Source of the DNA: a bacterium
Lineage (GTDB): Bacteria; Patescibacteriota; Minisyncoccia; Minisyncoccales; UBA10102
Length of the DNA stretch: 58,849 nucleotides
Reading direction: 5' to 3'
Assembly: GCA_030647485.1 (NCBI GenBank)
Contig: JAUSJT010000002.1
Span: 1-58,849, forward strand
Shown here: piece after piece, positions 1-58,849 of the stretch
Position numbering within the stretch: position 1 is the first letter of the stretch
Layout: every line of letters begins with the position of its first letter
Made by a program: the position numbers and the translations under genes
The notes under the pieces: generated by a model
Told to the model about the DNA's origin: nothing
Seen by the model: the letters and a program-made list of their open reading frames with translations, nothing else
The model's database searches: none

Positions 1-1150
1 TACCAAGTGCGCGCAAATGCGCCGTTACTGCGGTAAAATCCTGCAATGCCTGCGCATGTCCGCCTTTTTTGTTTACTGCCTCGGCAAGCGCCGTGTTGGA
101 AACAGTGGGGTCGTGGGGCTCGCGCGCGGCATAGACCGGCAAAATATACGCCTCATCGGCCGAGGCAAGGGCTTTGGCAAAATCGTCGAACAAATCACGC
201 GTGCGGCTGTAGAGGTGCGGATGGAAAAAGAGCACGATTTTTTTGCCCGGAAACTTCTCCCGCGCGGCAACCACGGTGCGCGCTATCGCGGTCGGATGGT
301 GGGCGTAGTCGTCGTAGAGTACCGCGCCGCCGGCCAGTTGGCCTTTGTACTCAAATCGCCGCCAGGTCCCTTTGTACGACGCGAGCGAGCGGTCCCACAC
401 TTCATCGGGTACATTGGGTGCAACGAGTTTAGCCGCTGCTTTGGCGGCGCGGGCATTTTCTTTATTAAATTCGCCGGGTACCAAAAGCTCCGGTACCTGC
501 TCGTTTTTATACGACGATACTTCTATAACTTTTTTCGCATTACGCCGCGCCTCATCAAAAACCGCTTTCAGCTCATCGGTTGACTTAAAAAAGTCGGTAT
601 GGTCGAGCTCTATATTAGTAATGACCAATATCTCCGGTCTGAAAGCAAGAAAATGGTTCCGGTACTCGCATGCCTCGACGACAAGCAGGTCGCCCGCACC
701 TGCGCGGAAGTTGCTCCCCCACTCGGTGACGATACTCCCCACTACTACCGTCGGGTCGAGCCCTGCTTCAACCAACATACGCCCGAGCATGGCCGTGGTG
801 GTTGTTTTGCCGTGCGTGCCGGCCACCGCTATGGTCCGTTTTGTCTCTGCAACCTCACCAAGTGCTTCAAAGTAAGACTGCTGCGGTATCTCAAGCTCTA
901 CTGCTCGCATGCGCTCGGGATTATCCGCCAGCACGGCGTCGCTGTATACTAACAATTCCGTGCCTTCGCGCACGTTTTCTTCCTTCTGCCCGATGATTAC
1001 CTTAATGCCTTTTTGAGCAAGCATCGCGGTCGTTGGAGACTCCTCGCGGTCGGAGCCTGTTACCACGATACCCTCGTGCACATAATATTGGGCGAGAGCC
1101 GACATACCAATGCCGCCGATGCCGACCATGTAGATTTTTTGTGTGCTCAT
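1..1150 (-). CDS. murC: UDP-N-acetylmuramate--L-alanine ligase (3' end runs off window)
   Basis: Not in ORF track; hand translation from ATG at 1150 gives MSTQKIYMVGIGGIGMSALAQ, AVAGTHGKTTTTAML, DDYAHHP. ATG overlaps the murD stop (ATGA). Confidence 0.93.
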   Translation of the reverse strand, partial: MSTQKIYMVGIGGIGMSALAQYYVHEGIVVTGSDREESPTTAMLAQKGIKVIIGQKEENVREGTELLVYSDAVLADNPERMRAVELEIPQQSYFEALGEVAETKRTIAVAGTHGKTTTTAMLGRMLVEAGLDPTVVVGSIVTEWGSNFRAGAGDLLVVEACEYRNHFLAFRPEILVITNIELDHTDFFKSTDELKAVFDEARRNAKKVIEVSSYKNEQVPELLVPGEFNKENARAAKAAAKLVAPNVPDEVWDRSLASYKGTWRRFEYKGQLAGGAVLYDDYAHHPTAIARTVVAAREKFPGKKIVLFFHPHLYSRTRDLFDDFAKALASADEAYILPVYAAREPHDPTVSNTALAEAVNKKGGHAQALQDFTAVTAHLRALG

Positions 1151-2484
1151 TGGAGTTTTTTTACCACCGCGACAAACTGGTCATTGCGGTCGTACTCGTT
1201 TTTAAAGAGGCCGAAGGAGGCGAAAGCCGGGCTCAATAATATAATATCGCCTGTTTGAGCATGTACCATAGCTGTTGCTATAGCTTCAAACATGGTTTTT
1301 ACCTCTGTATAATTTTTGAGCAGTTTTTTCAACTTTTCCGTGCCGGTACCAGGCAATAAGATCACTAATTTTGCATAGTTCTGTATTTCCTGAACAAGCG
1401 CATCAAGAGGCAGTTCTTTGTCTGCGCCGCCTGCAATGAGAACTACTTTCGAATTGAAAGATTTTAGTGCCGCCATAGTTGCCTCGGGCGTAGTGGCGTT
1501 GTTGTCGTTATAAAAGGTGATGCCTTTTATTTCTGCGATTTTTTGCAGGCGGCCTTCGACCGGCTCAAATGACTCCAATCCACTCTTTATCTCGTCCTCG
1601 GAGAGCCCGAGTATGCGCAAGACCAGCGCGGCGAGCGCGGCGTTTTCTTTATTATGCTCGCCGATGAGTTGTAGCCTCCAGTCATGCGGCAGGGGCGGCG
1701 GCACGAGCGGTGTAACCGGCGGATTTGCTTTTTGCACTTGTGCGAGTACTTTTGTGCCAACAATGAGCTTGTCTCCGCTTTTTTGACTGATAAAAATATT
1801 AGCCTTGTCCCAAAAATACGCATCTACGTCGCCGTCATAGTAGTTGAGATGGTCGTCCATCAGATTGGTAAATACCGCAATCTGCGGACTTATTTTCAAA
1901 TCCCCAAAACCCTGGAGTTGCCAGGAGTCGAGCTCCAACACCGCGATATCTCCTTGTTGTACGTCGGGCAGCATCGCGAGAGTCGAAAACCCGCGTACGT
2001 TGCCGCCTAAGTGCGCGCGCTTACCCACCTGTTTGAGCGCGTGATAAATAAGATGCGTTACCGTCGATTTACCGCGCGTTCCGGTGACACCAGCAATAGT
2101 CGCGCCCGCCTCTCCGGCAAACTTGGCAAACAGCGCCGTCGACATATATACCGGCACGCCGGCATGCTGCGCCGCGGCAATATAGGGCGAGCCAAGCGGC
2201 ACTCCGGCGGCCTTGATGACCATGTCGGTATCGATAAAATCCGCTTCTTGATGCCCGCCAAGTGCGTAGCGGATGTTGGAAAATTTTTTAAGCCGCTCGA
2301 GCGATGGGGCGAGTGCCAGCTCATTTTTGTGGTCGGTCACCACGAGCTCTTTGCACAGCGGAGCTAAAAACTCCGCATCCCCCACCCCACGCCCAAGAAG
2401 CCCCAAGCCCATCAGGGTTACGTATTTGCCGGCAAAAAAGTCTTTATAGGCCGCCACTGCTCCATCATGCGATACTAGAGGCAT
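1147..2484 (-). CDS. murD: UDP-N-acetylmuramoyl-L-alanine--D-glutamate ligase
   Basis: GLGLLGRG, GVTGTRGKSTVT, VLELDSWQL, DHLNYY, LLSPAFASFGLFKNEYDR. Start is ATG 2484 or GTG 2457; the track's start at 2595 is probably an over-extension. Confidence 0.93.
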   Translation of the reverse strand: MPLVSHDGAVAAYKDFFAGKYVTLMGLGLLGRGVGDAEFLAPLCKELVVTDHKNELALAPSLERLKKFSNIRYALGGHQEADFIDTDMVIKAAGVPLGSPYIAAAQHAGVPVYMSTALFAKFAGEAGATIAGVTGTRGKSTVTHLIYHALKQVGKRAHLGGNVRGFSTLAMLPDVQQGDIAVLELDSWQLQGFGDLKISPQIAVFTNLMDDHLNYYDGDVDAYFWDKANIFISQKSGDKLIVGTKVLAQVQKANPPVTPLVPPPLPHDWRLQLIGEHNKENAALAALVLRILGLSEDEIKSGLESFEPVEGRLQKIAEIKGITFYNDNNATTPEATMAALKSFNSKVVLIAGGADKELPLDALVQEIQNYAKLVILLPGTGTEKLKKLLKNYTEVKTMFEAIATAMVHAQTGDIILLSPAFASFGLFKNEYDRNDQFVAVVKKLQ

Positions 2485-2704
2485 GTACGTCAAAGTGCGG
2501 GTTATTGCGGGGGCAAAAAAGGAGTTTATAGAGGAGGTTTCGGCCGGACATTTTAAACTATCTGTCCGCGAGCCCGCCGAGCGCAACTTGGCCAACCGGC
2601 GCGTGGTGGAGCTGGTGGCCGCGCATTACAAACTACCGCCAAAACAGGTACGCATCATAAGCGGACACACGAGCCCGTCTAAAATACTTTCTATTCCTGA
2701 TTAG
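2483..2704 (+). CDS. DUF167/YggU family protein
   Basis: 73 aa; VKVRVIAGAKKE, VREPAERNLANRRVVELVA, IISGHTSPSK match the family pattern. Confidence 0.85.
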   Translation: MYVKVRVIAGAKKEFIEEVSAGHFKLSVREPAERNLANRRVVELVAAHYKLPPKQVRIISGHTSPSKILSIPD

Positions 2705-2710
2705 CCGGCT

Positions 2711-3082
2711 CTAAATTTTTCTTTTCTTCTGCGCGCGGCGCATGGCGAGGGTCGGCTTTGCGGCCTCCGGTACGTTGCGCGGATGCGCCCTAAAAATATC
2801 GCCCTTAACGTGCACGATGTGTCCTTTTATTTGATTGAGTATACTGCGCTCTTTTTGGCCGGTGATTTTCAAATACCCTTTGACCATGTCAGCCTTGTCC
2901 TTGGCTATAAGCCACGAAACGGTGTCCCAACTGCCGCTCGGGCGGTGGCCGGCGAGGCGCTCGAGCCCGCCTTTCTTTCCGACATCCTGCACTCGAAAGC
3001 TGCTGAATTGCCCCTTAGGCCGGAGCTCTATCCGGTAAAACTTACCCTTGCCCGTACTGCCCGGCGCTTTTCGTTTTGCCAT
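2711..3082 (-). CDS. Conserved hypothetical basic protein (123 aa)
   Basis: From MAKRKAPGSTGKG; contains FRVQDVGKKGGLERLAG and SGSWDTVSWLI. TATACT hexamer lies 9 nt upstream of ATG 3082. Confidence 0.7.
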   Translation of the reverse strand: MAKRKAPGSTGKGKFYRIELRPKGQFSSFRVQDVGKKGGLERLAGHRPSGSWDTVSWLIAKDKADMVKGYLKITGQKERSILNQIKGHIVHVKGDIFRAHPRNVPEAAKPTLAMRRAQKKRKI

Positions 3083-3176
3083 ATACGCTAGAGTATACTC
3101 CCGTATCTGCAAGTGAGGGTAGCTTTTTATAGCTATCTGCCCTGCGGGGAAGTTAACAACATACATAACAGTCATC

Positions 3177-3386
3177 ATGGAAAAATGGGAATACAAAATC
3201 GTAATGTCGGAACTCAAGGGATTTATCAAATCCAAGTTAGATCCTGCTATGGAGGCAGGTATGAATGCGCTTGGCGGGGAGGGGTGAGAGCTTATTTCAT
3301 GTTCCCCAATGTCTGGAAACAACTCGGGAGCGTGGGGTGCGGCCACGTCTAACTTCATGCTCGTGTTCAAGCGACAAAAGATATGA
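3177..3386 (+). pseudogene. DUF4177-like small protein interrupted by in-frame TGA (3285-3287)
   Basis: Hand translation MEKWEYKIV...MNALGGEG*ELISC...MLVFKRQKI* fits the DUF4177 pattern (WEYK..N.LG.EGWELV..FKR), with the stop at the conserved Trp. Confidence 0.75.
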
Positions 3387-3424
3387 GTATTGAAAGATTA
3401 TTAGTTAAGAGTACTATTAAACAT

Positions 3425-5266
3425 ATGAAAAACTCAATAGCAATTTTAGGACTGGCATTACTCATTGCACTTCCAGTCAGTGCTTCCACTTCATTTGCCG
3501 CTGTTAAGCCACAAAATAACAATGTGGTAAAAGTCTTTATCCACTTTGCTGATACTCCGGGTAAAAGCGAGTGGGGGTTGATTCGGGCGTTTGGCGGTAC
3601 AGTAACCAACTCATATTCCATCATTCCTGCAGTTGCTGCCGAGATACCGGAGAGCGCTATTGAGGGTCTTTCGCGCAATCCGAGCGTTACTGCGATTGAG
3701 GAAGACCACAAGGTTGAGGCAACTGCTATCACATACGACACGGAATATTCAAATGCCTGGGGTGTCGAGAGAATTGAGAGCGGCGTTGCCCACGAACAAA
3801 ACTACAAAGGGCAGGGTGTGAAAATTGGCATCATCGACTCCGGTATAAACTACAATCATCCAGAATTGGCCCCCAACTACAAAGGTGGGTATGATTTTTA
3901 TTACTACGACCTTGACCCGATGGATGTGTATGGACACGGCACTCATGTGGCAGGAACGGCGTGTGCCGCGGACAATGACAACGGTGTAGCAAGTCCTAAA
4001 CTCGGCGTTGTGGGCGTTGCACCAGAGTGCGACCTCTACTCACTCCGTGTGCTGAATGATGATGGCGTCGGATATGAAAGTGATATTATATCAGCGATAG
4101 AGTGGTCGCTTGGTCGCGAAGTTACGCTCTTGCCATGGGGGAGCACTCTTGGAACTACGTCGCAGGGAGTCAGAATGGACGTGGTGAATTTAAGTCTTGG
4201 CAGTAGCCAGGCATATTCTCAGGCATCAGAGCAAACATTCGCAGAAGCAGCCAACGAAGGGCTCATCATCGTTGCAGCCGCAGGGAACTCGGGAAATGTT
4301 GCCGGAAAAGGGACAAACACCATTTATCCTGCGAACTATGATTCAGTGATAGCTGTCGGAGCTACTAAGCAGGGTGATACCAGAGCATCTTTCTCGAGCA
4401 CGGGTCCAAAAGTGGAACTTGTCGCCCCCGGAGAGTCCATCTACTCAACGTGGAATGACAACCAAGGATATTACGATCCGCAACCTGTTTGCACGGGAAT
4501 ACTGACAAATATAAACGGCGACGGGCAACCGGATGGTGAATGCTACAAGTACGGCTCAGGAACGTCGATGGCGTCTCCTCATGTTGCCGGTGTGGCAGCG
4601 TTGCTCATCGGGTCTGGGCTGATACACGACAACAATAATAACGGCATGATTAGTGATGAAGTTCGTTCATTGATGCAGTCTACCGCAATCGATTTGGGAG
4701 CAAGCGGGCGAGATGATAAGTACGGATTCGGTCTTGTGAATGTGAAGGATGCGCTCAATGCCGTCACGCCCGTTGCAACAGGCGTACTTGACGGGTTTGT
4801 GACAGACGAATCGTCAAGTCCAATTGTAGGTGCAGTAGTAACTACTGGTGCATACTCTGCAACGACAAACGGAGTTGGGTACTATCTCATAAGCGACATT
4901 GCGGTTGGCTCGTACACGGTAACGGCAAATGCGTCTGGCTATACGGCGGGATCTTCCGGCGCGATGATTACTGAGAACACCACCACGAGCGTTAACTTCG
5001 GACTCGCGACAGCTCCCGTTGTGGATATTGCGCTCACTACTGTCGGATACAAGGTCAAGGGAGTTATGAAAGCCGATCTTTCGTGGAGCGGTGCAACTTC
5101 GGGAAATGTTGATGTGTATAGAAACGGAAGTGTTATTACTACGACAGCGAACGACGGGGCTTACACTGATAACATCAACCAGAAAGGGAGTGGAACATTC
5201 ACCTACAAAATCTGCGAAGCAGGGGGAATTAGTGCGTGTTCAAACGAATCAGCAGTGACATTTTAG
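3425..5266 (+). CDS. Secreted subtilisin-like S8 serine protease (I9-like prodomain; C-terminal carboxypeptidase-regulatory-like and beta-sandwich domains)
   Basis: Signal peptide MKNSIAILGLALLIALPVSA; triad motifs IGIIDSG, HGTHVAG, GTSMASPHVAG; oxyanion AAAGN. Confidence 0.93.
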   Translation: MKNSIAILGLALLIALPVSASTSFAAVKPQNNNVVKVFIHFADTPGKSEWGLIRAFGGTVTNSYSIIPAVAAEIPESAIEGLSRNPSVTAIEEDHKVEATAITYDTEYSNAWGVERIESGVAHEQNYKGQGVKIGIIDSGINYNHPELAPNYKGGYDFYYYDLDPMDVYGHGTHVAGTACAADNDNGVASPKLGVVGVAPECDLYSLRVLNDDGVGYESDIISAIEWSLGREVTLLPWGSTLGTTSQGVRMDVVNLSLGSSQAYSQASEQTFAEAANEGLIIVAAAGNSGNVAGKGTNTIYPANYDSVIAVGATKQGDTRASFSSTGPKVELVAPGESIYSTWNDNQGYYDPQPVCTGILTNINGDGQPDGECYKYGSGTSMASPHVAGVAALLIGSGLIHDNNNNGMISDEVRSLMQSTAIDLGASGRDDKYGFGLVNVKDALNAVTPVATGVLDGFVTDESSSPIVGAVVTTGAYSATTNGVGYYLISDIAVGSYTVTANASGYTAGSSGAMITENTTTSVNFGLATAPVVDIALTTVGYKVKGVMKADLSWSGATSGNVDVYRNGSVITTTANDGAYTDNINQKGSGTFTYKICEAGGISACSNESAVTF

Positions 5267-5290
5267 CCTTAACAAAAATTGAAACAACAG

Positions 5291-5322
5291 ACTGGCGACG
5301 AAAGTCGTCAGTTTTGTTTTTA
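5291..5322 (+). terminator. Intrinsic terminator of protease gene
   Basis: ACTGGCGAC-GAAA-GTCGTCAGT stem-loop followed by a T-rich tract. Confidence 0.8.
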
Positions 5323-5449
5323 TATGCGCGATACTTCTCTGATGATCTCACTCATTTTGGGGTTCGGGAGCGATGGCTAAAGAGATTGGGCACATCGTGT
5401 ATTCTGGGCATCTGCATTGGGGGGATGGATACCTCGATGGTGCTACTGT

Positions 5450-5615
5450 GCCATCTTTGGCTCGCACCTGCTTCTTGGCGAAAAAACAATCCGTCCCGCC
5501 GAAGGCGGGAATCCGAATTCATTGGCGAATTCATTGGCGAAAACGGGCGAAACAGCGTGGGCGTGCCTACGGCACGCCCACTCCTTGGTTGGTTCTCAAC
5601 CGCTAAGTTCCATTT
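5450..5615 (+). pseudogene. Possible C-terminal remnant of a site-specific recombinase gene reading into the tRNA 3' end
   Basis: Frame AIFGSHLLLGEKTIR...AWACLRHAHSLVGSQPLSSILVP resembles, from memory, tails of CPR tRNA-associated recombinases. No catalytic domain is present. Confidence 0.35.
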
Positions 5616-5690
5616 TGGTGCCCCCATGAGGAATTGAACCTCAATCTCAGCCTTCGGAGGGCTGCGCTCTATCCGTTGAGCTATGGAGAC
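5616..5690 (-). tRNA. tRNA-Arg(CCG)
   Basis: Cloverleaf GTCTCCA..TGGGGGC-A-CCA, anticodon loop CTCCGAA, T-loop TTCAATT; CCA encoded. Confidence 0.92.
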
Positions 5691-5695
5691 AAACG

Positions 5696-5773
5696 AATCA
5701 CCCCGACCCCCAGCTTAAGACACCTTCGGTTTCTTACGTCGCTTCGCTCCTATTTTTCCACCACGGGGTAATT
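5696..5773 (-). repeat. 78-bp inverted-repeat element, copy 1 (5 nt upstream of tRNA-Arg CCG)
   Basis: 75/78 identical to 49333-49410; terminal IR AATCACCCCG/CGGGGTAATT. Confidence 0.9.
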
Positions 5774-5795
5774 TGAATTTTGCTACTGCAAAATT

Positions 5796-6743
5796 TTACT
5801 TTGCGCGAGAGACGCGGATAAGTCCTCCGCAAGGAACAATCTCAATGCCCTGTTTTTCGAGTTCGTCTAAGATAAGGTTCATGCCAATGGAATCGGAAGA
5901 TATGTGCCCTACGTTAATAACATTCACGTGGGCGGCTTCAGCTTCTTTCTTGTGCTCGTCAGACTGGTGCATCGCAATGTTGGTTCCTATGCCGGCCTGC
6001 GCCATGCGCTCATACAGCTTAGGAGAACCCTCTGTGCCGCCAGTCATTTCGGTTATGGCAATCTTCCCGCATCTGTTTTCAGGGTTCCCCACCATAATCG
6101 TAGGCCCCACACCCTGCTCAATCGCTTTCTTGTATTCTTCAACCTCGCACAGAATGCTCATCAAGTCTTCAAGGCGTTCTGGACTCTTTGATTCAACTAC
6201 ATTGCGAATAAAGGTTGCAGCATTGTTATCTGCCACCGTGTGAAGACACATAAGATTCATACCGAGAAGGCGCGAGGCATCCACTGTTCTCCAGTTGTTG
6301 CGTGGGTTAAGCCCTCTCGCAACCTCACCTATGCGCTCTTTCATTAACCCTTCTCCGATGTTTACGGGAACTCCGTACTGGTTGAGCACATCTATCTGCA
6401 GCTCCATCACCTCATGAAGATCTGCAAGGGCTCTGCCTAAAGGATGATGAGAGATAACCAGATCAATACCACCGAGTTCCTTTGCTAAAAGAATTTCTCC
6501 CACCTCAATATCAATGCCAACCAGAACTTTCTTGATTTCCTTATCGTCCGCAACGTGAAGAATCCTCGTGTCGGAATAAGGATTGGACAGGGATTCCTGG
6601 TCAAATCCCTTTTTTTCTTTCTCAGAGAGTTTCTCGAACTTCTTTCGTTTTCTGTCAAGCAGTTTCTCTATATCTTCTTTGCTACGAAAATCAGCCTTCC
6701 TTCCGCTTTCTATTGCTAGATTATAAATCTCTTGAATTCTCAT
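5796..6743 (-). CDS. NIF3/YbgI-like metal-binding protein
   Basis: VGIDIEVGE, LVISHHPLG, MCLHTVADN, IAMHQSDEH, VGHISSDSIGMN. Confidence 0.8.
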   Translation of the reverse strand: MRIQEIYNLAIESGRKADFRSKEDIEKLLDRKRKKFEKLSEKEKKGFDQESLSNPYSDTRILHVADDKEIKKVLVGIDIEVGEILLAKELGGIDLVISHHPLGRALADLHEVMELQIDVLNQYGVPVNIGEGLMKERIGEVARGLNPRNNWRTVDASRLLGMNLMCLHTVADNNAATFIRNVVESKSPERLEDLMSILCEVEEYKKAIEQGVGPTIMVGNPENRCGKIAITEMTGGTEGSPKLYERMAQAGIGTNIAMHQSDEHKKEAEAAHVNVINVGHISSDSIGMNLILDELEKQGIEIVPCGGLIRVSRAK

Positions 6744-6967
6744 TTCTCTTTTTTAGAGCTCACTGCCTCTTGGGGTTTTGAGGGAGTAATGGGAGAAACA
6801 GACGCCTTTGCTTTCGCACCCTTGGTCTGATACCTTTGTATCATATCCTCATAGAACTTTGAGATGCGCCGTTCCTGCTCTGCCACATCTAAAACCTGCC
6901 TTCGGATGGTGGCCTTGAAAAGACGGATATGTTTTCTCACGCTTTGCGGAAAGGTATATATTGACAT
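6740..6967 (-). CDS. Hypothetical protein (75 aa)
   Basis: Stop overlaps the NIF3 start (ATGA); plausible basic helical sequence. Confidence 0.6.
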   Translation of the reverse strand: MSIYTFPQSVRKHIRLFKATIRRQVLDVAEQERRISKFYEDMIQRYQTKGAKAKASVSPITPSKPQEAVSSKKEK

Positions 6968-7069
6968 ATGGTTGGTTATACCATGTTTATTCTTTCGTGT
7001 CCACGCCCCTAGACAAAAAGGGGATTGTATGCTTAAACATGAACAGAACTCTCGTGATGGAGGCGTAAG

Positions 7070-7525
7070 ATGGTTTTAGATAAAAGCCTTTCTCTGGATG
7101 GACAGATGGAGCGCCTGGAAAAACTCATCGCTCTCGCACGCGATGCCCAGTTCACGTCTCTTGTGCTTAAAGAAGTACAAGAAAGAGTGAAGGATCTCCC
7201 TTCTTGCGAAGTGCCGTGGGGAGACATGGAACTCCGTTTGCAGGGCATGATCCCCAGGATTCTCTGGGCCATTGGGATAGCGGAGACCATGACTCTAGTA
7301 TTCCGCGATTCGTGGGGGCCGGGTGTTCCTTGGCTGAACGACCTACGAACCACAAGGGCTCTCTCAAGAAGCGAGCGCTGGGCTGCAGCTGCGTGCGCCC
7401 TCTCGCTTCCAGAGATACAAGGCCGTATCCAGGGAGGAGCGATCCCTAGAGAGTACATGCTCGTTGCCGTAGAAACCTTCAGGCAACATGTTACGGGATT
7501 AGGGAAAGAGATATACGGGACCTAG
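7070..7525 (+). CDS. Hypothetical orphan protein (151 aa)
   Basis: GGAGG about 6 nt upstream of ATG; fills the gap between oppositely oriented genes. Confidence 0.5.
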   Translation: MVLDKSLSLDGQMERLEKLIALARDAQFTSLVLKEVQERVKDLPSCEVPWGDMELRLQGMIPRILWAIGIAETMTLVFRDSWGPGVPWLNDLRTTRALSRSERWAAAACALSLPEIQGRIQGGAIPREYMLVAVETFRQHVTGLGKEIYGT

Positions 7526-7539
7526 GACTGTCGCATTCG

Positions 7540-8832
7540 CTACAGTCCCTTTTCTTTTACCTGCATTTCTTCTCTTACTACCCCTCTATCATCCCAGGGA
7601 ATTTTCCTACCTCCCTTTATTGCGATAGAATCCTCGCTTCCCTTTCCGGTTATAATCACAACATCTCCTGGCTTTGCTTGAGATAAAGCAGTTCTGATCG
7701 CTTCTCTCCGGTCAAGGATTATCTCTCCCCTCCCTTTAGTACCTTCATACACCTCATGAATAATCTTCTCTGGGTCTTCCTCATACGGGTCTTCATTTGT
7801 GATGACCACCCGGTCGCAATAGGTTGCTGCTATCTTCCCCAGCACCGGCCTCTTCCATCTGTCCCTACCTCCTCCTGCGGCTCCCAGTACACATATCAGC
7901 TTCCCCTTTTTGGGCTTCAATGTTTGATACACTTTCTCTAAGGCGGCTGGGGTAAACGCATAATCCACAACCACGCGAAAGGGTTTTTGTACCACTGTTT
8001 CCATTCTTCCTGGCACAACTACCATTTTTTCTAGAGCCTTACTGCATACTTGAAGAGAAATACCTTGAGAGCGCGCCACTGCAATTGCGGCTAGCGCGTT
8101 GTATGCATTAAATTCTCCTAAAAGTTTCAAGTGAAAGTTAGTATCATCTACTTGGAAACTTACCCCATTCTCGTTCTCTACGACGGGAGAGCTCTGGATT
8201 TTCTGCAGACGCGTAGGGCCCCATTCAGCAAATGGGGTAAAGCGCAAAGAAAATTCAGAGCTCGAACCGTAGAGATAGAGCTTTTTTGAGGGAAAAGAAA
8301 GAAAGTATGACACATGTTCGTCGTCTGCATTCAACACATGTATCTCTTTTGCAGCAGCGAATAGCTTCCCTTTTGTGCGCTTGTAATTCTCAAATGATCC
8401 GTGACGTTCAATGTGTTCAGGACTTAGATTAGTAAATACAGCGGTATGAAAATTAATAAACCGGTGTCGGTGCTGCAAAATTCCTTCCGAAGTTACCTCC
8501 AGCACAACATGGGTACATCCTGCGTCCTTTGCCTGGCGCAAAAACTGCTGTATGACAAAACGGCCCGGCATGGTCATCTTCATTGTATTTCTCCACTCTT
8601 TGTCCAGAATTTGAAACCTAATAGAAGAAAGAGACGCGGTCTTTAGCCCTGCTTCTTGGAATATGCGAGAAAGCATATCCACTGTGGTGGATTTCCCGTT
8701 GGTCCCTGTAACCCCTATGACAATCATGCCCCGCGATGGAAACCCGTACAGAAGGGCGCCCAAAAAGGCTAGCCCAAAATGGTACCAGCTCAAAAGAAAT
8801 CCCGGAACAAGTTTTCTGATAAGACGAAACAT
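7540..8832 (-). CDS. murE: UDP-N-acetylmuramyl-tripeptide synthetase
   Basis: GVTGTNGKSTT, LEVTSEG, FTNLSPEHIE, VPGRME, VDYAFTP, GAAGGGRD, TNEDPYEED, TGKGSE. Confidence 0.92.
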   Translation of the reverse strand: MFRLIRKLVPGFLLSWYHFGLAFLGALLYGFPSRGMIVIGVTGTNGKSTTVDMLSRIFQEAGLKTASLSSIRFQILDKEWRNTMKMTMPGRFVIQQFLRQAKDAGCTHVVLEVTSEGILQHRHRFINFHTAVFTNLSPEHIERHGSFENYKRTKGKLFAAAKEIHVLNADDEHVSYFLSFPSKKLYLYGSSSEFSLRFTPFAEWGPTRLQKIQSSPVVENENGVSFQVDDTNFHLKLLGEFNAYNALAAIAVARSQGISLQVCSKALEKMVVVPGRMETVVQKPFRVVVDYAFTPAALEKVYQTLKPKKGKLICVLGAAGGGRDRWKRPVLGKIAATYCDRVVITNEDPYEEDPEKIIHEVYEGTKGRGEIILDRREAIRTALSQAKPGDVVIITGKGSEDSIAIKGGRKIPWDDRGVVREEMQVKEKGL

Positions 8833-9396
8833 TTAGCGTTTTGCTATCTTTAGCGCCTCTTTCACCTTTTCTTTCAGAGAGTCCAATCCTTGGGGGATTT
8901 GCGAGAGGGCCTCTTTTGCTTTTTGTCGAGAGAATCCCAGGGCAATCAAAGCGTCTATCGCATCATCATCTTCTTTTCCAGTTTCCTGCTTTAGTGTTTT
9001 TAATTTACCGGTAAGCTCTAAAATCACCTTCTGTATTTTCTTTTGCCCAATGCCGTGCACACCAGCAAAAAAAGAAGCATCTCCTTTTTCAATAGCTTCT
9101 CGCATTTGCTCTCTTGTCCCCAAGGAAGAAAGGCGAAGTGCAGCTTTAGGCCCAATCCCAGAAATGCCCTTGAGGGTTTCAAACAGCTCCAGCATCTCGG
9201 GGGATTCTACTCCGTACAATTCCAGGGTTTCGTCTTGGCGGATATGCAGAGAACAGTAGAGTTCTGATGCGCTGCCCACAGGAAAAGAATTGATCAAGTT
9301 AGCTGCTAAGAATATCTTGTACCCTACCCCTCCGGTGTCTGTTATGATATAGTCGGGGCCTCGGGCAATAACCGTGCCCTTGATGTACGAAATCAT
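8833..9396 (-). CDS. ruvA: Holliday junction branch migration protein RuvA
   Basis: MISYIKG, GVGYKI, ISGIGPKAAL, GIGQKK, ALIALGFS. Confidence 0.95.
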   Translation of the reverse strand: MISYIKGTVIARGPDYIITDTGGVGYKIFLAANLINSFPVGSASELYCSLHIRQDETLELYGVESPEMLELFETLKGISGIGPKAALRLSSLGTREQMREAIEKGDASFFAGVHGIGQKKIQKVILELTGKLKTLKQETGKEDDDAIDALIALGFSRQKAKEALSQIPQGLDSLKEKVKEALKIAKR

Positions 9397-9400
9397 GTCC

Positions 9401-9424
9401 TACGAATTACGAATATATACGAAT
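9401..9424. repeat. Heptamer repeat TACGAAT x3 in the ruvA/uvrB divergent spacer
   Basis: Units at 9401, 9408 and 9418. Confidence 0.8.
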
Positions 9425-9439
9425 TATACTCCGTAGTAA

Positions 9440-11470
9440 ATGAAATTCAAACTGGTATCGAATTTCCGTCCCACGGGCGATCAGCCCCAGGCAATTGAGA
9501 AACTAGAGGCGAACATCCAAAAGGGACTGCGCCACCAGGTGCTTTTGGGCGTGACAGGCTCTGGGAAAACCTACACCATGGCTTCCCTCATTGAGAAAGC
9601 GCAAAAGCCCGCCCTTATCATATCCCCAAACAAAACCCTAGCTGCCCAGCTCTACCAGGAGTTCAAAGAGTTCTTCCCCAATAACGGCGTGCATTACTTT
9701 GTCTCCTACTATGACTACTACCAGCCCGAGGCATACATACCCCAATCTGATACATATATAGAAAAGGATGCCAAGATAAACGAGGTGCTAGACCGGCTTC
9801 GCCATGAAGCGGTGCAAGACGTATTATCAAGAAAAGACGCGATCGTGGTGGCCTCTGTCTCTTGCATATACAATATCGGCTCTCCTGAAGAATACCAGCG
9901 GGTTGCCCTTAAAATACAGCAGGGCCAGAAGATAACGAGAAGAGAACTTCTACGACATATCACCTCTCTCCAATATCAAAGAAACGACACTGACTTCAAG
10001 CCAGGGACCTTTCGCGCCAGGGGGGATGTTATAGAAATCTTTTTGGTCACAGGAAAAGAAATCCTCACCATAGAGTTTAAGGGAGACACCATTGAAAGCA
10101 TCCAAACTACGCAAGATCTCTTGCGCTCTTTGCCTATCCCACTTTCTCAATGCACGCTCTACCCTGCGAAATTCTGGGTCACTCCCCAGGAAAAACTCTT
10201 CATCGCGCTAGCTAATATACGATTGGAGCTCCAAGAGCAATTACAGTATTTAAAGAAGCAAAACAAGCTAGTGGAAGCCCAGCGCTTGGAACAAAGAACC
10301 ATGTATGACTTAGAGATGATTGAGGAATCGGGATACTGCCACGGCATTGAAAACTACTCACGGCACTTTGAGTTCCGGGATCCGGGAACTCCTCCCTTCA
10401 CCCTCCTAGACTACTTTGGGGACGACTTTCTCATTTTTATTGATGAAAGCCACCTTACCCTTTCCCAGTTAAAGGCAATGTCTGTGCAAGATAAAATCAG
10501 AAAGCAGTCTCTCATACAATACGGCTTTCGGCTCCCATCTGCACAGGACAACCGTCCCCTTACTTTCTCTGAGTTCTTTACGAAAGCAAAGAAACTCGTA
10601 TACGTTTCAGCTACCCCGGGAGAGTATGAAACAGATCTAGCAATGCAGCAAAAAGACGGAGGACTAAACGCCATAGTAGAACAGGTCGTACGCCCCACTG
10701 GACTCTGCGAACCTACAATAGAAATACGAAAGACCGCCAACCATATGCAAAATCTTATAAAAGAGCTCCGGAGGGTGACAGAAAACCATCAGCGCGCCCT
10801 GGTTGTCACGGTCACCAAGCGCCTCGCAGAAGACATCGCAGACTACCTCACCCTGCACTCTATCAAAACCCAATGGATTCATTCTGAACTCAAAACCCTA
10901 GAGCGCCCCGCTCTTCTGGAAGACTTGCGAAGAGGAAACGTTGACGTTCTTGTCGGGGTAAACCTTCTACGAGAAGGACTTGATCTCCCCGAGGTATCCC
11001 TGGTTGCAATCTTAGACGCAGACAAAGAAGGGTTCTTGAGGAACGCGACAACGCTCATACAAACCATGGGAAGGGCGGCCAGACATCCTGAAGGAAGAGT
11101 TATCCTGTATGCAGATACGATAACTCTGTCTATGAAAGCTGCCTTGCAAGAAGTGGAAAGGAGAAGAAAAATACAAGAACGGTACAATAAAGAACACGGC
11201 ATTACTCCCCAGGCAATTGTGAAAGCGATACGAGAATGGCCCTTCCCGCAAAAACAAAAGAGCGTGAGCGTAGAACTTTCCCAGATGACTGACGTTGCGC
11301 TCTTGGAGCACGAGATGAAAGAGGCTGCCTCATCCCTAGATTTTGAACGGGCAGTACAGATACGAGACTTGATTAAAAAAGCAAAGGGTGGTATAGAAAC
11401 TTCATATGCCAATCACCACATCAGCAAAGAAGGCTCTAAGACAGAGCAAAAAGAGAGGCGCAAGAAATAA
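9440..11470 (+). CDS. uvrB: Excinuclease ABC subunit B
   Basis: PTGDQPQAI, LGVTGSGKT, YFVSYYDYYQPEAY, IDESH, LLREGLDLPEV, C-terminal UVR motif. Confidence 0.97.
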   Translation: MKFKLVSNFRPTGDQPQAIEKLEANIQKGLRHQVLLGVTGSGKTYTMASLIEKAQKPALIISPNKTLAAQLYQEFKEFFPNNGVHYFVSYYDYYQPEAYIPQSDTYIEKDAKINEVLDRLRHEAVQDVLSRKDAIVVASVSCIYNIGSPEEYQRVALKIQQGQKITRRELLRHITSLQYQRNDTDFKPGTFRARGDVIEIFLVTGKEILTIEFKGDTIESIQTTQDLLRSLPIPLSQCTLYPAKFWVTPQEKLFIALANIRLELQEQLQYLKKQNKLVEAQRLEQRTMYDLEMIEESGYCHGIENYSRHFEFRDPGTPPFTLLDYFGDDFLIFIDESHLTLSQLKAMSVQDKIRKQSLIQYGFRLPSAQDNRPLTFSEFFTKAKKLVYVSATPGEYETDLAMQQKDGGLNAIVEQVVRPTGLCEPTIEIRKTANHMQNLIKELRRVTENHQRALVVTVTKRLAEDIADYLTLHSIKTQWIHSELKTLERPALLEDLRRGNVDVLVGVNLLREGLDLPEVSLVAILDADKEGFLRNATTLIQTMGRAARHPEGRVILYADTITLSMKAALQEVERRRKIQERYNKEHGITPQAIVKAIREWPFPQKQKSVSVELSQMTDVALLEHEMKEAASSLDFERAVQIRDLIKKAKGGIETSYANHHISKEGSKTEQKERRKK

Positions 11471-11684
11471 GCAGGTGCGCGTGAAGGTAAGGGACGTGAT
11501 CAAGGAAATGCGCACACTGATCTCTCAGAAAAAAATAGAAGAGGCGCGGCTCCTCCTCCCCAAACTCTACAAAACCTTAGATAAGGCGGCGAAGGTTGGC
11601 GTAATGAAAAAGAATACGGTCTCGAGAAAGAAATCCCGCATTACCCTATCACTCACCAAGGACAAACCAGGAAAGAGCGCGTGA
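11406..11684 (+). CDS. rpsT: 30S ribosomal protein S20
   Basis: MPITTSAKKALRQ...LDKAAKVGVMKKNTVSRKKSR. Confidence 0.95.
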   Translation: MPITTSAKKALRQSKKRGARNKQVRVKVRDVIKEMRTLISQKKIEEARLLLPKLYKTLDKAAKVGVMKKNTVSRKKSRITLSLTKDKPGKSA

Positions 11685-12584
11685 AGGTTCCATACTCCCG
11701 GTTTTGAGTCCAAGCTCAATATCAAAAATCCTCCTCAACCCTTTTTTCAACTCTGCTAAAGAGAAGTTTTTTGTAGCTTCCCACGTTTTTTTCACCACAT
11801 AGGGATGCAACTTTGTCTTTTTCACAATATCATTATAGGAAAAATGAAGTTCTGCCATTTCCTTCACCGCCAGAAGGGCTCGGAATTGGAATCCTAGTGT
11901 AGAAAGAATGCGCAAGGGGTGGTCTCCATGCTTTTCATGATTCGCAAGCAATGCCAATGCCTGCTTTGCATTTCTGGCGGAAAGCGCATCTATGGTCGCA
12001 AAAATCTCGCTCTCCACCACGGGTTCCACCAAATCTTCAATATCATGCCTTGAAAGAGTAGATCCCTTGGAGTACGAGACGAGCTTTGCAATTTCATTGG
12101 AAAGGCGCCACAGGTCGTTCCCCACTGCCTCTGCTAATGCGCTCTGCGCCTCGAATGAAATCTTGACCCCGTAGCGCAGGAACTCTTGCGCAACCCAAGA
12201 GGTCAAGCTTCTTTGAGAAAGAGGAGAAAACTCCTGTATTCTCCCGTGGGCCTTGAGGAAAACAAAAAGAGCGTCTTTCTCCTCACAGCTTCCATCTTGA
12301 GAGAACACAAGAACCTGGGGCGTCTTTACTAACTCCTCTTTGTATCTCAAAAGCTGCTCTGCGATTTCTTGCGCGGAGAACGGATTCTCCAGGACGACAA
12401 GTTTCTTTTCTCCAAACAATGAAACCCCGCGTATTTCCTGGAGAACCTCTTGCATGTCTGCTTGTAAACAGTCAAACACGCGCACATAGAATTTCTCTTT
12501 GTGCAGACTGAGATAGCGCTCCTTGATTTCTTGAAGCTTCCGTGCTTTCAGGAACGATTCTTCCCCATGCAGCAGCAAAAGCAT
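11649..12584 (-). CDS. holA: DNA polymerase III delta subunit
   Basis: LLHGEESFL, VSLFGEKKLVVL, GNDLWRLSNEIAKL, LHPYVVKK, LKTGS. Confidence 0.9.
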   Translation of the reverse strand: MLLLLHGEESFLKARKLQEIKERYLSLHKEKFYVRVFDCLQADMQEVLQEIRGVSLFGEKKLVVLENPFSAQEIAEQLLRYKEELVKTPQVLVFSQDGSCEEKDALFVFLKAHGRIQEFSPLSQRSLTSWVAQEFLRYGVKISFEAQSALAEAVGNDLWRLSNEIAKLVSYSKGSTLSRHDIEDLVEPVVESEIFATIDALSARNAKQALALLANHEKHGDHPLRILSTLGFQFRALLAVKEMAELHFSYNDIVKKTKLHPYVVKKTWEATKNFSLAELKKGLRRIFDIELGLKTGSMEPSRALSWFVLGE

Positions 12585-12949
12585 TATTTAAGGATTGACT
12601 TGATCTTGGTCAAAATCTCTCCTGGAGTGAAATGCGCCTTTATAAGATAATCTGCGGCGCCAAGATTCATGCCGCGTTCCACGTCATCTTTCTGCCCCAA
12701 GTTTGAGAGAATAATCACGGGGATGCTGGAGGTTTCGGGATTCTCTTTCACCTGGCGGAGTACCTCAAATCCGTCGATACCAGGCAGGATAAGATCGAGC
12801 AACATTAAATCCGGCTTCTCTTCTTTTGCCTTTGCGACGCCCTCTTCCCCACTCACAGCTTCCACTACAAGGTACCCTTCTTTGAGCACCTTTTGGGTAA
12901 TGAGGTCTCGGAGAAACTTATCATCTTCTACGATAACGATTTTTGCCAT
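12584..12949 (-). CDS. Stand-alone response regulator (receiver only)
   Basis: IVEDD, LLDLILPGIDG (phospho-Asp), ILSN, YLIK; no output domain. Confidence 0.92.
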   Translation of the reverse strand: MAKIVIVEDDKFLRDLITQKVLKEGYLVVEAVSGEEGVAKAKEEKPDLMLLDLILPGIDGFEVLRQVKENPETSSIPVIILSNLGQKDDVERGMNLGAADYLIKAHFTPGEILTKIKSILK

Positions 12950-12981
12950 ACTATTTGCAGCTATGTAATTATGAAAGATGC

Positions 12982-14010
12982 CTAGCGCAAGGGAAGCGCC
13001 ATGCGAAAATCGCTTCCCTTGTGCTCTTCTGAAACAAACCAGATTCTCCCGCCATGCGCCTCCACAATGTTTTTTGCAAGATAGAGGCCGAGTCCCGTCC
13101 CTATTTTACCAAGTTTTTTCGCATTTGTCGCACGGAAAAACTGTTCAAAGATTCTTGCTTGCTCTTCTTTAGGGATTCCAATGCCTGTATCTTGAACCGC
13201 AACCCCCACTTCTTTTGTATCAGAAAAGAAGGAAGCTGTCACCCTGCCACCAGGGGGAGTATAGTGAATGGCGTTCCCGACAAGACTCTGAATGGCAAGC
13301 TTTATTTTCTCTTCATCGACAAGCACCTTGGGGAGCGGTTCTGGCGGCGGCAGGATCTCCAATGTAATCTTCTGGCGGCTCGCCTCTTCTGCGTGCAGCT
13401 CTACGATAGATACGCACATGTCTTCAATCTGTACTAAGGAGAGGTTGGAAAGGTATTTTCCTTCTTCAATTTTTGTAATGTCTAGGAGATTGCCGATGAG
13501 CGTGATCATACCTTCATTTGATGCATATGTTTTTTGAAGAAGTTCCTTTTGAGTCGCAGAGAGGGTGCCCCTTTCCCCATCAAGAATCACCTGCAGTGCC
13601 CACTTCACTTCCACCAAGGGGGTGCGTAACTGATGGGCGGCAAGCGACAGGAATTCCGTTCTCAACCTATCCACGCGCTTCTCTTTTTCAGATACCGACT
13701 CAAGGTGCGATATCATTGCATTGAGCGCCAGGCCAAGTTCTTGCATCTCCTGGGTGGGGAGCAACCCTACACGCGTTCGAAAATCACCCTCCCCAACTTT
13801 TCCCATGATGCTGCGGATTCTCTGAAGCGGGGATATAATCCCCCTCGTCATTAAGAACACGAGTATGGCCACCGCTTCCAGATTAACCACGGCAACCAGC
13901 AAAAGCGGTATGGTGAATTCTCGTCCAATGGCAAAATAAAAAGCAACTGCGCTTGCCAGCGCAAGAAGCAGTGCCACAACACTGACGACAAATTGGAGAG
14001 AGAATCTCAT
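12982..14010 (-). CDS. Sensor histidine kinase (TM-HAMP-HisKA-HATPase)
   Basis: Two N-terminal TM helices, HAMP-like segment, AAHQLRTPL, NAIHYT, DTGIGIP, GTGLGL. Confidence 0.93.
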   Translation of the reverse strand: MRFSLQFVVSVVALLLALASAVAFYFAIGREFTIPLLLVAVVNLEAVAILVFLMTRGIISPLQRIRSIMGKVGEGDFRTRVGLLPTQEMQELGLALNAMISHLESVSEKEKRVDRLRTEFLSLAAHQLRTPLVEVKWALQVILDGERGTLSATQKELLQKTYASNEGMITLIGNLLDITKIEEGKYLSNLSLVQIEDMCVSIVELHAEEASRQKITLEILPPPEPLPKVLVDEEKIKLAIQSLVGNAIHYTPPGGRVTASFFSDTKEVGVAVQDTGIGIPKEEQARIFEQFFRATNAKKLGKIGTGLGLYLAKNIVEAHGGRIWFVSEEHKGSDFRMALPLR

Positions 14011-16262
14011 GGCGTTTTAACCCCAACCCTTTCCATACTCCCCCAAGTGGGTCCTGTCTTTACTTGAACTACCAGGGGCACTGAAAGTTGGATGATTTCT
14101 TCCATAATCTGCTTAATCTTTAGCGCGCTTTCCTTTACTATATCATCCGCTATCTCGAACAGCAATTCATCATGTATTTGCAAAAGCATGCGGCACCTGT
14201 CGCTTTCGCATTCCTGAAAGACTTTCACCATTGCCATTTTCATAATATCCGCCGCTGTCCCCTGTATGGGGAGGTTGACTGCCGCGCGCTCGGCGGCAGC
14301 CCGTATCGGAGGGGTAAAAGAGTGGATATCCGGGAGATACCTCTTTCGCCCAAAAAGCGTTTCCGTGTACCCTTTCTCTTTTACGAACTCCTTGGTCTGT
14401 TCAATATATGAGGCAATCTTAGGAAAACGCATAAAGTAGTCGTCTATAAACTGCTGGGCCTCTTCTAAAGGAATCCTTGCTGACGAGGCAAATCCCCTGG
14501 CGCCCATGCCGTACAAGACCCCAAAGTTTAATGCTTTTGCGCGATATCTCATCTCGTCTGACACCTGATCTACTGGTATACCAAACACTTCCGAAGCAGT
14601 CATGCGGTGTATATCCTCATTGGCTTGGAAAATCTTTTGCATCTTTCCCTCTTTTGCAATATGAGCAGCCAAGCGCAATTCCATTTGAGAATAGTCAAAA
14701 GAAACTAGCTGGCATCTGGCAGCGCAAACAAATCCTCTTCGCACCTTCTTCCCCCATTCCCCCTGCAAGGGGATGTTCTGAAGATTAGGGCTCACAGAAG
14801 ACAATCTGCCTGTTTCAGCTCCGAACTGTTCAAAATGCGTATGCACCCTCCCTTTCTTATCTGCAAGCAAAGGAAGGGGCGCCACGTACGTATTCAAAAG
14901 CTTGGAAAGCTCTCGAAAGTTCAGCACTTCCTGGATTATGGGATGCAGGGATTTTATCTTTTCTAATTCAGGGGAGGCAGTAGAAACAATGCCGCCCGGA
15001 GTCTTGTGCATGCCCTTGGGAGAAAGCAAGAGCTTCTCAAAAAGCACAACAGACAATTGCCTGGGAGAACTGACGTTGAACACGCTTTCTGATAATTCAA
15101 ATATTTTAGATCCCGCCTTTGCCAGCTCTTTTCTTATATCTTTCTCCAATGCCACAAAGTATTCCTTGTTAACGGCAATACCCGTTTTTTCCATGGCTCT
15201 CAACACAGGAGTAAGTTTGCGCTCAACCTCTGCTATTTCTTTGGAAAGTACGCCATCTCGTTCAAGTTGTTCAATAACAGCTGACTGATCGCCTTCTTCC
15301 TGTTTTTTTGTCTCGCTGCGCGAGATCCCGCGGAGCGGGACACCCTCGTGAAGTTCGGGGAGCCGCAGAATCAAACTGCGAAATCCAAAAGACCGGAACA
15401 GTTGTTCCGCATCTTTCTCATTAAAGTCTTTCCAGGCAAGATCAGAAAGCTTGAATTCAATGGGAGCGTGCCGTTCTATGAGCGCCAACTCCCTGCTTAT
15501 AGACGCCTGGTCTTTGTACTGGAGGAGCATATCTCTTAATCTCGGTTTTAAAGACTTGGCGTTCTCGGTGTTCTCTTGCAATTCCTGGTAGATGTTTTCC
15601 AAAGACCCAAACTGCAGCAAAAGCGCAATCGCTGTCTTTTCTCCAATGCCCGTAACGCCGGGGATATTGTCTGAAGGGTCCCCGCGGAGAGCCTTGTAGT
15701 CTACGAGTTGCGCTGGACGCAAACCTCCAAATCTTTTCTCCACGGCTTTCTCGTCATACAGCACCGAGTCCTGTATACCCTTGCGCAATGCATACGCCTT
15801 AGTGCGCGTATCCACTAACTGAAATACATCTGCGTCTCCGCTCAAGATAATGGTTTCAAGCGGGGGCTGAACCTGCTTTCTGGGAGCCTGCAGGGAAATG
15901 GTGCCGATAATGTCGTCTGCTTCAAACCCCTCTTTCTCATACACTGGCACATGAAAGGCAGCCAGCACCTTCTTTACTAAAGGCATTTGGTTATACAGCT
16001 CGTCTGGGGCTTTTTCGCGCTTTGCCTTGTAGGCCTTGAACTTTTTATCCCTGAAAGTTGGGCCTGCAACGTCAAAGGCAGCGGCAACGTAGTCTGGTTT
16101 GAATTCTTTTATCGCTTTGAAAAAAGCCAAGCAAAATCCATATACCGCATTCACCATTTCTCCCGTAGAGGTTGTTAAAGATGAAGGAAGCGCATGAAAA
16201 GCACGGTGGATGAGAGAGTTAGCGTCAATCAAAAGGAGGCGTTTTTTCTTTCCTGTTCTCAT
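14007..16262 (-). CDS. polA: DNA polymerase I (5'-3' nuclease + polymerase; proofreading domain apparently absent)
   Basis: LLIDANSLIHRAFHA, EADDIIGT, GDPSDNIPGVTGIGEKTA, DYSQMELR, AKALNFGVLYG, LQIHDEL; 751 aa with a very short linker. Confidence 0.95.
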   Translation of the reverse strand: MRTGKKKRLLLIDANSLIHRAFHALPSSLTTSTGEMVNAVYGFCLAFFKAIKEFKPDYVAAAFDVAGPTFRDKKFKAYKAKREKAPDELYNQMPLVKKVLAAFHVPVYEKEGFEADDIIGTISLQAPRKQVQPPLETIILSGDADVFQLVDTRTKAYALRKGIQDSVLYDEKAVEKRFGGLRPAQLVDYKALRGDPSDNIPGVTGIGEKTAIALLLQFGSLENIYQELQENTENAKSLKPRLRDMLLQYKDQASISRELALIERHAPIEFKLSDLAWKDFNEKDAEQLFRSFGFRSLILRLPELHEGVPLRGISRSETKKQEEGDQSAVIEQLERDGVLSKEIAEVERKLTPVLRAMEKTGIAVNKEYFVALEKDIRKELAKAGSKIFELSESVFNVSSPRQLSVVLFEKLLLSPKGMHKTPGGIVSTASPELEKIKSLHPIIQEVLNFRELSKLLNTYVAPLPLLADKKGRVHTHFEQFGAETGRLSSVSPNLQNIPLQGEWGKKVRRGFVCAARCQLVSFDYSQMELRLAAHIAKEGKMQKIFQANEDIHRMTASEVFGIPVDQVSDEMRYRAKALNFGVLYGMGARGFASSARIPLEEAQQFIDDYFMRFPKIASYIEQTKEFVKEKGYTETLFGRKRYLPDIHSFTPPIRAAAERAAVNLPIQGTAADIMKMAMVKVFQECESDRCRMLLQIHDELLFEIADDIVKESALKIKQIMEEIIQLSVPLVVQVKTGPTWGSMERVGVKTP

Positions 16263-16732
16263 TGTATAGCTATGCTTCGCTTGTTCTTACCCCCGTGCCC
16301 AAATTGAATCCAGAGGGTATCCTTAGGAAGAATCTTTCTGATGCGGTCTGCCCACTCTATCGCCACGATGGCTCGTGAATCTGCAATAATCTTTTTAAAT
16401 CCTAGGTGAAGAAGCTCTTTCGCGGGGTTATCCAATCTATAGCAGTCTATATGGTAGAGATATCTAGTTTTTAGTTTATAGTTTTTAGTTTTTAGTGCCT
16501 TCGGAATTTTGAATCCTTTCATAATAATAAACGTGGGACTCAAGATTCTTTCCTTGATTCCTAGGCCCTTTGCGAACCCCTGGACAAACGCGGTCTTGCC
16601 GCTCCCCAGCTCCCCTGCCAATGCAAGCACCCGTGCGCCCTTTACGGACTGAACCTCCAAGAGAGTCTCTGCAAGAGCTTTTGCGATGTTTTTTGTCTGC
16701 CGCAGAGAGGAAGAAATGATTGACTTTCTCAT
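16259..16732 (-). CDS. tsaE: tRNA t6A biosynthesis ATPase TsaE
   Basis: LAGELGSGKTAF, SPTF, HIDCYRL, IEWAD. Confidence 0.93.
   Translation of the reverse strand: MRKSIISSSLRQTKNIAKALAETLLEVQSVKGARVLALAGELGSGKTAFVQGFAKGLGIKERILSPTFIIMKGFKIPKALKTKNYKLKTRYLYHIDCYRLDNPAKELLHLGFKKIIADSRAIVAIEWADRIRKILPKDTLWIQFGHGGKNKRSIAIQ
16465..16495. repeat. Heptamer tandem repeat (TAGTTTW)x4 inside tsaE
   Basis: TAGTTTT TAGTTTA TAGTTTT TAGTTTT TAG; encodes LKTKNYKLKT. Confidence 0.85.
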
Positions 16733-16764
16733 GCAAAAAAGCTAACGTAAAATTACCAATATGG

Positions 16765-16848
16765 ACCCCGTTAGAAATTGCTTTTATCAAGGGATTTAAA
16801 CAAGGACACGGTCATCAAAACGTATACTATGAATATTTCTAACGGGGT
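16765..16848. repeat. 84-bp element with 14-bp terminal inverted repeats, copy 1
   Basis: ACCCCGTTAGAAAT (16765-16778) / ATTTCTAACGGGGT (16835-16848). Confidence 0.8.
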
Positions 16849-17383
16849 GGATACTCCAAAGAAAGAAAAAACGTTTGTAGTATCCCTCAAAGGCGTAGCT
16901 CCATGGATTTCCCAGGTGCGCTACAATAAAGACGAAAAGGATCTCAAGCTGTATTTCACTATCATTGTAGGGGATGAAACAGGCCTACACAAGAGTGAGA
17001 TTGCGCAGCTTCCCTTAGAAGCAACGTCCCTCCCGGCACTTTCGGGGAGACTTTTAACTAAGCTCGAACTCCTGGAGGGCAAGAATCTGTACATGGCCGC
17101 CATTTCAAAGAATGAATGGCAAGAATGTCAGGCAAGCACTCAGGCCCTGAAAGAGGGCGTGAGACATGTCCAGGATTACATAGGGGAACAGGCCTCTTTG
17201 CTTTTGTTATACGAGGAACCAGGCTCTCCGCATCCTAAGGGGCTTCTGTGGACAAAAAGGAAGGAGTTCCAGGAAACAGTGCAGAATATAGGGACCGGGC
17301 TCCAAAAAGGAGACTGGACGCTGCTCTCCTTTCCTAATCAAAAAATCGAGGCCATACCAAGCCGTATCCGCCAGACGTTATGA
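16829..17383 (+). CDS. Hypothetical protein
   Basis: ATG at 16829; stop overlaps the ATPase start (ATGA). N-terminal ISNGV is encoded by the repeat's right arm. Confidence 0.65.
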   Translation: MNISNGVDTPKKEKTFVVSLKGVAPWISQVRYNKDEKDLKLYFTIIVGDETGLHKSEIAQLPLEATSLPALSGRLLTKLELLEGKNLYMAAISKNEWQECQASTQALKEGVRHVQDYIGEQASLLLLYEEPGSPHPKGLLWTKRKEFQETVQNIGTGLQKGDWTLLSFPNQKIEAIPSRIRQTL

Positions 17384-18696
17384 GCGAACTGGAAACCCGA
17401 GAAAAGATTACCGGAGAAGTACATATACCAGCAGAACTTAGCCAGGATGTTGAAAAATCCGTACAGAACATCGGGGATTTTTCAAGACGCTTAGCAAACA
17501 CAGAAGAAACCCAGGTGAGCGAAACGTTTTCGTTGTTTTTAGCATCTGCGCTTTCCTTAGAAGCTTCTGACATACACTTGGAATCTTTAGAAGAAAACGT
17601 GAAGGCGAGACTCCGCATTGACGGCATTCTCCAAGACGTAGGAACCATACCCTTGAAGCTCTACGAATCTCTGCTCTCTCGCATAAAACTCGTCTCCTCC
17701 ATCAAGCTGAATGTAGTAGACAGGCCACAGGACGGAAGATTTTCTTTCGATATCGCAGGTAAGGAAGTTATTGAGGTGAGGGTTTCAACGCTTCCTTCGG
17801 AATACGGGGAATCTGTGGTCATGCGCATTTTGAACCCCAAGAGCCTTCTCACCCTTAAAGATCTTGGCTTGAGACAAGATCTCCTAGAACTGTTCTCAAA
17901 AGAAATTAAAAGACCCAATGGCATGATAGTGGTGACGGGCCCTACGGGGTCTGGGAAAACTACCACTCTTTACGCATTCTTAAAAACGGTTCAGAACCCG
18001 GAAATAAAAATCATTACCATAGAGGACCCCATTGAATACCATTTAGCTGGCATTTCCCAAACCCAGGTGCACCCGGAAAAAGGATATACCTTTGCTTCGG
18101 GGTTATCCGCTATTGTTAGGCAGGATCCTGATGTTATCCTGGTGGGAGAAATACGAGACGGCCAAACTGCAGAGATAGCCATCCAGGCAGCTCTTACCGG
18201 GCACCTGGTATTTTCCACTCTGCATACCAACGACGCGGCAGGTACCATTGCGCGCATGACGAGCCTTGGAGTACAAGCAACCGGAACCATTGCGTCCGCA
18301 TTAAACCTTATCGTTGCCCAAAGGCTCGTGCGCAAAGTATGCGCCAAGTGCAGTAAGCTCACGAAAGCAACAAAAGAAGACCTGCAAATCATACGGGATG
18401 TTTTAAAGACAATGCCTCGGAGAGTATCTCCCAAGATACCCGTAACTCTCAAAATCCCACAAGCAGCAGGATGCCCCGCATGCAACAATACGGGGTATAA
18501 GGGAAGGGTAGGAATTTTTGAGGCCATTGCTGTCAACGAAGCCATGGAATCCTACATCCTAACAAATCCTTCTATAGGAGACTTGCGAAAGACCGCCCAA
18601 AAACAGGGCATGGTAACCATGGAGCAAGACGGGTATCTCAAGGTCGTGGAAGGCATAACAACCATGCAAGAGATTCGGCGCGTCACCACGGGATAG
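17380..18696 (+). CDS. GspE/PilB family secretion or pilus ATPase
   Basis: ASDIHLE, RPQDGRF, GPTGSGKTT, TIEDPIEY, RQDPDVILVGEIRD, CAKC..CPAC, GYKGRVGIFE. Confidence 0.93.
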   Translation: MSELETREKITGEVHIPAELSQDVEKSVQNIGDFSRRLANTEETQVSETFSLFLASALSLEASDIHLESLEENVKARLRIDGILQDVGTIPLKLYESLLSRIKLVSSIKLNVVDRPQDGRFSFDIAGKEVIEVRVSTLPSEYGESVVMRILNPKSLLTLKDLGLRQDLLELFSKEIKRPNGMIVVTGPTGSGKTTTLYAFLKTVQNPEIKIITIEDPIEYHLAGISQTQVHPEKGYTFASGLSAIVRQDPDVILVGEIRDGQTAEIAIQAALTGHLVFSTLHTNDAAGTIARMTSLGVQATGTIASALNLIVAQRLVRKVCAKCSKLTKATKEDLQIIRDVLKTMPRRVSPKIPVTLKIPQAAGCPACNNTGYKGRVGIFEAIAVNEAMESYILTNPSIGDLRKTAQKQGMVTMEQDGYLKVVEGITTMQEIRRVTTG

Positions 18697-18700
18697 CAAA

Positions 18701-18729
18701 CCCCCACAACTAATATATTAGTGTGGGGG
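18701..18729. repeat. CCCCCACA..TGTGGGGG hairpin (terminator or REP-like)
   Basis: CCCCCACA-A-CTAAT-AT-ATTAG-TGTGGGGG, 4 nt after the ATPase stop; a related hairpin is at 53127-53178. Confidence 0.7.
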
Positions 18730-18731
18730 CA

Positions 18732-18866
18732 GGCAATCTCTTCTGAGCTGGGGACCTTATTTGGTATTTGGAACACAAATTTGGAATAATTTGGGGGCAT
18801 AATCCAGCATCACCCGGACTACCCACCCTACAATCACTCCAGGTCCCCAGCCCAACAGAGATTGTC
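18732..18866. repeat. 135-bp element with 26-bp imperfect terminal inverted repeats
   Basis: 18732-18757 versus reverse complement of 18841-18866: 22/26, including a perfect GCTGGGGACCT/AGGTCCCCAGC. Confidence 0.75.
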
Positions 18867-18898
18867 TCTTACGAATCCATATTCTACACTAAAAGAAA

Positions 18899-19906
18899 AT
18901 GATTGTCAAGACCCCTCCAGAACAGCAAAAAGAGGAGGAAACGTTTGAGGCTAACCTACGCCCCAAGGTCTGGGACGAGTACATAGGCCAGGAAAAGATT
19001 AAAAGCAACCTCCGAGTCATTATTGACGCGGCAAAAAAGCGGCAAGAACCTTTAGAACACCTCTTGGTATACGGAAACTCCGGCCTTGGCAAAACTACGC
19101 TCGCCTATGTCTTGGCCAATGAAATGGGATTTGGCATTCAAGCCTGTTCTGGCCCCGCGCTCAATCAGCCAGGAGACCTGGCTTCGATTTTAACAAACCT
19201 CCAGGACGGAGAAGTTTTGTTTATTGACGAGTGCCATCGCCTTTCCAGACAGGTGGCAGAAATGCTGTACTCTGCCATGGAAGACTTCAAGCTCCACCTT
19301 ATTGTAGGCAAAGGGCCCATGGCCAGAACCATGGATCTTGATCTCCCCCGCTTTACCATCATAGGGGCAACCACGCGCATTGCTCTCCTTCCCTCTCCTT
19401 TGCGCAACCGATTCGGCTCCATATTCCAACTCAACTTCTACGAACAGGCTGACATGGAAAAAATTGTGCAGCGGTCAGCAACCATCTTGGGCATGGAGAT
19501 TAGCCCTGCAGCGGTACAGCTTATTGCCGCGAGATCCAGATCCACCCCCCGCGTGGCAAACCGCATTGTAAAGCGCGTGCGCGACTTTGCCCAAGTGGCA
19601 GGCGTTCCTCGTATTGAAGAAGCGATTGCGCATAAAACATTTGGCGCGCTTGAAATAGATGAACTTGGTTTGGAACCCGAGGACCGAAAGATTCTCCAAG
19701 CCATAATCACAAAGTTCCAGGGTGGACCGGTGGGCATACAAACGCTTGCGGCTTCAGTTTCAGAAGAACAAGACACAATTCTTGATATCTACGAACCCTT
19801 TCTCCTGCAATTAGGATTCATCCAAAGAACCTCGCGAGGCAGGATTGCCACCCCCCGAGCCTACAAGCACTTGGGAGTTGCGCAAACCAAAGATAATCTG
19901 ATATAA
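18899..19906 (+). CDS. ruvB: Holliday junction helicase RuvB
   Basis: LRPK..EYIGQ, GNSGLGKTTLA, FIDECHR, IGATTR, PLRNRFG, GPVGIQTLA, YEPFLLQ. Confidence 0.97.
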   Translation: MIVKTPPEQQKEEETFEANLRPKVWDEYIGQEKIKSNLRVIIDAAKKRQEPLEHLLVYGNSGLGKTTLAYVLANEMGFGIQACSGPALNQPGDLASILTNLQDGEVLFIDECHRLSRQVAEMLYSAMEDFKLHLIVGKGPMARTMDLDLPRFTIIGATTRIALLPSPLRNRFGSIFQLNFYEQADMEKIVQRSATILGMEISPAAVQLIAARSRSTPRVANRIVKRVRDFAQVAGVPRIEEAIAHKTFGALEIDELGLEPEDRKILQAIITKFQGGPVGIQTLAASVSEEQDTILDIYEPFLLQLGFIQRTSRGRIATPRAYKHLGVAQTKDNLI

Positions 19907-19921
19907 CCAAGGTAGCAAAGT

Positions 19922-20641
19922 ATGTCAGGACATTCCCACGCAAGAACCGTAAAACATGACAAAGACCTTGCAGCCAGCCAGCGCAGCAAGGTGTTTTCAA
20001 AGTTGGCTGCGGAAATCACCGTTGCCGCAAAGCAGGGAGGGGGGAATCCTGGAACCAACCCAAGACTGCGCACAGCCATGGATCGCGCGAAAAGTGCAAA
20101 CATGCCTTCAGACAACGTGGAGCGGGCCGTAAAGAAGGGCACGGGCGAAGACCAGACAGGAAACCTAGAAGAGTTCCTCCTTGAAGCATACGGTCCGGGA
20201 GGCATAGCCGTGCTTATCTCTGGCATCACAGACAACAAGAACCGCATGCTTGGAGACATAAAACAAATTCTCTCAAAGAACCAGGGGAAAATGGTGGAGG
20301 GAGGGGCGGTGCGCTGGCTCTTTGAACAAAAGGGGGTTATGGCAGTAAAAAGCCCCTTGCCGAAAGACGAGCTTGAAATGAAAGTGATTGAAGAGGGCGC
20401 GGAAGACCTGTACTGGAGAGAAGACGGAATGCTTGACGTGTACACCAAACCCACAGAACTAGAAAAGATAAAAAACAGCCTCCGGGCCAGTGGCGTTTCT
20501 GTCGAAGAAGCGGTAATTGACTGGGTCCCCAAAGAAGAGGTCATCGCTAACCAGAAAAGCATTGACGCTGCTCAAAAACTCTTTGACGAACTGGATGAAA
20601 ACGATGCCGTGCAGAACATCTACTCTAACCTTAAGGGATAA
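19922..20641 (+). CDS. YebC/PmpR (TACO1) family protein
   Basis: MSGHS, GGNPGTNPRLR, NMPSDNVERA, EAYGPGG, DAVQNIYSN. Confidence 0.95.
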   Translation: MSGHSHARTVKHDKDLAASQRSKVFSKLAAEITVAAKQGGGNPGTNPRLRTAMDRAKSANMPSDNVERAVKKGTGEDQTGNLEEFLLEAYGPGGIAVLISGITDNKNRMLGDIKQILSKNQGKMVEGGAVRWLFEQKGVMAVKSPLPKDELEMKVIEEGAEDLYWREDGMLDVYTKPTELEKIKNSLRASGVSVEEAVIDWVPKEEVIANQKSIDAAQKLFDELDENDAVQNIYSNLKG

Positions 20642-21153
20642 TGACCATTCTTGGCGTTGATCCAGGAACGGCAACCACGGGATACGGCGTTGTAAGGAAC
20701 TCCAGAGGCAACTCCTTGGAATGCGTTTCGTACGGTTGCATCATAACGGCAAAAGAGAAAACTCCAGGAGAGAGACTTGTCGCTTTAGAAAAAGAACTGG
20801 CACAGGTTCTAAATAAGTATAAACCAGATGCGGTAGTGGTAGAGCGCCTCTATTTTTTCAAGAACCTAAAAAGCGTCATGCCTGTGTCAGAAGCCAGGGG
20901 CGTTATCTTGCTCGCCATAGCGAAGAAAAAGCTTCCGATGTTTGAGCTTACCCCCCTCCAAGTGAAGATGGCTATAACAGGCTACGGCAGAGCGGACAAA
21001 AAACAAATGCAGCGCATGGTTCAGCAAACTCTCAAACTTTCCCAGATTCCAAAGCCAGACGATGCCGCAGACGCGCTAGGTCTTGCTATAGCCGGCATAT
21101 TCTTGACAAGAATGAAGGGGCAGTATACGGTAGCCAAGAAGGTCGCGATATAA
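20641..21153 (+). CDS. ruvC: Holliday junction resolvase RuvC
   Basis: ILGVDPG..TGYGVV, VERLYF, EARGVI, TPLQVK, PDDAADAL. Confidence 0.96.
   Translation: MTILGVDPGTATTGYGVVRNSRGNSLECVSYGCIITAKEKTPGERLVALEKELAQVLNKYKPDAVVVERLYFFKNLKSVMPVSEARGVILLAIAKKKLPMFELTPLQVKMAITGYGRADKKQMQRMVQQTLKLSQIPKPDDAADALGLAIAGIFLTRMKGQYTVAKKVAI
21103..21131 (+). promoter_or_regulatory. Candidate sigma70 promoter within the ruvC 3' end
   Basis: TTGACA-17 nt-TACGGT, upstream of the small acidic ORF. Confidence 0.45.
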
Positions 21154-21174
21154 GTTAAAGGAAACTAAACGCAT

Positions 21175-21297
21175 ATGACAATCGACGAAACCAAGCTTAC
21201 CTCCGCCACTTTGGGCGAAGAAGGGGAAGAGGAAAAGGAGGAGGAAAAAGAAGAAACTCCTTCCTTAGATCCCGAAACGGAAGAAACAGAAGTATAG
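21175..21297 (+). CDS. 40-aa highly acidic small protein
   Basis: MTIDETKLTSATLGEEGEEEKEEEKEETPSLDPETEETEV; below the track's length cutoff; candidate promoter before, terminator after. Confidence 0.55.
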   Translation: MTIDETKLTSATLGEEGEEEKEEEKEETPSLDPETEETEV

Positions 21298-21301
21298 CGC
21301 G

Positions 21302-21336
21302 AACAAAAAGCCCTGAAATTCTCGGGGTTTTTTGTT
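21302..21336. terminator. Bidirectional intrinsic terminator
   Basis: AACAAAAA-GCCCTG-loop-CGGGGT-TTTTTGTT between the convergent small ORF and tyrS. Confidence 0.7.
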
Positions 21337-21343
21337 GGGCGCA

Positions 21344-22537
21344 TTATGCAACTTTGGCGTATCTTCTTTTGCCCACTTGGATTACCATGCCCTTGCGGAT
21401 AGAAACAAGGGTTTTTGTGTCTTTTAGCACGCGCCCGTCAATCCTTACTCCTCCCTGCTCAATCAAACGCCTTGCATTGGATTTGGAAGATGCAAGCTTT
21501 GCGCCACACAGCAAGTCAAGAACTGGCAACTCTTTTTCTCTAAATACAACCCCTGGCATCTCTTCTGGCTGTAGGCCCTCTCGAAATACCCTGTTAAATT
21601 CTTTCTCTGCTAGAGAAGCCGCCCTGAAGCTATGGCAAGCGGTAACAACCTCTCTGGCAAGTCTAGCCTTGGCCTCTCGCGGATTAAGTTTTTTTGACTT
21701 AATCTGCTGCTTAATTTCGTCAATCTCTTTCTGGGAAACATCGGTAAGGATCTCGAGTCCTAATATAATGCGTTCGTCGGGCCAAGCCATAATTTTGCCA
21801 TACATTTCGCCAGGCTTTTCATTGAGGGCAACTAAATTCCCTTCGCTTTTCCCCATTTTTTTACCGGATGAATCGGTTAACAGTTTTAGGGCTAAAACAA
21901 ATTTTTCTTTGTTTTTTATTCTTCTCAAGAGCGTCCTGCCCGCTAACATGTTAAATGTCTGGTCGTTCCCTCCTACCTCCAAGTCAACATCCATGGCCAC
22001 GCTATCGTAGGCTTGGAATATTGGATACAAAAACTCGTGGACATGGATATCCTTGCCTGCCTTTATTCTATCTTGGAACATATCCCTTTCCAGCAACCTC
22101 GCAACGGTGAAATTGGAGGCCAGCTCAAGAAGATCTTTGGGTTTTAATTTGTTGGTCCATTGTTCGTTGCGCAAAAACCTGACGTTTGATTTTCGAAGAT
22201 CTAGGATTTTACCGACCTGTTTCTTATAGCTCCTGGCGTTCGCCAAAACCTGCTCTCGTGTCAACGGCTTTCTCGTCATACCCTTGCCGGTTGGATCTCC
22301 AATCATGGCCGTAAAATCGCCTATCAGCACAATAATCTCATGGCCTAGGTCTTGAAGCTGGCGCAACTTTCTTAGGCTCACCATATGCCCTATGTGAAGC
22401 TTGCCCGTCGGGTCAATGCCGTGGTAAATCCTCAGTTTTTTACCAGCCCGCAAAATGCTCTCCAATGCGTTGCGGCTAGGATAAATGCGCTCTACCCCCC
22501 TTGTTAAAACTTCTTCAATCTGATCTTTTGTCTCCAT
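21344..22537 (-). CDS. tyrS: Tyrosine--tRNA ligase
   Basis: GIDPTGKLHIGH, IGDPTGK, YPIFQAYD, GGNDQTFN, KMGKS, C-terminal S4 domain. Confidence 0.97.
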   Translation of the reverse strand: METKDQIEEVLTRGVERIYPSRNALESILRAGKKLRIYHGIDPTGKLHIGHMVSLRKLRQLQDLGHEIIVLIGDFTAMIGDPTGKGMTRKPLTREQVLANARSYKKQVGKILDLRKSNVRFLRNEQWTNKLKPKDLLELASNFTVARLLERDMFQDRIKAGKDIHVHEFLYPIFQAYDSVAMDVDLEVGGNDQTFNMLAGRTLLRRIKNKEKFVLALKLLTDSSGKKMGKSEGNLVALNEKPGEMYGKIMAWPDERIILGLEILTDVSQKEIDEIKQQIKSKKLNPREAKARLAREVVTACHSFRAASLAEKEFNRVFREGLQPEEMPGVVFREKELPVLDLLCGAKLASSKSNARRLIEQGGVRIDGRVLKDTKTLVSIRKGMVIQVGKRRYAKVA

Positions 22538-22615
22538 AGCAAAAATGTATCATTTTTGGAGCAATAAAGCAAAATATTGCGACGGACAAAAAAACATGAT
22601 ACTTTATACCATAGT

Positions 22616-24544
22616 ATGACGAAGACTCGTCATGTAAAAAAGATTTTCCAGAAGAACTCTGCGCTGGCCCGAGGAAGACGATTGCTCCATGTGGGCTTCT
22701 TTTTGTTTCTTCTCGGCTTCATTGGCATCTCATCCCTCTTTCTATACTACGCAAAAGACCTCCCGAGGCCTGAACGCCTAAACGAAATTGCATTTGCCCA
22801 GCCCACAAGGATTTACGACCGCACAGGCGAGGTTCTTTTATATGAACTGTTCGGAGAAGAAAAGAGGGAGTTTGCCCCCCTAGCCAAAATTCCCCAGCAT
22901 CTAAAAGAAGCAATCCTCACCACCGAAGACCGATATTTTTACAAGCACTTCGGCCTTGACTGGAGAGGGATTGGCAGATCTGTGCTGAAAAACCTTCGGC
23001 TGCGCGACCCTGCCCAATTCGTAGGTGGGTCTACTATTTCCCAACAGCTCGTACGCTCTATACTGCTGAGTAGAGAAAAGACGGTCCCCAGAAAGATCAA
23101 AGAGATTATTCTGACGCTGGAACTGGAAAGGCGATATTCCAAAGACGAAATCCTTGAGTTTTACCTCAACCAGATCCCCCTGGGGTCTACGGTGTACGGC
23201 GTGGGTGCTGCTTCTCGCTTTTACTTTGGGAAACCGGTGGCAGAACTTTCTCTTGCAGAGTCTGCGGTTATAGCGGCTCTCATCCAGGCTCCCAGCTACT
23301 ACTCACCTTATGGTTCCCACACAGAAGAACTGCTGTCGCGCAAGGATTACGTACTAAATAGTATGAATCTTTTGGAGTACATTACAGAAGAGCAAGCAAC
23401 AGAGGCGCAGAATCAAGCATTGGCGTTTCAAGATCCCGGCCTTTCCATTAAGGCCCCACATTTTGTTTTATACATAGTAGACCAGCTTCTCAAAACATAC
23501 GGAGAAGAGTTCCTTCGAGAGAGCGGCCTGAAAGTATACACAACCCTTAATTGGAGGCTCCAGGAAAAAGCAGAAGAAATAGTAACCGCTGTCGCAGAGC
23601 GCAACGTTGTGTTTGACGCCAACAACGCAGCCTTGGTTGCGTTGGATCCTGCCACAGGAGAAATCTTGGCCATGGTAGGGTCAAAAGACTGGTTCTCACA
23701 GTCATATCCTGAAGGATGCGTACCTGGCCAAACCTGTCTGTTTGATCCTAAGGTAAACGTCGCAACGTACCGCATAGGGAGACAGCCAGGATCTGCGTTC
23801 AAACCCTTTGCGTACGTGACTGCGTTTGCAAAGGGGTATGATGATACGACGACGGTGGTGGATGAAGAAACGAATTTCGGGGTGTGGGGAGAGAAAGAGT
23901 ACATCCCGCACAACTATGATGAAAAATTCCGTGGCACCGTAACCCTTAGGCAGGCTCTCGCGCAATCCCTGAACATCCCCTCCATTAAAGTGCTGCTTAA
24001 CCTTGCGGGATTGCAAGAGAGCATTGCGACTGCCCATGATATGGGCATCACAACCTTACAAGACCCCTCCCGGTACGGCCCCTCCATTGTGCTGGGGGGA
24101 GGAGAGGTGAAACTTCTTGATATCACGTCTGCGTATGGGGTATTCGCAACAGGAGGGAAGCGCGCTCCCCCTTTGTCTATTATGCGAATTGTGAGCGAGG
24201 GTGGCACAACTATCCAGGAGAATGTGAACACTCTCATTAGCGTTCTCTCGAAAGAAGCAACAGATATGGTGACCTCTATCCTTTCAGATAACGAGGCCCG
24301 AACTCCTATATTCGGCGCCAATTCCCTCTTGTATTTCCCCAACAAACTAGTTGCCGTAAAGACAGGGACTACCCAGGACTTCAGGGACGGCTGGGTTGTG
24401 GGGTACAGCCCCAATGCCCTTGTAACAGGAGTGTGGGTGGGGAATAACGACAACTCGCCCATGAATAAAGAGCCGGGCATTGTGGTTGCGGGCCCCATAT
24501 GGCGCCAATTCATGGACTACGCCCTTTCAGTAATCACACCTTAA
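22616..24544 (+). CDS. Class A penicillin-binding protein
   Basis: N-terminal TM; EDRYFYKHFG, GGSTISQQL, RKIKE, YLNQIP; SAFK, SLN and KTGT motifs. Confidence 0.95.
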   Translation: MTKTRHVKKIFQKNSALARGRRLLHVGFFLFLLGFIGISSLFLYYAKDLPRPERLNEIAFAQPTRIYDRTGEVLLYELFGEEKREFAPLAKIPQHLKEAILTTEDRYFYKHFGLDWRGIGRSVLKNLRLRDPAQFVGGSTISQQLVRSILLSREKTVPRKIKEIILTLELERRYSKDEILEFYLNQIPLGSTVYGVGAASRFYFGKPVAELSLAESAVIAALIQAPSYYSPYGSHTEELLSRKDYVLNSMNLLEYITEEQATEAQNQALAFQDPGLSIKAPHFVLYIVDQLLKTYGEEFLRESGLKVYTTLNWRLQEKAEEIVTAVAERNVVFDANNAALVALDPATGEILAMVGSKDWFSQSYPEGCVPGQTCLFDPKVNVATYRIGRQPGSAFKPFAYVTAFAKGYDDTTTVVDEETNFGVWGEKEYIPHNYDEKFRGTVTLRQALAQSLNIPSIKVLLNLAGLQESIATAHDMGITTLQDPSRYGPSIVLGGGEVKLLDITSAYGVFATGGKRAPPLSIMRIVSEGGTTIQENVNTLISVLSKEATDMVTSILSDNEARTPIFGANSLLYFPNKLVAVKTGTTQDFRDGWVVGYSPNALVTGVWVGNNDNSPMNKEPGIVVAGPIWRQFMDYALSVITP

Positions 24545-25658
24545 GGGGCATGAGAACATAGAGATACTCTTCTTTGCGAACTGACTTTAGAATGACGGGG
24601 GATTCGGCTCCGCTAAATCCTAGCTCAATTTCATCCCCTTTCATGTGCATGACGCCGTCTAGAAGAAATTTCCAATTAAACGAGGTTTCTATATTTTCTC
24701 CCTGGGTCTGGGCAGGAATGAATGAGGTGTGCTCCCCCACGTCTGTTGATTTTGATACCAGCTCCACCCCCTTTTTCTTCTGGTTTACTACAAGCTTCAC
24801 GTCGTTCAGCTTCCCTGAAAAAATAGACGCTGCCTTCAACTGATTTATAAACGCGTTTTTATCTACAACAAGCTTTGCCACAAAATCCTTTGGGATGATG
24901 TCTTGATACTGGGGATATTCTCCCTCAATGAGCCGGGAAATGATTTGAATCGCGGGCTTTCCTGGCTGTTCTGGGGCGTAGTCAAACACCGCCTGGCTGG
25001 GGGATACATAGATTCTGGTCTTGCCCTGTAATTCTCCGAGTACGGCAACCAACTCCCGCGCTGTTTTTGCGGGCAGTATGAATGTTGTCTGCAAGGGCTG
25101 CCCTTTTGAAAACGAGAGTGTTTGTTCGGCCAGCCTGAAACTGTCTGTTGCCGCAAGCTTGCATGTTTGCTGCAGAAAAGAAACAAAGACCCCGGATATT
25201 TCGGGTCTTGCCTGTGTCTGCCCTGCCATGCTTGCGACCTGGCTCATGCCGTCAAAGAATGGACGCGTTTCTACTTCCACAAACGCCTCCCCCTCTTTGA
25301 ATGTTGGGATAATGGGGAAATCTTCTGCGGGCAATGTTTTTAAAAGTGTCTGCTGTTCTTTTGACTCAATGGTGAGCCCGGCCTCTTTTGTGGTGAGTGT
25401 TATCTGGTTTTCTGGGAGAAGAGCTATAAATTGGGAAAGTGATCTCGCGGGTAACACACAACTTCCCTCTTTTTCGTTTTTCGCCAACAAGGTATACCGT
25501 ATCCCAATTTCAAGGTCTGTTGCCGATAACTCCACGGTGTTCTTAGCTGCGGAAATTAGGATGTTCCCTAAAATTGGAAGCGACGGTGATTTTGCCGCCA
25601 CCCGTTCCACAACCGAAAGCCCAATTCGCAAACCGTCTTTTAGAATAGTGGATTTCAT
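24534..25658 (-). CDS. dnaN: DNA polymerase III beta clamp
   Basis: SLPILGNILI, ATDLEIGI, ATDSFRLA, SRLIEGEYP, FNWKFLLD, YVLMPL. Confidence 0.97.
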   Translation of the reverse strand: MKSTILKDGLRIGLSVVERVAAKSPSLPILGNILISAAKNTVELSATDLEIGIRYTLLAKNEKEGSCVLPARSLSQFIALLPENQITLTTKEAGLTIESKEQQTLLKTLPAEDFPIIPTFKEGEAFVEVETRPFFDGMSQVASMAGQTQARPEISGVFVSFLQQTCKLAATDSFRLAEQTLSFSKGQPLQTTFILPAKTARELVAVLGELQGKTRIYVSPSQAVFDYAPEQPGKPAIQIISRLIEGEYPQYQDIIPKDFVAKLVVDKNAFINQLKAASIFSGKLNDVKLVVNQKKKGVELVSKSTDVGEHTSFIPAQTQGENIETSFNWKFLLDGVMHMKGDEIELGFSGAESPVILKSVRKEEYLYVLMPLKV

Positions 25659-25719
25659 TTTTTATAATTACTAGAGGTGAGTCTAGAAAGAAAGGTTATT
25701 TTTCTTTTTAACGAGGCCC

Positions 25720-25904
25720 AGAGTAGTTTCAAATTTATTTATTAGTAGTTATAGTTTACTATACTTACTGGTGGGGATAAGTTTTTTTCATTCCTATTGT
25801 GCGTCTATATTATAGTGTGGGGTGGCTGTGGATACGCGAGGGTAAAATATGCCGCATGCGAAGGGATAGAAAATTTATCCACGGCGCCCCCCGCGTTATC
25901 CACT
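25720..25904. promoter_or_regulatory. oriC, dnaA-dnaN part: AT-rich tract plus DnaA boxes
   Basis: Boxes TGGGGATAA 25772, TGTGGATAC 25827, TTATCCACG 25875, TTATCCACT 25896 (overlapping the dnaA stop); AT-rich stretch about 25730-25800. Confidence 0.75.
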
Positions 25905-27254
25905 GTATATTCTCTGGCGTATCAACGCGATTTCATCAACAAGCGTTTCTGACTGCTGGAGTTCTTTCGTAATTTTCTCGCAGGCGTAAATAGCGGTAGT
26001 GTGATCCTTGCCCCCGAACTTCTGCCCAATAAAAGGGTATGACCCCTTTAACTCCTCCCGGAGCAGGTACATTGCTATTTGTCGGGGCCGCACCACCTCC
26101 TTCTTTCTAGAAGTAGCAATAATCTCTTTTTCTTTGATATCGTAAAACTCGGCCACAGCAGCAATGATCTTTTTGTGGTTTACCATTTTACTGGGGTTCT
26201 GGATAACACTTCGCAGCAAGGTTTTTGCGTCGGCAAACGTCGGGGACTTGCCGTTCAGCTGTATAAACGCGGCCAAGCGGTTGAGGGCGCCTTCCAGTTC
26301 TCGTATATTCCTCTGGATGTGGGAGGCGACATACTCGCAGATTTCGTCGTCAAGGGACACAACCTTTTCCTGCATTTTAGAGCGCAGTATGGCTAAGCGT
26401 GTTTCAAAATCCGGCATGCTGATGTCGGCAATCATGCCCCCCTCAAATCGAGAGCGCAGGCGTTCTTCTAGCGCCGGGATTGCCTTTGGGGGGCGGTCAG
26501 AGGAAAAGATGATTTGCTTGCCTGCTTCATAGAGCGCGTTGAATGTGTGGAAGAGTTCCTCTTGCGTCTTATCCTTCCCCGTAAGGAACTGTACGTCGTC
26601 TACGATAAGAACGTCCAGGTCTCGGAACATGGACCTCAATGCGTCTGTCGTGTGGTTCCGTATAGCAGAAACAACACTAGAAGTGAATCGCTCGGAAGAA
26701 ATGTACTTTAATTTCTTTTGCGGCACGTCTCCTACAATTTTATTCCCTATTGCCTGGAGAAGATGGGTTTTCCCCAGGCCCGTTCCCCCATAGACAAACA
26801 AGGGGTTGTACACGGTCCCAGGGTCTTTCACAATAGCCAGGGAAGCTGCATGTGCGAGTTCATTAAAGGGAGCGACCACAAAATTATCAAAGGTGTACCT
26901 TGGGTTTAAGCTTGTTGACCTGTCTACCTTGAGTTCCTGGAACTCAAGCTGGCTTTCCTGGGGCATAGCCATGGGCCTGGAGGACGCGGCGTCCCTCTGT
27001 TTCCCCGCAGAGCGTTCCACGGTGTACTTAATGCGCTTTATCTCAAGGTCTAAACCGTGAAGAGCCTGGAACAAGATCTTGTTATACTTATTCTCCAGCC
27101 ATTCTTTTGAGAAGTTATTGGGAGCGGAGATGACAAGCTCCCCTTCTTTTTTAGAGAGGATATATGTGCTTCGAAACCAGGTAGCAAAGTTTGCAGGGGA
27201 GATCTTAAACTGTATTTGTGCAAGCGCAGCCTGCCAGAGTTCTTCGCGTGTCAT
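25896..27254 (-). CDS. dnaA: Chromosomal replication initiator DnaA
   Basis: NPRYTFDNFV, YNPLFVYGGTGLGKTHLL, DDVQFL, RLRSRF, NIRELEG, KDHTTAIYA. Confidence 0.98.
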   Translation of the reverse strand: MTREELWQAALAQIQFKISPANFATWFRSTYILSKKEGELVISAPNNFSKEWLENKYNKILFQALHGLDLEIKRIKYTVERSAGKQRDAASSRPMAMPQESQLEFQELKVDRSTSLNPRYTFDNFVVAPFNELAHAASLAIVKDPGTVYNPLFVYGGTGLGKTHLLQAIGNKIVGDVPQKKLKYISSERFTSSVVSAIRNHTTDALRSMFRDLDVLIVDDVQFLTGKDKTQEELFHTFNALYEAGKQIIFSSDRPPKAIPALEERLRSRFEGGMIADISMPDFETRLAILRSKMQEKVVSLDDEICEYVASHIQRNIRELEGALNRLAAFIQLNGKSPTFADAKTLLRSVIQNPSKMVNHKKIIAAVAEFYDIKEKEIIATSRKKEVVRPRQIAMYLLREELKGSYPFIGQKFGGKDHTTAIYACEKITKELQQSETLVDEIALIRQRIYSG

Positions 27255-27337
27255 ACCCCGTTAGAAGTTATTTTTGTTCATATTTTTCTCTCACGCCCAA
27301 ATTAGATTCGTTTTTTGTTGCAAACTTCTAACGGGGT
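27255..27337. repeat. 83-bp element with 15-bp terminal inverted repeats, copy 2, abutting the dnaA start codon
   Basis: ACCCCGTTAGAAGTT / AACTTCTAACGGGGT, flanked on both sides by CAT. Confidence 0.8.
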
Positions 27338-27400
27338 CATACAAAGAAAGTATATACTAAAGCCGAGGAAAGGGCAAAATAAGAGGGAATGAATTTCCTG

Positions 27401-27431
27401 TGTGGAGAATATGGGGATAATATGTGAACAA
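27401..27431. promoter_or_regulatory. DnaA-box cluster upstream of dnaA
   Basis: TGTGGAGAA 27401, TGGGGATAA 27412, TGTGAACAA 27423; same orientation, 11-bp period. Confidence 0.65.
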
Positions 27432-27482
27432 AAGGGCCTTCGTAGCATTTGACATACACCCAAGAGTTCCTCTGAACAGAAC

Positions 27483-27758
27483 CTGCCCAGCCAGCAAGGC
27501 GCTAAGAAAACCTCCTCGCAGGCCGAGCGGGCAGGGGTGCTAAAGCATCTTATTTTATTGGGCACCGGCGGTTCGTCTGCTCCAGCGGCAGACGACCGCC
27601 TACACTCTCGGCCTAAAAAGTCCTGCGGACACCAATCTTTTTAGGCCTCCGAGGGTTGCCATATAAACAAGATGCTTTAGCGAGCGAGGCCGAGAGAGCA
27701 CTCCGGCCACGCTGGGGCCGGAGATAGCGTGTTTTCGTGCGCCTTGCTGGCTGGGCAG
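27483..27758. repeat. 276-bp element with perfect 20-bp terminal inverted repeats and nested internal hairpins
   Basis: CTGCCCAGCCAGCAAGGCGC / GCGCCTTGCTGGCTGGGCAG; inner IR 27539-27551 / 27669-27681. Confidence 0.85.
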
Positions 27759-27810
27759 ACAAGAATTGCCGGATTGATTTTTCTGGTTTGCCGTAGTATA
27801 CTCTATAGGT

Positions 27811-27945
27811 ATGAGTATTACGTATCAGCCGAAAAAGAAGAAAAGGGCAGGGACCCACGGCTTCTTAAAGAGGAAAAGTACGAAAGGCGGGAGGAACACG
27901 GTGCAGAGGCGCAGGCAGAAGGGCCGCAAGCGTCTAACCCCGTAG
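27811..27945 (+). CDS. rpmH: 50S ribosomal protein L34
   Basis: Hand translation [44 protein letters not shown]; canonical position. Confidence 0.95.
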
Positions 27946-27954
27946 ATATTCACT

Positions 27955-28299
27955 ATGCTCCCCCAGACCGCACGGCTCCGTAAAACTAAGGACTTTAAAG
28001 AAGTATTTGGGAAAGGGAAGGGGGTGAGGGACGGCCGCCTTTTTTTAAAGGCGCGTGTGGTAAAGAATGAAGGTGTACGGTTTGGCATTGTGGTGTCAAA
28101 ACAGGTTGCAGCCAAAGCAGTAGACCGCAACCGTATGAAGAGACTGCTCCGAGAAGCCGTGAAATACTGCATGCCAGACATGCGGGGAGGACACGATATT
28201 GTCCTAGTCACGCTCCCCGGGTTTGCGGCAGCTAACCTTGCAGAGGCCAAAGCGCAGGTTATAAGTATCATTAAAAAGAGTTCTCTTGCCAAACCCTAA
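27955..28299 (+). CDS. rnpA: RNase P protein component
   Basis: RLRKTKDFKEVF, RFGIVVSKQV, AVDRNRMKRLLRE. Confidence 0.95.
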   Translation: MLPQTARLRKTKDFKEVFGKGKGVRDGRLFLKARVVKNEGVRFGIVVSKQVAAKAVDRNRMKRLLREAVKYCMPDMRGGHDIVLVTLPGFAAANLAEAKAQVISIIKKSSLAKP

Positions 28300-29030
28300 T
28301 GCAATTTCTCGCATCTCTCTATACCGCAGTTTTTTATCAGCCCGTCTTTAATGTTCTTATCCTTTTGTACAACGTTGTCCCAGGGAAAGATCTTGGGGTG
28401 TCTATTATTCTTTTGACCGCGCTTTTCCGCGTTGTCATGCTCCCCTTGAGCATAAAAGCGGCTGTGACACAAAAGAAATTCACAGAGCTTCAGCCTAGGG
28501 TAAAGGAAATTCAAGAGAAGTTCAAGACGAACAAAGACCAGCAGGCCCGAGAGCTCCTAGCGCTTTACCAGAAGGAGAAAGTAAACCCGTTTGCGGGAAT
28601 TCTGCCGCTACTCATCCAAATCCCAATCCTTCTCGCACTCTTTCAGGTGTTTGGAAAGGGTCTCCAGGCAGAGCAGATTTCCAACCTGTACTGGTTTGTA
28701 CAAAACCCTGTGCACCTTAACCCAATGTTTCTGGGATTTCTTGACCTACAAGCCAGGTCTTTGTGGATTGGAGTTGTCGCGGCAGTGCTCCAGTTTATAC
28801 AGAGCAAACAGATGGTTCCCAGGCAAAGCATAAAATCAGCAAAGCAGTCTGACTTTGCCTCAAACCTCCAAACTTCCATGGTGTATTTTTCTCCCCTCTT
28901 GACCCTTGCCATTCTCCCACAGCTTCCCGCGGCAGTAGGGCTGTACTGGATAACCACCTCTGTGTTTTCCATTTGGCAGCAGTGGTATATAACAAGAACT
29001 CCGAAGGCTCAGACCTCTTTGGCTAAGTAA
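28299..29030 (+). CDS. yidC: Membrane protein insertase YidC/Oxa1 (short form)
   Basis: LQPRVKEIQEK, LYQKEKVNPFAGILPLLIQIPIL, AVGLYWIT. Confidence 0.93.
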   Translation: MQFLASLYTAVFYQPVFNVLILLYNVVPGKDLGVSIILLTALFRVVMLPLSIKAAVTQKKFTELQPRVKEIQEKFKTNKDQQARELLALYQKEKVNPFAGILPLLIQIPILLALFQVFGKGLQAEQISNLYWFVQNPVHLNPMFLGFLDLQARSLWIGVVAAVLQFIQSKQMVPRQSIKSAKQSDFASNLQTSMVYFSPLLTLAILPQLPAAVGLYWITTSVFSIWQQWYITRTPKAQTSLAK

Positions 29031-29031
29031 C

Positions 29032-29508
29032 ATGACGAAAGAATCACTGGATATAATTGAACATGTGACGCGGGAATTCTTGGGGAAGCTCGGGGTGGAG
29101 GGGGAGATAAGGGTTGAGAGCAACCAGGAAGGAGAAGTTTCCGTGGAGGTAACGCTCCAAGAGCCCCAGCTTTTTATTGGAGAGCGGGGGCAGACCATGT
29201 TTGAAATCTCCCACATCCTCAAGGCGTTGGTGAGGAGAAAAATAGAAGAACCCGTGCGCCTTGCGTTTGATATCAACGACTATCAGAAAAACAAGGAGCA
29301 GTATTTAAGAGAACTTGCACGGACTACTGCAGACGAAGTTGTCCTATCCAAAAAAGATAAAGAACTCCCCGCAATGACGCCAGGAGAAAGGCGCATTGTA
29401 CATTTGGAGCTCGCAGAACGCCAGGATGTTGTTTCAGAAAGCGTGGGCGAGGGCCCAGAGCGCCACGTGGTGGTTAAAGTGAAAACAACAGCAATTAGCG
29501 CGTCTTAG
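29032..29508 (+). CDS. jag: Jag/KhpB KH-R3H RNA-binding protein
   Basis: LFIGERGQTM, DINDY, MTPGERRIVH, SESVGEGPERHVVV. Confidence 0.9.
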   Translation: MTKESLDIIEHVTREFLGKLGVEGEIRVESNQEGEVSVEVTLQEPQLFIGERGQTMFEISHILKALVRRKIEEPVRLAFDINDYQKNKEQYLRELARTTADEVVLSKKDKELPAMTPGERRIVHLELAERQDVVSESVGEGPERHVVVKVKTTAISAS

Positions 29509-29590
29509 TGGAAGGCATAAGAAGTGCGGGTGCTGCAAGGCGTCATGCGCTTTTTGTGGGTAAGCTCAATATGAGTAGAGTTAACCAAAA

Positions 29591-29615
29591 ATGTTAGACG
29601 TTCAACGTCTAACAT
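29591..29615. repeat. 25-bp palindrome ATGTTAGACGTT-C-AACGTCTAACAT
   Basis: Perfect 12-bp arms; degenerate relative at 46192-46211. Confidence 0.85.
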
Positions 29616-29629
29616 ACGCCGTCTACCGA

Positions 29630-29722
29630 GAGTTGGCAGAAAGGCAAGATGTTATTTCAGAGAGCGCGGGAGAAGGTGCCGAGAGAAGGGTGGTAATCTT
29701 GCCCCAAAGGGTAACTTCTTAA
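29630..29722 (+). pseudogene. Stranded, diverged copy of the jag 3' end
   Basis: ELAERQDVISESAGEGAERRVVI versus jag ELAERQDVVSESVGEGPERHVVV (18/23 aa). Confidence 0.85.
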
Positions 29723-29742
29723 TCGTAGCCCCTATATCCTTT

Positions 29743-30912
29743 CTACTTGTCCGGTAGCCCATCTACCTGTCCGGGATTTTGGCACTCAGACCTAGAGATG
29801 ACTTCAACGCCACGAATGTCATCTTTCATATCATTGTGGTTTCTTTTGCAGTCTGAAAACCGATAGTTAAAACTGTAACAGGTAATATCGGGAATAGATC
29901 TATTAAAGCAAATACGTTGTTCTTCGGTGTTGAAGGCTTCCTCATCAGTTGACTTCTCCCAGAATCTTACCGCATCATCCCCCTCGGTGATAAGCACTGA
30001 ATTCACGTCAGAACCTATGCCTTCAAAACTTTGTTGTCCGGAGAAGAATTGTTTTGTAGAGCGCCGTCCTTCAAAGTTTTTTCTGTCCAAGGTAAAGATC
30101 ACAGCGTCTAGCTCGTTTTCTGTTGGTACCGTGATGCCAGGACTTTTATGGGTTGGCCCCTTAGCTGGATCGTACTTGGATACCTTAAAGCTTTTGATAT
30201 TATCGTTCCATAGGGTCGGCTTTATTAGAAAGCCAGCAGGATCCCCCGTAAGCCAGTATCCTTTCATTTGTTCCACCGAGGTTGTAAAGTAGAGAACTTG
30301 ACCATCCGAGTGCTCGGACACCTTCTTTTCAAAAAGAGTAATCTCAAAAGGTCCTCGAATACGAATTGCATTCACGGTGCCGGTCCAGTCGTCTACGTCT
30401 TGGGGCTTGCCAAAATACCAGTATTCGTTTTCATCGCCAACGCAGGCCTCTTTTTTGCAAAGGTATACACCATCACCTGCGGCGCCTGCGGCGCCAGCTT
30501 GAATGCCTGGGAGCGAAGGCCCTTTCAGTGTGGTGAGCTCTGGGTTGATAATTTGCAGAATTATGAAAGAGGACAAAACAAGCAAGAGCCCCAAGAGGGC
30601 CATTTTTATTTTATCTTTTGCGTCTCCAGTATCGGCTGGGTTTCCTTGAGAAGTCATCCATTTCACGCCTCCCCATACGATCATGACAAACGCAGCTAAC
30701 CCGGAAATCATCACAAAGAACGTATAGAGCCATGCCACGATCTGTTCTATTGGCATGTCAAGCTTTAGAGGCAATCCACCGACTGAGGGATAACAAAGGT
30801 TTAATTTATTATCTTCCCCAGTTACAGGCGGACACTTCACCGCAGTAGTGATGCTCGGGATTATGGCACCCGCTAAGGCAATTAGTAATAAAAGAGTAAG
30901 AACAAATTTCAT
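29743..30912 (-). CDS. CPR-type (VirB2/TrbC-like) pilin fused to beta/gamma-crystallin-like repeats
   Basis: Signal peptide, two-TM pilin (VWGGVKWMTSQGN..AKDKIKMALLGL..IINPEL), then WTGTVNAIRI, WNDNIKSFKV, IGSDVNSVLI, MKDDIRGVEV. Confidence 0.7.
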   Translation of the reverse strand: MKFVLTLLLLIALAGAIIPSITTAVKCPPVTGEDNKLNLCYPSVGGLPLKLDMPIEQIVAWLYTFFVMISGLAAFVMIVWGGVKWMTSQGNPADTGDAKDKIKMALLGLLLVLSSFIILQIINPELTTLKGPSLPGIQAGAAGAAGDGVYLCKKEACVGDENEYWYFGKPQDVDDWTGTVNAIRIRGPFEITLFEKKVSEHSDGQVLYFTTSVEQMKGYWLTGDPAGFLIKPTLWNDNIKSFKVSKYDPAKGPTHKSPGITVPTENELDAVIFTLDRKNFEGRRSTKQFFSGQQSFEGIGSDVNSVLITEGDDAVRFWEKSTDEEAFNTEEQRICFNRSIPDITCYSFNYRFSDCKRNHNDMKDDIRGVEVISRSECQNPGQVDGLPDK

Positions 30913-30925
30913 ATATCTTATCGTA

Positions 30926-31426
30926 TCATTTTCCTCGTACAGTGGAAATCACTGCCCATGTCCACACCACAAATATGCTCAAAATAGGAATCAAGCCGCC
31001 CAGAAAGAATAGTAGGCCTCTTTTGAGCGCCCGCCCCGTTGCTTTCTTTCTCGCTGCTATGCTTGCTTGCTGTGACTGGCGAAAATCCTGCCGTACTTTG
31101 GGCGCTTGGCGGACTCTTTCAATTTGTTCTCTTGCAGCTTCTATCCTTCCTGACTTCCACACCATCCAAAGGATTAAGAAACCGCCGAGAATGAGGTTTA
31201 CAATAACTCCTATGGCCAGCACAACATCAAGAATGTCAATAATGATTGCAAGAAACAGGACTACGATAACATCAGGATCCAAAAAACTTCCCTGGGGAGT
31301 TCCCTGTTGCTGGCTTGTTGCCCCCTGGGATTGTCCAGTATCTTGGGCTGGGGCAACTTCTTGTGGGGGTGCTGTGGTTGCTGCTTCAGCCATTTGTTGT
31401 ATCTGCCTTGTCCTTATATTCCTCAA
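30926..31426 (-). CDS. Hypothetical membrane protein
   Basis: TM segments around a basic helix; co-oriented and overlapping the ATPase 3' end. Confidence 0.7.
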   Translation of the reverse strand: MRNIRTRQIQQMAEAATTAPPQEVAPAQDTGQSQGATSQQQGTPQGSFLDPDVIVVLFLAIIIDILDVVLAIGVIVNLILGGFLILWMVWKSGRIEAAREQIERVRQAPKVRQDFRQSQQASIAARKKATGRALKRGLLFFLGGLIPILSIFVVWTWAVISTVRGK

Positions 31427-33191
31427 CCGTCTTCTTTCTCAAGAGTTCTTCAGGAGACGTGGTGATGATCTCATGCTCTGCGGGAGACGCAACAACCTTA
31501 ATGGCAACATGCTTTTGGCCCGCAAAGAATATGCCCTCTCCCACTTCGGTTTCCAGCAAAAGATTCTTTTCTTGCGAGGTTAAATTGAAGGACTTTTTGA
31601 CGAGGTCTATGGTTGCCGGGCTTTGCTTCATTAATATTTGTATGGAAGAGTTCGTGATAATGGGTCTTCCATACTGCGATTTCATAAAGTCTCCCACATC
31701 TTGGGTGATGGTGGTAACGCCAAGATAGTACTTGCGTGCTCTCTTCGCAATGCCGTACAAGAATGAAGCTCCATCTTCTGACTGCATTATCCACCATGCC
31801 TCGTCTATAACCAGGATTCGTTTCTTGAGTTCAGACCTTACCTTGTTCCATATGTAGCGCATGATAATGTACATTGCCATGGGGCGCAGACCCTCTTCCA
31901 TGTCGCGAATGCCGAACGTAATAAGTTTGTTGTCTAAAGCTATATTCGTTGGCTTATTGAAGAAATTCTCATATGTACCCTTGGTGAATTTCCTTAGTCT
32001 GCGTACCAGGGATTCTGCTCCCTCCATGCCGCCTAGCACTTGCTCTAAATCCTCCATCAAGGGGATGTTGGCTGCCCAGGTTGCAGGGTTAGAATCTACC
32101 CTAATGTCTTTTGCGGCATAGGTTTCTGATATAGCCCGGTCCATAACAGCATCTTCTTCCGCGCTTAATCCCCCCAGCATAATTCGCATTAAACCAACAA
32201 GGTTGATGATGTTTGACCTCAACACGTCTTCTGGCTTTTCATCTTCTCTTGGGGTTGCCAGGTCAAAGGGGTTGATATGGTTTTCAGAACCAAGAGAAAT
32301 GTTAAAGAATGAGCCCCCTACTGCGCTTGACAGGGTTTTATACTCGTTTTCCGGATCTAGAATAATCACATCAGTCCCGGTCATTAGTTGGCGCAATACT
32401 TCGAGTTTCACTGCGTACGACTTGCCACTCCCACTTTTTGCGAATAAAACTTCGTTGGCGTTTTCCAAAGAGAACCTGTCAAACAAAATTAAAGAGTTAT
32501 TGTGACGATTAATGCCATAGAGCACCCCTTCGTTAGAGCTCAAGTCAAAAGACACAAAGGGAAAGGTAGAAGACAAGGGCTCTGTGTTCATAGATGTGTG
32601 GACTCCTATAAGGTCTTTGCCATACGGAAGACATGAGTTAAACCCTTCCTTCTGCTGGTACAGCGCAGGCTTTATATAAATGAGGCGGGATTCAAATATG
32701 GAGCGCAAGGTTGTTTCAATCTTTCTCAATTCTTCTTCTGTTTCTCCGTATATAGTTATATACAGGCCGAACTTAAACATCTTTTCTTGCGCGGTCATAA
32801 GACGATCTCGCAACCCCTCTAAATCCTGGAATCCGGTTTCAAGCTCGGGATCCCGCACCAAGCCCTTGTCCTCTTTTTCTATAAGCTCTGATTGTATCTC
32901 CGTAACCTTTCTGCGCAGCTGTTTTAATACGAATCCCGTATCAACAGGATGTATATGTATGGAGATATCCATGGGCACATCCAAGTTAATGGCAGAAGAG
33001 AGCCACGCTGCAGAAAGATACCTGGGGTATGAGAACACGAAGAAGGACTTTGCCAAGCGTCCCCCCATTTCCAAGTATCCTGTCTGTATCTTTACTGAAG
33101 CCGGGGCAATGATGTCTTTGGAGGTTGTGACTTCAGCCTCAAAGATCTTTTCTGGGGTATTATCTTTTTTCTTGAGAAAAGGGATGTTCAT
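31386..33191 (-). CDS. VirB4-like ATPase
   Basis: Walker A AKSGSGKS, ILDPENEY, INPFDL, Walker B LVIDEAW, RARKYYLG, TITQDVGDF. Confidence 0.88.
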   Translation of the reverse strand: MNIPFLKKKDNTPEKIFEAEVTTSKDIIAPASVKIQTGYLEMGGRLAKSFFVFSYPRYLSAAWLSSAINLDVPMDISIHIHPVDTGFVLKQLRRKVTEIQSELIEKEDKGLVRDPELETGFQDLEGLRDRLMTAQEKMFKFGLYITIYGETEEELRKIETTLRSIFESRLIYIKPALYQQKEGFNSCLPYGKDLIGVHTSMNTEPLSSTFPFVSFDLSSNEGVLYGINRHNNSLILFDRFSLENANEVLFAKSGSGKSYAVKLEVLRQLMTGTDVIILDPENEYKTLSSAVGGSFFNISLGSENHINPFDLATPREDEKPEDVLRSNIINLVGLMRIMLGGLSAEEDAVMDRAISETYAAKDIRVDSNPATWAANIPLMEDLEQVLGGMEGAESLVRRLRKFTKGTYENFFNKPTNIALDNKLITFGIRDMEEGLRPMAMYIIMRYIWNKVRSELKKRILVIDEAWWIMQSEDGASFLYGIAKRARKYYLGVTTITQDVGDFMKSQYGRPIITNSSIQILMKQSPATIDLVKKSFNLTSQEKNLLLETEVGEGIFFAGQKHVAIKVVASPAEHEIITTSPEELLRKKTVEEYKDKADTTNG

Positions 33192-33811
33192 TTCAATATT
33201 TCAGGAGGTATTTCAGGGTAGTATCCTACCTCTGATTCTTCTGGATGATGGTAGCTCCATAAGAGTTCAATAAGCTCCTCTGTGTTTAAGGGGACTACTT
33301 GCAAGCCAGCCCTCCGTAATCCTAACGCAACGTATTCCATTCTCTGCCAGAGCTGATTTTTCATTCTTTGAAATTCTTCTTCTGACAAGGATCCTGCGAG
33401 TTTCGGCTTGCCACCGTCTACAACCTCAAAGAAAGAGAAAGGAACCGTCACAAAGAAGTTCTTTGCCATAATAGACCCCCCGGTAATGAGGCGTTCTACA
33501 AACAAGCGATAGTCCTCGGTTTGTTTCTTTAACAGCTCGTTCTGCTGGTTGGTTTCCAGCTCTTTTAAATAGTCTAGGTAGCCTGTGATGTTCAACCTTC
33601 TTGATTGTATGGAGATTTGGAGGGGGAAGTCCAAAGAGTTCAGAAAGCTTTGGAATTGGAATATAATTGCCTGTTGCTCCTCCTCGGATTTTAAGGCAAA
33701 GTTTTGGGAAGAAACCATGAGTACTCCCCGCACTTGCCTACCCCTCAATACCAAAACCCCCTCTTTTATCTCTTCAATCTCCAGAAATTGTTGCGTAGAC
33801 GTCTCTTTCAT
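33188..33811 (-). CDS. Conserved hypothetical protein of the VirB4/PrgI cluster
   Basis: STQQFLEIEEI, NFALKSEEEQ, FLNSLDFPLQI; overlaps the VirB4 start. Confidence 0.75.
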   Translation of the reverse strand: MKETSTQQFLEIEEIKEGVLVLRGRQVRGVLMVSSQNFALKSEEEQQAIIFQFQSFLNSLDFPLQISIQSRRLNITGYLDYLKELETNQQNELLKKQTEDYRLFVERLITGGSIMAKNFFVTVPFSFFEVVDGGKPKLAGSLSEEEFQRMKNQLWQRMEYVALGLRRAGLQVVPLNTEELIELLWSYHHPEESEVGYYPEIPPEILK

Positions 33812-33918
33812 CCCGTACGAGATGTTAGGTTGATAATTTCTGTTATACTCTTATTCATATGCGCATTGATATTCCCGTTGCTGATATATATTGCATAAAA
33901 TCTCGTTCGGGATTCATG

Positions 33919-34341
33919 TCATTTATTTGTTTCCACGTGCGTTGCCAGCGTCTTTATCTTGCTTTCTTTTACCAGCTTTACCTTGGGTTTTTGTATGCCT
34001 TCCTGCACGGGTTCTGCATATACGGAGTCACTCCCCGCCTTCGCCGGGGCTTGGGCGGGCAAGCCTTTCTTCCAGATGTATATTTTTGGTCCTACGCTAA
34101 AATGCAAAAAATTCATCAAGATGATTGGGAACGATCTTCCTCCCACGTTCACGAATGCAAAAAGGAAGCCAATAGATAGAAATACAATCGCAGAGAATAG
34201 GAACACGAAAAAGGGAGCTGTAAAATATAAAAAGAAAGCAGCCGCGGTAGGCACGCCCAAATACACAAACTGTTTAAAGGTAAAGGGGCCTACCACCCGT
34301 GCCTCTCGTTCTATAAATTGTGGGACTTGGAATCGTAGCAT
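33919..34341 (-). CDS. PrgI family membrane protein
   Basis: FQVPQFIERE..VVGPFTFKQF, two TM helices, PKIYIW. Confidence 0.85.
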   Translation of the reverse strand: MLRFQVPQFIEREARVVGPFTFKQFVYLGVPTAAAFFLYFTAPFFVFLFSAIVFLSIGFLFAFVNVGGRSFPIILMNFLHFSVGPKIYIWKKGLPAQAPAKAGSDSVYAEPVQEGIQKPKVKLVKESKIKTLATHVETNK

Positions 34342-34344
34342 AGT

Positions 34345-34782
34345 TTATTCAAGGGGTTCCCTATACGTATCGTCTCCTTTGGGTTCTTCTGGCTTTTCTT
34401 TTGTAGTTTCAGCTTCTTCGGGCTTTGGAGTTACTATCTTTGCCGTAACCTCTATTTCCATTCTGTGGAGCTGTTCTAAAGCAGGCTTTACCGGGTAGAA
34501 TACCAGTCTGTTTATGTCCCTGGATATTGCGTCTGCCAGTGTTTTAGGGAGTTTTACCTCTGCTTCCAGTACGCCAGAGAACTCTTGGGGCAAGAGAAGG
34601 CCCATTAAGACATACCCCACGCGATCTGCAACCTCGCCGACCCGATTGTCGTTAATGCCGTAGCTTTCACAGGTGTTCCTAATTTCTTCTGCCGTTTCCA
34701 TAGAGAAAATAGCCTCCTGGAGCTCTTCTGGAAGCTTCTCGTATATCTTATCTAGTTGTTCTTGGGTGTATTGCCTTGGCAT
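34345..34782 (-). CDS. Conserved hypothetical protein
   Basis: LPEELQEAIFS, GYVLMGLL, INRLVF; 3-nt gap to the prgI-like gene. Confidence 0.75.
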   Translation of the reverse strand: MPRQYTQEQLDKIYEKLPEELQEAIFSMETAEEIRNTCESYGINDNRVGEVADRVGYVLMGLLLPQEFSGVLEAEVKLPKTLADAISRDINRLVFYPVKPALEQLHRMEIEVTAKIVTPKPEEAETTKEKPEEPKGDDTYREPLE

Positions 34783-34791
34783 AGAGAGGTA

Positions 34792-34820
34792 TTGACATTT
34801 TTGAAGTTATAGTGTATAAT
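34792..34820 (+). promoter_or_regulatory. Perfect consensus sigma70 promoter
   Basis: TTGACA-17 nt-TATAAT. Confidence 0.85.
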
Positions 34821-34973
34821 GTTGCCAGTTAGGATAGCAAGGAAATCGAGTATCCTTGCTCGGGCAGCACATTCACATACCTATCAGTAAGGGGAAAGGA
34901 AAGGAGGTGACCTTAAAGTTCGGGCAGTGACCAGAGTTACGTAGCAACCAGATTATAACGCAGGAGGAAGAAC

Positions 34974-35303
34974 ATGATTGAAGCCTGGGCATTCTACCTT
35001 ACTCTGGTGATCGCCATCGCGTTGGCGATTGGCTTGATCGTCGCCGGGGTTGTCTGGCTCATGAAACGAGGCAATCCCCGGATCCGTGCCGCGCGCCAGC
35101 GGCGTCGGCAAGCCCAGAAGCGGGCCGACGAACAGGCCCGTCACACCATTGAGGTGTTGGCGGAGGCAGATGCGCTAACCGATGAGGTTGCGGATCTACG
35201 CCAAGACTTGGCAGGAGAGCAGCAGCGCGATCAGTTGAGAGCTATGCGGACCACTCTGCGGCCAGGAGTTAAGTCAGGCGCTGACGAAGACTCTAAAGCG
35301 TAG
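34974..35303 (+). CDS. Orphan single-TM protein with coiled-coil tail (109 aa)
   Basis: AGGAGG RBS, upstream consensus promoter, downstream hairpin; visibly more GC/CpG-rich than neighbours. Confidence 0.75.
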   Translation: MIEAWAFYLTLVIAIALAIGLIVAGVVWLMKRGNPRIRAARQRRRQAQKRADEQARHTIEVLAEADALTDEVADLRQDLAGEQQRDQLRAMRTTLRPGVKSGADEDSKA

Positions 35304-35324
35304 GCAGTTCTTTCCCGGGTAAGA

Positions 35325-35368
35325 GGGGGAGAAGAGAAAGGGATTCTATCCTAAGTATCTTCTCCCCC
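35325..35368. terminator. Hairpin between convergent genes
   Basis: GGGGGAGAAGA / TCTTCTCCCCC 11-bp stem. Confidence 0.6.
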
Positions 35369-35390
35369 GCTTTGTTATATTTGAAAGTGC

Positions 35391-38300
35391 TTAACTCTTT
35401 TTCTTCCTTTTTTCCTGTCTTTGTGTTAATTCTTGCTTCCGTTGTTGATCTTTTTTGGCGCTTTCGTACTTCCTTTGCAAAGGCCTCCCTTCTTTCTCAA
35501 CTTTTGCCCTGATGCCATCGGATCCGTCCACCCTCTCCTTACTCCTTAAAATTCCCCCCCTTGTTCTAACGGCTTCTTCTTTCACCCTGTTTATCTCTTT
35601 GGAAATATCTGATTCTTCCCGTTGCAGTCTTGATAACTCTTCTCGGACCGCTGGATGTCTGGCTTGGCCTTCTGGCGTAAGTGTGCCAGCCTGTGCTGAG
35701 ACATTTAGCTCACGCAGCTCTTCTCTCTGTCTCGTGATCCTCTGTGCCACTTCGTCTAGATTCTTCTGCAAACCACCAAGGTCGCTCAGGGCGCCTTTTA
35801 ATATTTGCGTTTGTTCACCAATTTCCTGTATTTCTGTGTTGCCTTGGTCTATGAGTTTTTTGATGTTGTTTGGCATGTTTGGCTGAGTGTTTGGCAGGGG
35901 GGCTGGAGGTTTTGGCACCTGTCGTAGTTCAACTTCCATGTTCCCAATATTCTGTTCAGCTTGTTCAAACTGCTGGGTTGTCTGGTGGATTTGGCTTTCA
36001 AGGCGTCTGCGCTCTCCCTCTATGGCAGTAAGCTCTTGTCGCGCCAGGGAAATCTTCTGTCCTAGGTTTGCAATGTACTCAGGATGTAGACCTGGGGCTT
36101 GCATTTCTTGTTGTGTGTTTTCAATTTCTTGCAGAAGTTGCTGTCGGCGTGATTCTTGGGGAGCGATTCGAGTTATTTCCTCTTGTAGTTGGCGTTCTTG
36201 GTTTTGGCGTTGCGCTTGAAGACGGGTTCTTTGTTCCAGAAGCGCGCCATAGTTTTGTTCTTGTGGCGTTGTTGGGATACTAACTCCTCTGCGCTCCAGC
36301 TCTTGTTGTAGCGGCCTCGATCCCCGCTCTGCTGTTGCTCGTTTGCGGTAAGCCTCGATGTTTAATGCGTCCTGCTCTATTGTCTGTGTCGCTTGCGTAA
36401 TGTCGTTTTGCAGGCGCACCACGTCACTGAGAAGACGCTGCGTTGGCGTTACATCCTCATCCATAAGATCAAGCGTAGTTTCAATCTGCTGGATTCTTTT
36501 GTTCAGTTCCTTTGTCCGATCCCTTGCGCCTTTTCGTTGACCATCGGAAAAGCTCTGATCATGCGACAGCGCTTCTTGCTCTTTCCGTTCTGCATCAAGA
36601 CGGGTTCCTTCTGCGTATAAGTCGCTCGGGGTTTTCCCTTGCTGCTTTTTCGCAACCAGTTCTTCAATTTCTCGCCTTGTTATACCACTTCCAAGCCCCA
36701 AGCTCCTTGCTCCAGGGCTGTCCAGATAGCGCAGCACATCTTCTGCGTCGTTGTCCAAAAGCCAGTTTATACCAAGCCCGGTTTTTGCATGTCCACCTTC
36801 TTTAAAAATATACTCCATGATAGCTCTACTCTCTTCTTTTCTGGGGCGCCTGCCAAGCTGGCTCATAAAGTCAGCTCCCCGCCCCTTGAGAATCATTTCT
36901 AGGAAGAGCCGCCCCTCCTTTGTATTGGTATCAAAGTTTTGCGGAGCAATAGTGTCGCCCTGGAAGTCCTGCGCGTTAAATTTAGATGGGAGACTTCGTT
37001 TTTGGTTAGTTAAGAACTTTGCGTCTTTCCCGCTTCTTTCGATAACATTGCCGTGTTCGTCTACGTCTGCATCAAATCCATATGCCCTAGCATCAGAATA
37101 AATTTGTCCATAGAGTGATTTAAGAAGGGGACGGAATCCAGGAGGGCCTACTCTTTGCCCGTTCTTGATAACTCCCCCAATAACTTTTTTATTGAGTTGT
37201 CCAGATTTTAAGGCATCTTCAATATCGTCCCCATCGCCCCTGTTGCGTACTCCGTTCAGCATGCCCACAATTCTGTTCCAGTTTGCCAGAGGCCCCTTTG
37301 CCGTTTCTTCGTTGACCATGTTAAAGACCTGGAACGAGTCTTTATTGCCAACATCTTTAGTTCCCACTGCAACCTCTCGCTCGTCTTTAGCCCCTATGCG
37401 CATATCTAACTCTTTGCCCGTCATCTCAAGCCCGCCGCCAAGCAATGTTGCGCCGCGGCGTGCAAACCGCGCTACCCCACGCGTTACCACGCCAGCAGAG
37501 GCAGTGCTGATTTGCGCATTAACGTTCTGCAGATCCGTTTTCTTTTGGTCAAGCTCGGCAGCGTCTTTTGTACCCAGTTTTCCGTGGCTTTTTTTCTTTT
37601 TTGCCTCAAGCTCATCTATGCGCGCTTGTACTGCGCCTCGTTGCTTCTCCAGTACGGGTACGTTTATGGCAGAGCCAATCCTTCCCATGCCAGGAATTTT
37701 TCCGAGTACTCTGCCACCCCATCTTTCCAGGCGGGTTTTCTCTGCTTCCGCAACTTCTATACCTTGCCCCCTTTTCCTAATGTTCTCTCCAAACCGGCCC
37801 AGGGGGACTCTTCTTGCAACAGCGCCTCCAAGCCCCTTCCCAATCCCAACCCCCCATTGTTTTCCTTTGTCAATGACCGCGCTTGCGCCGGCAGGAGCCA
37901 GCTGCATACTAAGCGTGATGCCGATCAACAAAAGGAAAAGCGCGGTGAGGGGCGCAAAAAAAGAGGCAGCAAGAGAGGTAACAACTGCATCTGCGCCTAC
38001 AGAGGGAGGAAACTGTGCGCCCACGGCTTTTCCGGAAAGATAGAGAAAAAAACTTATGGGTATCCCAATAATAGACCACTGGATAAGATTACTCCACCAT
38101 TTTGTCCAAAGAAGAGTTCTTGTGGCTGGTAGGACGAGGGCTGCGAAAGCGAGAGGCGCAAGAATAGTAAGCGTCCATAGAATTATCACCCGTACCCCAA
38201 ATAGAAGCATGACAATAAAGTAAATGAGGGTGCCAAGCATATAATACAGGATTCTGGCAATGTTCTGGCCAAGGTTTTCTGCAGCGAGTTCAAGGGATGA

Positions 38301-38924
38301 AAATGGGTCTGTCCACCAGGCAGCATTAATAGATGCCTTCAAAAAGAAGTTTGTGATGATGTTCGATATATCAACAACAAAACCAACAAGCACGCCGCTG
38401 AAATTCACCAGCAAGGCAACAACAATGAGGAGGGGAAGCGTTTTCTGGAGTTGATAGGATTGCAGGCGTAGAATAGTGGCCAGTCCAATGAAAACCAAGA
38501 TAAGGAGGAAGAGCGCGTTAACAAAAAGGAGTGAAAAGCCCCATGCCTCCCGCACAAATTCAACTAGCGCGTCGTTACTGGGGCTTACTGGAATTGCGAT
38601 AAAGTAAGTGATAATCGCATGGAGCAAATTCCCCATGCCAAAATAGATGCCCCCGAGGAGTGACGCTATAGACCCGACAAACAGGTTGACAAACCACAGC
38701 AGGGCTTGTAAGAGCGGCTGGGCTTCTCCAACAAGGTCAGAAAGAAAAGGAATGTCGAACAGTGATGTAAGGGCAACCCCCCCAATAATTATGGGGATCC
38801 AGAAAAGCGCATCGGCAGTTGCTGGCGGGAAAACAGAGAAAAGCATAATAAGCGGCAAAGCAAAAACAAAAACCCTTTTGTTCTTTGTTATAATAGCCAC
38901 AAATTTTTTTAGATACTTTTGCAC
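35391..38924 (-). CDS. VirB6/TrbL-like polytopic membrane protein with a long charged/coiled-coil C-terminus (1177 aa)
   Basis: About 340 aa multi-TM N-terminus (LILVFIGLATILR..YQLQKTLPLLIVVALLVNFS, LAPLAFAA..WWSNLIQW), then a soluble Q/E/R/K-rich tail. Confidence 0.7.
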   Translation of the reverse strand: MQKYLKKFVAIITKNKRVFVFALPLIMLFSVFPPATADALFWIPIIIGGVALTSLFDIPFLSDLVGEAQPLLQALLWFVNLFVGSIASLLGGIYFGMGNLLHAIITYFIAIPVSPSNDALVEFVREAWGFSLLFVNALFLLILVFIGLATILRLQSYQLQKTLPLLIVVALLVNFSGVLVGFVVDISNIITNFFLKASINAAWWTDPFSSLELAAENLGQNIARILYYMLGTLIYFIVMLLFGVRVIILWTLTILAPLAFAALVLPATRTLLWTKWWSNLIQWSIIGIPISFFLYLSGKAVGAQFPPSVGADAVVTSLAASFFAPLTALFLLLIGITLSMQLAPAGASAVIDKGKQWGVGIGKGLGGAVARRVPLGRFGENIRKRGQGIEVAEAEKTRLERWGGRVLGKIPGMGRIGSAINVPVLEKQRGAVQARIDELEAKKKKSHGKLGTKDAAELDQKKTDLQNVNAQISTASAGVVTRGVARFARRGATLLGGGLEMTGKELDMRIGAKDEREVAVGTKDVGNKDSFQVFNMVNEETAKGPLANWNRIVGMLNGVRNRGDGDDIEDALKSGQLNKKVIGGVIKNGQRVGPPGFRPLLKSLYGQIYSDARAYGFDADVDEHGNVIERSGKDAKFLTNQKRSLPSKFNAQDFQGDTIAPQNFDTNTKEGRLFLEMILKGRGADFMSQLGRRPRKEESRAIMEYIFKEGGHAKTGLGINWLLDNDAEDVLRYLDSPGARSLGLGSGITRREIEELVAKKQQGKTPSDLYAEGTRLDAERKEQEALSHDQSFSDGQRKGARDRTKELNKRIQQIETTLDLMDEDVTPTQRLLSDVVRLQNDITQATQTIEQDALNIEAYRKRATAERGSRPLQQELERRGVSIPTTPQEQNYGALLEQRTRLQAQRQNQERQLQEEITRIAPQESRRQQLLQEIENTQQEMQAPGLHPEYIANLGQKISLARQELTAIEGERRRLESQIHQTTQQFEQAEQNIGNMEVELRQVPKPPAPLPNTQPNMPNNIKKLIDQGNTEIQEIGEQTQILKGALSDLGGLQKNLDEVAQRITRQREELRELNVSAQAGTLTPEGQARHPAVREELSRLQREESDISKEINRVKEEAVRTRGGILRSKERVDGSDGIRAKVEKEGRPLQRKYESAKKDQQRKQELTQRQEKRKKKS

Positions 38925-38958
38925 GAAGTTCTTTTATTATACTACACTTCCCTCATTG

Positions 38959-39684
38959 TTAGAAAGAAATTTCCCACCATTTGCCAAAGAATTTAGACTG
39001 GAACCCAAACAACGTCAAAATGATGTTCACAAGCATCCAGGCAAAGACCATAACAAGAAAGCCAACAAGAAAGGAACGGAACACGGTTTTAATGCGCGCC
39101 AGAGCGTTTGGCCCCCCAAGAGAGAAGTATGACGTTGCCCCCGTGATCACAGTCAGTATAAGAAGTACAAACAGGGATACTTTCCAGAGCACAAAATCAA
39201 GAAGGTTCTTTAAGAGCAAAAATATATGGGAGATGCCGCAAGGGTCGCTTTCGTCGTATCCTGGAGTAGAGGCGTCGTCAACTTCTCTGCCGCACGGAAT
39301 AAGTCCGCCGGAGAATTCTGCCGGAGCCAGAACAATTTCAAATGTTTCATCTCCGCTCCACACTACACATCCTGCTCCCTGGCCGTCATCGCAAGCGCTT
39401 ACTCGCCAATGGTAGGTTCCGGGTTCCAACCCGTAAATTGTCACAAGAGAAGAAGGGACAATAGCCGTCTTGGCAGAACCGTCCGGGAGGTCAATAAAAT
39501 ATTTATAAAAAGGCGCTCCCGTAGCGTTCCAGCGAAATTCAATTTTTCCCTTCCAGACAGGAGAATCAGATACCGTTGGGTAGAGAAGGGTTGGAGTATC
39601 AAGGGCGCCAAATACAAATCCAGGGTCAAAAACAAGAACACCCAGTATCAAAACAATTCCAATAAACCGCCCGATAAATCGCAT
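38959..39684 (-). CDS. Pilin-like protein with N-terminal FN3/Ig-like domain
   Basis: IYGLEPGTYHWRVSAC, then GLIPCGR..CGISHIFLLLKNLLDF and two TM helices. Confidence 0.65.
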   Translation of the reverse strand: MRFIGRFIGIVLILGVLVFDPGFVFGALDTPTLLYPTVSDSPVWKGKIEFRWNATGAPFYKYFIDLPDGSAKTAIVPSSLVTIYGLEPGTYHWRVSACDDGQGAGCVVWSGDETFEIVLAPAEFSGGLIPCGREVDDASTPGYDESDPCGISHIFLLLKNLLDFVLWKVSLFVLLILTVITGATSYFSLGGPNALARIKTVFRSFLVGFLVMVFAWMLVNIILTLFGFQSKFFGKWWEISF

Positions 39685-39717
39685 TGCTTTATTGTACCAG
39701 ATTCTCCGCATTTTATC

Positions 39718-39757
39718 CTTAATTCCATTAAGTTGTGGATAACTTAATGGGATTAAG
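39718..39757. repeat. 40-bp double-palindrome/DnaA-box element, copy A (contains the rsmA stop)
   Basis: CTTAATTCCATTAAG-TTGTGGATAA-CTTAATGGGATTAAG. Confidence 0.9.
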
Positions 39758-40610
39758 TTTGAGGGAGGGATTTTGCGAGAGCTATCCAATCCTCTACGGA
39801 AAGAGTCTCTGCTCTTTGAGTAGGTTGGACATCAACTTGGCTAAGCCAAGTTTCTACTTGGTGTCTTGAAAGTTTTAGCCCCTGCATAAGGTTGTTGCCA
39901 AGCTGCTTTCTTGGCTGTTTGAATCCCGCCTTTACCACCGTAAAAAACTTAATCTCATTAAATTGCGGATAACTTAATCTCTTTAAGTTGTGAGGGACTA
40001 TCTTAAGAATTGCGGAATCTACTTTTGGTTGTGGCCAAAAGCAGCCCTTCTTTACATATGAGACAATAGAGGGTTTTCCATAGACCTGTACCGAAACCGC
40101 CAGGAGACTCATTTCCGGTGGCTTTGCGCATATCCTTTGGCTAACCTCCTTTTGGACCATCAAGATCATAAGCTCTGGCTTATTCTCTGCTTCCAGAAAC
40201 ATGCGTATGACAGGAGAGGTAATATAGTAGGGCAGGTTTGCCACCACTTTATATCCTGTGTCCTTAATGAAATTAAGTTTCCTAGAACTTAATTTCATTA
40301 AGGAGAGGATGTCGCCCTGGATGATTACTATATTAGAGAGATCTTTGGCGGTTTCTTTTAGAATATCCACCATGACAGAGTCTTTCTCTACCGCAATCAC
40401 CCGTTTTGCACCTAGCGCAAGCTCCCGGGTTAGGGTTCCAATACCTGGCCCTATTTCAAGCACAGTATCTGATTTCTTAAGGCTCGCTGCCTTAAGAATA
40501 TCGTCAAGCACTCCTTTTGAGGTAAGAAAGTTTTGCCCCAAGCCCTTTTGAGGTTTCCTATCCTGCCGTTTGAGGAGTTCTTTTATAGTTTTTATAGAAA
40601 ATAGATCCAT
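39753..40610 (-). CDS. rsmA: 16S rRNA adenine dimethyltransferase
   Basis: KGLGQNFL, VLEIGPGIGTLT, AVEKD, VANLPYYITSP, MVQKEV, PKVDSA, RKQLGNNL, RAETLS. Confidence 0.96.
   Translation of the reverse strand: MDLFSIKTIKELLKRQDRKPQKGLGQNFLTSKGVLDDILKAASLKKSDTVLEIGPGIGTLTRELALGAKRVIAVEKDSVMVDILKETAKDLSNIVIIQGDILSLMKLSSRKLNFIKDTGYKVVANLPYYITSPVIRMFLEAENKPELMILMVQKEVSQRICAKPPEMSLLAVSVQVYGKPSIVSYVKKGCFWPQPKVDSAILKIVPHNLKRLSYPQFNEIKFFTVVKAGFKQPRKQLGNNLMQGLKLSRHQVETWLSQVDVQPTQRAETLSVEDWIALAKSLPQT
39948..39987. repeat. 40-bp element, copy B (in frame within rsmA)
   Basis: CTTAATCTCATTAAA-TTGCGGATAA-CTTAATCTCTTTAAG; encodes LKRLSYPQFNEIK. Confidence 0.85.
40263..40302. repeat. 40-bp element, copy C (in frame within rsmA)
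   Basis: CTTAATGAAATTAAG-TTTCCTAGAA-CTTAATTTCATTAAG; extends to a perfect 19-bp IR (40261-40304). Confidence 0.88.
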
Positions 40611-40621
40611 TGTTATGGTTA

Positions 40622-40667
40622 TGCCTAAGCCTCGCTTAGTTATCCCCACCTAAGTGAGGCTTAGGCA
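40622..40667. repeat. 40-bp element, copy D (upstream of rsmA)
   Basis: TGC-CTAAGCCTCGCTTAG-TTATCCCCAC-CTAAGTGAGGCTTAG-GCA; 18-bp stem with one wobble. Confidence 0.85.
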
Positions 40668-40682
40668 GGGAAGGGTCTGGGG

Positions 40683-40711
40683 TTGACTTTCCTCCTTGGA
40701 AAGGATATTAT
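40683..40711 (+). promoter_or_regulatory. Candidate sigma70 promoter of the LysM/M23 gene
   Basis: TTGACT-17 nt-TATTAT. Confidence 0.6.
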
Positions 40712-40723
40712 ACAGCGTATCCT

Positions 40724-41746
40724 ATGACAAGCCTTCAGGAAAGGGATTCCTACTCAAAACGGGGCACGAGCCCCCTTCTTTATGTAGCTTTGCCAGCTGC
40801 TTTTTTGTTGCTTGTGATGGGCTTTAGGACGCTAGACGGCTTGAACCCAAATAACTTTCTTGCTTCTTTTGTGTCTTTGCAAAATACAGGTGAGCTGAAC
40901 TCAAAGAGGGTAGCGGCTCCTGAAACCCCAGAATTAATGCTTGTTGCTAGAACAAGTATTCTTGCGGCCACTCCTCCCTTAGCCGTCACGCCTAGAGTGT
41001 TGGGAGCTATTGTAGGCCAGTTGGATGCCGATCTCAAACCCGAGGTTACCAGATATTTAGTGGAGGAAGGAGATACGTTTGGCTCCTTGGCAGAGAAGTT
41101 TGGGGTTTCTGTTGAAACCATAGCATGGGCAAACGACTTGAATACGAGTTCAGTTCTCAAGGCAGGGCAGGAGCTCATTATTCTTCCTGTTTCCGGGATT
41201 CTTCACCTTGTGCGGCCCAATGATACCCTAAGCGAAATTGTTTCCTGGTACCAGGGCACCAGCCAGGACATTATAGATTTTAACGGGCTAGAATCTCCAT
41301 CCTTGTTCGCAGGAGATATTCTCATCATCCCAAACGGGAAGATGCCAAAGGTTCTCCCGCAGGGACGCTTAACCCCCATTGCCAATTCTTACTTTATCTA
41401 TCCTGTCACAGCGCCGTATCGCGTGACCCAGGGCCTCCACCCATTTAACGCCGTTGATTTCAGCAACGGGCAGTGCGGAGAATCTATCTATGCTGCCGCA
41501 GGAGGAACCGTACAGCGTACAGGATACACCAGCTTGGGAGGAAATTACGTGAGAATTTTACATCCCAACGGCGTGGTGACTTATTACGGGCATCTCTCCA
41601 GCATTCTCACTAATCCGGGAGCCAGAGTGCTCCAGGGTCAGCTTATTGGTTATACCGGCTATACGGGCTATACTATTCCCCGTGGCCCCGCAGGATGCCA
41701 CGTGCACTTTGAGGTACGTGGAGCATCTAATCCATTTGCGAAATAG
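40724..41746 (+). CDS. LysM-domain M23 peptidase
   Basis: Two LysM repeats (YLVEEGDTFGSLAEKFGV, HLVRPNDTLSEI); HPFNAVDF, TYYGHL, CHVHFEV. Confidence 0.92.
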   Translation: MTSLQERDSYSKRGTSPLLYVALPAAFLLLVMGFRTLDGLNPNNFLASFVSLQNTGELNSKRVAAPETPELMLVARTSILAATPPLAVTPRVLGAIVGQLDADLKPEVTRYLVEEGDTFGSLAEKFGVSVETIAWANDLNTSSVLKAGQELIILPVSGILHLVRPNDTLSEIVSWYQGTSQDIIDFNGLESPSLFAGDILIIPNGKMPKVLPQGRLTPIANSYFIYPVTAPYRVTQGLHPFNAVDFSNGQCGESIYAAAGGTVQRTGYTSLGGNYVRILHPNGVVTYYGHLSSILTNPGARVLQGQLIGYTGYTGYTIPRGPAGCHVHFEVRGASNPFAK

Positions 41747-41775
41747 CAGAGAAGCTCAACAAAGAGCTTCTCTTT

Positions 41776-42141
41776 TTATCCTTGTTTCCCAGAGCACATG
41801 ACGCAGAACCTTGCTCCTGGAGAAACAATCAGGCGTTCTTCTTCTATTTGCATGCCGCAACTCTCGCATGCGCCATAGTTCCCCTGTTCAATCTTGCCTA
41901 GCGCGTTGTCTACATCCTGAAGTTGAGTTTCTAGATTATGTTCTATGGGGAGAGACGTGGAGTATTCTTCTACTTCTCCTGCCGCTTCTTCCAGGCCTCC
42001 TTCTGGCACCCGAGGATATTTTGAATCCCAGTCTCCTTTGAGGTTGGGATCTTTTGTTGCAAAAGAAGAAAGCATCGTTTGGAGGCTCTCTTTTTTCTTG
42101 AGAAGTCCCTCTCGTATTTTTGCTTGAGTGTTTTTGTCCAT
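41776..42141 (-). CDS. DksA/TraR C4 zinc-finger protein
   Basis: ALGKIEQGNYGACESCG..IEEERL..PGARFCVMC. Confidence 0.88.
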   Translation of the reverse strand: MDKNTQAKIREGLLKKKESLQTMLSSFATKDPNLKGDWDSKYPRVPEGGLEEAAGEVEEYSTSLPIEHNLETQLQDVDNALGKIEQGNYGACESCGMQIEEERLIVSPGARFCVMCSGKQG

Positions 42142-42163
42142 AAGAAATTTCTATCTTTTATTA

Positions 42164-43210
42164 TCACCTACTTTGTATTATCAGGTCAACCGCTTTAGTC
42201 AAGCTCTCAAAAGAAGTGGCAAGGATAAGCTTTGTGCCAAAGAGGGTATATACAACCCCAAAGTCCAGTGCCGAGAACGTCTGGAATCTGACCAGGCTGT
42301 TCTGGTGAACAGTCTGTCTAAAAAAGGGAGTATAGGCAGATCCTTTCTGTCCTACAATTCCCCAAAGCTGTTTTGTGTCTTGCTCAAGAGTTGTTTCCCA
42401 CGTCCTCAATATGTCCTGTACTCCTTCAATCTGATAAAGCTCTCCTATAAACCCGAGGCGTTTCCTTCCAGGAGAAGAATATACAAACAGCATAAAGTCT
42501 TTTTTGAACAGGGCAAGCAGGGGTTCTGGCAAGGCCACAGCTGCTTTATTCAGGAATTCTCTCGTGGTTAAGAATGTTTTGTCTTCTGTGTTTTGCAGGC
42601 GAATCCTTGTAAACCCTTGCAGATATTCTTCTTTGAGGGTGTTAGACAAAAGCGAGAGAAGATTGTCTGCCACAGCAACCTCAATAGTTTTTTCTTGTAC
42701 CGCGCCAAAGAACAGAACTGGAGTTGGGGCTACGCCTTCCCCGCCAACATCCAAAGAAGTTGTGGCGGGTTCGGTGGGCGAAGCAGGGGCTGGCTCTGTT
42801 GTAGGAGTTTGTTGGGGGGCAGGAGTAATCTCCGCCATCTTCTTTCTTGTAAAATACCAATAGCCAAACGCGAGCCCATTTGACAGTATAAAGAGAAGAA
42901 CTCCTATGACTATGAGCCTAATGACAATCTTTTCAGAATGTGTTTTCGCCTTCACGAATACGGGCTTTTGTACTTCTGCATGGGGCATGAGAGAGGGGGG
43001 TATTGGCTGGGGTTGAGGAATTTTCATGCCTGTCTCGGTTTCCTTCTTGGGTTCTTCCGTTTTGATCTGAGTTATACGTTCCCGTTCTTTTTTCGATTCC
43101 TCCTCTCGGAGCAGGGCTACATCCTTTGCCATAGTCCTCACCTCTTCTCGTTTAAGAAATTGAAGGGTTTCTTCAACCTCTGGCTTTTTTGAAGGGAGGG
43201 GTTCTGCCAT
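42164..43210 (-). CDS. Hypothetical single-TM protein with Pro-rich linkers
   Basis: 348-aa ORF co-oriented and tightly packed between pnp and the dksA-like gene. Confidence 0.75.
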   Translation of the reverse strand: MAEPLPSKKPEVEETLQFLKREEVRTMAKDVALLREEESKKERERITQIKTEEPKKETETGMKIPQPQPIPPSLMPHAEVQKPVFVKAKTHSEKIVIRLIVIGVLLFILSNGLAFGYWYFTRKKMAEITPAPQQTPTTEPAPASPTEPATTSLDVGGEGVAPTPVLFFGAVQEKTIEVAVADNLLSLLSNTLKEEYLQGFTRIRLQNTEDKTFLTTREFLNKAAVALPEPLLALFKKDFMLFVYSSPGRKRLGFIGELYQIEGVQDILRTWETTLEQDTKQLWGIVGQKGSAYTPFFRQTVHQNSLVRFQTFSALDFGVVYTLFGTKLILATSFESLTKAVDLIIQSR

Positions 43211-43211
43211 A

Positions 43212-45329
43212 TTATGTTGAGGGTTTTTCTTGAGCGTCTTTCAAAGATAAGTTGATTCTTCCCTGTTCGTCAATTTCAACTACTTTTACAGGGATAACAT
43301 CCCCTATTTTTACAATATCTGTTACTTTCTCCACCCTGCGATTGGCAAGCTTTGAAATGTGCACCAGCCCTTCTTGGCCTGGGAGCACTTCTACAAAAGC
43401 TCCAAACTCCATAATCCTCTTTACCTTGCCCTTGTATATTTCTCCTACTTTCACCTCTCTCACAAGTGCTTCAATTATTTCCAATGCGCGTTTTCCCTGG
43501 TCTTCTTTGTCTGCGGTGATAAAGACCTGACCGGTTTCTTCAATATCTATTTGGACGCCAGTTTCTTCAATAATTTTGTTAATGGTTTTCCCCCCGGGGC
43601 CTATTAAGAGTCCTATTTTTTCAGGGTTGATGTTGATGATGATAATGCGTGGAGCCCATGGAGAAAGCTGCGCTCTGGGCTTATCTAGCACCTTTGCAAT
43701 GACATCTTGCAGTATATGGTGGCGCGTATCCCTCGCAAGCGCCAGCGCCTCTTTGAATATCTTGCTGGTGATGCCCCGCAGTTTCACATCCATTTGTATT
43801 GCGGTGATTCCGTCTTTGGTCCCTGCAACCTTAAAGTCCATGTCTCCGTGGTGGTCTTCAGGGCCCTGGATGTCGCACAAAAGTTTGTAGTCCCCTTTGT
43901 CGTCTTGCATGAGGCCTATGGAAATACCTGCCACAGGATTCTTAATCGGAACTCCTGCGTCCATTAAAGCCAAGGAAGCGGAGCAGCACGAAGCCATAGA
44001 AGTTGATCCATTGGAAGACAGCACTTCCGTTACGATGCGAATAGTATAAGGGAATTTGTCTACTTCGGGGATGACAGGAAGCAATGCCTTTTCAGCCAAA
44101 ATACCATGTCCTATATCTCTTCTCCCCGGGCCGCGCAAGGGCTTTACTTCTCCTGGAGCGTACGGAGGAAAATTGTAGTGATGCATGAAACGCTTCTTTC
44201 CCGAGAACTCCATGCCCTCCATAAGTTTTTGGTCTCCTGGAGCTCCAAGGGTAAGTATAGAAAGTGTCTTGGTCTGGCCTCGTAAAAATAGCCCTGTCCC
44301 GTGGGTGCGAGGCAGAATGCCCACTCTTCCTTCAAGCTCGCGTATCTCGTCCAGTTTTCTATCGTCTACCCGCTTACCCTCTTTAAGGGCTGCTTCGTGT
44401 ACAACTCGATTCACCTCTTCCTCAAAAAAGTCTTTTGCATACCTGCTTTTGTCTTCAGCGGGGTATTGCTCTTGCAAGAACGCAAGCAGTTCTGTTTGCA
44501 CGTCGTTTACCTTGCCCATTCTTGTTTTTCTATCTCCCTCAAAGAGCGCCTGTTCTAGCTTCTTTCCTAGAAACTCTTTTATAACGCGCTCTAGTTCTTC
44601 GTCTCTGGGAGTTTCTTTTGGGTCTACCTTTTCTTTGCCAAACTTCTTTGCGATTTCTTCTTGCGCATCAATCATTTGTGAAAGAAACGGTTTTGCAAAC
44701 TCCAGTGCTTGTTCAAACACGTCTTCTGCAACTTCCTGCCCTTCTGCCTCTATCATATTCAAAAGAATCTCTCCTTTTTCCTTTACTCCGGCTAGCACAA
44801 AATCAACAGGGCTCTGCTTTCTCTGCTCATACGTAGGATTCACCACGAACGCATCTTGGATCTTTGCTATGCGCACAGCTCCCACAGGCCCTTGCCAGGG
44901 GATGTCAGAAACAGAGAGCGAAAGCGAAGCTCCCAGAAGCCCTAGCACGTCAGAGTCGTTCTCTGCATCCCAGGAAAGGCAGGTTACAATAACCTGGACT
45001 TCTTTGCGGAACCCCTTGGGGAACAAGGGACGAATGGCGCGGTCAATAAGGCGAGCCGTAATAATAGCTTCGTCTGCGGGTCTTCCCTCTCTCCGTACGA
45101 ATCTGGAGCCCAGGATTTTCCCTGCGGCATAGAACCGTTCCTCGTAATCCACTGTAAGAGGAAAGAACCCCTGATTTGCAAACGCAGAAGATGCCGCAAC
45201 CGCAGTGACAAGAATGACAGTATCTCCCTGGCGGACTAAAACACTCCCGTTTGCCTGTTCTGCAAGATCGGTAAGTTCAAGCGATATTGTTTTGTCTTGG
45301 AGTTTTATTGTATGAGGCTGAGCGGCCAT
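43212..45329 (-). CDS. pnp: Polyribonucleotide nucleotidyltransferase
   Basis: FFPLTVDYEER, RLIDRAIRPLFP, FMHHYNFPP, SNGSTSMAS, GDMDFKVAG, KH and S1 domains. Confidence 0.98.
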   Translation of the reverse strand: MAAQPHTIKLQDKTISLELTDLAEQANGSVLVRQGDTVILVTAVAASSAFANQGFFPLTVDYEERFYAAGKILGSRFVRREGRPADEAIITARLIDRAIRPLFPKGFRKEVQVIVTCLSWDAENDSDVLGLLGASLSLSVSDIPWQGPVGAVRIAKIQDAFVVNPTYEQRKQSPVDFVLAGVKEKGEILLNMIEAEGQEVAEDVFEQALEFAKPFLSQMIDAQEEIAKKFGKEKVDPKETPRDEELERVIKEFLGKKLEQALFEGDRKTRMGKVNDVQTELLAFLQEQYPAEDKSRYAKDFFEEEVNRVVHEAALKEGKRVDDRKLDEIRELEGRVGILPRTHGTGLFLRGQTKTLSILTLGAPGDQKLMEGMEFSGKKRFMHHYNFPPYAPGEVKPLRGPGRRDIGHGILAEKALLPVIPEVDKFPYTIRIVTEVLSSNGSTSMASCCSASLALMDAGVPIKNPVAGISIGLMQDDKGDYKLLCDIQGPEDHHGDMDFKVAGTKDGITAIQMDVKLRGITSKIFKEALALARDTRHHILQDVIAKVLDKPRAQLSPWAPRIIIININPEKIGLLIGPGGKTINKIIEETGVQIDIEETGQVFITADKEDQGKRALEIIEALVREVKVGEIYKGKVKRIMEFGAFVEVLPGQEGLVHISKLANRRVEKVTDIVKIGDVIPVKVVEIDEQGRINLSLKDAQEKPST

Positions 45330-45835
45330 TTCGGTTTTCTTAGTAAGTATTTCTCTACGGATTCTTCCAAATCAATGAATTCGTCTGCAACCTCGCGAAG
45401 CTTGGAAGACGTGGACTTCCCGAATGCGATGACTTCCACTCGCTTTCCATGATTTTGCAGGTATTCAACAAGAGGCACATAATCTCCGTCTCCTGAAACG
45501 AGAACAATGGCATCTACGCCAGATGATGTTTTAATAGCATCCACTGCTATGCCCACGTCCCAGTCGGCTTTCTTTATCCCCCCGTAGTACTCCTGGAGGT
45601 CTTTGACCCGAGTTTCAATGCCAAGGTTAATGAGTGCGTCAAAAAAAGGTTTTTCTTCCCCTGTCTTGGTGCGCACCACGTATGCGAACGCGCGGATGAG
45701 CTTTCTGCCCGCAACCGCGGTCTTTAATACTTCTTTGAAATTGACCCTGGCCTGGTAGATGTTTTTTGCAGAATGATAGAGATTCTGCACATCAATAAAG
45801 ATGGCAACTTCCTGGTCCTTATTTTTAAGACTCAT
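45305..45835 (-). CDS. NYN (LabA/DUF88) PIN-like domain protein
   Basis: IFIDVQNL, KADWDVGIAVD, LVSGDGDYVPLV, GKRVEV, ADEFIDL. Confidence 0.9.
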   Translation of the reverse strand: MSLKNKDQEVAIFIDVQNLYHSAKNIYQARVNFKEVLKTAVAGRKLIRAFAYVVRTKTGEEKPFFDALINLGIETRVKDLQEYYGGIKKADWDVGIAVDAIKTSSGVDAIVLVSGDGDYVPLVEYLQNHGKRVEVIAFGKSTSSKLREVADEFIDLEESVEKYLLRKPKWPLSLIQ

Positions 45836-45841
45836 TGGTGA

Positions 45842-46108
45842 TTATTTCTTCAACCCGCTTTTCTTTATAAACGCATTGTACTGCCTGGGGCTTTCCTCTT
45901 TCAGATATGCCAGCAGGGTTCTGCGCCTGGCAACCTGCCTCAAGAGCCCCCTCTTTGAGGAAAAATCTTTAGGGAATTTCTTTAAATGCAAGAGCAGTTT
46001 TCGTATCTGCTCTGAAAGCAGCGCTATTTGCACCTCGGCAGACCCTGTGTCTGCAGGGTTTATTTTAAATTCGTCTATAAACTTGGTTTTCTCCTTTGGA
46101 GTAAGCAT
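45842..46108 (-). CDS. rpsO: 30S ribosomal protein S15
   Basis: DTGSAEVQIALL, HLK..PKDFSSKRGLL..V.RRRTLL.YL. Confidence 0.96.
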   Translation of the reverse strand: MLTPKEKTKFIDEFKINPADTGSAEVQIALLSEQIRKLLLHLKKFPKDFSSKRGLLRQVARRRTLLAYLKEESPRQYNAFIKKSGLKK

Positions 46109-46247
46109 ATTCCTTCTGTATCATAAAAAACAAAAAAACGCAAGTAAGCGTTTTCTGGTGGGACGTAAGAACGTAACATTTGCTTCGCAAATTGTACGTT
46201 CAACGTTCCAACAGCGTTTAAATTTTCTTTGAAAATTTATTACGCTG

Positions 46248-46321
46248 TGCCCCCGTCGAGATTCGAACTCGAAACCTTATCCTTAAGAGGGATCTGCTCT
46301 AGCCAGTTGAGCTACGGGGGC
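46248..46321 (-). tRNA. tRNA-Lys(CTT)
   Basis: GCCCCCG..CGGGGGC-A, anticodon loop CTCTTAA, T-loop TTCGAAT; CCA not encoded. Confidence 0.92.
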
Positions 46322-46322
46322 G

Positions 46323-46439
46323 AAAAGCAAACTGCTTTGCTTTTTGCGGATTTGCGCCACTCGTCTCAGGCGAGCGAATAATGCAAATCCCGGGCCTGTT
46401 TTAGAAAACTGTGGCACGCAAATCGTTTTCTAAAACAGG
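46323..46439. repeat. Three consecutive hairpins between tRNA-Lys and the pilin gene
   Basis: AAAAGCAAA-CTGC-TTTGCTTTT; GGATTTGC..GCAAATCC; CCTGTTTTAGAAAAC..GTTTTCTAAAACAGG. Confidence 0.75.
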
Positions 46440-46449
46440 TACATTCTTG

Positions 46450-46911
46450 TTAAGGTCCGCACTTAATGTTCCACCACTCTCCAAGGCCCGTCCATGGTGC
46501 GACCCCAAGGAATGAAAGTATGGACATCACCATTACCCAGGCAATATATACCACAAGAAGGCCTATAACAACAGCGGTGATAATGTCTTTCCCCGTCTTT
46601 TGGCGTTCTGGCTGTCCTGCAGCGATAAGAATATAGAAACCTCCAACCAAGATAAGGAGAGTTGCTATTAATGGAACAACGGCAACCCCATTATTTACGG
46701 AAGGAGAGGGTACCAGGAAGAATATAATAATGTTGTTGATGAGCTTAAAGATGTCGCAGAATCCGCACGCCTCCTTATTATCTATCTTCCCATCTATTGG
46801 CTGGCCATTACTTCCATCAATTCCGCATTGGACAATTCCCGCATCAGCAGTCAAAGGCACAACAGAAAAAAGCAGGAAGAGTACGGTGAGTATAGGGATG
46901 ATTTTTCTCAT
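46450..46911 (-). CDS. CPR-type (VirB2/TrbC-like) pilin
   Basis: Signal peptide, GIVQCG..CGFCDIFKLINNII, GGFYILIAAGQPE..GKDIITAVVIGLLVVY. Confidence 0.75.
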   Translation of the reverse strand: MRKIIPILTVLFLLFSVVPLTADAGIVQCGIDGSNGQPIDGKIDNKEACGFCDIFKLINNIIIFFLVPSPSVNNGVAVVPLIATLLILVGGFYILIAAGQPERQKTGKDIITAVVIGLLVVYIAWVMVMSILSFLGVAPWTGLGEWWNIKCGP

Positions 46912-46931
46912 GTGTTTAGCATATCATATTT

Positions 46932-47006
46932 TGGTGTCCCCGGGAGGATTCGAACCCCCACTAACAGATTCGAAGTCTGTCGTGATATCCGTTTCACTAC
47001 GGGGAC
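46932..47006 (-). tRNA. tRNA-Arg(TCG)
   Basis: GTCCCCG..CGGGGAC-A-CCA, anticodon loop CTTCGAA, A20 in the D-loop. Confidence 0.88.
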
Positions 47007-47068
47007 GCGCGCTTCAATCCTATCTTATTTCATTGAAAAATTCAATGATTTCACCTAGTATGGAGGTT

Positions 47069-48547
47069 ATGAAAGGAAGCATTCCCAAAGAGGTAAAATC
47101 AGTGGTTGCAGAACTTGAAAAACAGGGTTTTGAGGCATATATCGTGGGAGGATGCGTAAGAGATATGTTTTTGGGCAGGGAACCTCAAGACTGGGATGTT
47201 GCAACCTCTGCTACCCCAGAAGAGGTTCAGAAAGTATTCCCAGATAATTTTTATGAGAATAAGTTCTTCACGGTTACGGTGCGCACGCAAGCTTCAGACC
47301 CCAAACTTAAAGAGATAGAGGTGACGAGTTACCGGTCTGACTTAAGATACGGAGACCGAAGACATCCTGAAGAAGTGCAGTATGCAAAAACCGTTGAGGA
47401 AGATCTTGCGAGGCGAGATTTCACGGTAAATGCGATTGCCCTTGGGATAGGGAAACCAGGTTTCCCAAGGAAACCTGGTTTCCAAATCCTAGATCCTTTT
47501 GGCGGAAGAGAAGACCTAAAAGCCAAGCTCATCCGGGCAGTAGGAACCCCAGATGAGCGATTTCAAGAAGACGCACTGCGCATGATGCGGGGTGTGAGGT
47601 TTTGCGCAACTCTTGGATTCGCGCTTGAGCCAGAAACACGCAAAGCCATTGCAAAGAACGTGTCCCTTCTTAAAGAAATTTCGCAAGAGCGCATACGGGA
47701 CGAGTTTGCAAAAATCATCATGGCAGAGAAAGCAGGGGAGGGCGTAGAGACGCTGCGGGAGCTCGGGCTTTTAGAATTCATTATCCCAGAGCTTGTTGAG
47801 GGATACGGCGTGACCCAGAACAAACACCATATCTACACCGTATGGGAACATAATCTTTTATCGTTAGAGTACGCGGTAAAGCAAAAATGGAGTTTTGAGA
47901 TACGTTTGGCTTCCCTCTTGCATGACGTTGGCAAACCTAGAGTAAAGAAGGGAGAAGGCAAAGATTCAACGTTCTATGGACATGAGGTTGTGGGTTCTCG
48001 TCTGGCCAAGCAGATTCTTTCACGCCTGAAGTTTCCCCAAAAAACCATTGAGAAAATAGTTACCCTAGTGCGTTATCACCTGTTTTATTACAACGTGGGA
48101 GAAGTGACAGAAGCTTCCATACGTCGGCTTGTGAAGAACGTAGGACCAGAAAACACAGAAGAGCTGCTGCAGGTTCGCATGGCAGACCGCATTGGGTCTG
48201 GCGTCCCCAAGGCAGAACCCTACAAGTTGCGTCATTTGAGGTATTTGATTGACAAAGTGTCTCAAGATCCAATTTCTGCAAAGATGCTCAAGGTGAAAGG
48301 AGATGACGTTATGAGCATACTTGGCATTACGCCTGGCCCCAGGATAGGATGGATTCTTGACGCGCTCTTGGCCGCTGTGTTGGAAGATCCAAAGAAGAAC
48401 GAGAAGGATATCCTTACTCAATATGTGAAAGAGTTAGGGGGCTTGCCAGAAGAGAAGCTTCGTGCGATATCAAAGAAGGCGGAGCAGGAGCGCGAGAATG
48501 TCGAAATGAAAAGAGATGAAATGACAAAAGAGAAGTATTGGGTTTGA
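47069..48547 (+). CDS. cca: CCA-adding tRNA nucleotidyltransferase with HD domain
   Basis: VGGCVRD, DWDVAT, EVTSYR, EDLARRDFTVNA, EDALRMMR, SQERIRDE, LLHDVGKP. The track's start at 46730 is an over-extension. Confidence 0.92.
   Translation: MKGSIPKEVKSVVAELEKQGFEAYIVGGCVRDMFLGREPQDWDVATSATPEEVQKVFPDNFYENKFFTVTVRTQASDPKLKEIEVTSYRSDLRYGDRRHPEEVQYAKTVEEDLARRDFTVNAIALGIGKPGFPRKPGFQILDPFGGREDLKAKLIRAVGTPDERFQEDALRMMRGVRFCATLGFALEPETRKAIAKNVSLLKEISQERIRDEFAKIIMAEKAGEGVETLRELGLLEFIIPELVEGYGVTQNKHHIYTVWEHNLLSLEYAVKQKWSFEIRLASLLHDVGKPRVKKGEGKDSTFYGHEVVGSRLAKQILSRLKFPQKTIEKIVTLVRYHLFYYNVGEVTEASIRRLVKNVGPENTEELLQVRMADRIGSGVPKAEPYKLRHLRYLIDKVSQDPISAKMLKVKGDDVMSILGITPGPRIGWILDALLAAVLEDPKKNEKDILTQYVKELGGLPEEKLRAISKKAEQERENVEMKRDEMTKEKYWV
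47451..47483. repeat. 33-bp in-frame double palindrome inside cca
   Basis: GGAAACCAGGTTTCC-CAA-GGAAACCTGGTTTCC; encodes about GKPGFPRKPGF. Confidence 0.88.
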
Positions 48548-48568
48548 AACCAACTGCTTGGTTTCAAA
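48543..48568. repeat. Hairpin overlapping the cca stop
   Basis: TTTGAAACCAA-CTGC-TTGGTTTCAAA. Confidence 0.7.
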
Positions 48569-48644
48569 GGGCATTTTAGCGAGCAGTCCCTGCGAGCGTT
48601 AAGAAATGCCCCGGGGTTCGCCGGAGGCGAACTACACTATACCT

Positions 48645-49223
48645 ATGGATTATACATCAAGGCTGTATGCATTTTTACAACCGGTAGACCCTACCTATGT
48701 GCAGAGGGTGAAGAAATATCTTGATCCCCAGCCCCAAGACAAAATACTGGAAATAGGGTGCGGTCGCGGATACACGACCAAGAGGGTTCAGTACATCACA
48801 CCTCAGACATTTGGCATTGATCTTAACGCCAAAGCAATACAAAACGGAGTGGCCCAGAATCTGCAGGTCATGGATGCCGAAGCCCTTGAGTTTTCAGACA
48901 ATACCTTTGACAAGATCTACTCCTTTCACACCGTTGAGCATATCCCGAATATTGCCAAAGCCTTTCGCGAAATGGTTCGTGTGTTAAAGCCAAGAGGTAA
49001 GATAATGCTTGTGTATCCCGCAGAGCCCATACGAGGTATGTTCGCAATGTTTGCAGCCGCAGTTCTCCTAAAAAATCCATTCCGTGCGCGAGAAATTCAT
49101 ATGCATAAATTGTCCCCTGCGATTATACAACGGCTGATCTCTGGATTTGGACTTGAACATGTGCAGAGCTCTTTTTCACTCTGGCTTCCTGAGTTTCGCA
49201 CCATATTGCAAAAAAGAATATAG
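48645..49223 (+). CDS. Class I SAM-dependent methyltransferase
   Basis: ILEIGCGRG, GIDLN, MDAEALEFSDNTFD, EHIP, RVLKPRG. Confidence 0.9.
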   Translation: MDYTSRLYAFLQPVDPTYVQRVKKYLDPQPQDKILEIGCGRGYTTKRVQYITPQTFGIDLNAKAIQNGVAQNLQVMDAEALEFSDNTFDKIYSFHTVEHIPNIAKAFREMVRVLKPRGKIMLVYPAEPIRGMFAMFAAAVLLKNPFRAREIHMHKLSPAIIQRLISGFGLEHVQSSFSLWLPEFRTILQKRI

Positions 49224-49231
49224 TAAAGTTT

Positions 49232-49304
49232 CGGGGTGTAGCCTAGTAGCCAAGGCGCCGGCTTCGGGAGTCGGAGATCAGAGGTGCAAATCCTCTCACC
49301 CCGA
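49232..49304 (+). tRNA. tRNA-Pro(CGG)
   Basis: CGGGGTG..CACCCCG-A, anticodon loop TTCGGGA, T-loop TGCAAAT. Confidence 0.92.
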
Positions 49305-49332
49305 CAAACAATTTTTCAACAGAAAAATTGCA

Positions 49333-49410
49333 AATCACCCCGTGGTGGAAAAATAGGAGCGAAGCGACGTAAGAAACCGAAGGTGTCTTAAGCCAGGGGT
49401 CGGGGTGATT
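49333..49410 (+). repeat. 78-bp inverted-repeat element, copy 2 (4 nt upstream of tRNA-Ala)
   Basis: CAAATCACCCCG / CGGGGTGATTTG perfect 12-bp IR; 75/78 to copy 1. Confidence 0.9.
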
Positions 49411-49414
49411 TGAT

Positions 49415-49485
49415 GGGCCCATAGTAAAACGGCATTACGCAGCATTCGCATTGCTGAGGTCCGGGTTCAATTCCCGGTGGGTCCA
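49415..49485 (+). tRNA. tRNA-Ala(CGC)
   Basis: GGGCCCA..TGGGTCC-A with G3:U70, anticodon loop TTCGCAT; CCA not encoded. Confidence 0.9.
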
Positions 49486-49492
49486 CCCAATA

Positions 49493-50212
49493 ATGATTTC
49501 TCCTATTGAATACAATGCGGCATGGTCCAAGACCTGTCTCCGCTCCCCAGAAATTTGGTACACGTGGAGGATTTTGGAATCCTATGTTAAAAAAGCAGAA
49601 AAACGATTGGAAATAGGGGCGGGAATGTTCCCCAAGTTCTCTGTGCAGGGCACCTATTTTCTTGATACGAGCTTGCACGCCATCAATGAGTTGAATAAGC
49701 GCGGAGGGAAAGGGGTTGTTAAGGGAGCTGAAGAGCAACTCCCCTTTCAGAAAGATTTCTTTGATCTTATAGGAGCGTTTGAGGTCTTAGAACATTTAAA
49801 AAGGCCAGGGCGTGCCATACGCGAGGTAGCGAAAACAATAAAACCAGGAGGCCTATTCATTCTCTCTGTTCCCATGAACCCCCAGTATTGGTCTCCCTGG
49901 GATGTGTTTGCAGGGCATGTGCAGAGATTTGAGCCAGCGCAGCTGAACGCTCTTCTTGAGAAAGAGGGCTTTGAAGTAAGACATTGCTATGTTGTTTGGA
50001 AGCTTGCTAAAAAGCGCGTATTCTCATGGTTTATGCGTTTGGCAGGATCTCTGCCCTTACACTTCCCCTTTTTTTTCTTTTTCCTGTATAACTACGCGGT
50101 TATTCCCTATACATGGTTTGGAAGAACGTTTTCTAAGTCCCGTCATTACTCCTCTCTCCTTGGCATTCCCCAGGATTCCACCTGTGCACTTGTCGTATGT
50201 GCAAAACGCTAG
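49493..50212 (+). CDS. Class I SAM-dependent methyltransferase (type 11-like)
   Basis: LEIGAG, AEEQLPFQKDFFD, FEVLEHL, IKPGG..LSVP, WDVFAGHVQRF. Confidence 0.88.
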   Translation: MISPIEYNAAWSKTCLRSPEIWYTWRILESYVKKAEKRLEIGAGMFPKFSVQGTYFLDTSLHAINELNKRGGKGVVKGAEEQLPFQKDFFDLIGAFEVLEHLKRPGRAIREVAKTIKPGGLFILSVPMNPQYWSPWDVFAGHVQRFEPAQLNALLEKEGFEVRHCYVVWKLAKKRVFSWFMRLAGSLPLHFPFFFFFLYNYAVIPYTWFGRTFSKSRHYSSLLGIPQDSTCALVVCAKR

Positions 50213-50303
50213 GACATTGACAAGGAACAGCATGTGTGCAAGAGTAAAAGCGGAAGAAGATGTCCGCGATGCGGGCATTCTTTTTACCCGCTAGAATAAC
50301 ATT

Positions 50304-51512
50304 ATGAGCATGGATTTTAAAAATCTTTCTCTCTTGCTAGACAGCATTGCAGAGGAAAAAGGGTTATCAAAAGAGCGCATCCTGGAGGCCGTGGAGCAGG
50401 CCTTGGCTGCAGCATACAAAAAAGAATACGGAACCCGAGGGCAGGTGGTGAAAGCGAAATTGAACCCCAAAAACGGGGAGGTTGAGTTTTGGTTAGTGAA
50501 ACTCGTCGTTGACGAGGACATGATTTATTCAGAAGAGGAATTGGGGAAGTTGAAGGATACTGTGATAATCCCAGAACAGGGAAAAGGAGAAGATGCAGCA
50601 GCCGAGGGCAAGAAGGTGCGTTTCCATGAAGAACGCCACATGATGCTGAAAGATGCAAAGAAGATAAATCCAAAGATAAAGACGGGAGAAGATCTTGAAA
50701 CAAAGTTAGAGTCAAAGACCGATTACGGCAGAATTGCCGCGCAAACCGCAAAGCAAGTCATACTCCAGAAAATACGGGAAGCAGAGCGAGAATCCATACT
50801 CTTAGAATTCAAATCAAAAGAGGGAAATTTGGTTTCAGGTATTGTACAAAGAATGGAAGGCGTGACCGTGTTTGTGGACTTGGGCAAAACTCTGGGAGTG
50901 CTGCCTAGAGAAGAGCAGGTTCCAGGAGAATTCTATCGATTGGGCCAGCGCCTCAAGTTTTACGTTATAAGCGTGGAAGATTCTACGCGCGGACCCCAGA
51001 TTCTCTTGTCTCGCGCATACCCCAAGTTTATCTCCAAGCTTTTTGAGCTTGAGGTTCCGGAGATCTCTGCAGGCTCCGTTGAAATCAAGGGATTGGCAAG
51101 AGAGCCGGGATCCAGGTCTAAAATAGCAGTGGAGTCGCATGCAGACGGCGTAGACCCGGTAGGATCCATGGTTGGGCAGCGAGGCACCAGGGTCTCTGCG
51201 GTTATTAACGAGTTGGGAGGAGAAAAGATTGATATTATTGAATGGGCAGAAGATCAAGAGCAGTATGTAGCCAATGCGCTGTCTCCAGCCAAGGTGTTGG
51301 AGGTGAAGGCTTTAGACAAGAATAGGGCCATTGCCATTGTTCCTGAAGACCAGCTCTCCCTTGCAATAGGTAGGGAAGGTCAGAATGTAAGGTTAGCTGC
51401 AAAGCTTACCGGGTGGAAAATAGACGTGAGAAGTCCGGAGAATAAAGATGTTGAGGTAGAAGAAAAGGAGTCTGGACAGGAAGAAGAAAAAACTGATACA
51501 ATAGCATCATGA
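50304..51512 (+). CDS. nusA: Transcription factor NusA
   Basis: [13 protein letters not shown]1, [54 protein letters not shown]. Confidence 0.98.
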
Positions 51513-52093
51513 ACCTGATCCCTACGGTTATAGAAAAGAGCCAGTACGGAGAGCGGGCATATGACATCTATTCCCGCCTATTGAAAGACCGTATTATTTT
51601 CTTGGGAGGCGCGGTGAACGATATGGTTGCAAATTCCATCATTGCCCAAATGTTGTTCTTGGCGTCCAAAGACCCGGCAAAACCCATTCAGTTTTACATC
51701 AACACCCCGGGAGGAATGGTTACCTCGGGCCTGGCCATTTATGACACCATGCAGTATATGAAGTGCCCGGTGTCTACAGTGTGCGTGGGCATGGCAGCTT
51801 CCATGGGAGCAGTTCTACTTGCCGCAGGCGCAAAGGGAAAGCGCTTTGCGCTCCCCAATAGCCAGATTATGATTCACCAGCCTATGGGAGGGGCGCAGGG
51901 TCAGGCCAGTGAAATTGAGATTACCGCAAAGCAGATAGTGAAATTAAGAGAGCAGATGAATGGCATTCTTGCAAAGCATACTGGCCAGCCCCTGGAGGTT
52001 ATCTCAAAAGACACTGATCGTGACTTTTACCTCACCGCAGAAGAGGCAAAGACGTACGGTATCATTGATGAGGTGCTTGGGTCCAAGCCCTAA
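51509..52093 (+). CDS. clpP: ATP-dependent Clp protease proteolytic subunit
   Basis: [39 protein letters not shown]. Confidence 0.98.
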
Positions 52094-52094
52094 T

Positions 52095-52156
52095 CCTGTG
52101 GATAACTTAGCTAAGCTAAGTTTGCCTCTCTTCACCGAGAGGTTTTTTGTGTGGTA
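52095..52156 (+). repeat. 62-bp direct repeat, left copy (DnaA box + palindrome + terminator)
   Basis: 54/62 identical to 53068-53129; includes the CCTCTC-TTCACC-GAGAGG-TTTTTT terminator. Confidence 0.9.
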
Positions 52157-52198
52157 AACTAACTGTACTGTAGTGCTTATACGTGGTATAATAATGGT

Positions 52199-52483
52199 AT
52201 GGAGACGCTAAAGAAAAAGTCCATGTTTTGGGATGTTGATGCTATAGATACTAAAAAGAACGAGCAATTTATCATAGGCAGAATACTGGATTTTGGAGAT
52301 GCAGATGACCTTGAATGGGCGATGAGTATATACGGGCCAGAGAAGGTGAAAAAGGGGGTGCTAGAGAGCAAAACATTAAGCAGGAAGTCTCTCTCTTTTT
52401 GGTGTCAGTATTTTTATCTTGATCCATCACAATGTATAAGCAAACTCTTGGGGAAAACACAGAGCGCGTTCTGGAAAAGATAG
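52199..52483 (+). CDS. DUF6922-like putative antitoxin
   Basis: FWDVD..FIIGRIL.FGD..DLEW..YG..SLSFW; paired with the nucleotidyltransferase. Confidence 0.75.
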   Translation: METLKKKSMFWDVDAIDTKKNEQFIIGRILDFGDADDLEWAMSIYGPEKVKKGVLESKTLSRKSLSFWCQYFYLDPSQCISKLLGKTQSAFWKR

Positions 52484-53061
52484 CAATGAGCGGAGTTCTG
52501 GGTCAGTTCTATCTAGCTGGCGGAACCGCCCTGGCGCTTTTGCTCGGCCATAGGAAATCCGAGGACTTGGATTGGTTTTCGGCTAAGCCATTCTCCAATG
52601 GTACCATTAAGAAGAAACTCTCCGAATCTGGTATGTTTCAACTTACAGGAGAAGAAGAAGGTACGATTCACGGTGTTCTAGATGAGGTGAAGATAAGTTT
52701 CTTGCGCTATGATTATGAAATGCTGTTTCCGTTCGTTCGTTTTGAGAGCGTGAATGTCGCAGAGGAACGCGATATTGCCGCGATGAAGATCGACGCATTG
52801 TCTTCGCGTGGGAGTAGAAAGGACTTTGTGGATATTTATTTTCTTTTGCAGAAGTACACTCTTTCCGAGTTGATAGGATTTTTTGAGAAAAAATACAAAA
52901 ACATACAATTCAATAAACTCCATATCTTAAAGAGTTTGGTCTTCTTTGATGATGCAGAATTAGAACCCATGCCCATCATGATGCAAGTAGTGAGCTGGGA
53001 GGAAATAAAACGGAAAATACAGGGAGAAACGACCGCAATGTTAAAGCTGGGTATCGTTTGA
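52432..53061 (+). CDS. AbiEii/AbiGii-family nucleotidyltransferase toxin
   Basis: FYLAGGTALALLLGHRKSEDLDWF, DIAAMK, SRGSRKDFVDIY, KSLVFFDDAE. Confidence 0.88.
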   Translation: MYKQTLGENTERVLEKIAMSGVLGQFYLAGGTALALLLGHRKSEDLDWFSAKPFSNGTIKKKLSESGMFQLTGEEEGTIHGVLDEVKISFLRYDYEMLFPFVRFESVNVAEERDIAAMKIDALSSRGSRKDFVDIYFLLQKYTLSELIGFFEKKYKNIQFNKLHILKSLVFFDDAELEPMPIMMQVVSWEEIKRKIQGETTAMLKLGIV

Positions 53062-53067
53062 GCGACA

Positions 53068-53129
53068 CCTGTGGATAACTTAAAGAGATTAAGTTTGCCT
53101 CTCTTCACTGGGAGGTTTTTTGTGTGGTA
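53068..53129 (+). repeat. 62-bp direct repeat, right copy
   Basis: See left copy; the terminator stem is retained through a G-U substitution. Confidence 0.9.
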
Positions 53130-53178
53130 TACCCCCACACCAACACAGGTTTGCTGTTTGTTTGGTGTGGGGGTATAC
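53127..53178. repeat. 17-bp perfect inverted repeat (CCCCCACA family)
   Basis: GTATACCCCCACACCAA / TTGGTGTGGGGGTATAC. Confidence 0.85.
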
Positions 53179-53215
53179 TGAATCAACGAGGTATAATTAC
53201 TAATATACAAGGCCT

Positions 53216-53653
53216 ATGTTTCAACTAGACAAGAAAAACATTCTTATCATAGGAGTAGTGGGAGCAGCCATTCTTGGAGGAATCTATTTGTATTCTTCAG
53301 GAAAGCTTACCCAGCTCACTGGAGGGGCAAAAGAGGAACAGGTTTTTGAAGAAGTAACAAGTATTGCGGGAAAGGTTGTTTCCGTTGACGAAGCAGGCAA
53401 TTCTTTTGTGCTCTTGCAGCCAAAAGAAGAGCGCCAATTTACTGTGAAGCTAGGGGAAAGTACCGCGTTTATCCGCCTGATATTTCCCTTTGACATTGCT
53501 AATCCCCCGGCCGAGGCAACCTTCACTCCAGAACGCAAGGTCATCACCATAGAAGATCTCAAAGAGAATGACCAGGTGTTTGTGCGCGCCTCATCCCCCA
53601 TTAAAACAAATCAGGATATTGTGAGCCCCTTGGAGGTGCAAGTGCTTCCGTAA
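53216..53653 (+). CDS. Hypothetical membrane-anchored protein (OB-fold/DUF5666-like)
   Basis: N-terminal TM; IAGKVVSVD, FTVKL..T.FIR, ITIEDLKENDQVFV. Confidence 0.7.
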   Translation: MFQLDKKNILIIGVVGAAILGGIYLYSSGKLTQLTGGAKEEQVFEEVTSIAGKVVSVDEAGNSFVLLQPKEERQFTVKLGESTAFIRLIFPFDIANPPAEATFTPERKVITIEDLKENDQVFVRASSPIKTNQDIVSPLEVQVLP

Positions 53654-53691
53654 AGCATGCCATAAGATTATCAGTATTTTTGCTATTACTC

Positions 53692-53720
53692 TTGACAAGA
53701 ATATTGTTTTATGAAAGAAT
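53692..53720 (+). promoter_or_regulatory. Candidate promoter of the AbrB-PIN pair
   Basis: TTGACA-17 nt-AAGAAT. Confidence 0.45.
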
Positions 53721-53727
53721 AATAGTA

Positions 53728-53973
53728 ATGGAGAAAATAGTTTCTATAACAAAACAAGGTCAGCTTACTATCCCAAAGAGTTTTTTAGCGGACTTTAAAA
53801 TTCTAGGCGCAACAAAAGCGCTTATACGAAAATTTGGGGATAGCATTATAGTAGAGCCAAAACACGATTTCTGGTCTCTTTCTGGTGTCCTAAAATCCCG
53901 TGTTTCTTTAACTGATAAAGATCTCAAAAAAGCAAGGAAGTCATTTACGCAAGACTGGCCCAGAAAGGTATGA
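53728..53973 (+). CDS. AbrB/MazE-family antitoxin
   Basis: IVSITKQGQLTIPK, IIVEP, FWSLSGVL. Confidence 0.88.
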   Translation: MEKIVSITKQGQLTIPKSFLADFKILGATKALIRKFGDSIIVEPKHDFWSLSGVLKSRVSLTDKDLKKARKSFTQDWPRKV

Positions 53974-54353
53974 AAAAAGAATTGCTTGATACTAATGTTC
54001 TACTGCGGTTTCTGACGGGAGATAACAAAAAACAGCAGCAAGAAGCAGAACGTTGGTTTAAGGAAGCAGAGCAACGCAAAAGAAAGATTGTTGTACTGTC
54101 CCTTGTGGTTGCCGAAACCTGTTTTGTACTGGAGAGTTTCTACAAAATGCAGCGAGAAGACATTGCGGAAGCCCTTGAGATATTCCTAGCTCAAAAATGG
54201 CTTGAGGCGCCAGAGCGCCAAGCGTTGTTAGGCCTTTGGTCTTGGTATCGCCAAGGTCTCCATTTTGTTGATAGTTTTCTTATTTCTTTTGCAAAATCGC
54301 AAAACGCAGGCATTCTCACTTTTGATCGGTCACTTTCTAAAAAAGTCAGTTAA
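53970..54353 (+). CDS. PIN-domain (VapC-like) toxin
   Basis: LLDTNVLLRFL, VVAETCFVL, HFVDSFL, ILTFD; ATGA coupling to the antitoxin. Confidence 0.9.
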   Translation: MKKELLDTNVLLRFLTGDNKKQQQEAERWFKEAEQRKRKIVVLSLVVAETCFVLESFYKMQREDIAEALEIFLAQKWLEAPERQALLGLWSWYRQGLHFVDSFLISFAKSQNAGILTFDRSLSKKVS

Positions 54354-54397
54354 CCAAAGAATATCCACTTACAATGGAGACGGGAGATGATATAATG

Positions 54398-54448
54398 AAA
54401 ACAAAGCAGGATATTGTAGATCCCTTGGAGGTGCAGGTTCTTCCTTGA
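54398..54448 (+). pseudogene. Stranded, diverged copy of the 3' end of gene 53216-53653
   Basis: KTKQDIVDPLEVQVLP* versus KTNQDIVSPLEVQVLP*; 42/51 nt. Confidence 0.85.
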
Positions 54449-54458
54449 GGCAAAGATT

Positions 54459-54860
54459 ATGAGAGAAAAGTATCTTGTTATTCTCGCGGTTATGGTAATT
54501 GGTACTGCAATAGCAGTTGGTTTTGTTTTCTGGAGCAATAGAAACCTGCCGGCAGAAACTCTTGCAAAAAAACAAAAAGCCGCAAATCCTTGCCTGGGGC
54601 TTTCTGCGGATCAAGGCGAAATAACCTGCGAGGAGGCAAAAAATATCGTGCTTAAAGAGTTCCCTGGCAAAATAACAGAAATCAGCAGAAAACAAATGGA
54701 TTTTACCCTGATTGTGGGGAAAAAATCTTTGTATGATCTCTGGCTTGTAACGGTGCGATTGAATCAACCCATCAAGAGAAAAGACGGCACCGTGAAAACT
54801 GTTGTTATTGTGGGTGTTGACGCGAAAGATGGAAAATTAAAATATTCTGAATTACAATAG
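54459..54860 (+). CDS. Hypothetical membrane-anchored protein (PepSY-like)
   Basis: N-terminal TM; ITCEEAKNIV..FPG, WLVTV, VGVDAKDGKL. Confidence 0.65.
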   Translation: MREKYLVILAVMVIGTAIAVGFVFWSNRNLPAETLAKKQKAANPCLGLSADQGEITCEEAKNIVLKEFPGKITEISRKQMDFTLIVGKKSLYDLWLVTVRLNQPIKRKDGTVKTVVIVGVDAKDGKLKYSELQ

Positions 54861-54862
54861 AA

Positions 54863-57800
54863 TTGATGGGGAAAATATTTATGATAAAAACGGTAATCTT
54901 CTTTGCAACATTTTTCGCGTTTTTTCTCTTTTTCGCGCCTTTAGCGCAGGCCGATGATAGTGAGTGTGTCCATTATACCGATTCAGGTAGTCGTTATGCG
55001 ACTCTTTCTGAGTGCTCCAGTGCGGGCTGGGATAGCTGCATAGATGTGGGGATCGATGAAAGTGTTTACGCAGGTTATTATAAGGATAATACCTATGCTG
55101 GCAATTCGTGTACGGTTGATGCTACTAGTGCGGCTGGTACATGTGATGGTTCTTCGGGGAATTGCGTTGCTACCCCTGTAACGCCTGCCTGCAGTTCAAA
55201 TGCAGATTGCAACGACAACAGCAACTGTTCCACAGATACGTGCAATAACCCAGGCACAGCAAGCGCTGCGTGTAGCTATGGCGCTGCCTGTAGTGCTGGC
55301 CAAGTATGCAATACAGGTATTCCCAAGCCGTACGCGTGTGTAACGCCTGCCTGCAGTTCAAATGCAGATTGCAACGACAACAGCAACTGTTCCACAGATA
55401 CGTGCAATAACCCAGGCACAGCAAGCGCTGCGTGTAGCTATGGCGCTGCCTGTGGCGTTGGTCAAGTATGTAACACTAACATTCCCGCGCCGTACGCGTG
55501 CGTAACGTCTGACGCCACCGCGCCCACTCCTGGCAATTCCGGCACCATCACCACGGCCAGCATTGCCGCTACAACCCTGACCCTCAACTGGACCAAAGCC
55601 ACTGATAATGTAACTGCCCAAGCCAGTATCGTCTATAGGGTTGACCTGTCCACCAGCAACAACATCGGCACCGTGGCCAACGCCGAAGCCAACGGCACCC
55701 CTATCCAGGCATACACCGCCGACATCAATACCTTTAATGTGACCGGATTAAGTCCCGGCACCACTTACTACTTTAACGTCATTGCTAAAGACGGCGCCGG
55801 CAACAAAGCCGTGTACACAACCAAGAGTGAGGCCACCGCTACTCTTACCTTTCCTACCGGAACCTGGCAGAGGTTGTGGTACACCGATCCTAAAACCAAT
55901 GACTTTAGCGCCGCAAGCTACCTGGGGGAAGGTCCAGGAAGCAACGACAAAAATGGAAATCCTCCCAATGTAACTTCCGAGACGTTCGTTACCGATTGGG
56001 GAGACAAACAACTGTACAATACCACTGTTGCTGGCACTGATAACGGGAAGGATAAAATTGGATTTAAGGCAAGTAGAACCCTTACTGGCCTTACGCCAGG
56101 TTCCTATATTATTTCGCTTGGGGCAGACGACGGCATTAAGCTTTTTGTGAACGGCGGCGGCAATCTTTTGCCCTCGACTGCGTGGACCGATAATCATTCA
56201 TATAATGATAATAGACATACGGCGTTGGTGGAGCTTTCTAGTAGTGCAACAATTGAGATTCACTACCGTGAAAATACTGGAGACGCGCAAGTATCGTTTA
56301 GCTATGCTCTTGCGCCTGTTGCGCCAGCTCCTTTACCGGTGATTATCGATCCTTCTGACACCGCAATCTATGTTGCTTGGAATAGCGTTTCTGGCGTTTC
56401 GGGCGCTACCTATCGGCTTGAATGGTGCAAGAAAAGCGTAATTGACGGAGGAGGATCTTTCAGCTCCCCTGGATGCGGACCTCCTAATTCTCCTGCTGGA
56501 GGTCCCCCTTATTTTCTTACCACTGCGAGTACTTCTGGCTATATCATTGGCACCGAACCAGCTACGGCATACAACTTGAGGGTGCGCGTAGATAGTGGGA
56601 CTTCAGTGTTGTATGTTTTCCCTGGCAACTGGGCGTCTGCCAGCGCAACTACAAGGACCCCTCTTAGTTGTAACAATGTAAATCCCACGAACATCTCTGG
56701 CGGTTCAAGCGTTACTAATGACTGTTTCAAGGACGAACGGCGCTGCGGCCCAATAGACACAGAAGCTGGGTGTACGGCCGCGTGTTCCCTTGGAGATAAT
56801 TATCTTTCCTTCGGGCTGAACCCTATTACCCAAATTGGAACCATTACTACGGGCAAGTGGAGGGTGACGGGAAGTGCAAGTTATGATCTTTTTGCCCAAG
56901 GGCACGGAGTTGAGTGCATTGGTCCTGATTGGCGAAGCTGGATTTCTAACGTTAACGCTTCCATTTATCTAAAGTATCCTTCTCCCATTGATACTGCTTC
57001 TAGCTCTCAAGGCCTGAATTGGACGCTAACAGGAGAAGGAGGCCAAGAGTTTTCTTTGCCAAGCGCCGCAACGCTTACATTTGATAAGGTGTTTAACTGT
57101 CCCGATGCGAGTTGCGACCTTTGGTTTTATAGTTCGTTTTCCGGCAATACCTGGGCGCATAAACAGTTCTTCCCTGGGGGAGGTGGAGATTATGTGCGTC
57201 AGCTTGCGGTGATGGATAATAACTTTTCCTGGGTAAGGGTTGACGAAACTGCTCCTGGGATTCCTACTATCAACACCCTGCAGGATCAATGGCGCAAAGA
57301 AAATCCCGTGACCAATGTGGCCGTGACGGATGATATTGCGTTGAGTGAAATAGGATATGCGCTTCGTGGGAAGGATTGTACTTTTCCTGCAGACCCATGC
57401 AGTGAAGCGGATTGGAAGAAGGCGCAAAAAAGCGATTTGTCAGGAGATCTTGCTATAAGCGGTACTTCCGCTACTACAGACTGGAAGATAAGCAATGCTG
57501 ACTGGGGGAGATTTGACGAGGGCTCCAATACGCTTTATCTGCGAGTGAAAGACGCCACAGGCAACTGCAGAGGCTGCGATGACGGCACAAAGATACAGTT
57601 TGGCGTTAAAAAAGACACCGTTGCCCCGACCTCAAAGATCACGGTGGTTGACGATTTGGTAAGAGCGCCGAGGGTTCGTTTAGACTATCCTCTTGTTGGC
57701 GATTCCAGTGCGTACTTAAACGCAGACAATGAGGGAGATACAAAAAAGACATGGTGGATGTATGTAGTGGATGCAGATACGGGTTCGGGGCTTAATACCT

Positions 57801-58102
57801 GTAGTATTGCCATAAACGGGGTTGCTAAACCTGATCGTTCTTGTGTTGCCGGCTGGCTGACATTTACTGTTGGGAAAGACAATCCTGCAACTCCATTGCC
57901 AGAAGCCGACTGTATACTAGAGGGAGATGATTACTGTACTATAAAAGTATGGGCGCGGGATACCGTAGGCAATATAACCACTACAAGAAATGTAGGTGCC
58001 GCCTCTCTTAATAAAGAAAAAGATTACCTAGAGGGTCTTGTCACCCAAGATGCTAATGAATTTTCATTCAGCGTAGATTGGCAAAAGCCTACTGCTCAGT
58101 AA
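54863..58102 (+). CDS. Large secreted modular surface protein (Cys-rich repeats, FN3, PA14-like)
   Basis: Signal peptide; two 54-aa Cys-rich repeats; FN3 (TLNWTKATDN..VTGLSPGTTYYFNV); PA14-like (LGADDGIKLFVNG..HYRENTGDAQV). Confidence 0.85.
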   Translation: MMGKIFMIKTVIFFATFFAFFLFFAPLAQADDSECVHYTDSGSRYATLSECSSAGWDSCIDVGIDESVYAGYYKDNTYAGNSCTVDATSAAGTCDGSSGNCVATPVTPACSSNADCNDNSNCSTDTCNNPGTASAACSYGAACSAGQVCNTGIPKPYACVTPACSSNADCNDNSNCSTDTCNNPGTASAACSYGAACGVGQVCNTNIPAPYACVTSDATAPTPGNSGTITTASIAATTLTLNWTKATDNVTAQASIVYRVDLSTSNNIGTVANAEANGTPIQAYTADINTFNVTGLSPGTTYYFNVIAKDGAGNKAVYTTKSEATATLTFPTGTWQRLWYTDPKTNDFSAASYLGEGPGSNDKNGNPPNVTSETFVTDWGDKQLYNTTVAGTDNGKDKIGFKASRTLTGLTPGSYIISLGADDGIKLFVNGGGNLLPSTAWTDNHSYNDNRHTALVELSSSATIEIHYRENTGDAQVSFSYALAPVAPAPLPVIIDPSDTAIYVAWNSVSGVSGATYRLEWCKKSVIDGGGSFSSPGCGPPNSPAGGPPYFLTTASTSGYIIGTEPATAYNLRVRVDSGTSVLYVFPGNWASASATTRTPLSCNNVNPTNISGGSSVTNDCFKDERRCGPIDTEAGCTAACSLGDNYLSFGLNPITQIGTITTGKWRVTGSASYDLFAQGHGVECIGPDWRSWISNVNASIYLKYPSPIDTASSSQGLNWTLTGEGGQEFSLPSAATLTFDKVFNCPDASCDLWFYSSFSGNTWAHKQFFPGGGGDYVRQLAVMDNNFSWVRVDETAPGIPTINTLQDQWRKENPVTNVAVTDDIALSEIGYALRGKDCTFPADPCSEADWKKAQKSDLSGDLAISGTSATTDWKISNADWGRFDEGSNTLYLRVKDATGNCRGCDDGTKIQFGVKKDTVAPTSKITVVDDLVRAPRVRLDYPLVGDSSAYLNADNEGDTKKTWWMYVVDADTGSGLNTCSIAINGVAKPDRSCVAGWLTFTVGKDNPATPLPEADCILEGDDYCTIKVWARDTVGNITTTRNVGAASLNKEKDYLEGLVTQDANEFSFSVDWQKPTAQ
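55178..55501 (+). repeat. 162-bp tandem duplication (54 aa x2)
   Basis: Units start at 55178 and 55340; roughly the first 110 nt are identical. Confidence 0.92.
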
Positions 58103-58143
58103 GGTTTAGAAATAATTCATAAAAGAAAAGAGAGGCCTTGTCC

Positions 58144-58722
58144 TTATGGACTTAGCCTCTCAACTACGCTGGCTGGAACTACGTCTTTCCAGTAGGTTAC
58201 GCCCTGGGGATCTTCTACGCTCCAGTGGTAGTTGCTATATGCGTATAGGATCACCTGACCGTTATCAATTGGGACATAGCCACCCAGTCGGCTTAGTGGC
58301 ATGTTTGTCTGCGCTGTCGCTGGGGGTAGAGCGATTCCAAGCTCTTTCCCGTCAGACTGTTCATAGGAGAACTTTACCATTCGATCCCACTGTATGGGGA
58401 GGGCGCGAACTTGGTCGCCGTTGTATACTTTCCCCATCTCTACCCACTGTGGAGTGAAGGTCGTTGGTACTGCCGGCATGACACTCTGAATCGGAGGGCT
58501 CGGGACGTCCGCGGCAGGAGCTGGGACCACCACTGGGTTGGTCTGTACAATGATGGGCTGTACTGGCGCAGGCGAGGAGACGTTGGTCACCATCGTGAAG
58601 ATGGCGCTCGCAAGGATTGTTGCTACGATGAGTAGCGCCAATCCTAACAAGAACCGACCGGGCCACGGAGAGTGCCGTGGCTGCTGGGGAATTGGACGAG
58701 CTACCGTAACTTGCTGTGCCAT
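58144..58722 (-). CDS. Orphan single-TM protein with Pro-rich linker (192 aa)
   Basis: TM FLLGLALLIVATILASAIFTMV; purine-rich RBS; upstream consensus promoter. Confidence 0.72.
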   Translation of the reverse strand: MAQQVTVARPIPQQPRHSPWPGRFLLGLALLIVATILASAIFTMVTNVSSPAPVQPIIVQTNPVVVPAPAADVPSPPIQSVMPAVPTTFTPQWVEMGKVYNGDQVRALPIQWDRMVKFSYEQSDGKELGIALPPATAQTNMPLSRLGGYVPIDNGQVILYAYSNYHWSVEDPQGVTYWKDVVPASVVERLSP

Positions 58723-58798
58723 TTTGGCACCCCCTTTCTATTTTTACTCTTGACTTATCAAGGCAGGAGAGTTTTGCAACTCCCTGCTGTCCGCTTAT

Positions 58799-58827
58799 AT
58801 TATATCTTTGTTAAAGTCCTTTGTCAA
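58799..58827 (-). promoter_or_regulatory. Perfect consensus sigma70 promoter
   Basis: Minus strand TTGACA (58827-58822)-17 nt-TATAAT (58804-58799). Confidence 0.85.
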
Positions 58828-58849
58828 GTTTCCTTTAGATTCTTAATCA

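Follow-up and report, generated by a model that had tools for sequence, protein, structure and literature searches.

The two repeats that directly precede tRNA genes in the window (the whole stretch of DNA analyzed, 58,849 nt of contig JAUSJT010000002.1) are two members of a small, gene-less, multi-copy element family of Parcubacteria, with about 20 copies in the 630-kb genome. We consider it fairly probable that the family is a mobile, non-autonomous DNA repeat whose presence in tRNA leaders does little harm, as it is removed by RNase P.

Two near-identical repeats precede tRNA-Arg and tRNA-Ala

Copy A was located at 5696..5774 on the minus strand and copy B at 49332..49411 on the plus strand by sequence, blastn and alignment. 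The covariance model matched them with 81 and 80 bits, respectively, and with one copy as blastn query against the whole genome the pair gave E = 3.7e-32. The first-pass annotation had placed the pair correctly and described it as 75/78 identical, in agreement with pairwise alignment over the element. Sequence, ARAGORN and Rfam also bore out that both copies are in the sense of the adjacent tRNA, and placed their ends 3–5 nt before +1. P0, an AT-rich hairpin, P1, a closing stem of 12 bp, and two inner hairpins, of which one is GCGAAGC, make up each unit together with invariant junctions; the unit measures about 90–110 nt including P0. Fold analysis of both copies recovered the previously noted pairing of the ends over 10–12 bp as well as the inner GC-GAA-GC and ACC-GAA-GGT hairpins.

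In copy A (all minus strand), P1a (5774-5764) is followed by the junction TGGTGGAAAAATA between P1a and the GCGAAGC mini-hairpin (about 5750-5737), by P2 (5736-5716), the purine run AGCTGGGGGT (5715-5706) and P1b (5705-5696). The spacer CGTTT (5691..5695; sequence, ARAGORN) leads to +1 of tRNA-Arg(CCG) at 5616..5690 (ARAGORN and Rfam). Copy B, on the plus strand, is composed of P1a (49332-49342), junction (49343-49355), GCGAAGC hairpin (49356-49369), P2 (49370-49390), purine run AGCCAGGGGT (49391-49400) and P1b (49401-49411). The spacer GAT (49412-49414) separates it from tRNA-Ala(CGC) at 49415..49489 (plus strand; ARAGORN and Rfam), the +1 of which is 49415 by Rfam and the G3-U70 rule or 49414 by ARAGORN. 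P0 was identified by sequence and fold as AAATTTTGC-AGTA-GCAAAATT in copy A (5776..5795, minus strand), where it begins right where the upstream nif3-like gene ends with its stop codon (5798-5796), and as CAATTTTTC-AACA-GAAAAATTG in copy B (49309..49330, plus strand). This hairpin directly 5' of each copy had been overlooked in the first-pass annotation. The upstream neighbor of copy B is tRNA-Pro(CGG) (49232..49305, plus strand; ARAGORN). Since this gene is preceded by a promoter-like TTCGCA-18-TATAGT ending 8 nt upstream, tRNA-Pro, copy B and tRNA-Ala probably form a single transcript. Misassembly is unlikely because the independent MAG L130 has an orthologous copy at tRNA-Arg(CCG).

Copy number and distribution of the family

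The first-pass annotation counted two copies. Across the genome, 9 copies were detected by blastn, more by nhmmer and 20 by the covariance model. Eighteen of 41 relatives carry the family, with 0–19 copies each, and within the class it was found in 13 of 151 genomes, which belong to at least nine families; a strict pattern scan matched MAGs of Wildermuth-, Staskawicz- and Nealsonbacteria. Judged by their identity, the near-identical pairs (Ala and Arg, 95%; atpD and nusG, 94%; C1:294 and rpsA, 100%) are recent copies. Only tRNAs passed the gathering score in Rfam 15, and a search of 16 loci at E <= 5 yielded no relevant family, ribozymes included. No published description of the repeat family was found in the literature.

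Conserved structure and a mirror-purine core

The fold z-scores of copy B were -4.9 as RNA and -5.5 as DNA, while those of copy A were weaker (-1.0 and -2.3, respectively). Overall, 96.7% of cells were paired and 16 of 21 pairs displayed double (compensatory) changes; none of 500 shuffles matched this. The P0 stems co-vary among copies, the outer half of P1 varies with pairing retained, and P2 shows compensatory changes in the L130 ortholog. The unpaired nucleotides are near-invariant across distant families, and a circularly permuted form exists in which all conserved nucleotides are kept. The conserved feature is the secondary structure and not the stem sequence.

The 3' arm (P1b) is preceded by a purine run that mirrors it, and both co-vary among 45 distinct standard-order (unpermuted) and 10 permuted cores. 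G•G-C switches to T•A-T at mirrored positions, where T stands opposite A in 4/4 cases compared to 0/41 otherwise, in three different stem types. The mirror run lengths are correlated (rho 0.87), no shuffle out of 2000 matched the observed mirror score, and five different permuted cores contain perfect homopurine mirrors of 7–9 nt. The core combines a pyrimidine arm with two mirror-symmetric purine blocks (triads of the G•G-C, A•A-T and T•A-T types). Such mirror co-variation is the hallmark of an intrastrand triplex of the purine motif, and the conserved core looks like a DNA triple helix. To our knowledge, natural triple helices of this motif have rarely received comparative support of the kind that mirror-purine co-variation gives.

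The near-invariant unpaired bases, the permuted form and the compensation in L130 are also expected of a functional RNA. A functional RNA module spreading by mobility is a minor possibility; its conserved core would be either a novel RNA that cleaves itself or takes part in processing, or a small RNA that is stable. In the latter case, RNase P and RNase Z would free the small RNA from transcripts of the tRNA-unit-tRNA type. The 3' end would be set by the tRNA neighbor. Four of the six tRNA copies in this genome do lie between two tRNAs, so precise excision would be expected, and the invariance of junction nucleotides next to co-varying stems across families as well as a permuted form retaining every conserved nucleotide, like known ribozyme families, would suit such a molecule. 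The predominance of sense orientation at tRNA sites and the 19 G-T versus 9 A-C mismatches have been counted on this side as well, and are compatible with RNA and with top-strand DNA alike. However, 5 of about 18 full copies are antisense to flanking genes, ribozyme and other RNA families of Rfam failed to match even at E <= 5, and the element is absent from most relatives and therefore has no essential role. GCGAAGC, moreover, is a classic DNA mini-hairpin. The mirror-purine co-variation also argues against RNA: because purine-motif triplexes are stated to be unable to form in RNA (PMC4666352), the working form of the element is most likely single-stranded DNA, as we infer from sequence patterns together with the cited biophysics.

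Insertion sites

Six of the 20 copies in this genome lie at tRNA 5' ends, compared to about 3% expected (p = 3e-5), and 11 of 47 copies do so in other genomes (p = 2e-7). The targeting of tRNA 5' ends suggested by the first-pass annotation is supported as an enrichment; it does not describe the family as a whole, as about 70% of the copies are away from tRNAs and occupy, in both orientations, gene junctions or start codons, including the junctions at atpD, nusG, rpsL and mreB/gatC. The excess at tRNA ends may reflect true targeting, survival of harmless insertions, or both.

No target-site duplication was found at the two window copies. Elsewhere, ATG(A) is duplicated at start codons, and duplications of 9–24 nt occur at other copies. 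Many copies in relatives have a 9–24 nt direct repeat of flanking sequence, which is also present in antisense 5' of P1a (L127, L144, L134, L046, L139, L050/L108 and L059). These arrangements would fit a nucleic-acid-guided ('address-bearing') homing or integrative family, in which an antisense segment by the core pairs with the target and the target is duplicated; the window copies would then be a generic subfamily whose specific address was lost or never needed. Permuted copies at tRNA 3' ends, in which a second tRNA 3' end and a T-arm segment in antisense are present, and one copy nested within another in G012 point in the same direction. We nevertheless regard this explanation as rather unlikely. 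The window copies are 95% identical at different tRNAs and have neither a flank duplication nor a target-complementary segment, P0 is not target-derived because the same P0 sequence recurs at unrelated sites, and no recombinase is linked to the element, IS110 being absent. Doubtful, too, is a triplex-cored module of about 60 nt, in two circular permutations, which a short antisense address would guide to exact integration sites at start codons and tRNA ends. Such a module could act alone (DNAzyme- or ribozyme-like) or with an unrecognized host factor, and the family would be a new class of mobile element, the active part of which is folded nucleic acid rather than a protein-binding end.

Both window sites were found empty in relatives, with spacers of 1–10 nt. 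The gap from tRNA-Pro(cgg) to tRNA-Ala(cgc) is 1–4 nt in G016 and G039, where the element is absent, and that from the same upstream (nif3-like) gene to tRNA-Arg(ccg) is 2–10 nt in G016 and G014b. At tRNA-Ala(cgc), G017 retains only a 3' remnant and G018 carries a different subfamily; other element families fill the tRNA-Arg(ccg) site in G003, G011 and G020. Most relatives have 1–10 nt spacers or unrelated sequence at these two tRNAs. Further polymorphism occurs in the Tyr-Thr spacer, where the copy is inverted in G001, and in the Arg(tct)-His spacer, which is filled in G012 and G033 and empty in G000. The empty orthologous sites show that the two window copies were inserted and do not represent conserved leaders. 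A structured pre-tRNA leader under conservation, as the first-pass annotation had also considered, or a promoter/terminator cassette tuning tRNA expression or RNase P processing is very improbable: the tRNA copies in this genome do lie 2–12 nt from +1 and always in sense, with T usually at position -1 and -10-like hexamers in the AT-rich P0, but most relatives lack the element at the same tRNAs, copies also occur at the protein-gene junctions in both orientations, and promoter and terminator scans gave nothing within the element.

Relationship to known mobile repeats

The first-pass annotation had proposed a MITE. The element resembles one in being inserted, multi-copy, non-coding and polymorphic for presence at orthologous sites; it is not a MITE in the strict sense. 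The P1 inverted repeat varies and is internal, between P0 and the 3' tail, instead of forming conserved terminal repeats, and no terminal inverted repeats were found at the two window copies. The target duplications are not of fixed length, and no autonomous partner IS with matching ends was found among the Y1_Tnp genes, nor an IS110-type gene. The genome contains five Y1/RAYT-like genes, which are flanked by other hairpins; none of the five is flanked by the element, which speaks against a REP/REPIN-RAYT pair. Across genomes, co-occurrence of such genes with the element was weak (Fisher p = 0.025, phylogeny ignored). No cognate TnpA or TnpB was found beside the copies, and the ORF adjoining one copy encodes RodA. 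Nor do the window copies match an att-type tRNA integrative element, since they adjoin the tRNA 5' end and show no duplication.

The closest parallels are the BoxC/PIT/TMECO repeats of the intrastrand triplex kind, known from E. coli and further bacteria (Hoyne and Maher 2000; Holder et al. 2015, PMC4666352). Both groups are short, intergenic, multi-copy and gene-less, combine a C-rich arm with a mirror-symmetric pair of G-rich blocks (purine-motif triplex), vary patchily in copy number among relatives, include some inverted pairs and are without a known mobilizing enzyme. In contrast to BoxC/PIT/TMECO, the element has its third strand flanked by the Watson-Crick arms on either side and is thereby a permuted class I (its permuted copies are plain class I), and it bears extra hairpins (P0, P2, GCGAAGC) and invariant junctions, abuts tRNA +1 and start codons, and has target duplications and antisense segments in many relatives. 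It also occurs in Parcubacteria instead of Proteobacteria or Cyanobacteria. The TMECO consensus CCCTCNCCC-N3-6-GGGNGAGGG-N3-GGGNGAGGG differs in block order and sequence and lacks the extra hairpins. By these features, the element works like the BoxC/PIT/TMECO kind without being a member.

With REP/REPIN the element shares structure-conserved, extragenic hairpins in both orientations, occasional head-to-head dimers (L044, L124) and a genome with five Y1-family genes; it is larger and multi-stemmed and has no conserved GTAG foot. Correia/NEMIS (Neisseria), RUP and ERIC are likewise about 100 nt long, non-coding and multi-copy, fold into long hairpins beside gene starts in either orientation and are co-transcribed with host genes, as predicted for the element. 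Unlike these, the element has no fixed-sequence terminal inverted repeats, its stem varying with pairing kept, no constant target duplication and no known parent IS. Among elements that target tRNA genes, integrative islands use tRNA 3' ends, and Ty3 and TRE5-A insert upstream of eukaryotic tRNA genes. They share with the element a preference for tRNA gene ends as safe landing places, and the permuted relatives, to which no integrase is linked, duplicate the tRNA 3' part like the attL/attR sites of islands. The window copies differ from islands by their 5' position and by having neither duplication nor integrase, while Ty3 and TRE5-A depend on Pol III factors that are absent here. IS200/IS605 single-strand transposons share asymmetric ends, subterminal hairpins, short internal guides that pair with the target and folded single-stranded DNA, the last two as proposals in the case of the element; unlike them, the element has no conserved tetranucleotide 5' of the copies and no adjacent cognate TnpA/TnpB.

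A model for mobility and persistence

In the mobile DNA repeat that we favor, the conserved core would fold within one strand through the 12-bp stem, the G-rich 3' arm of which would also be bound by the adjacent mirror-image purine run as third strand, and would additionally bear two very stable GNA-loop hairpins. The folded single-stranded form would arise in replication or as a transposition intermediate and would be recognized by a trans-acting enzyme. Copies in front of tRNAs would be co-transcribed in the pre-tRNA leader (Pro-unit-Ala; nif3-unit-Arg) and would persist before +1 because RNase P, whose RNA gene is present in the genome, cuts the transcribed element off the pre-tRNA, leaving a small host cost.

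Parcubacteria genomes are among the smallest and most compact known. This one nevertheless bears about 20 copies of a structured and presumably selfish repeat exactly at tRNA and gene starts, insertions that would be viable only if RNase P processing and leaderless-type translation tolerate them; for this reason the family may serve as a natural probe of gene starts and tRNA maturation in Parcubacteria. The mirror-purine co-variation connects the BoxC/PIT triplex repeats of model bacteria, which are themselves poorly understood, with a family that is clearly marked as mobile. Recognition or activity of the core as folded single-stranded DNA would point to a new mobilization route; true guidance of the address-bearing relatives, to a new targeting principle; and if the triplex-cored module acts as outlined above, ultra-small bacteria would have a homing system that is programmable and needs no protein gene of its own. 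The repeats break assemblies at contig ends, and in CPR genomes they yield spurious ORFs and false 'leaders' in annotation.

A structured repeat precedes tRNA genes in the window

The two 78-bp repeats reported by the first-pass annotation were recovered at their positions and are identical at 75 of 78 positions in an alignment. With one copy as blastn query, the other was found in the 630-kb genome at E = 3.7e-32. Copy A (5774-5696, minus strand) ends 5 nt before the +1 of tRNA-Arg(CCG) at 5690, and copy B (49332-49411, plus strand) ends 3 nt before the +1 of tRNA-Ala(CGC), which is placed at 49415 by Rfam and at 49414 by ARAGORN. The copy ends pair over 10-12 bp, and both inner mini-hairpins are real. 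An AT-rich hairpin, P0, was identified directly 5' of each copy (5795-5776 for copy A, 49309-49330 for copy B). No flank repeat of 9-24 nt, no antisense segment and no second target copy was detected at the window copies.

The window is an entire contig of a four-contig genome (98.7% complete, 630 kb), in which searches with blastn, with nhmmer and with the covariance model R1, derived from 17 copies, identified about 20 copies. The unit starts with P0, the stem of which co-varies between copies, followed by a 12-bp closing stem, P1, and the junction TG-NN-GGAAA. An optional variable hairpin comes next, often GCGAAGC, a mini-hairpin that is unusually stable in DNA. The inner hairpin P2 (TTAGAAACC-GNR-GGTTTCTAA), a purine run (AAAAGAGGGGGG-T) and the 3' arm of P1, termed P1', complete the core, and one subfamily has the tail GTGTGAnCG. 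Six sense copies abut tRNA 5' ends (Ala-cgc, Arg-ccg, Thr-ggt, Trp-cca, Val-tac, and Val-gac), and four of these six fill tRNA-tRNA spacers. Other copies are located 4-13 nt upstream of the ATG of rpsL, atpD, and nusG, and further ones upstream of rpsA and mraZ. Five reversed copies separate co-directional genes, and their P0 directly adjoins the following ATG. A duplicated ATG(A) flanks the start-codon copies.

Solo GGGGTCGGG strings were considered as pre-existing target sites and rejected, as those in the genome match by chance within coding sequence or tRNAs. Likewise, P0 does not represent a target plus 'address' (a short antisense segment matching the target), because it is element-borne where the spacers of empty alleles measure 0-4 nt and because the same P0 is found again at unrelated sites. 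A string resembling a collapsed core, CCGTGTTGGAAACAGTGGGGTCGTGGGG, occurs inside apparent coding sequence at window positions 85-120; it has both conserved junction motifs and no P2, and may be a chance match or an in-frame relic.

The window copies are insertions

Comparison of orthologous sites in relatives refuted the suggestion that the repeat is a conserved pre-tRNA leader, as these sites are empty, hold a remnant or are differently filled. The gap between tRNA-Pro(cgg) and tRNA-Ala(cgc) is 108 nt in the genome under study and only 1 nt and 4 nt in the relatives G016 and G039, respectively. In G017, only the 3' remnant AAGCTGGGGGTCGGGGTGATTTTGA precedes tRNA-Ala, best read as a deletion product, and in G018 a copy of another subfamily occupies the same position. 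In G016 and G014b, 2-10 nt separate tRNA-Arg(ccg) from the end of the nif3-like gene that also precedes it in the window, and unrelated structured inserts are present at this tRNA in G003, G011, and G020. The element occupies the Arg(tct)-His spacer in G012 and G033, a spacer that is empty (20 nt) in the genome under study, and the copy between tRNA-Tyr and tRNA-Thr is inverted in G001. An orthologous copy with compensatory changes in P2 exists in an independent MAG (locus L130), which argues against misassembly. We concluded that the window copies are insertions and not conserved leaders.

The repeat had also been proposed to be a MITE targeting tRNA 5' ends. In substance, the evidence supports mobility and a preference for tRNA 5' ends, but the element is not a classical MITE. 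In the genome under study, 6 of 20 copies lie in sense directly before a tRNA, where random use of gene junctions and orientations would give about 3% (p = 3e-5). Of 47 distinct copies in other genomes, 14 face a tRNA terminus with their 3' side, 11 of them at 5' ends (same strand) and 3 at 3' ends (opposite strand), and just 3 of 47 face a tRNA with the 5' side alone. About 70% of copies are located away from tRNAs. The bias towards tRNAs is genuine, and part of it may reflect the survival of harmless insertions, the genomes being so compact.

Since RNase P RNA is present in the genome and a promoter-like TTCGCA-18-TATAGT precedes tRNA-Pro(cgg), ending 8 nt upstream of its +1 (window 49195-49305), both window copies should be transcribed as leader or spacer and would then be cut off at the tRNA +1. 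Scans for a promoter or a terminator inside the unit found none.

Distribution and permuted copies

Within the same family or order, 18 of 41 genomes carry the element (0-19 copies each). Across the class, it was found in 13 of the 151 genomes sampled, from at least nine families. A strict pattern scan of species-representative genomes matched MAGs labelled Parcubacteria, Wildermuthbacteria, Staskawiczbacteria, and Nealsonbacteria as well as 'uncultured Candidatus Saccharibacteria' (automated TPA labels), with one chance match in Komagataeibacter. Phage or plasmid carriers were rejected, as two pattern scans of viral contigs gave chance matches only, in phages of 65% GC. A full-text literature search found no account of such elements in CPR/Patescibacteria. 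Apparently, this family of small structured repeats with an unusual putative triplex core has been undescribed so far.

Many copies in other genomes are flanked by direct repeats of the target (9-24 nt), part of which is present in antisense beside P1 as well. Circularly permuted copies, with the order purine run - T - P1' - loop - P1, occur at the 3' ends of tRNA-Lys(ttt) and further tRNAs; they are accompanied by an antisense T-arm segment, and the tRNA 3' end is present a second time. Three permuted copies with P1 closed by a loop are present in the genome under study (contig C2: 288330-288660, 168290-168400, and 232570-232690). All three carry a second copy of their target and an antisense segment that matches it, the targets being a tRNA-Lys 3' end, the dnaX start, and the promoter/start region upstream of cysS. 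In G012 (locus L031, contig C25, about 1250-1500), the P1 loop of a permuted copy harbours a standard copy; the orthologous permuted copy in the genome under study is uninterrupted. At locus L125 (a contig of G030, about 3020-3140), a copy is followed by an 18-nt fragment styled like a tRNA-Thr 5' end, with the complete tRNA about 105 nt beyond; a duplicated target at a tRNA 5' end or a further insertion may account for this arrangement.

The core fold includes a mirrored purine run

A set of 52 distinct copies, drawn from many genomes, had 96.7% of cells paired and changes in both partners at 16 of 21 pairs. These values were reached in none of 500 shuffles, and slid controls collapsed. Rfam searches returned only tRNAs in the window (gathering score) and only tRNAs and noise at 16 copy loci (E ≤ 5), with no family matches.

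The purine run 5' of P1' mirrors P1' around a T-C hinge, a relation newly noted in this analysis. The length of its G-run follows that of P1' (Spearman 0.87), and the run is most often one longer. An A inside the P1' G tract, at position 4 or 5 and in three different stem types, is accompanied by a T at the mirrored position of the run in 4/4 cases (otherwise 0/41), and beyond the G tract A is opposite A. The observed mirror compatibility was attained by none of 2000 shuffles. Five different P1' sequences of permuted copies each have a perfect homopurine mirror of 7-9 nt. Watson-Crick pairing of the G-run with the C-arm was rejected, as the variants misfit this pairing and fit the mirror reading; for the junctions, the sequences do not fit a K-turn or a G-quadruplex.

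The combinations G•G-C, A•A-T, and T•A-T with an antiparallel third strand constitute the purine (reverse-Hoogsteen) motif. Judged by its sequence, the permuted form would be a class I intrastrand triplex of the textbook type. Among described objects, the BoxC/PIT/TMECO repeats come closest (PMC4666352). We consider it somewhat more probable that the selected form is folded single-stranded DNA rather than RNA, because of the triplex motif, the GCGAAGC mini-hairpin and the antisense copies. Purine-motif triplexes cannot form in RNA according to PMC4666352, citing Semerad and Maher 1994, and a review describes the evidence for RNA third strands as mixed (PMC7583470). The asymmetry among mismatches (19 G-T versus 9 A-C) shows only that one strand matters.

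Candidate mobilising enzymes

Mobility through a reverse transcriptase is made less likely by the occurrence of both orientations at gene junctions and by the putative DNA-type triplex; the one reverse transcriptase gene found (C4:54085-55254) is unlinked to any copy. It encodes a stand-alone protein of 389 aa with a YADD motif and is located near tRNA-Leu(caa). Five Y1/RAYT-like (IS200-like) genes are present in the 630-kb genome (C2:6967-7686, C2:52831-53535, C2:222156-222836, C2:26644-26877, and C1:78684-79454). A RAYT was rejected as the cognate enzyme, as the flanks of the five genes carry other, differing hairpins; 3 of 4 genes examined clearly have their own hairpin repeat on both sides. 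Among relatives, the presence of Y1/RAYT-like genes correlates weakly with that of the element. A TnpB omega-RNA was considered for the copy at C1:80707, with a Y1 gene 1.2 kb upstream, but dropped because the intervening ORF is RodA/FtsW. An IS110 bridge RNA was dismissed, the genome being without a DEDD transposase.

Neighbouring repeats and tRNA genes

A different structured repeat family abuts the +1 of tRNA-Lys(ctt) (window 46322-46470, minus strand) and has two hairpins, a long one (ACCTGTTTTAGAAAAC...GTTTTCTAAAACAGG) and AAAAAGCAAA-GCAG-TTTGCTTTT, together with a GC-rich stem. It also fills the 5' flank of tRNA-Arg(ccg) in G003, G011, and G020. Thus, three of the five window tRNAs bear an inserted element at the 5' end. 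Downstream of tRNA-Lys(ctt) (46200-46246, minus strand), GCGTAATAAATTT-N-CA-N-AGAAAATTTAAACGCTGT was observed, which is also present after the permuted element downstream of tRNA-Lys(ttt) (C2:288330-288400) and represents a further small hairpin repeat associated with tRNA 3' ends.

The position of the promoter-like site leaves almost no leader for tRNA-Pro(cgg), and elsewhere in the genome consensus promoters put the start at the ATG, e.g. at rpsA; together, these predicted starts point to a largely leaderless, Shine-Dalgarno-poor expression style. A shifted Shine-Dalgarno site was among the readings considered for a GTGATC tail of the element; the 16S 3' end is absent from the assembly. tRNA-Pro(cgg) has no encoded CCA, with C-AAAC in its place. 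A 92-aa GIY-YIG (UPF0213-like) ORF (C2:205452-205730) is located 112 nt downstream of tRNA-Trp in the Tyr-unit-Thr-rpmG-unit-Trp hotspot. Finally, ARAGORN predicted two tRNA-Ile with the anticodon TAT (C1:39639-39715 and C2:258715-258789), which is unusual since bacteria normally use CAT with lysidine.

Follow-up and report, generated by a model that had tools for sequence, protein, structure and literature searches.

In the tiny genome of an uncultured, Wildermuthbacteria-like bacterium, small accessory gene cassettes are bracketed by the functional end of a gene and a diverged spare of that end. The pattern has the appearance of a scar left when DNA of related lineages recombined without an integrase. 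The genome is a 630-kb metagenome assembly in four contigs, with an estimated completeness of 98.7% and a contamination of 0.7%, and the stretch analysed here, referred to as the window, comprises 58,849 nucleotides.

An initial annotation had placed repeats of gene-end type at jag, downstream of clpP and at gene 53216 (gene X in the following), and all three pairs are found there. Local alignment scores of 46 (jag), 85 (post-clpP) and 63 (X) compare to maxima of 24–26 for shuffled sequences (z = 13, 33 and 25), the copies are 70–86% identical, i.e., 14–30% diverged, and the repeat sequence of each pair (69, 65 and 58 nt) was unique to its own pair in a genome-wide search. The three cases are unlike in kind. 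At jag, a coding end is repeated without cargo; what is repeated after clpP is an intergenic module; and at X a coding end is repeated around a toxin–antitoxin (TA) pair. Two points of the initial annotation need correction: the jag insert is geneless, and the post-clpP repeat is not a gene end.

Diverged repeats in the window

The jag gene (29032..29508, plus strand) encodes an R3H domain protein (Pfam R3H, E = 8.6e-15) with orthologues of 77–87% identity in Wildermuthbacteria metagenomes. Its functional 3´ end segment at 29407-29475 recurs at 29630-29698, with 48/69 nucleotides and 18/23 amino acids identical, as part of an orphan second 3´ end (29630..29722, plus strand) that reaches its own stop codon (29720-29722) in the relic frame. 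The 121-nt non-coding spacer between jag and its relic (29509..29629) holds no gene. It has a long hairpin, with a predicted fold of -49 kcal/mol, and at 29591-29615 a palindrome of 25 nt, which scores as a minus-strand terminator-like site and recurs at positions 253547 and 112775 of contig C2. Twelve of the 21 nucleotide differences between the copies fall at third codon positions and five amino acids differ, a synonymous bias with P <= 0.00025 under two null models, even with a neutrally decaying relic permitted. The relic adjoins a convergent T4SS-pilin-like gene (29743..30912, minus strand; Pfam T4SS_pilin). The order of these neighbours is the same in relatives, and in L022-L024 and L036 the relic is absent and jag abuts the pilin gene, giving an empty site. 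Against relatives, the functional end scores 0.81, equal to the gene body, and the relic is more distant (0.72–0.77). This suggests that the relic, rather than the functional end, is the foreign piece and that it arrived with the downstream DNA; the TA cargo named in the initial annotation is only a candidate for what was captured.

Gene X (53216..53653, plus strand) encodes a 145-aa membrane-anchored protein that matched none of Pfam's families and has 67 homologues. Its functional end occupies 53600-53653, and the repeat extends over 53600-53657 and 54395-54452, with 47/58 nucleotides and 14/17 amino acids identical and the stop codon kept in both copies; the synonymous bias is marginal (P = 0.01–0.035). 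The pair encloses a VapBC-like cassette (53692..54353, plus strand) made up of a promoter-like site (53692-53720), an antitoxin-like gene (53728-53973) and a PIN/VapC toxin gene (53970-54353; Pfam PIN). At the right end of the cassette, an outward-facing promoter-like site (54368..54396, plus strand) has a -10 box that overlaps the first relic codon, and L010 and L021 carry a TGnTATAAT box at the matching position. The orphan X end (54395..54448, plus strand) consists of the last 17 codons and the stop, encodes KTKQDIVDPLEVQVLP*, and stands directly upstream of gene Y (133 aa; 54459..54860, plus strand). The same C-terminus is intact in the relatives P0030 and P0035. Gene Y is a conserved neighbour that follows right after X in L007, L008, L013, L015 and L016, and the relic lines up with the junction between X and Y in L007 and L015. 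In relatives, Y starts 1–5 nt past the X stop, and the TAA-AGC-ATG found directly 3´ of the functional X end looks like an old X-Y junction.

Empty X-Y sites are seen in L007, L008, L015 and L016, whereas L010 has this cassette behind X (VapC 91% identical) and L021 carries it too (85%). The right junction of the cassette at this site differs: the relic measures 51 nt in the window and 16 nt in L021, where Y follows it, and L010 has neither relic nor Y. Such variation between relatives is expected for a non-homologous joint. More distant relatives of the cassette (70–73% identical) occupy unrelated loci without repeats.

The third pair lies between clpP (51509..52093, plus strand; Pfam CLP_protease, E = 3.5e-85) and gene X. 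Copy 1 (52095..52159, plus strand) starts one base past the clpP stop and copy 2 is found at 53068..53132 (plus strand), with 56/65 nucleotides identical and 908 nt enclosed. The repeat had been taken for a gene end, a reading that was rejected, as the module consists of a REP-like hairpin with a DnaA-box-like core, a terminator-like hairpin (52124-52143 in copy 1, 53097-53116 in copy 2) and a -10-like box. Copy 1 is a member of the REP-like family described below, the palindrome centre differs between the copies, and copy 2 lines up with the one spacer that relatives have between clpP and X. The enclosed DNA is a two-gene cassette of DUF6922 and AbiEii (52199..53061, plus strand; genes at 52199-52483 and 52432-53061, assigned by Pfam), resembling a type IV TA system. 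Relatives of this cassette (61–73% identical) are found at other loci without flanking repeats; as this holds for the VapBC and AbiEii cassettes alike, the repeat does not belong to the cassette itself. Empty clpP-X sites occur in L007, L008, L015 and L016. In L013 and L014, the gap holds a 41%-identical cassette of the same DUF6922/AbiEii family, which in L014 sits on the opposite side of the intergenic module and without duplication. Copy 2 is adjoined by what reads as an inserted GC-rich hairpin (53127..53178), and L008 and L014 have different hairpins at this position. A separate observation is that a hicBA cassette of L017 lies between two copies of a repeat of this REP type, which match at 24/27 nt.

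Scars, recombinases and palindromes across the genome

A genome-wide search returned further scars outside the window, as the initial annotation had anticipated: two relics at xerC, three copies at murG, the pair C2 143253/144388 and a Fic gene. Both xerC relics are displaced ends of the gene. Relic r1 differs from the functional end with synonymous bias (P < 0.0003) and matches 51/54 nt of the functional xerC end in G004, whose XerC is only 58% identical, and the two relics differ from each other at 17 nucleotides, 14 of them at third positions, and at two amino acids. Relics of xerC are also present in the independent assemblies G049 and G003, those of G000 and G049 differing almost solely at third positions. 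A LAGLIDADG gene overlaps the xerC stop (ATGA) with a displaced xerC end directly after it, and G048 has the same LAGLIDADG gene start after its xerC. The end of murG, with the murG-gltX junction, occurs in three copies of 89–94% identity that extend exactly through the ATGAA of the next gene, gltX, and empty sites are found in L052, L055, L056, L059 and L060. At C2 143253/144388, another cassette is bracketed by a duplicated intergenic module, and the Fic gene has its own end copied upstream (98% identical). Over all scars, relics measure 16–105 nt and inserts 0.1–1.7 kb, and the cargo is a TA-type pair, a homing-endonuclease gene, transporter genes, or nothing. Synonymous bias, which had been named as a check, is significant for jag and xerC and marginal for X; the near-identical copies of murG and Fic carry no synonymous signal.

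The scan also returned a pair at C4 53365/53744, in which the second copy has an adenine at each of the 18 mismatches and which has an RVT_1 gene nearby (C4 54085-55254). It was rejected as a scar, since these features fit a diversity-generating retroelement.

The statement that no integrase lies nearby holds. The genome has one tyrosine recombinase (the sole PF00589 match), which is xerC itself on another contig, C2; a profile search of the genome for serine recombinases (PF00239) gave no match; and Pfam scans of the insert genes detected no integrase or transposase in or beside the inserts. Among genes for DNA uptake and recombination, those for ComEC, DprA and RecA are present, competence genes having been named as a check.

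The palindromes near the junctions had been proposed to guide capture. They belong instead to a dispersed REP-like family of 28 copies at gene borders. A REP-like element is found at the junction in 3/7 scar loci genome-wide, compared to 2.5% of all gene junctions. In the window only a single case has one, and no REP is found where the jag, X or murG copies join the inserts. An IS200/RAYT-like gene at C2 6967-7686 (Y1_Tnp, 25.9 bits against a cut-off of 23) has REP copies around it at 6583, 6841 and 7692, so that the palindromic micro-elements fit REP/RAYT repeats, with RAYT as putative mobilizer.

Origin of the scars

The features are best read as scars of integrase-free recombination with diverged relatives at shared loci, by one-ended homologous capture, a reading to which we give slightly better than an even chance. 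A relative's DNA would bring in the conserved gene or intergenic junction plus linked sequence that lacks homology, which could be a TA pair, a homing-endonuclease gene, transporter genes or a variable pilin region. Delivered by natural transformation, this DNA would pair with the chromosome via the conserved side alone, its other end being joined without homology. The resident and imported versions of the gene end or junction would then flank the insert, one keeping the gene intact and the other remaining as an orphan of 16–105 nt; either copy may be the import at a given locus. Joining could proceed by homology-facilitated illegitimate recombination (HFIR), with the joint upstream of the end of homology, or by a single crossover with a circularized fragment and subsequent trimming of the second copy. 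The synonymous bias implies that the two ends diverged in separate lineages, each as a functional terminus, and were not copied on the spot, and relics that match working ends elsewhere (xerC r1 in G004, X in P0030 and P0035) support capture.

Several observations weigh against it. RecA-type pairing is expected to be inefficient at 75–85% identity. The murG copies run precisely through ATGAA, which looks more exact than a random illegitimate joint. If the xerC relics of G000 and G049 descend from one event, their differences, almost all at third positions, are hard to square with neutral relics. Comparisons with relatives, all of them only 75–85% identical, gave no donor and no recombination breakpoint in clpP, X or jag. 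The proposal of HFIR in the initial annotation stands in part: recurrence, synonymous bias, lack of an integrase, ComEC, DprA and RecA, and a variable junction favour it, whereas the loci show duplication and HFIR is predicted to yield deletion (PMC3240628).

Insertion on the spot with long target duplication, in which a staggered break leaves 35–100 bp of target copied on both sides to drift later, is unlikely, even though direct repeats of >30 bp, empty sites in relatives and the lack of a mobility gene are what Furuta and Kobayashi look for (PMC2853133). The near-identical copies at murG (89–94%), exact through the gltX start codon, and at Fic (98%) speak for it, and these two pairs fit such duplication equally well. 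The notion of a neutral relic beside a constrained functional copy is, however, rejected for jag (P = 0.00025) and xerC (P < 0.0003), marginally so for X, and the two xerC relics, both non-functional now, still have 14/17 differences at third positions. We consider it very unlikely that the scars are products of site-specific integration, by which small elements with an attP-like replacement end would be inserted by a recombinase acting in trans (Xer, IS200/RAYT-like, or a lost integrase) with the REP palindrome as the site. The layout is like that of islands targeting the 3´ ends of genes and tRNAs, REP-like elements are over-represented at scar loci (3/7 against 2.5% of gene junctions), the L017 hicBA cassette has its 24/27-nt REP-type repeat, and genes for a Xer-type recombinase and a Y1 transposase are both on contig C2. 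These points are countered by the lack of a common core sequence among the loci and of REP at jag, X and murG, the unlike palindrome centres of the post-clpP copies, the X-Y relic length of 51, 16 or 0 nt, the related cassettes without repeats elsewhere, the L014 cassette at the same site without duplication, and the lack of a cognate integrase or recombinase in the window.

Homing, in which an endonuclease cuts the conserved end and repair copies in the element with a cleavage-resistant replacement end, appears similarly improbable. The LAGLIDADG gene over the xerC stop with the displaced end behind it, and the same gene start in G048, count in its favour. In two relatives, AbiEii cassettes have GIY-YIG neighbours, and four small GIY-YIG genes occur in the genome studied here. 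No GIY-YIG match is on the window's contig, no nuclease gene is in or beside the three window scars, and homing in its standard form leaves no displaced copy. An artefact of mixed-strain mis-assembly or chance similarity is extremely improbable. The assembly is metagenomic and in four contigs, but the alignments exceed shuffles by z = 13–33, the divergence of 14–30% is far past strain-level variation, independent assemblies have structures of the same kind (a relic in L021, a repeat in L017 and xerC relics in both G049 and G003), and completeness (98.7%) and contamination (0.7%) are favourable.

Relation to known systems

Scars of this general kind are already known from restriction-modification genes and Rhs toxin genes. 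Restriction-modification units insert with long target duplication (Nobusato et al., 2000, as cited in Furuta, Abe and Kobayashi, 2010; PMC2853133), and most of the species concerned are naturally competent. The cases here resemble them in being small selfish cassettes without a mobility gene, with direct repeats of >30 bp that occur once where a relative's site is empty and often overlap the 3´ end of a gene. They differ in cargo (TA-type pairs, a homing-endonuclease gene, transporter genes or nothing) and in divergence. The published repeats are near-identical, e.g., 44/46 and 47/47 among the examples in PMC2853133, as expected of copies made at insertion, and in this genome only the murG and Fic pairs are of this type; the window pairs, 14–30% diverged and with synonymous bias, point to two alleles.

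When effector C-termini are displaced in Rhs, CDI and T6SS loci, their 3´ ends and immunity genes stay behind as orphans (Jackson et al., 2009, as cited in Kirchberger et al., 2017; PMC5361080), and homology-anchored displacement, with HFIR as the proposed mechanism, has been put forward for T6SS/Rhs loci (PMC5361080). In both settings, the conserved 5´ gene body serves as anchor, the incoming end and cargo push the resident end downstream, and orphans can be stacked, as with the two xerC relics. Orphan ends in the genome diverged while coding, as seen from the third-position bias in the xerC, jag and X relics. In contrast to Rhs and T6SS loci, the ends are homologous housekeeping termini rather than polymorphic toxin tips with cognate immunity genes, the cargo is unrelated to the ends, the relics are only 16–105 nt, and selection to keep the displaced module is not evident. 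HFIR itself is described in transformable bacteria (de Vries and Wackernagel, 2002; Prudhomme et al., 2002, as cited in PMC5361080 and PMC3240628). The scars here share with it inserts that encode no recombinase and the presence of competence genes, and would share the combination of a homologous anchor with a joint made without homology, although no microhomology was demonstrable at the joints. True HFIR is, however, predicted to delete recipient DNA, duplications of homologous segments being ascribed to single crossovers with circular molecules (PMC3240628), and the window loci show duplication and no such deletion, loss of Y being confined to L010. TA islets, for their part, are thought to spread via recombination at flanking core genes (PMC13617665). 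The order of functional end, cargo and displaced end, with the target gene left intact, has a further parallel. Integrative elements target the 3´ ends of tRNA and protein genes and carry a replacement end. Such elements are discussed in PMC2853133; unlike them, the scars have neither integrase nor shared core, the inserts are 0.1–1.7 kb, and the junction varies at one site.

One-ended capture may be part of a broader, decidedly speculative and rather improbable picture, in which cassettes in CPR bacteria move by a recombinase-free, homology-addressed route with a portable gene end or junction. The portable copy, which would reach the start codon of the next gene or hold a module of REP hairpin, terminator and promoter, would serve as a landing address in any related genome. 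Flanking repeats could later let the cassette loop out and re-enter, and the displaced copies may not be inert, as could be the case for the xerC relics, which between genomes differ almost exclusively at silent sites.

Duplicated ends around the window's cassettes

The genome (630 kb in four contigs; estimated completeness 98.7%; nearest named relatives Candidatus Wildermuthbacteria) contributes the window as the whole of its contig C3. The region under study comprises jag at the replication-origin end, a T4SS-like cluster and a nusA-clpP-X-Y stretch, in which X is the gene at 53216-53653 and Y its downstream neighbour at 54459-54860. The three repeat pairs claimed in the initial annotation, at jag, after clpP and at X, are all present as described. 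At jag, 29407-29475 recurs at 29630-29698 (48/69 nt and 18/23 amino acids identical), and the frame of this relic, an orphan diverged copy of the gene end, continues to a stop of its own, ending at 29722. The post-clpP pair (52095-52159 and 53068-53132; 56/65 nt) encloses a DUF6922/AbiEii gene pair, and the X pair (53600-53657 and 54395-54452; 47/58 nt) encloses antitoxin-like and PIN (VapC) genes, both as assigned by Pfam. Alignment scores of the three pairs lie 13-33 standard deviations over shuffled sequences, and genome-wide comparison showed each repeat sequence to be confined to its own pair. An Rfam search over 28000-56000 returned four tRNAs and nothing else.

The view that all three repeats are gene ends holds for jag and X but not for the post-clpP repeat, an intergenic module of a DnaA-box-like REP hairpin, a terminator-like hairpin and a -10-like box. 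The post-clpP and X pairs enclose genes; the jag spacer holds hairpins and no gene. In three genomes, the VapBC cassette has at its end an extended -10 box (TGnTATAAT) that faces outward (54368-54396 in the window; 5145-5175 and 755-780 in the related loci L010 and L021) and could serve as promoter for whatever gene follows the insertion.

The clpP-X-Y stretch is an insertion hot spot. Orthologues of X (77-87% identical; L007, L008/L009, L015, L016) lie in the order clpP, single module, X and Y with no insert, and four different toxin-antitoxin (TA) cassettes occur in the stretch across relatives. In L013/L014 a distant AbiEii pair (41% identical) sits between clpP and a single module, and in L017 a 24/27-nt repeat of the REP part stands on either side of a hicBA pair. 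The window's VapBC cassette is present in L010 too, directly after X and with identical post-stop sequence, but neither relic nor Y is there; in L021, just the terminal 16 nt of X stand between the cassette and Y. In the window, the TAA-AGC-ATG that follows the functional X stop resembles a former junction between X and Y. At other loci, relatives of the two window cassettes (VapBC, 70-73% identical; AbiEii, 61-73% identical) have no flanking repeats, and the repeats are therefore the product of particular events rather than part of the cassettes. Separately, one spot of the clpP-X spacer, within or next to the terminator and -10 box, has received GC-rich perfect hairpins that differ by genome (53127-53178 in the window; L008 3923-3954; L014 2836-2866 and 2889-2919).

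Further scars in the genome

Recurrence, which the initial annotation had proposed to check, was borne out by a genome self-comparison at the nucleotide level combined with tblastn queries made from the 35 residues at each end of every ORF, which brought up more local duplicates that are otherwise unique. The tyrosine recombinase gene xerC has two orphan ends, one after a LAGLIDADG gene and the other after two more genes. The end of murG is present in three copies bounding an ABC-transporter pair and a DUF6036 nucleotidyltransferase pair; family-wide, gltX starts 12-25 nt after murG. A MerR-like/DUF4325 pair lies between two copies of a module made up of REP hairpin, terminator and -10 box. 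Finally, a 98% copy of the last 62 nt of a Fic gene sits upstream of it. Orphan C-terminal copies lie downstream of the gene in five cases and upstream for Fic only. At the Fic locus (C4:97100-98365), a second, degraded and different Fic-like gene ends immediately ahead of the 62-nt copy.

In most of the family the XerC C-terminus reads KRLRDIHRQFHSGKNLK up to the stop, which is the relic sequence; the working xerC end of this genome is of a variant type. Relic 1 (C2:268806-268859) is identical at 51/54 nt to the functional end in G004 (L045); that genome belongs to a different genus, and its XerC is only 58% identical. Consensus-type relics are also found in the related genomes G049 and G003. 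Between the relics of this genome and of G049 nearly all differences are at third codon positions, an odd pattern for dead DNA. The LAGLIDADG gene (C2:268265-268807) and the xerC stop codon overlap in ATGA, and the displaced xerC end follows the gene directly; the same gene start is seen after xerC in G048, and only a remnant in G049.

Several other matches were set aside. Similarities between tRNAs (C1 25855, 37999, 62267; C2 220855; C4 138636) involve different tRNA genes, and others are tandem paralogues. The C4 53365/53744 pair belongs to a diversity-generating retroelement (C4:52822-55254), with a variable repeat at 53365-53474 in the 3´ end of a 219-aa gene, a template repeat at 53744-53853 and an adjacent reverse transcriptase gene at 54085-55254; all 18 mismatches between the repeats coincide with template adenines. 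An element of 64 nt, 94% identical between the groES/groEL gap (C2:44594-44657) and a position just ahead of an htpX-like gene (C2:46944-47007), is more likely a shared regulatory element; it may be a common heat-shock control element.

Origin of the copies

The differences between copies were said to preserve function. The 21 nt differences of the jag pair cause only 5 amino-acid changes (P < 0.0002 with differences placed at random; P = 0.00025 if the functional copy accepts silent changes only and the relic decays freely). The functional xerC end and relic 1 give P < 0.0003, and of 17 nt differences between the two xerC relics, neither functional now, 14 are at third positions. The bias is weaker at X (P = 0.01-0.035), and the murG and Fic copies are too alike for the test. 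Because of this synonymous-site bias, both ends would, at jag and xerC at least, have functioned as gene ends in separate lineages until they were brought next to each other. At jag, which adjoins or overlaps a convergent pilin gene in 4/4 relatives examined, identity to relatives is the same for functional end and gene body (0.81) and lower for the relic (0.72-0.77). As the relic is thus farther from relatives than end and body, the comparison suggests that it was imported, arriving with the variable pilin side. The same comparison was uninformative on the side imported for X and clpP. Both post-clpP copies match relatives at 56-58/65 nt and are equal candidates for the native one. Sliding identity over clpP, X and cassette against L007, L008, L010, L014 and L016 gave no usable breakpoint signal; all relatives are 75-85% identical.

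The scars are consistent with recombination with diverged homologous DNA in which one conserved side would act as anchor and the other would be closed without homology. Such one-sided anchoring would resemble the capture by homology-facilitated illegitimate recombination proposed at the outset, but the classical form of that process is expected to delete recipient DNA (PMC3240628), not to duplicate it. In the E. coli experiments of that paper, duplicated homologous segments were the outcome of one crossover with a circular molecule (PMC3240628). Relics of 51, 16 and 0 nt would also be explained by a single crossover spanning more sequence, after which the redundant copy was trimmed. For the murG and Fic pairs, long target duplication in situ is a good reading (PMC2853133). 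An alternative specific to the xerC scar is homing by the LAGLIDADG enzyme; a Xer/dif (IMEX) explanation of its relics was rejected, conservation being at the amino-acid and not the nucleotide level.

Recombination anchored in diverged homologous DNA is also in keeping with the enzymes encoded. The competence-related ComEC and DprA are present, as is RecA, and the reported lack of an integrase near the window's scars is confirmed: the only tyrosine recombinase in the genome is xerC itself, and no serine recombinase was found in it. There are five GIY-YIG matches in the genome, none on the window contig, and one IS200/RAYT-like gene (C2 6967-7686), with REP-like copies on both sides (C2:6583-7712). 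No relatives of VapC were found in the genome_contigs collection. None of VapC or AbiEii were found on viral contigs, and a phage vehicle is therefore not evident.

A general guiding role for palindromes was not upheld. The element beside clpP belongs to a REP-like family of 28 copies at 2.5% of gene junctions (39737, 39967, 40625, 52100 and 53073 in the window), with a DnaA-box-like core (GGATAAC) adjoining a 15-19-nt palindrome with covarying arms. A copy lies at the junction in 3/7 scar loci genome-wide and, in the window, in the post-clpP case only. The 25-nt jag palindrome, ATGTTAGACGTTCAACGTCTAACAT, is of a separate small family with three copies (window 29591-29615; C2:253547-253573; C2:112775-112805), one of them in frame within a histidine-kinase-like ORF.

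A probable record of cassette entry

The synthesis in the initial annotation is supported in part. On present evidence, this is not a new class of mechanism. The pattern extends two little-known descriptions, the “long target duplication” of restriction-modification systems and the “C-terminal displacement” of Rhs genes, to housekeeping genes in an uncultured phylum. A recent study argues that TA islets spread via recombination at flanking core genes (PMC13617665).

The scars would be a readable record of cassette entry by integrase-free recombination anchored in conserved neighbours, and the relics flag insertion hot spots. CPR bacteria have tiny genomes and few classical mobile elements, yet they carry many TA and accessory cassettes. 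Given closer genomes, the relics could date such events and reveal the imported side.

Follow-up and report, generated by a model that had tools for sequence, protein, structure and literature searches.

Four short palindromic elements lie within 950 bp in and around rsmA in the DNA studied here, and some of them are translated as part of the gene. What they are, and what kind of agent placed them there, is the question addressed in this report. The window (the whole stretch of DNA analysed, 58,849 nucleotides) comes from an uncultured, Wildermuthbacteria-like member of the Parcubacteria (genome G000, 630 kb) of groundwater source. An earlier note on this DNA had proposed either an undescribed family of micro-elements or a tandem-dimer binding site linked to DnaA or a recombinase.

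Elements in and around rsmA

A search of the window with the pattern CTWAR-N5-YTWAG-N10-CTWAR-N5-YTWAG, allowing up to two mismatches, returned exactly four matches (Table 1), whereas shuffled versions of the window gave a mean of 0.01 and none of 100 shuffles reached four. The one geometry that the earlier note had described, a 15-nt arm, a 10-nt linker and a second 15-nt arm (40 bp in all), is thus borne out, at a frequency far above that of shuffled sequence. The clustering is likewise improbable by chance: four elements in 950 bp, against about 14 in the 630-kb genome, correspond to a Poisson probability of about 5e-6 after correction for the number of windows.

The linker of element 1, TTGTGGATAA, is a perfect TTATCCACA on the minus strand. 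Those of element 2 (TTGCGGATAA) and element 4 (TTATCCCCAC) each have one mismatch to the DnaA box, and that of element 3 (TTTCCTAGAA) lacks the box, so that three spacers are DnaA-box-like, as had been claimed. In a repeat search the arms of element 3 were perfectly complementary over 19 nt (100%), the arms of elements 1 and 4 had one mismatch each (94%), and the arms of element 2 were direct, not inverted (74%). The statement that N5 is complementary in three of the elements is therefore correct for element 3 and slightly overstated for elements 1 and 4. Folding of the single strand gave long hairpins for elements 1, 3 and 4 (z = -6.6, -9.6 and -7.1, respectively) and none for element 2 (z = -1.7).

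The placement relative to rsmA is as first described: one copy precedes the gene, two lie in frame in loops and one provides the stop codon. The TAA stop (39753-39755) sits in one arm of element 1, while the TAAGGA end of the second arm precedes the start codon of the next gene (ATG, 39711) by 5 nt. Element 4, upstream of the rsmA ATG, is closed in all six reading frames; its arm type is shared with the units (G000:C2:6841-6880) that bracket a RAYT-like gene (see below). In alignments, the peptides LMKLSSRKLNFIK and LKRLSYPQFNEIK occupy two RsmA loops whose length varies among orthologs. The two half copies (box plus arm) reported further downstream were also found; the direct repeats that carry them flank a nucleotidyltransferase/TA-like gene pair.

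Table 1. Elements and related features in the window.
Feature	Position	Strand	Pattern match	Remarks
DnaA-box-like nonamer cluster (n=4)	25772..25904	.		At the 3' end of dnaA
dnaA ORF	25896-27260	-		Context of the box cluster
Element 1	39718..39757	-	39718-39757	Minus-strand reading CTTAATCCCATTAAG-TTATCCACAA-CTTAATGGAATTAAG; perfect DnaA-box linker
rsmA (16S rRNA dimethyltransferase, 285 aa; Pfam PF00398 RrnaAD)	39753..40610	-		Hosts elements 2 and 3
Element 2	39948..39987	-	39948-39987 (1 mismatch)	Direct arms; linker TTATCCGCAA; in-frame LKRLSYPQFNEIK, RsmA loop 2
Element 3	40263..40302	.	40263-40302	Perfect inverted doublet CTTAATGAAATTAAG-N10-CTTAATTTCATTAAG; non-box linker; in-frame LMKLSSRKLNFIK, RsmA loop 1
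Element 4	40622..40667	+	40625-40664	GC-richer arms, GCCTAAGCCTCGCTTAG-TTATCCCCAC-CTAAGTGAGGCTTAGGC; between the divergent rsmA and LysM/M23 peptidase genes
Half copy	52097..52120	-		TGTGGATAA, then arm CTTAGCTAAGCTAAG, then a terminator-like hairpin; left direct repeat
Half copy	53070..53093	-		TGTGGATAA, then arm CTTAAAGAGATTAAG; right member of the same direct-repeat pair

Genome-wide family and anatomy

The genome contains 92 arms where about 17 are expected, a density of about 146 per Mb, and has 13 strict full copies and about 21 doublets. The arms are mini-hairpins: a stem of 6 bp closes a loop of 3 nt, and the feet, 5'-CT...AG-3', are invariant. Arm spacing peaks at 25 nt (14 pairs) and at 21 nt (6 pairs), corresponding to two kinds of linker: the 10-nt TTATCCACA(C), which is the DnaA-box consensus, and a 6-nt linker without a box. 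Perfect copies of TTATCCACA number 27, where about 5 would be expected; about 15 of these lie directly next to an arm. Doublets are usually inverted, and a doublet folds as single-stranded DNA into a 15-19-bp hairpin.

Among 45 units from eight genomes, 95.7% of the mini-hairpin pairs are paired, by different base pairs in different units: columns 3/13 are UA in 23 and AU in 17, and columns 5/11 are GC in 21, AU in 17, CG in 5 and GU in 2. The long hairpin (the 15-bp inter-arm helix) is 90.7% paired, and none of 500 shuffles reached either value. The central three inter-arm pairs are paired in only 62-78% of units, in keeping with a minority of direct doublets. In the unit alignment no GTAG or CGTC tag was present at the 5' foot of the hairpin; what is invariant are the CT...AG feet and the TTATCCACA linker. 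A search of Rfam matched no family; the palindrome hit a plant miRNA at a sub-threshold score and nothing else.

The covariation bears on the reading of the doublet as two palindromic 15-bp sites, with a 25-bp period, for a dimeric DNA-binding protein or a tyrosine recombinase. Each arm is indeed a 5-N5-5 palindrome, and the 15+6+15 variant resembles lox/FRT geometry. However, the half-site letters covary as Watson-Crick/GU pairs of four types, where a protein would fix one sequence; the arms are wholly different between genera (CTTGCC..GGCAAG in the units flanking a RAYT-like gene of genome G018); and all six 15+6+15 copies lie in housekeeping ORFs. Such a site is extremely improbable, and the copy gain and loss described below also speaks against the tandem-dimer proposal.

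Location in genes and reading frames

About 40% of the doublets lie within protein-coding genes and are translated. The two linker types differ in this respect: only three or four of the 15 box-type doublets are inside genes, though ORFs make up 91% of the genome (p = 3e-9), and the doublets with the 6-nt linker are inside genes in six of six cases. The intragenic hosts are RsmA, UvrC, TsaD, LigA, Pth, ArgRS and a 444-aa protein. Of the six frames, the A/T-type box unit leaves one open (LxxLSYPHLxxxK), the 6-nt doublet two (PKRGLGIPKPRLG) and the GC-type box unit none. Because the A/T-type box unit has only this single open frame, its copies stand in sense orientation within genes or donate the stop codon. 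Selection filters the copies by frame openness, and because of the limits on each unit type they persist in tolerant protein loops (in sense), at last codons (with the stop donated) and between genes. In intergenic copies the TAAGGA arm end may act as a ribosome-binding site.

Many copies are found 2-20 nt past stop codons in co-directional gene arrays. An RNA-level element (a terminator, an mRNA 3'-end stabiliser or an RNase III site between cistrons) could produce such a distribution, and the stability of the long stems would suit it, as would the hairpin and T-run of terminator type that follow the half copies at 52097 and 53070. The REPs of E. coli have secondary roles of this kind (PMC3333891 and PMC3733652). 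Frame selection alone, however, accounts for the position at gene ends; most units are not followed by a T-run, the A/T-type stems are weak, Rfam holds no matching family, and copies in essential ORFs would do damage if they acted as terminators. Outside coding regions, boxes also point both ways relative to genes (8 forward, 3 reverse). It is very unlikely that an RNA function drives the distribution. Relative to replication direction, as read from GC skew, about 10-11 boxes are forward and 3-5 reverse, a bias too weak to use.

Distribution, gain and loss in relatives

The architecture occurs in six genera of the same family, with arm sequences that differ per genus and a constant linker. The junction AG-TTATCCACA-N-CT is present in 10-16 copies in the six genera, and the reversed control in none; the strict pattern was absent from all 400 other genomes that were searched in the phylum. 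Genome G020 carries about 10 identical 40-mers, which indicate copying rather than independent selection.

At the rsmA sites themselves, empty, one-arm, two-arm and box-bearing alleles were found among relatives, where the earlier note had proposed to look for empty sites. The site of element 1 is empty in P0013 and P0002 and holds a partial copy in P0018. At the site of element 2, P0013 and P0002 have orthologous copies with other arms, and P0018, P0008, P0012 and P0017 are empty. The site of element 3 has one arm in P0013, arm-box-arm in P0018 and G020, and two arms plus 6 nt in P0002, which equals one arm plus 21 nt (linker and inverted arm). The site of element 4 is empty in P0013 and filled in P0002.

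Element-sized indels, which the earlier note expected in an RsmA alignment, are present in loop 1 as arm and doublet alleles. In loop 2, where three lineages have a unit and others have none, the lengths barely differ. Pth has 11 extra residues relative to G005, and the element-bearing loops of Pth and RsmA loop 2 exceed those of most orthologs free of the element by just 2-7 residues. A model of plain 40-bp insertion thus fails for these two loops; they call for a replacement or exchange of units, or for an insertion and a later deletion.

Contigs assembled from public runs break at elements 1 and 4 and show spikes in depth there, a behaviour typical of repeats. In one low-depth contig, from a relative, 39704-39783 is skipped, and no clean strain polymorphism was found in these contigs.

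RAYT-like Y1 genes

The genome encodes five PF01797 (HUH-Y1, RAYT-like) genes, 30-47% identical to one another, each with a hairpin type of its own on either side. Their products are about 240 aa long with a C-terminal extension and pass the Pfam Y1_Tnp threshold. They are closer to NCBIfam REP_Tyr_transpos than to IS200 (E = 7e-12 to 8e-5), at scores of no more than 45 bits against a cut-off of 80, and two paralogs have no match to that family. For an AF2 model (pLDDT 87) the best PDB match is 4ER8, the E. coli RAYT-REP complex, with ISDra2 and IS608 only slightly behind.

Upstream of the gene bracketed by the units of interest here, RAYT#3 (G000:C2:6967-7686), stand an arm-TTATCCCCAC-arm and one more pair of arms; an arm also follows the gene downstream. 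The RAYT#3 orthologs in G002, G011 and G018 (two copies) have hairpin-TTATCCACA-hairpin units at their flanks, with arms that differ, and in each genome the arms of the bracketing units agree with its dominant arm. The gene downstream of RAYT#3 is common to G000, G002, G004, G011 and G013. The RAYT#3 clade comprises 2058 homologs. Judged from the sequences, RAYT#3 is single-copy per type and vertically inherited, not a multi-copy IS. Counts of at least 10 junction copies are over-represented among the genomes that have a RAYT#3 ortholog (Fisher p = 4e-4). G020, of which the assembly is 82% complete, has 16 junction copies and no detected Y1 gene.

The case of G020 would suit spread of the mini-palindromes by another agent, such as a small GIY-YIG or PD-(D/E)XK nuclease with homing-like repair, or slippage and template switching at hairpins, with the Y1 genes as frequent landing sites. 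The 21-nt difference between one-arm and two-arm alleles could likewise come from fold-back synthesis. Against this stand the matched hairpins on both sides of all five Y1 genes and of their orthologs in many genera, the way in which the bracket type of RAYT#3 tracks the dispersed type of each genome, the association of ortholog and junction copies, and the invariant CT feet, which fit the C|T rule of Y1 TnpA-REP (PMC3333891). An agent of that kind is unlikely.

The four units at rsmA are probably members of a REP/BIME/REPIN-RAYT-type system of miniature palindromic repeats. This is an already known kind of system; new here are the ultra-short units, the DnaA-box linker in place of the GTAG tag and the partly intragenic location. 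Several observations count against the assignment: the large intragenic share, unlike that of classical REPs; the missing GTAG/CGTC tag; the RAYT-like scores under the NCBIfam cut-off; the small length differences of RsmA loop 2 and Pth; and the abundance of copies in G020, where no Y1 gene was detected. The proposal of a micro-element family in which the fold is kept more than the sequence accordingly stands on the enrichment, the arm covariation and the presence/absence alleles. The family is not wholly undescribed, since it bears REP/BIME/REPIN hallmarks and goes with a RAYT-type gene. The suggested link to a recombinase holds as an association, the enzyme being a Y1 HUH transposase whose gene the units bracket.

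From this association and by analogy we infer a role of the enzyme in unit mobility. Like E. coli TnpA-REP, the RAYT#3 enzyme would bind the unit in its folded, single-stranded form, cleave it at the CT feet and join the ends again, by which arms could be copied, swapped, added or deleted. The E. coli enzyme has C|T cleavage sites next to iREPs and within linkers, and it recombines BIME units (PMC3333891).

The DnaA-box linker

The DnaA box is the constant, sequence-specific part of the unit. In a comparison with the consensus TTWTNCACA, about 15 element-borne copies match TTATCCACA perfectly and TTATTCACA fits too; TTATCCCCA departs at position 7, yet recurs in the probable oriC. This probable oriC region is the cluster adjoining dnaA (Table 1), with two further DnaA-box-like nonamers at 27401-27420. 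The boxes next to dnaA are of the TTATCCACA/TTATCCCCA type, i.e., the organism's own box type. A box cluster upstream of mraZ (G000:C2:217177-217330) was at first taken for oriC; it does not adjoin dnaA and may be a MraZ or DnaA operator. That the rsmA cluster forms part of oriC is not supported, as dnaA and its boxes (25.8-27.4 kb) are 13 kb away and the rsmA loops of relatives bear units whatever the context.

The units might instead be DnaA-binding sites of the host, not mobile DNA, selected for titration or regulation (as in datA/DARS or promoter boxes), with palindromes that help to present the box. The linker does match the DnaA-box consensus at nine of nine positions and is the sole part conserved across genera; the variants TTATTCACA and TTATCCCCA also occur in the probable oriC, and the window, which includes dnaA and the probable oriC, holds 5 of the roughly 20 element-borne boxes. 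On the other hand, orthologous sites differ by gain and loss of copies, and arms are replaced by the dominant arm of the genome; the same family includes single arms and doublets with 6-nt or non-box linkers; the identical 40-mers of G020 point to copying; units bracket a Y1 transposase gene in several genera; and many copies lie within essential genes. Host sites of this sort are quite unlikely. A match of nine positions in nine is itself unlikely to be due to chance and leaves room for a host function that could on its own maintain the copies. The box would be either the recognition tag of this RAYT-like clade, replacing GTAG, or a true DnaA site.

A Y1 transposase subclass (2.1) has a C-terminal Bac_DnaA_C-like domain (PMC6006769), from which came the idea of a DnaA-domain-IV-like HTH in the RAYT-like protein. 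It was rejected. Pfam Bac_DnaA_C gave no match in the protein even at E = 10, hhalign of the RAYT C-terminal profile against domain IV of the organism's DnaA gave a probability of 0.06%, and a fold search with the model returned Y1 transposases only and no DnaA. The C-terminal extension is also common to paralogs whose hairpins have no box, which counts against a box-reading HTH.

Comparison with known systems

The units share with the REP/BIME/REPIN-RAYT systems of Enterobacteria and Pseudomonas (PMC3333891, PMC3116915, PMC2817692 and PMC3479197) short imperfect palindromes at high density, inverted doublets that form a long hairpin, and a linker between units that can carry a protein site. 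Also shared are an HUH-Y1 gene that is bracketed by the same repeats, vertical and syntenic, several RAYT/REP pairs per genome, the addition and removal of units at one locus, and a CT at the hairpin foot that fits the C|T rule. They differ in arms of 15-19 nt and doublets of 36-40 bp, in a 9-10-nt TTATCCACA(C) motif between the arms (one per doublet) with GTAG/CGTC missing, in the intragenic and translated share as opposed to extragenic location, and in the host, a 0.63-Mb CPR genome with five RAYT-like paralogs.

BIME-1 (RIB/RIP) of E. coli has the order REP - IHF site - REP. The elements resemble it in that two inverted palindromes bracket a linker matching the consensus of a host DNA-binding protein; here, the linker matches DnaA and not IHF, as far as sequence can tell. 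Recruitment of IHF is mentioned in PMC3479197.

The high-affinity box TTATCCACA is also the nonamer of DnaA-box clusters (oriC, datA, DARS). Unlike those, the units carry one box each, are dispersed at positions that vary between relatives, have covarying hairpin flanks and lie partly in ORFs.

Rickettsia palindromic elements (RPE), about 100-150 bp long, were reportedly described by Ogata et al. in 2000 as in-frame insertions in essential genes, translated into surface loops; we know of no associated transposase gene or DnaA box. The analogy to coding palindromes of Rickettsia drawn in the earlier note is apt, as palindromic repeats stand in frame in essential genes of a reduced genome and are translated. 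The present units are not RPE, being 36-40 bp long and linked to a Y1 gene. The small dispersed repeats (SDR) of Nostoc and other cyanobacteria, said to have been described by Elhai et al. in 2008 at under 30-40 nt, are similarly tiny hairpins, single, doubled or nested, genic and intergenic, in lineage-specific families. To our knowledge no enzyme and no conserved protein-box linker go with them.

Implications

REPIN-RAYT systems are discussed as long-lived, vertically inherited 'replicators', and most descriptions of them come from Proteobacteria that have ample intergenic space. Our literature search found no paper tying REPIN-RAYT to CPR or Parcubacteria. Here, a 0.63-Mb genome that is about 91% ORF still keeps five RAYT-like genes and their repeats, which are squeezed to 36-40 bp with a stop-free frame and can thereby live in essential genes. 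The units donate stop codons and Shine-Dalgarno-like sequences. In practice they break assemblies and appear as 'insertions' in CPR marker proteins. Each unit also offers the biochemistry of a putative new RAYT clade a short, well-defined substrate, made up of two mini-hairpins with CT feet and a 10-nt tag.

The DnaA-box linker offers a testable tie of a domesticated transposon to replication control. We tentatively consider, as a possible though doubtful reading, that the box is a working part: domesticated REPINs in ultra-small CPR genomes would recruit DnaA, either to open the duplex for hairpin extrusion and Y1 action, coupling copying to replication initiation, or as datA-like dispersed titration. 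If true, titration of DnaA would explain the keeping and vertical inheritance of both the repeat and the transposase gene, and their retention in genomes that otherwise shed all spare DNA would make sense.

Repeat units around rsmA

A search of the window with the double-palindrome pattern returned exactly four matches (0.01 in shuffled sequence), and the 15-nt arm alone was seen nine times, with 1.26 expected. The four 40-bp elements (arm, 10-nt linker, arm) of the earlier note were recovered with the linkers it had read, and their positions bear out the layout it described: one copy before rsmA, two in frame and one giving the stop codon (see the table). Four copies per 950 bp is far above the prediction from the genome-wide density. 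The complementarity of arm centres claimed for three elements is perfect only in the inverted doublet of element 3, whereas elements 1 and 4 carry one mismatch each. The arms of element 2 are in direct orientation. Long-hairpin folding gave z values of -6.6, -9.6 and -7.1 for elements 1, 3 and 4; element 2 forms no such hairpin. In a public run from the source groundwater, assembled-contig depth rises 3-7-fold across elements 1 and 4 (window 39688-39781 and 40581-40674) and contigs break at element 4. Short-read assemblies are fragmented by these palindromes.

Table. Location of the repeat elements, RAYT-like genes and dnaA in genome G000 (C1 and C2, contigs outside the window)
Feature	Location	Strand	Remarks
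rsmA	window 39753-40610	minus	
Element 1	window 39718		one arm contains the rsmA TAA stop
Element 2	window 39948		inside rsmA, translated as LKRLSYPQFNEIK
Element 3	window 40263		inside rsmA, translated as LMKLSSRKLNFIK
Element 4	window 40625		upstream of the rsmA start codon
dnaA	window 25896-27260	minus	
RAYT#3	C2:6967-7686		RAYT-like Y1 gene
Y1 gene	C2:26422-27135		RAYT-like
Y1 gene	C2:52831-53535		RAYT-like
Y1 gene	C2:222156-222836		RAYT-like
Y1 gene	C1:78729-79454		RAYT-like

Genome-wide family and related genomes

The 630-kb genome G000 is in four contigs, of which the window is C3; judged by the organisms named for its close homologs, it belongs to the Parcubacteria, near Candidatus Wildermuthbacteria. 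The genome-wide search proposed earlier found 13 strict full copies and, with about 17 expected, 92 arms of the form CTWA-N7-TWAG. The spacing of arm starts has two sharp peaks, one at 25 nt (14 pairs, with the 10-nt linker) and the other at 21 nt (6 pairs, with the 6-nt linker). The 9-nt linker motif TTATCCACA, hereafter the box, occurs 27 times (about 5 expected), about 15 of these immediately after an arm; half copies are arm plus box in every case. Forty-five units from eight genomes were aligned. Pairing in the two mini-hairpins, each a 6-bp stem with a 3-nt loop, reaches 95.7%, and the partners truly covary (columns 3/13: UA 23, AU 17; columns 5/11: GC 21, AU 17, CG 5, GU 2) and the inter-arm helix is 90.7% paired; none of 500 shuffles attained such figures, and the pairing collapses when the register is slid. 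The letters that do not vary are those of the CT...AG feet and of the linker. Two direct repeats, each about 62 bp long (window 52060-52160 and 53033-53135) and differing mostly at the arm centre, comprise box, arm, terminator-like hairpin (GCCTCTCTTCAC-GAGAGG) and T-run, and flank a two-gene nucleotidyltransferase/antitoxin-like cassette (window 52199-53061).

The junction AG-TTATCCACA-N-CT is present in 10-16 copies in each of six genera of the same family, where the reversed control gave none; 400 genomes drawn from elsewhere in the phylum all lacked the strict pattern. Arms are genome-specific (CTTAACCCCGTTAAG in G020, with about ten identical 40-mers; CTAAGCTAAGCTTAG in G002; CTAAACCGAGTTTAG in G005; CTTGCCTCCGGCAAG in G018), but the linker is identical throughout. 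Identical copies within a genome and different arms between genomes indicate that the units spread by copying rather than by independent selection of sites.

RAYT-like genes

G000 carries five genes for Y1_Tnp (PF01797) proteins, which are about 230-260 aa long and 30-47% identical to one another. Each gene has its own hairpin of about 20 bp on both sides, and matched hairpins likewise stand on both sides of the homologs in G002, G004 and G005. RAYT#3 has CTAAGCCTCGCTTAG-TTATCCCCAC-CTAAGCGAGGCTTAG and another pair of overlapping arms upstream, and one arm downstream. Just upstream lies a decayed second RAYT#3-like gene (MIRKKFEQGNIYHVYNRGVEKRDVFL..., C2:6640-6800), flanked by the box-bearing arms CTAAATTCCATTTAG-TTATCCACAG and CTAAATCTCATTTAAG. 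The other four genes all end in ...L(F/T/M)LE and have a different hairpin each, e.g., GTTAGACCTCGGAGGTCTAAC or CCTGTGCA...TGCACAGG. RAYT#3 has orthologs, 70-74% identical, in G002 and G011 and, as two copies, in G018. The units that bracket them have the form hairpin-TTATCCACA-hairpin with the arm type of each genome; several of the orthologs share a downstream gene, which indicates vertical inheritance. At least 10 junction copies were counted in 5/8 genomes with a RAYT#3 ortholog and 1/33 without (p = 4e-4). The exception is G020, with 16 copies; its assembly, 82% complete, yielded no Y1 gene.

The proteins are closer to the NCBIfam REP-associated tyrosine transposase than to IS200, yet fall under the cut-off. 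The best PDB match of an AlphaFold model (pLDDT 87) is the E. coli RAYT-REP complex 4ER8, followed by the ISDra2 and IS608 transposases.

Variation at the rsmA sites

The comparison covered RsmA proteins that share 68-80% identity with that of the window, together with the DNA of three of them. The element 4 site is empty in relative P0013 (...caaccccaga-gatat-ATG) and occupied in G000 and P0002. At the loop encoded by element 3, P0013 has a single arm (CTTAGACAGGCTAAG); P0002 has that arm extended by exactly 21 nt, which comprise a 6-nt linker and an inverted arm; G000 has two arms with a 10-nt linker, P0018 arm-TTATCCACAA-arm, and G020 its own master 40-mer. At the element 2 loop, G000, P0013 and P0002 carry orthologous units with identical boundaries and different arm centres, and P0018, P0008, P0012 and P0017 carry none. 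Loops without a unit (P0008, P0012, P0016; L013, L025) read LINADRKLINADI / QINADKKQINADL, a peptide direct repeat equal in length to the unit-encoded loop. Element 1 is missing in P0013 and P0002 and partial in P0018; G002 also has a junction just 3' of its rsmA. At a 36-bp unit, Pth of G000 is 11 residues longer than that of G005.

In vitro, TnpA-REP cleaves at C|T next to inverted REPs as well as within linkers, and strand rejoining adds, removes or exchanges BIME units (PMC3333891). The states of the rsmA sites appear to match this activity. The invariant CT feet would suit the same C|T rule, as would the linker-arm junction CC|T (...CACC|TTAA...).

Reading frames and location of copies

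The A/T-type box unit has one of six frames open (LIPLSYPHLNGIK), the GC-type none, the 6-nt doublet two (KRGLGIPKPRL) and element 3 two. Because open frames are so few, translated copies lie in sense orientation, and the open-frame set accounts for the LSYP(H/Q)L peptides of RsmA, UvrC and others and the PKRGLGIPKPRLG peptides of TsaD, LigA, UvrC and Pth. The same limits explain the strong depletion of box units inside genes (3-4 of 15 despite 91% ORF coverage, p = 3e-9) and their accumulation on or shortly after stop codons. Arms with a TAAGGA(T/G) end are often found 3-8 nt ahead of a start codon (C2:7698-7720; window 39706-39722, where the second arm of element 1 ends 5 nt ahead of the next ATG), so the repeat may supply Shine-Dalgarno-like sequences besides stop codons.

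DnaA box and probable origin region

The link to a recombinase suggested in the earlier note is upheld in the sense of a Y1 transposase, as units bracket the Y1 gene RAYT#3. The link to DnaA is a possible one: the linker matches the DnaA box 9/9, which is unlikely by chance. Box-like nonamers, TTATCCCCA among them, lie at the dnaA 3' end and upstream, so the linker agrees with what are probably the organism's own boxes. The box may be the recognition tag of this RAYT clade, replacing GTAG, or else a real DnaA site in the linker. The latter has a parallel in BIME-1 units, which carry an IHF site in the linker. Some Y1 proteins carry a DnaA-domain-IV-like reader (PMC6006769); this was sought in the RAYT-like protein and is absent.

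Directly upstream of mraZ (C2:217177-217330), a stretch of 150 bp contains four TG(T/G)GGATAA boxes, followed by the arm CTTAGCCAGGCTAAG, whose TAAGGA end is 3 nt ahead of the mraZ ATG. This cluster could be an operator for MraZ, a site through which DnaA regulates the dcw operon, or debris of repeats. In the window the sign of the GC skew flips two times, near 24-30 kb (24000-30000, with dnaA and its box cluster) and near 46 kb (~46000), together with a switch of gene orientation at the latter; an inversion of about 30-46 kb beside the origin is suggested by this.

Comparison with known systems

The in-frame copies resemble the palindromic elements of Rickettsia to which the earlier note had referred; those are larger and are not known to have a cognate enzyme. 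The micro-element family it supposed does exist genome-wide, but REP/BIME/REPIN-RAYT systems are an already known kind. No paper linking REP, REPIN or RAYT to CPR bacteria was found in the literature searched. The units here differ from the definition of those systems in lacking the GTAG/CGTC tag and in not being extragenic; they are also much shorter, and the protein falls under the curated RAYT threshold. In anatomy and gene association, as well as in vertical inheritance and the turnover of units, the two are alike, and for these reasons the rsmA units and the RAYT-like gene probably represent a REP/BIME/REPIN-RAYT-like system.

Follow-up and report, generated by a model that had tools for sequence, protein, structure and literature searches.

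A toxin-antitoxin (TA) cassette encoding a DUF6922 protein and an AbiEii-type nucleotidyltransferase has been inserted between the host genes clpP and gene145 of a tiny groundwater bacterium of the CPR/Patescibacteria, whose 630-kb genome is about 93% covered by ORFs, and a copy of the resident intergenic spacer stands on either side of it (Table 1). The insertion is evident from relatives that carry the spacer, hereafter the module, only once and free of TA genes, and from others in which different cargo occupies the same site. We consider it moderately probable that a naked, promoter-bearing TA cassette was inserted by host recombination with a long target duplication, rather than by a recombinase acting on the hairpin within the module; DNA from a diverged relative was probably involved. 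The window denotes the whole stretch analysed, 58,849 nt of contig JAUSJT010000002.1, and the alleles of the clpP-gene145 locus compared below (lineages designated L) were drawn from metagenome contigs.

Table 1. Features of the clpP-gene145 region (positions in the window)
Feature	Position	Strand	Remarks
clpP, host gene 5' of the cassette	51509-52093	+	Pfam CLP_protease, E=3.5e-85
R1 and R1' repeat pair	52095-52159 / 53068-53132	+	65 nt, 56/65 identical (86%), spacing 973 nt
Repeat copy R1	52095-52166	+	linker, REP-like hairpin, terminator, decayed -10 box
R1 linker TGTGGATAA	52097-52105	+	perfect DnaA-box sequence
R1 REP-like hairpin	52104-52122	+	
R1 intrinsic terminator	52124-52143	+	T-run to 52148
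R1 decayed copy of the gene145 -10 box, TGGTAAACT	52152-52160	+	
Cassette left end	52167-52198	+	own extended -10 promoter TGGTATAAT at 52184-52192
DUF6922 protein, 94 aa, presumed antitoxin	52199-52483	+	Pfam PF21956, E=1.2e-13
AbiEii/DUF1814-type nucleotidyltransferase, 209 aa, presumed toxin	52432-53061	+	Pfam PF08843, E=1.7e-15; PADLOC AbiEii
Repeat copy R1'	53068-53132	+	linker, hairpin, terminator, start of -10 box
R1' linker TGTGGATAA	53070-53078	+	perfect DnaA-box sequence
R1' hairpin	53077-53095	+	
R1' terminator	53097-53116	+	
R1' start of the -10 box, TGGTATAC	53125-53132	+	
Private 46-nt hairpin insertion I1	53133-53178	+	splits the TATACT -10 box; GTATAC duplicated
Rest of the resident spacer	53179-53215	+	T completing TATACT, gene145 5' UTR; aligns with L142, L146, L053, L049
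Second -10 box TATAAT	53192-53197	+	within the rest of the resident spacer
gene145, host gene 3' of the cassette	53216-53653	+	145-aa membrane-anchored protein; orthologues found
Neighbouring second cassette (VapBC)	53600-54452	+	
Repeat R2	53600-53657	+	last 54 nt of gene145
AbrB-like antitoxin	53728-53973	+	
PIN/VapC	53970-54353	+	
R2'	54395-54452	+	relic of the gene145 3' end

Each copy of the repeat represents the clpP-gene145 spacer itself, composed of a REP/REPIN-like hairpin with its linker, the clpP terminator and the gene145 -10 box; R1 begins 1 nt after the clpP stop codon. Folding of either copy gives a hairpin of 8 or 7 bp, then a G+C stem of 7 bp and finally a U-run. Directly downstream of R1' lies the insertion I1, which has perfect arms of 17 bp (RNA fold -36.6 kcal/mol, z=-5.3), occurs once in the genome and is missing at the same position in L142, L146 and L147. 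Without I1, R1' runs on as TGGTATACTGAA, matching TGGTAAACTAAC of R1, and the repeat is therefore about 72 nt long. A preliminary description of this DNA had noted a 54/62 repeat, built of a DnaA box, a palindrome and a terminator, around the DUF6922-like and AbiEii-like genes: the enclosure of both genes and the make-up of both copies hold, but the repeat is longer than had been thought. The copies differ at nine of the 65 positions. Six of the differences sit in the 9 nt at the centre of the hairpin (p ~4e-4, binomial, for at least six of nine within 9 of 65 positions), one pair having changed there in a compensatory manner, and two in the terminator, where a loop base differs and an A-U pair is replaced by G-U; this distribution agrees with the earlier description, to which the ninth difference, in the -10 box, is now added.

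The 19-mer TAAGTTTGCCTCTCTTCAC occurs within the window only at the R1 and R1' sites, with 0.03 expected, and the terminator half of the repeat has only these two sites in the 630-kb genome and none in 36 family genomes. By contrast, the first 30 nt are not restricted to these sites, being part of a dispersed hairpin family. That the copies are independent terminators, alike by convergence and unconnected with any cassette, is extremely improbable: apart from the prediction that each does act as a terminator nothing favours it, whereas the 56 identities over 65 nt extend through loops and flanks, the terminator half is restricted to two sites in genome and family, and single-copy empty sites exist. 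The sequence comparison supports the view that R1 and R1' are true duplicates.

The cassette is about 900 bp in size and contains only the two TA genes. Its promoter TGGTATAAT ends 6 nt before the DUF6922 start codon, so that the transcript is probably leaderless; promoter and start are kept in the cassette homologues L055, L056, L146, L148, L150 and L151. DUF6922 is the sole Pfam match of the first protein, for which NCBIfam, PADLOC and PDB gave no matches. The second scores 58 bits against PF08843 (cut-off 22.5), matches 11 PADLOC AbiEii models and has 1441 homologues at E<=1e-40; a PDB sequence search returned no relative of either protein, and no record was obtained when the exact sequence of the toxin was looked up. 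These matches bear out the earlier naming of the two genes, and of the type IV-like TA assignment the AbiEii (DUF1814) family of the presumed toxin stands, but its partner is DUF6922 instead of the AbiEi winged-helix protein. Homologues of the cassette elsewhere, in many phyla (72 TA_A loci), always pair DUF6922 with the toxin, with an overlap of about 50 nt in nearly all. The hairpin or box is absent from 72/72 of these loci and also from L150 and L151, and none of the family genomes has a hairpin at homologues of TA_B, a second DUF6922 + AbiEii pair found at the site in L050/L051. On these grounds a repeat borne by the cassette was rejected.

The hairpin half of the repeat belongs to a family of the REP/REPIN kind, that is, many short intergenic palindromes whose structure is kept by compensatory changes. 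There are 64 CTTA-N7-TAAG sites in the genome, the inner pairs being formed in 56/64 and 48/64 of them against 29 and 28 in shuffles, and 0/2000 shuffles reach the observed values. The rsmA element, to which the palindrome had been likened, is a member of the same family. The genome encodes five Y1_Tnp-like (RAYT-like) genes; three hairpins precede and one follows the match at C2:6967-7686, and the other four are not so flanked. As the preliminary description anticipated, other cargo lies between such repeats: a second bracket at C2:143253-144452 begins at the linker edge of a hairpin doublet. Many further pairs returned by a genome-wide repeat scan bracket housekeeping genes; these represent small dispersed elements or the ends of paralogous genes, and we rejected them as insertion footprints. 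Over positions 51400-54900, Rfam matched zero families at E<=1.

The allele series includes the empty site that had been predicted. In four lineages (L140, L141, L143 and L144/L145) the clpP stop codon is followed by 1 nt, a single module and gene145, without TA genes; clpP also lies 5' of the module in L146. Among GTDB relatives of the same family, all of other genera, no empty site for the cassette was found; these are uninformative because in them clpP is followed by rny, and pilD lies 5' of gene145. Three other lineages have the DUF6922 + AbiEii cassette at this locus. For L146 and L148 an upstream module alone is seen, and the cassette sits between terminator and -10 box, 45 nt downstream of the hairpin, with a repeat of at most 11 nt (TGTGTGGTATA in L146); in L147, whose contig begins inside DUF6922 and shows the downstream side only, the module is downstream. 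At the clpP edge of the module other cargo is found as well, namely TA_B (41% identical) in L050/L051 and an inverted MazE-like/ParE-like pair in L142. The series comprises empty sites without a module, empty sites with one module, the one cassette with an 11-nt or a 72-nt repeat, and two other TA pairs. An interim idea, that the hairpin is present at the locus only together with a TA pair, was disproved by the cargo-free single-module alleles. Judged by these alleles, the clpP-gene145 site is a TA hot spot.

If the copies had arisen from one another, they should be close relatives, and this is where duplication on the spot, without any foreign copy of the module and with later divergence under selection for structure, meets a difficulty. 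R1 and R1' are not mutual nearest relatives: they differ at 11/69 positions, among the largest distances in the matrix of orthologous modules. R1 is closest to the module of L142 (5 differences), and its terminator loop CACCGAGAGG recurs in the upstream module of L146 but in no other; R1' is closest to that of L144 (5 differences) and has the loop CACTGGGAGG in common with L051 and L147, its orthologues being the single modules of L051, L142, L144 and L147. Such loop states, common to different alleles, also argue against an origin on the spot. Two routes may be envisaged for it. In the first, the cassette inserts between terminator and -10 box with a short repeat, the unit of module and cassette is then duplicated in tandem, and the second cassette is lost via the 11-nt repeats; in the second, a widely staggered break is filled in to give module, cassette and module. 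L146 displays just such an intermediate with its 11-nt repeat. R1 is the more diverged copy outside the hairpin, with 4-5 differences from every other module, and its private changes there include the decay of a now useless -10 box; an old event with relaxed selection on R1 would yield the same pattern. Amplification of repeat-flanked addiction modules has moreover been reported for restriction-modification units (PMC2853133). Since both copies are predicted to be functional terminators, differences that preserve structure are expected under either model. Taking both sides together, we regard duplication on the spot as unlikely. R1 and R1' probably descend from two diverged alleles, an argument carried by few sites and by a hairpin centre with fast turnover: the centre varies freely among module alleles, whereas the linker is unchanged in all but one, which has a single change. 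A crossover inside the TA genes, between upstream-module and downstream-module alleles, would make the cassette a mosaic (5' L146-like, 3' L147-like); the corresponding test placed a breakpoint at about 52860 but was not significant (Fisher p=0.04, permutation p=0.30), and sliding-window identity of clpP/nusA and gene145 gave nothing clear on mosaicism of the flanks.

Brackets made of coding sequence bear on the same question, as a relic formed on the spot should decay regardless of codon position. The VapBC pair immediately downstream lies between R2 and R2', and sites free of it, in which gene145 is directly followed by a PepSY-like gene, are present in G043, L051, L140, L141, L143 and L144. 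R2' is closer than R2 to the gene145 ends at these empty sites; 7/10 differences between R2 and R2' are at third positions, with 5 synonymous and 3 non-synonymous changes. Like the VapBC pair, some cassette homologues are bracketed by a host gene end that is present in diverged copies and has no hairpin. The 158-nt bracket of L087 has 21/26 differences at third codon positions (18 synonymous vs 4 non-synonymous codon changes), and that of L072 has 6 synonymous vs 2 non-synonymous changes. None of the three decays as such a relic should. The allele series and the mostly synonymous differences of the coding brackets together point to recombination with DNA of diverged relatives, and the mechanism becomes testable.

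The preliminary description had instead taken the structured site for the recombination site of a mobile cassette. Several observations speak against this: the module is the resident spacer, present once without cargo; the TA_A and TA_B homologues lack the repeat; the cassette of L146/L148 sits 45 nt past the hairpin; the analogous brackets are hairpin-free host coding sequence; no mobility genes were found in or beside the cassette; and the sole tyrosine recombinase of the genome (Phage_integrase family, C2:267690) is encoded on a different contig. A related proposal is that a RAYT-like Y1 (HUH) or other structure-specific enzyme nicks the REPIN edge and the break captures promoter-bearing cassettes. 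Three different cargos (in this genome, G000, and in L051 and L142) adjoin the module at the identical base, at the start of CCTGTGGATAA (CCTGTGG), as does that of L147; the second bracket likewise starts at a linker edge; the Y1 genes, one of them flanked by family hairpins, could supply the enzyme; and the linker is nearly invariant while the hairpin centre is free to change. The common joining base could reflect a targeted break rather than selection. With only 1 nt between the clpP stop codon and the module, however, selection alone would confine viable insertions to that point. The L146 and L148 cassettes lie at the opposite end of the module, about 60 other hairpin copies sit cargo-free between housekeeping genes, and hairpin-free brackets are common. 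In IS200/IS605-type elements, furthermore, the element owns both end hairpins, empty sites are without them and there is no target duplication; here the empty sites keep the full module with its hairpin, and the repeat continues 45 nt beyond the hairpin into the host promoter. Capture directed by the hairpin therefore appears decidedly unlikely to us. Its most ambitious form, in which the module edges are real capture points where a RAYT-type HUH enzyme, or DnaA on the TGTGGATAA linker, breaks the DNA or stalls the fork and promoter-bearing TA cassettes acquired from relatives are stitched in, is slightly less likely still; if true, CPR bacteria would own an integron-like cassette exchange made from REP elements and host recombination.

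Under insertion by host recombination, the ~900-bp cassette would have entered the hot spot with duplication of about 72 nt of target, most likely when DNA was taken up and joined homologously on one side and illegitimately on the other; alternatively, a circle carrying the module might have integrated by a single crossover. R1 would have arrived with the cassette from an L146-type allele, R1' being the resident copy. Two factors may keep the arrangement in place: every gene still has its terminator and promoter, and the TA pair, being addictive, works against loss through recombination between the repeats. The hairpin centres may differ because the family has a common repertoire from which its hairpin units are replaced or converted. 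The duplicated terminator-promoter spacer would insulate the inserted cassette in so small and densely coding a genome. How naked TA, addiction and defence modules without mobility genes enter chromosomes is poorly understood, and the alleles of this locus, from uncultured CPR bacteria, form an unusually complete series. A literature search on TA pairs flanked by long repeats and on REP/RAYT in Patescibacteria found nothing specific.

Among known systems, the AbiE/MenAT modules share the DUF1814 toxin family, whose nucleotidyltransferase signature (AGGTA ... SEDLDW) is read from the sequence, and a bicistronic operon of overlapping genes with the small gene first. The partner here is the 94-aa DUF6922 protein, not the AbiEi winged-helix antitoxin, and the presumed toxin is short (209 aa). 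The hairpin half resembles REP/BIME/REPIN elements with their RAYTs in that short palindromes occur by the dozen in very narrow intergenic gaps, often as doublets with a fixed linker, that their stems vary in a compensatory way and that the genome has Y1 (HUH) genes. Unlike those elements, it has very short units of 15-19 nt and a linker with a perfect DnaA-box sequence. The genome has five Y1 genes where one would be usual, and the unit at a given orthologous site changes between lineages, drawn from a repertoire that they have in common.

Small TA modules bounded by short structured sites also recall the pdif modules of Acinetobacter plasmids, which are small, often carry TA pairs, are found in varied contexts and are bounded by 28-bp XerC/XerD sites in alternating orientation; here we have chromosomal direct repeats of 72 nt that are resident at the empty site. 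Integron cassettes, including the TA cassettes of superintegrons, are likewise small units with structured repeats of variable centre and kept outer parts, with TA pairs as typical cargo and arrays at one locus. The locus has neither IntI nor attI nor Pc. An attC site spans 57-141 nt with R''-L''/L'-R' boxes and extrahelical bases, whereas the hairpin here is a 19-nt perfect or near-perfect stem-loop without extrahelical bases, which agrees with the earlier judgement that it is not a canonical attC. Integron cassettes are promoterless and this one has its own promoter; the repeat is the host's own spacer, present without cargo, and cassette homologues elsewhere are without it.

Insertion with long target duplication of restriction-modification units was reportedly described by Nobusato et al. 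in 2000. Published cases for such units, most of them from naturally competent species and still without a known mechanism, are recognized by an insert of <20 kb without transposase or integrase and a repeat that is not a high-copy element (Furuta, Abe & Kobayashi 2010, PMC2853133). Here the insert is of ~900 bp with TA genes only and the terminator half is unique, but the first 30 nt of the repeat belong to the dispersed family. As in the published cases, a small addiction-type unit without mobility genes is flanked by direct repeats of >30 bp, both copies align to the one copy at the relatives' empty sites, and the unit found at the locus varies from strain to strain. In contrast, TA genes take the place of a restriction-modification unit, and the host belongs to the CPR; what has been duplicated is an entire regulatory spacer; the two repeats diverge by 14%, as much as orthologues do, whereas known ones are nearly identical; and in sister alleles this cassette has an 11-nt repeat or no repeat at all. 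The cassette therefore works like the long-target-duplication kind without being a strict member of it.

A repeat search of the window, one entire 58.8-kb contig of a 630-kb genome in four contigs whose nearest named relatives are Candidatus Wildermuthbacteria (Patescibacteria/CPR), recovered a pair of direct repeats around two overlapping ORFs with profile matches to DUF6922 and AbiEii (see table). This bears out the preliminary description of direct repeats enclosing such a toxin-antitoxin (TA) pair after clpP. The first copy (R1) begins 1 nt after clpP and the second (R1') precedes gene145, a 145-aa gene; each is predicted to fold into a short hairpin, and the G+C stem and U-run behind it score as an intrinsic terminator. 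The repeat structure had been accurately described: of nine mismatches, six lie within the nine central hairpin bases and two in the terminator (one loop base and one A-U to G-U change), with the ninth 3' of the terminator. Downstream of R1', a private 46-nt hairpin interrupts the TATACT -10 box of gene145, with duplication of GTATAC. It has no second copy in the genome and is absent from three alleles of this locus on other contigs (L142, L146, L147), which read uninterruptedly ...TTTTTTGTGTGGTATACTGA... Since its right arm is similar to the local sequence TTGTGTGGTATAC, it could have arisen by fold-back duplication and not as a mobile element. Once it is taken out, R1' runs on as TGGTATACTGAA and R1 as TGGTAAACTAAC, so that the duplicated unit, hereafter the module, is ~72 nt, longer than first described, and comprises the linker, the hairpin, the terminator and the -10 box belonging to gene145.

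Locations of the features discussed (C1 and C2, other contigs of this genome; L numbers, loci on contigs of other assemblies and metagenomes)
Feature	Location	Details
Direct repeat, R1 and R1'	window 52095-52159 and 53068-53132	65 nt, 86% identical
Hairpins of R1 and R1'	window 52104-52122 and 53077-53095	
DUF6922 ORF	window 52199-52483	between repeat copies
AbiEii ORF	window 52432-53061	between repeat copies, overlaps DUF6922 ORF
Private hairpin insertion	window 53133-53178	46 nt; perfect 17-bp arms; -36.6 kcal/mol
AbrB-like + PIN (VapBC-type) cassette	window 53600-54452	between gene145 3' end and its 58-nt, 81% identical relic
Y1_Tnp (RAYT/IS200-like) genes	C2:6967-7686, C2:26254-27135, C2:52831-53535, C2:222156-222836, C1:78684-79454	five paralogues, 226-293 aa
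Second bracket	C2:143236-144452	rpsJ, hairpin doublet, 65-nt repeat (81.5% identical) of linker, hairpin, terminator and TGGTATAGT
Promoter-like module, three copies	C2:262352-264909	36-44 nt; separate an ABC-transporter gene pair and a 190-aa nucleotidyltransferase-like gene
tRNA-half repeat	C2:220855-221437	56 nt, 91% identical; equal to 3' half of tRNA gene; flanks 91-aa membrane-protein gene
Mini-palindromes	L051:3120-3343, L144:3364-3501	~30 nt
GIY-YIG (URI-type) gene	L056:1968-2552	small; adjoins TA homologue
L087 (WOR-3)	JBDRWA010000060.1	158-nt repeat, 3' end of neighbouring gene
L072 (Ryanbacteria)	MHNO01000009.1	repeat, 5' end of copper-chaperone-like gene
L111 (Omnitrophota)	JBFMHM010000001.1, 1516-3485	pilin-like 5' end in three copies

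The first 30 nt of the repeat, TGTGGATAA plus AACTTA-N7-TAAGTT, belong to a dispersed family with seven exact matches to the strict pattern and 64 CTTA-N7-TAAG sites in the genome, and with further copies in many genera of the family. The inner stem positions covary strongly, being paired in 56/64 and 48/64 sites against ~29 and ~28 in shuffles, none of 2000 of which reached the observed values. The sites fall mostly in very short gaps, 1-15 nt past a stop codon and a few nt ahead of the next start, including housekeeping ones (atpD|atpC, metG|pheA and the gap after rpsJ), and are frequently doublets joined by the linker GTGTGGATAA. Since the genome has five Y1_Tnp genes, one of which (C2:6967-7686) is preceded by three CTAAGCCTCGCTTAG hairpins and followed by one family hairpin, we read this half of the repeat as a REP/REPIN-like unit. 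The terminator and the part following it (35-40 nt of the repeat) have no other copy in this genome and none in 36 genomes of the family, so R1 and R1' are a genuine local duplication.

To compare alleles of the clpP-gene145 locus, we used metagenome and assembly contigs with close orthologues of gene145; GTDB relatives, belonging to other genera with different synteny, were set aside. In L140, L141, L143 and L144/L145 (81-87% aa) the clpP stop is followed by 1 nt, a single module and gene145, with no TA pair: an empty site with one repeat after clpP, which is the allele that the preliminary description had put forward as a check. In L049 and L053 the two genes lie 20 or 55 nt apart with neither hairpin nor terminator. 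L146 (toxin 88%) and L148 (81%) have the same cassette as the window between the terminator and TGTGTGGTATACT, with the module upstream only, and in L146 it is flanked by an 11-nt repeat. In L147 (toxin 85%), whose contig begins inside DUF6922, the same cassette is followed by 6 nt and then the module. L050/L051 bear a different DUF6922/AbiEii pair (toxin 41% identical), the start of which overlaps the clpP stop, and then one module, and in L142 the cargo separating clpP from the module is an inverted MazE-like/ParE-like pair. Among the alleles examined, only this genome has the module on both sides of the cassette. Taken together, these alleles show a TA hot spot in which either edge of a resident module has served as an insertion point. 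That several cargos meet the module at the same base is the main support for hairpin-directed capture of cassettes at its edge, which we regard as a minority possibility.

The DUF6922-AbiEii pair itself was compared at 72 loci in many phyla; at nearly all of them it is a fixed two-gene unit overlapping by ~50 nt, and everywhere it carries an extended -10 promoter of its own, whose end lies 4-6 nt ahead of the start codon. The hairpin or box was found within 400 nt of the pair at 0/72 loci, and was likewise absent at L150, L151 and the homologues of the L050/L051 pair in family genomes. The module is thus not carried along by the cassette. Of the earlier cassette reading, an inserted cassette with a one-repeat empty site stands, but the repeat proves to be a resident spacer, not a cassette-borne recombination site. 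Small GIY-YIG nuclease genes adjoin the closest homologues of the window's pair (L056, L009/L055, L021, L023), and in two related genomes (G043, G002) such a gene immediately precedes gene145.

At the orthologous position the hairpin centre differs in every lineage (the window, L051, L140-L148), while the surrounding ~50 nt show about 90-98% conservation and the TGTGGATAA linker is invariant across module alleles save one base in one allele. Four variants of this site (CTTACCGAGAGTAAG, CTTAGTTAAACTAAG, CTTAGCTAAGCTAAG and CTTAAAGAGATTAAG) are identical to copies at other loci of this genome, so the hairpin unit seems to undergo replacement or conversion, with a shared repertoire as the source. 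On this reading, the mismatch cluster in its centre would reflect how the hairpin family behaves and would not be the scar of a crossover. Mini-palindromes (CCCCGTAC...GTACGGGG) with 5-nt duplications (TTCAC, GTGTG) were also observed in the same module of two lineages, L051 and L144, one copy inside the terminator loop and another between the T-run and the -10 box.

R1 and R1' differ at 11/69 positions, among the largest values in the matrix of orthologous modules. L142 comes closest to R1, and L144 to R1'. The terminator loop of R1 (CACCGAGAGG) recurs only in the L146 upstream module, and CACTGGGAGG is common to R1', L051 and L147. In the outgroup allele L148 no module lies downstream of the cassette, so a secondary gain of the downstream copy in this genome is favoured. 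These observations fit a scenario in which the cassette would have arrived with its upstream module from an L146-type allele and been joined to the left edge of the resident module. An old duplication on the spot stays a candidate origin of both copies, because the informative sites are few, R1 is simply the more diverged copy outside the hairpin, and a mosaic-cassette test gave no significant result.

Direct repeats of the same geometry, made of unrelated sequences, occur at several of 57 testable homologue loci. The L087 repeat has 26 differences, 21 at third codon positions (18 synonymous versus 4 non-synonymous codon changes), and that of L072 has 6 synonymous versus 2 non-synonymous changes. 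In L111 one pilin-like 5' end belongs to the intact gene, and the other two precede an MNT/HepT pair and the DUF6922/AbiEii pair, respectively. In the window, 7/10 differences between the gene145 3' end and its relic are at third positions and mostly synonymous; gene145 is directly followed by a PepSY-like gene in six related lineages, to whose native ends the relic is closer than the working end is, and L049 has the same AbrB-like + PIN pair (87-88% nt) without a relic. Since a relic formed on the spot should decay regardless of codon position, and these did not, the coding-sequence brackets (L087, L072 and gene145) most likely derive from two homologues that were both functional, one from a donor and one from a recipient. 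Other cargo between such repeats, listed as a check in the preliminary description, is present after rpsJ, where a second bracket of hairpin, terminator and -10 box surrounds two genes of 239 aa (MerR-like) and 86 aa; as in R1/R1', its hairpins differ with the stem kept and its terminators are nearly identical. The three promoter-like copies on C2, which have no hairpin, resemble duplicated spacers with cassettes arrayed between them. Next to the tRNA-half repeat lie a Y1 transposase-like gene and a RelE/ParE-like TA pair.

Among known systems, we rejected an integron cassette for the DUF6922/AbiEii unit, in agreement with the earlier view that it is not of a canonical attC type, as well as an IS200/IS605-type element; with DUF6922 instead of AbiEi as the partner, it is also not a canonical AbiE pair. 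The closest published pattern is the 'insertion with long target duplication' of restriction-modification units, in which repeats of >30 bp align to one copy at the empty site; these units have no mobility genes, form allelic alternatives and occur mostly in competent species, by an unknown mechanism (PMC2853133). The TA locus agrees with this pattern in all structural respects save two, namely that its cargo is not restriction-modification and that its repeat is partly dispersed.
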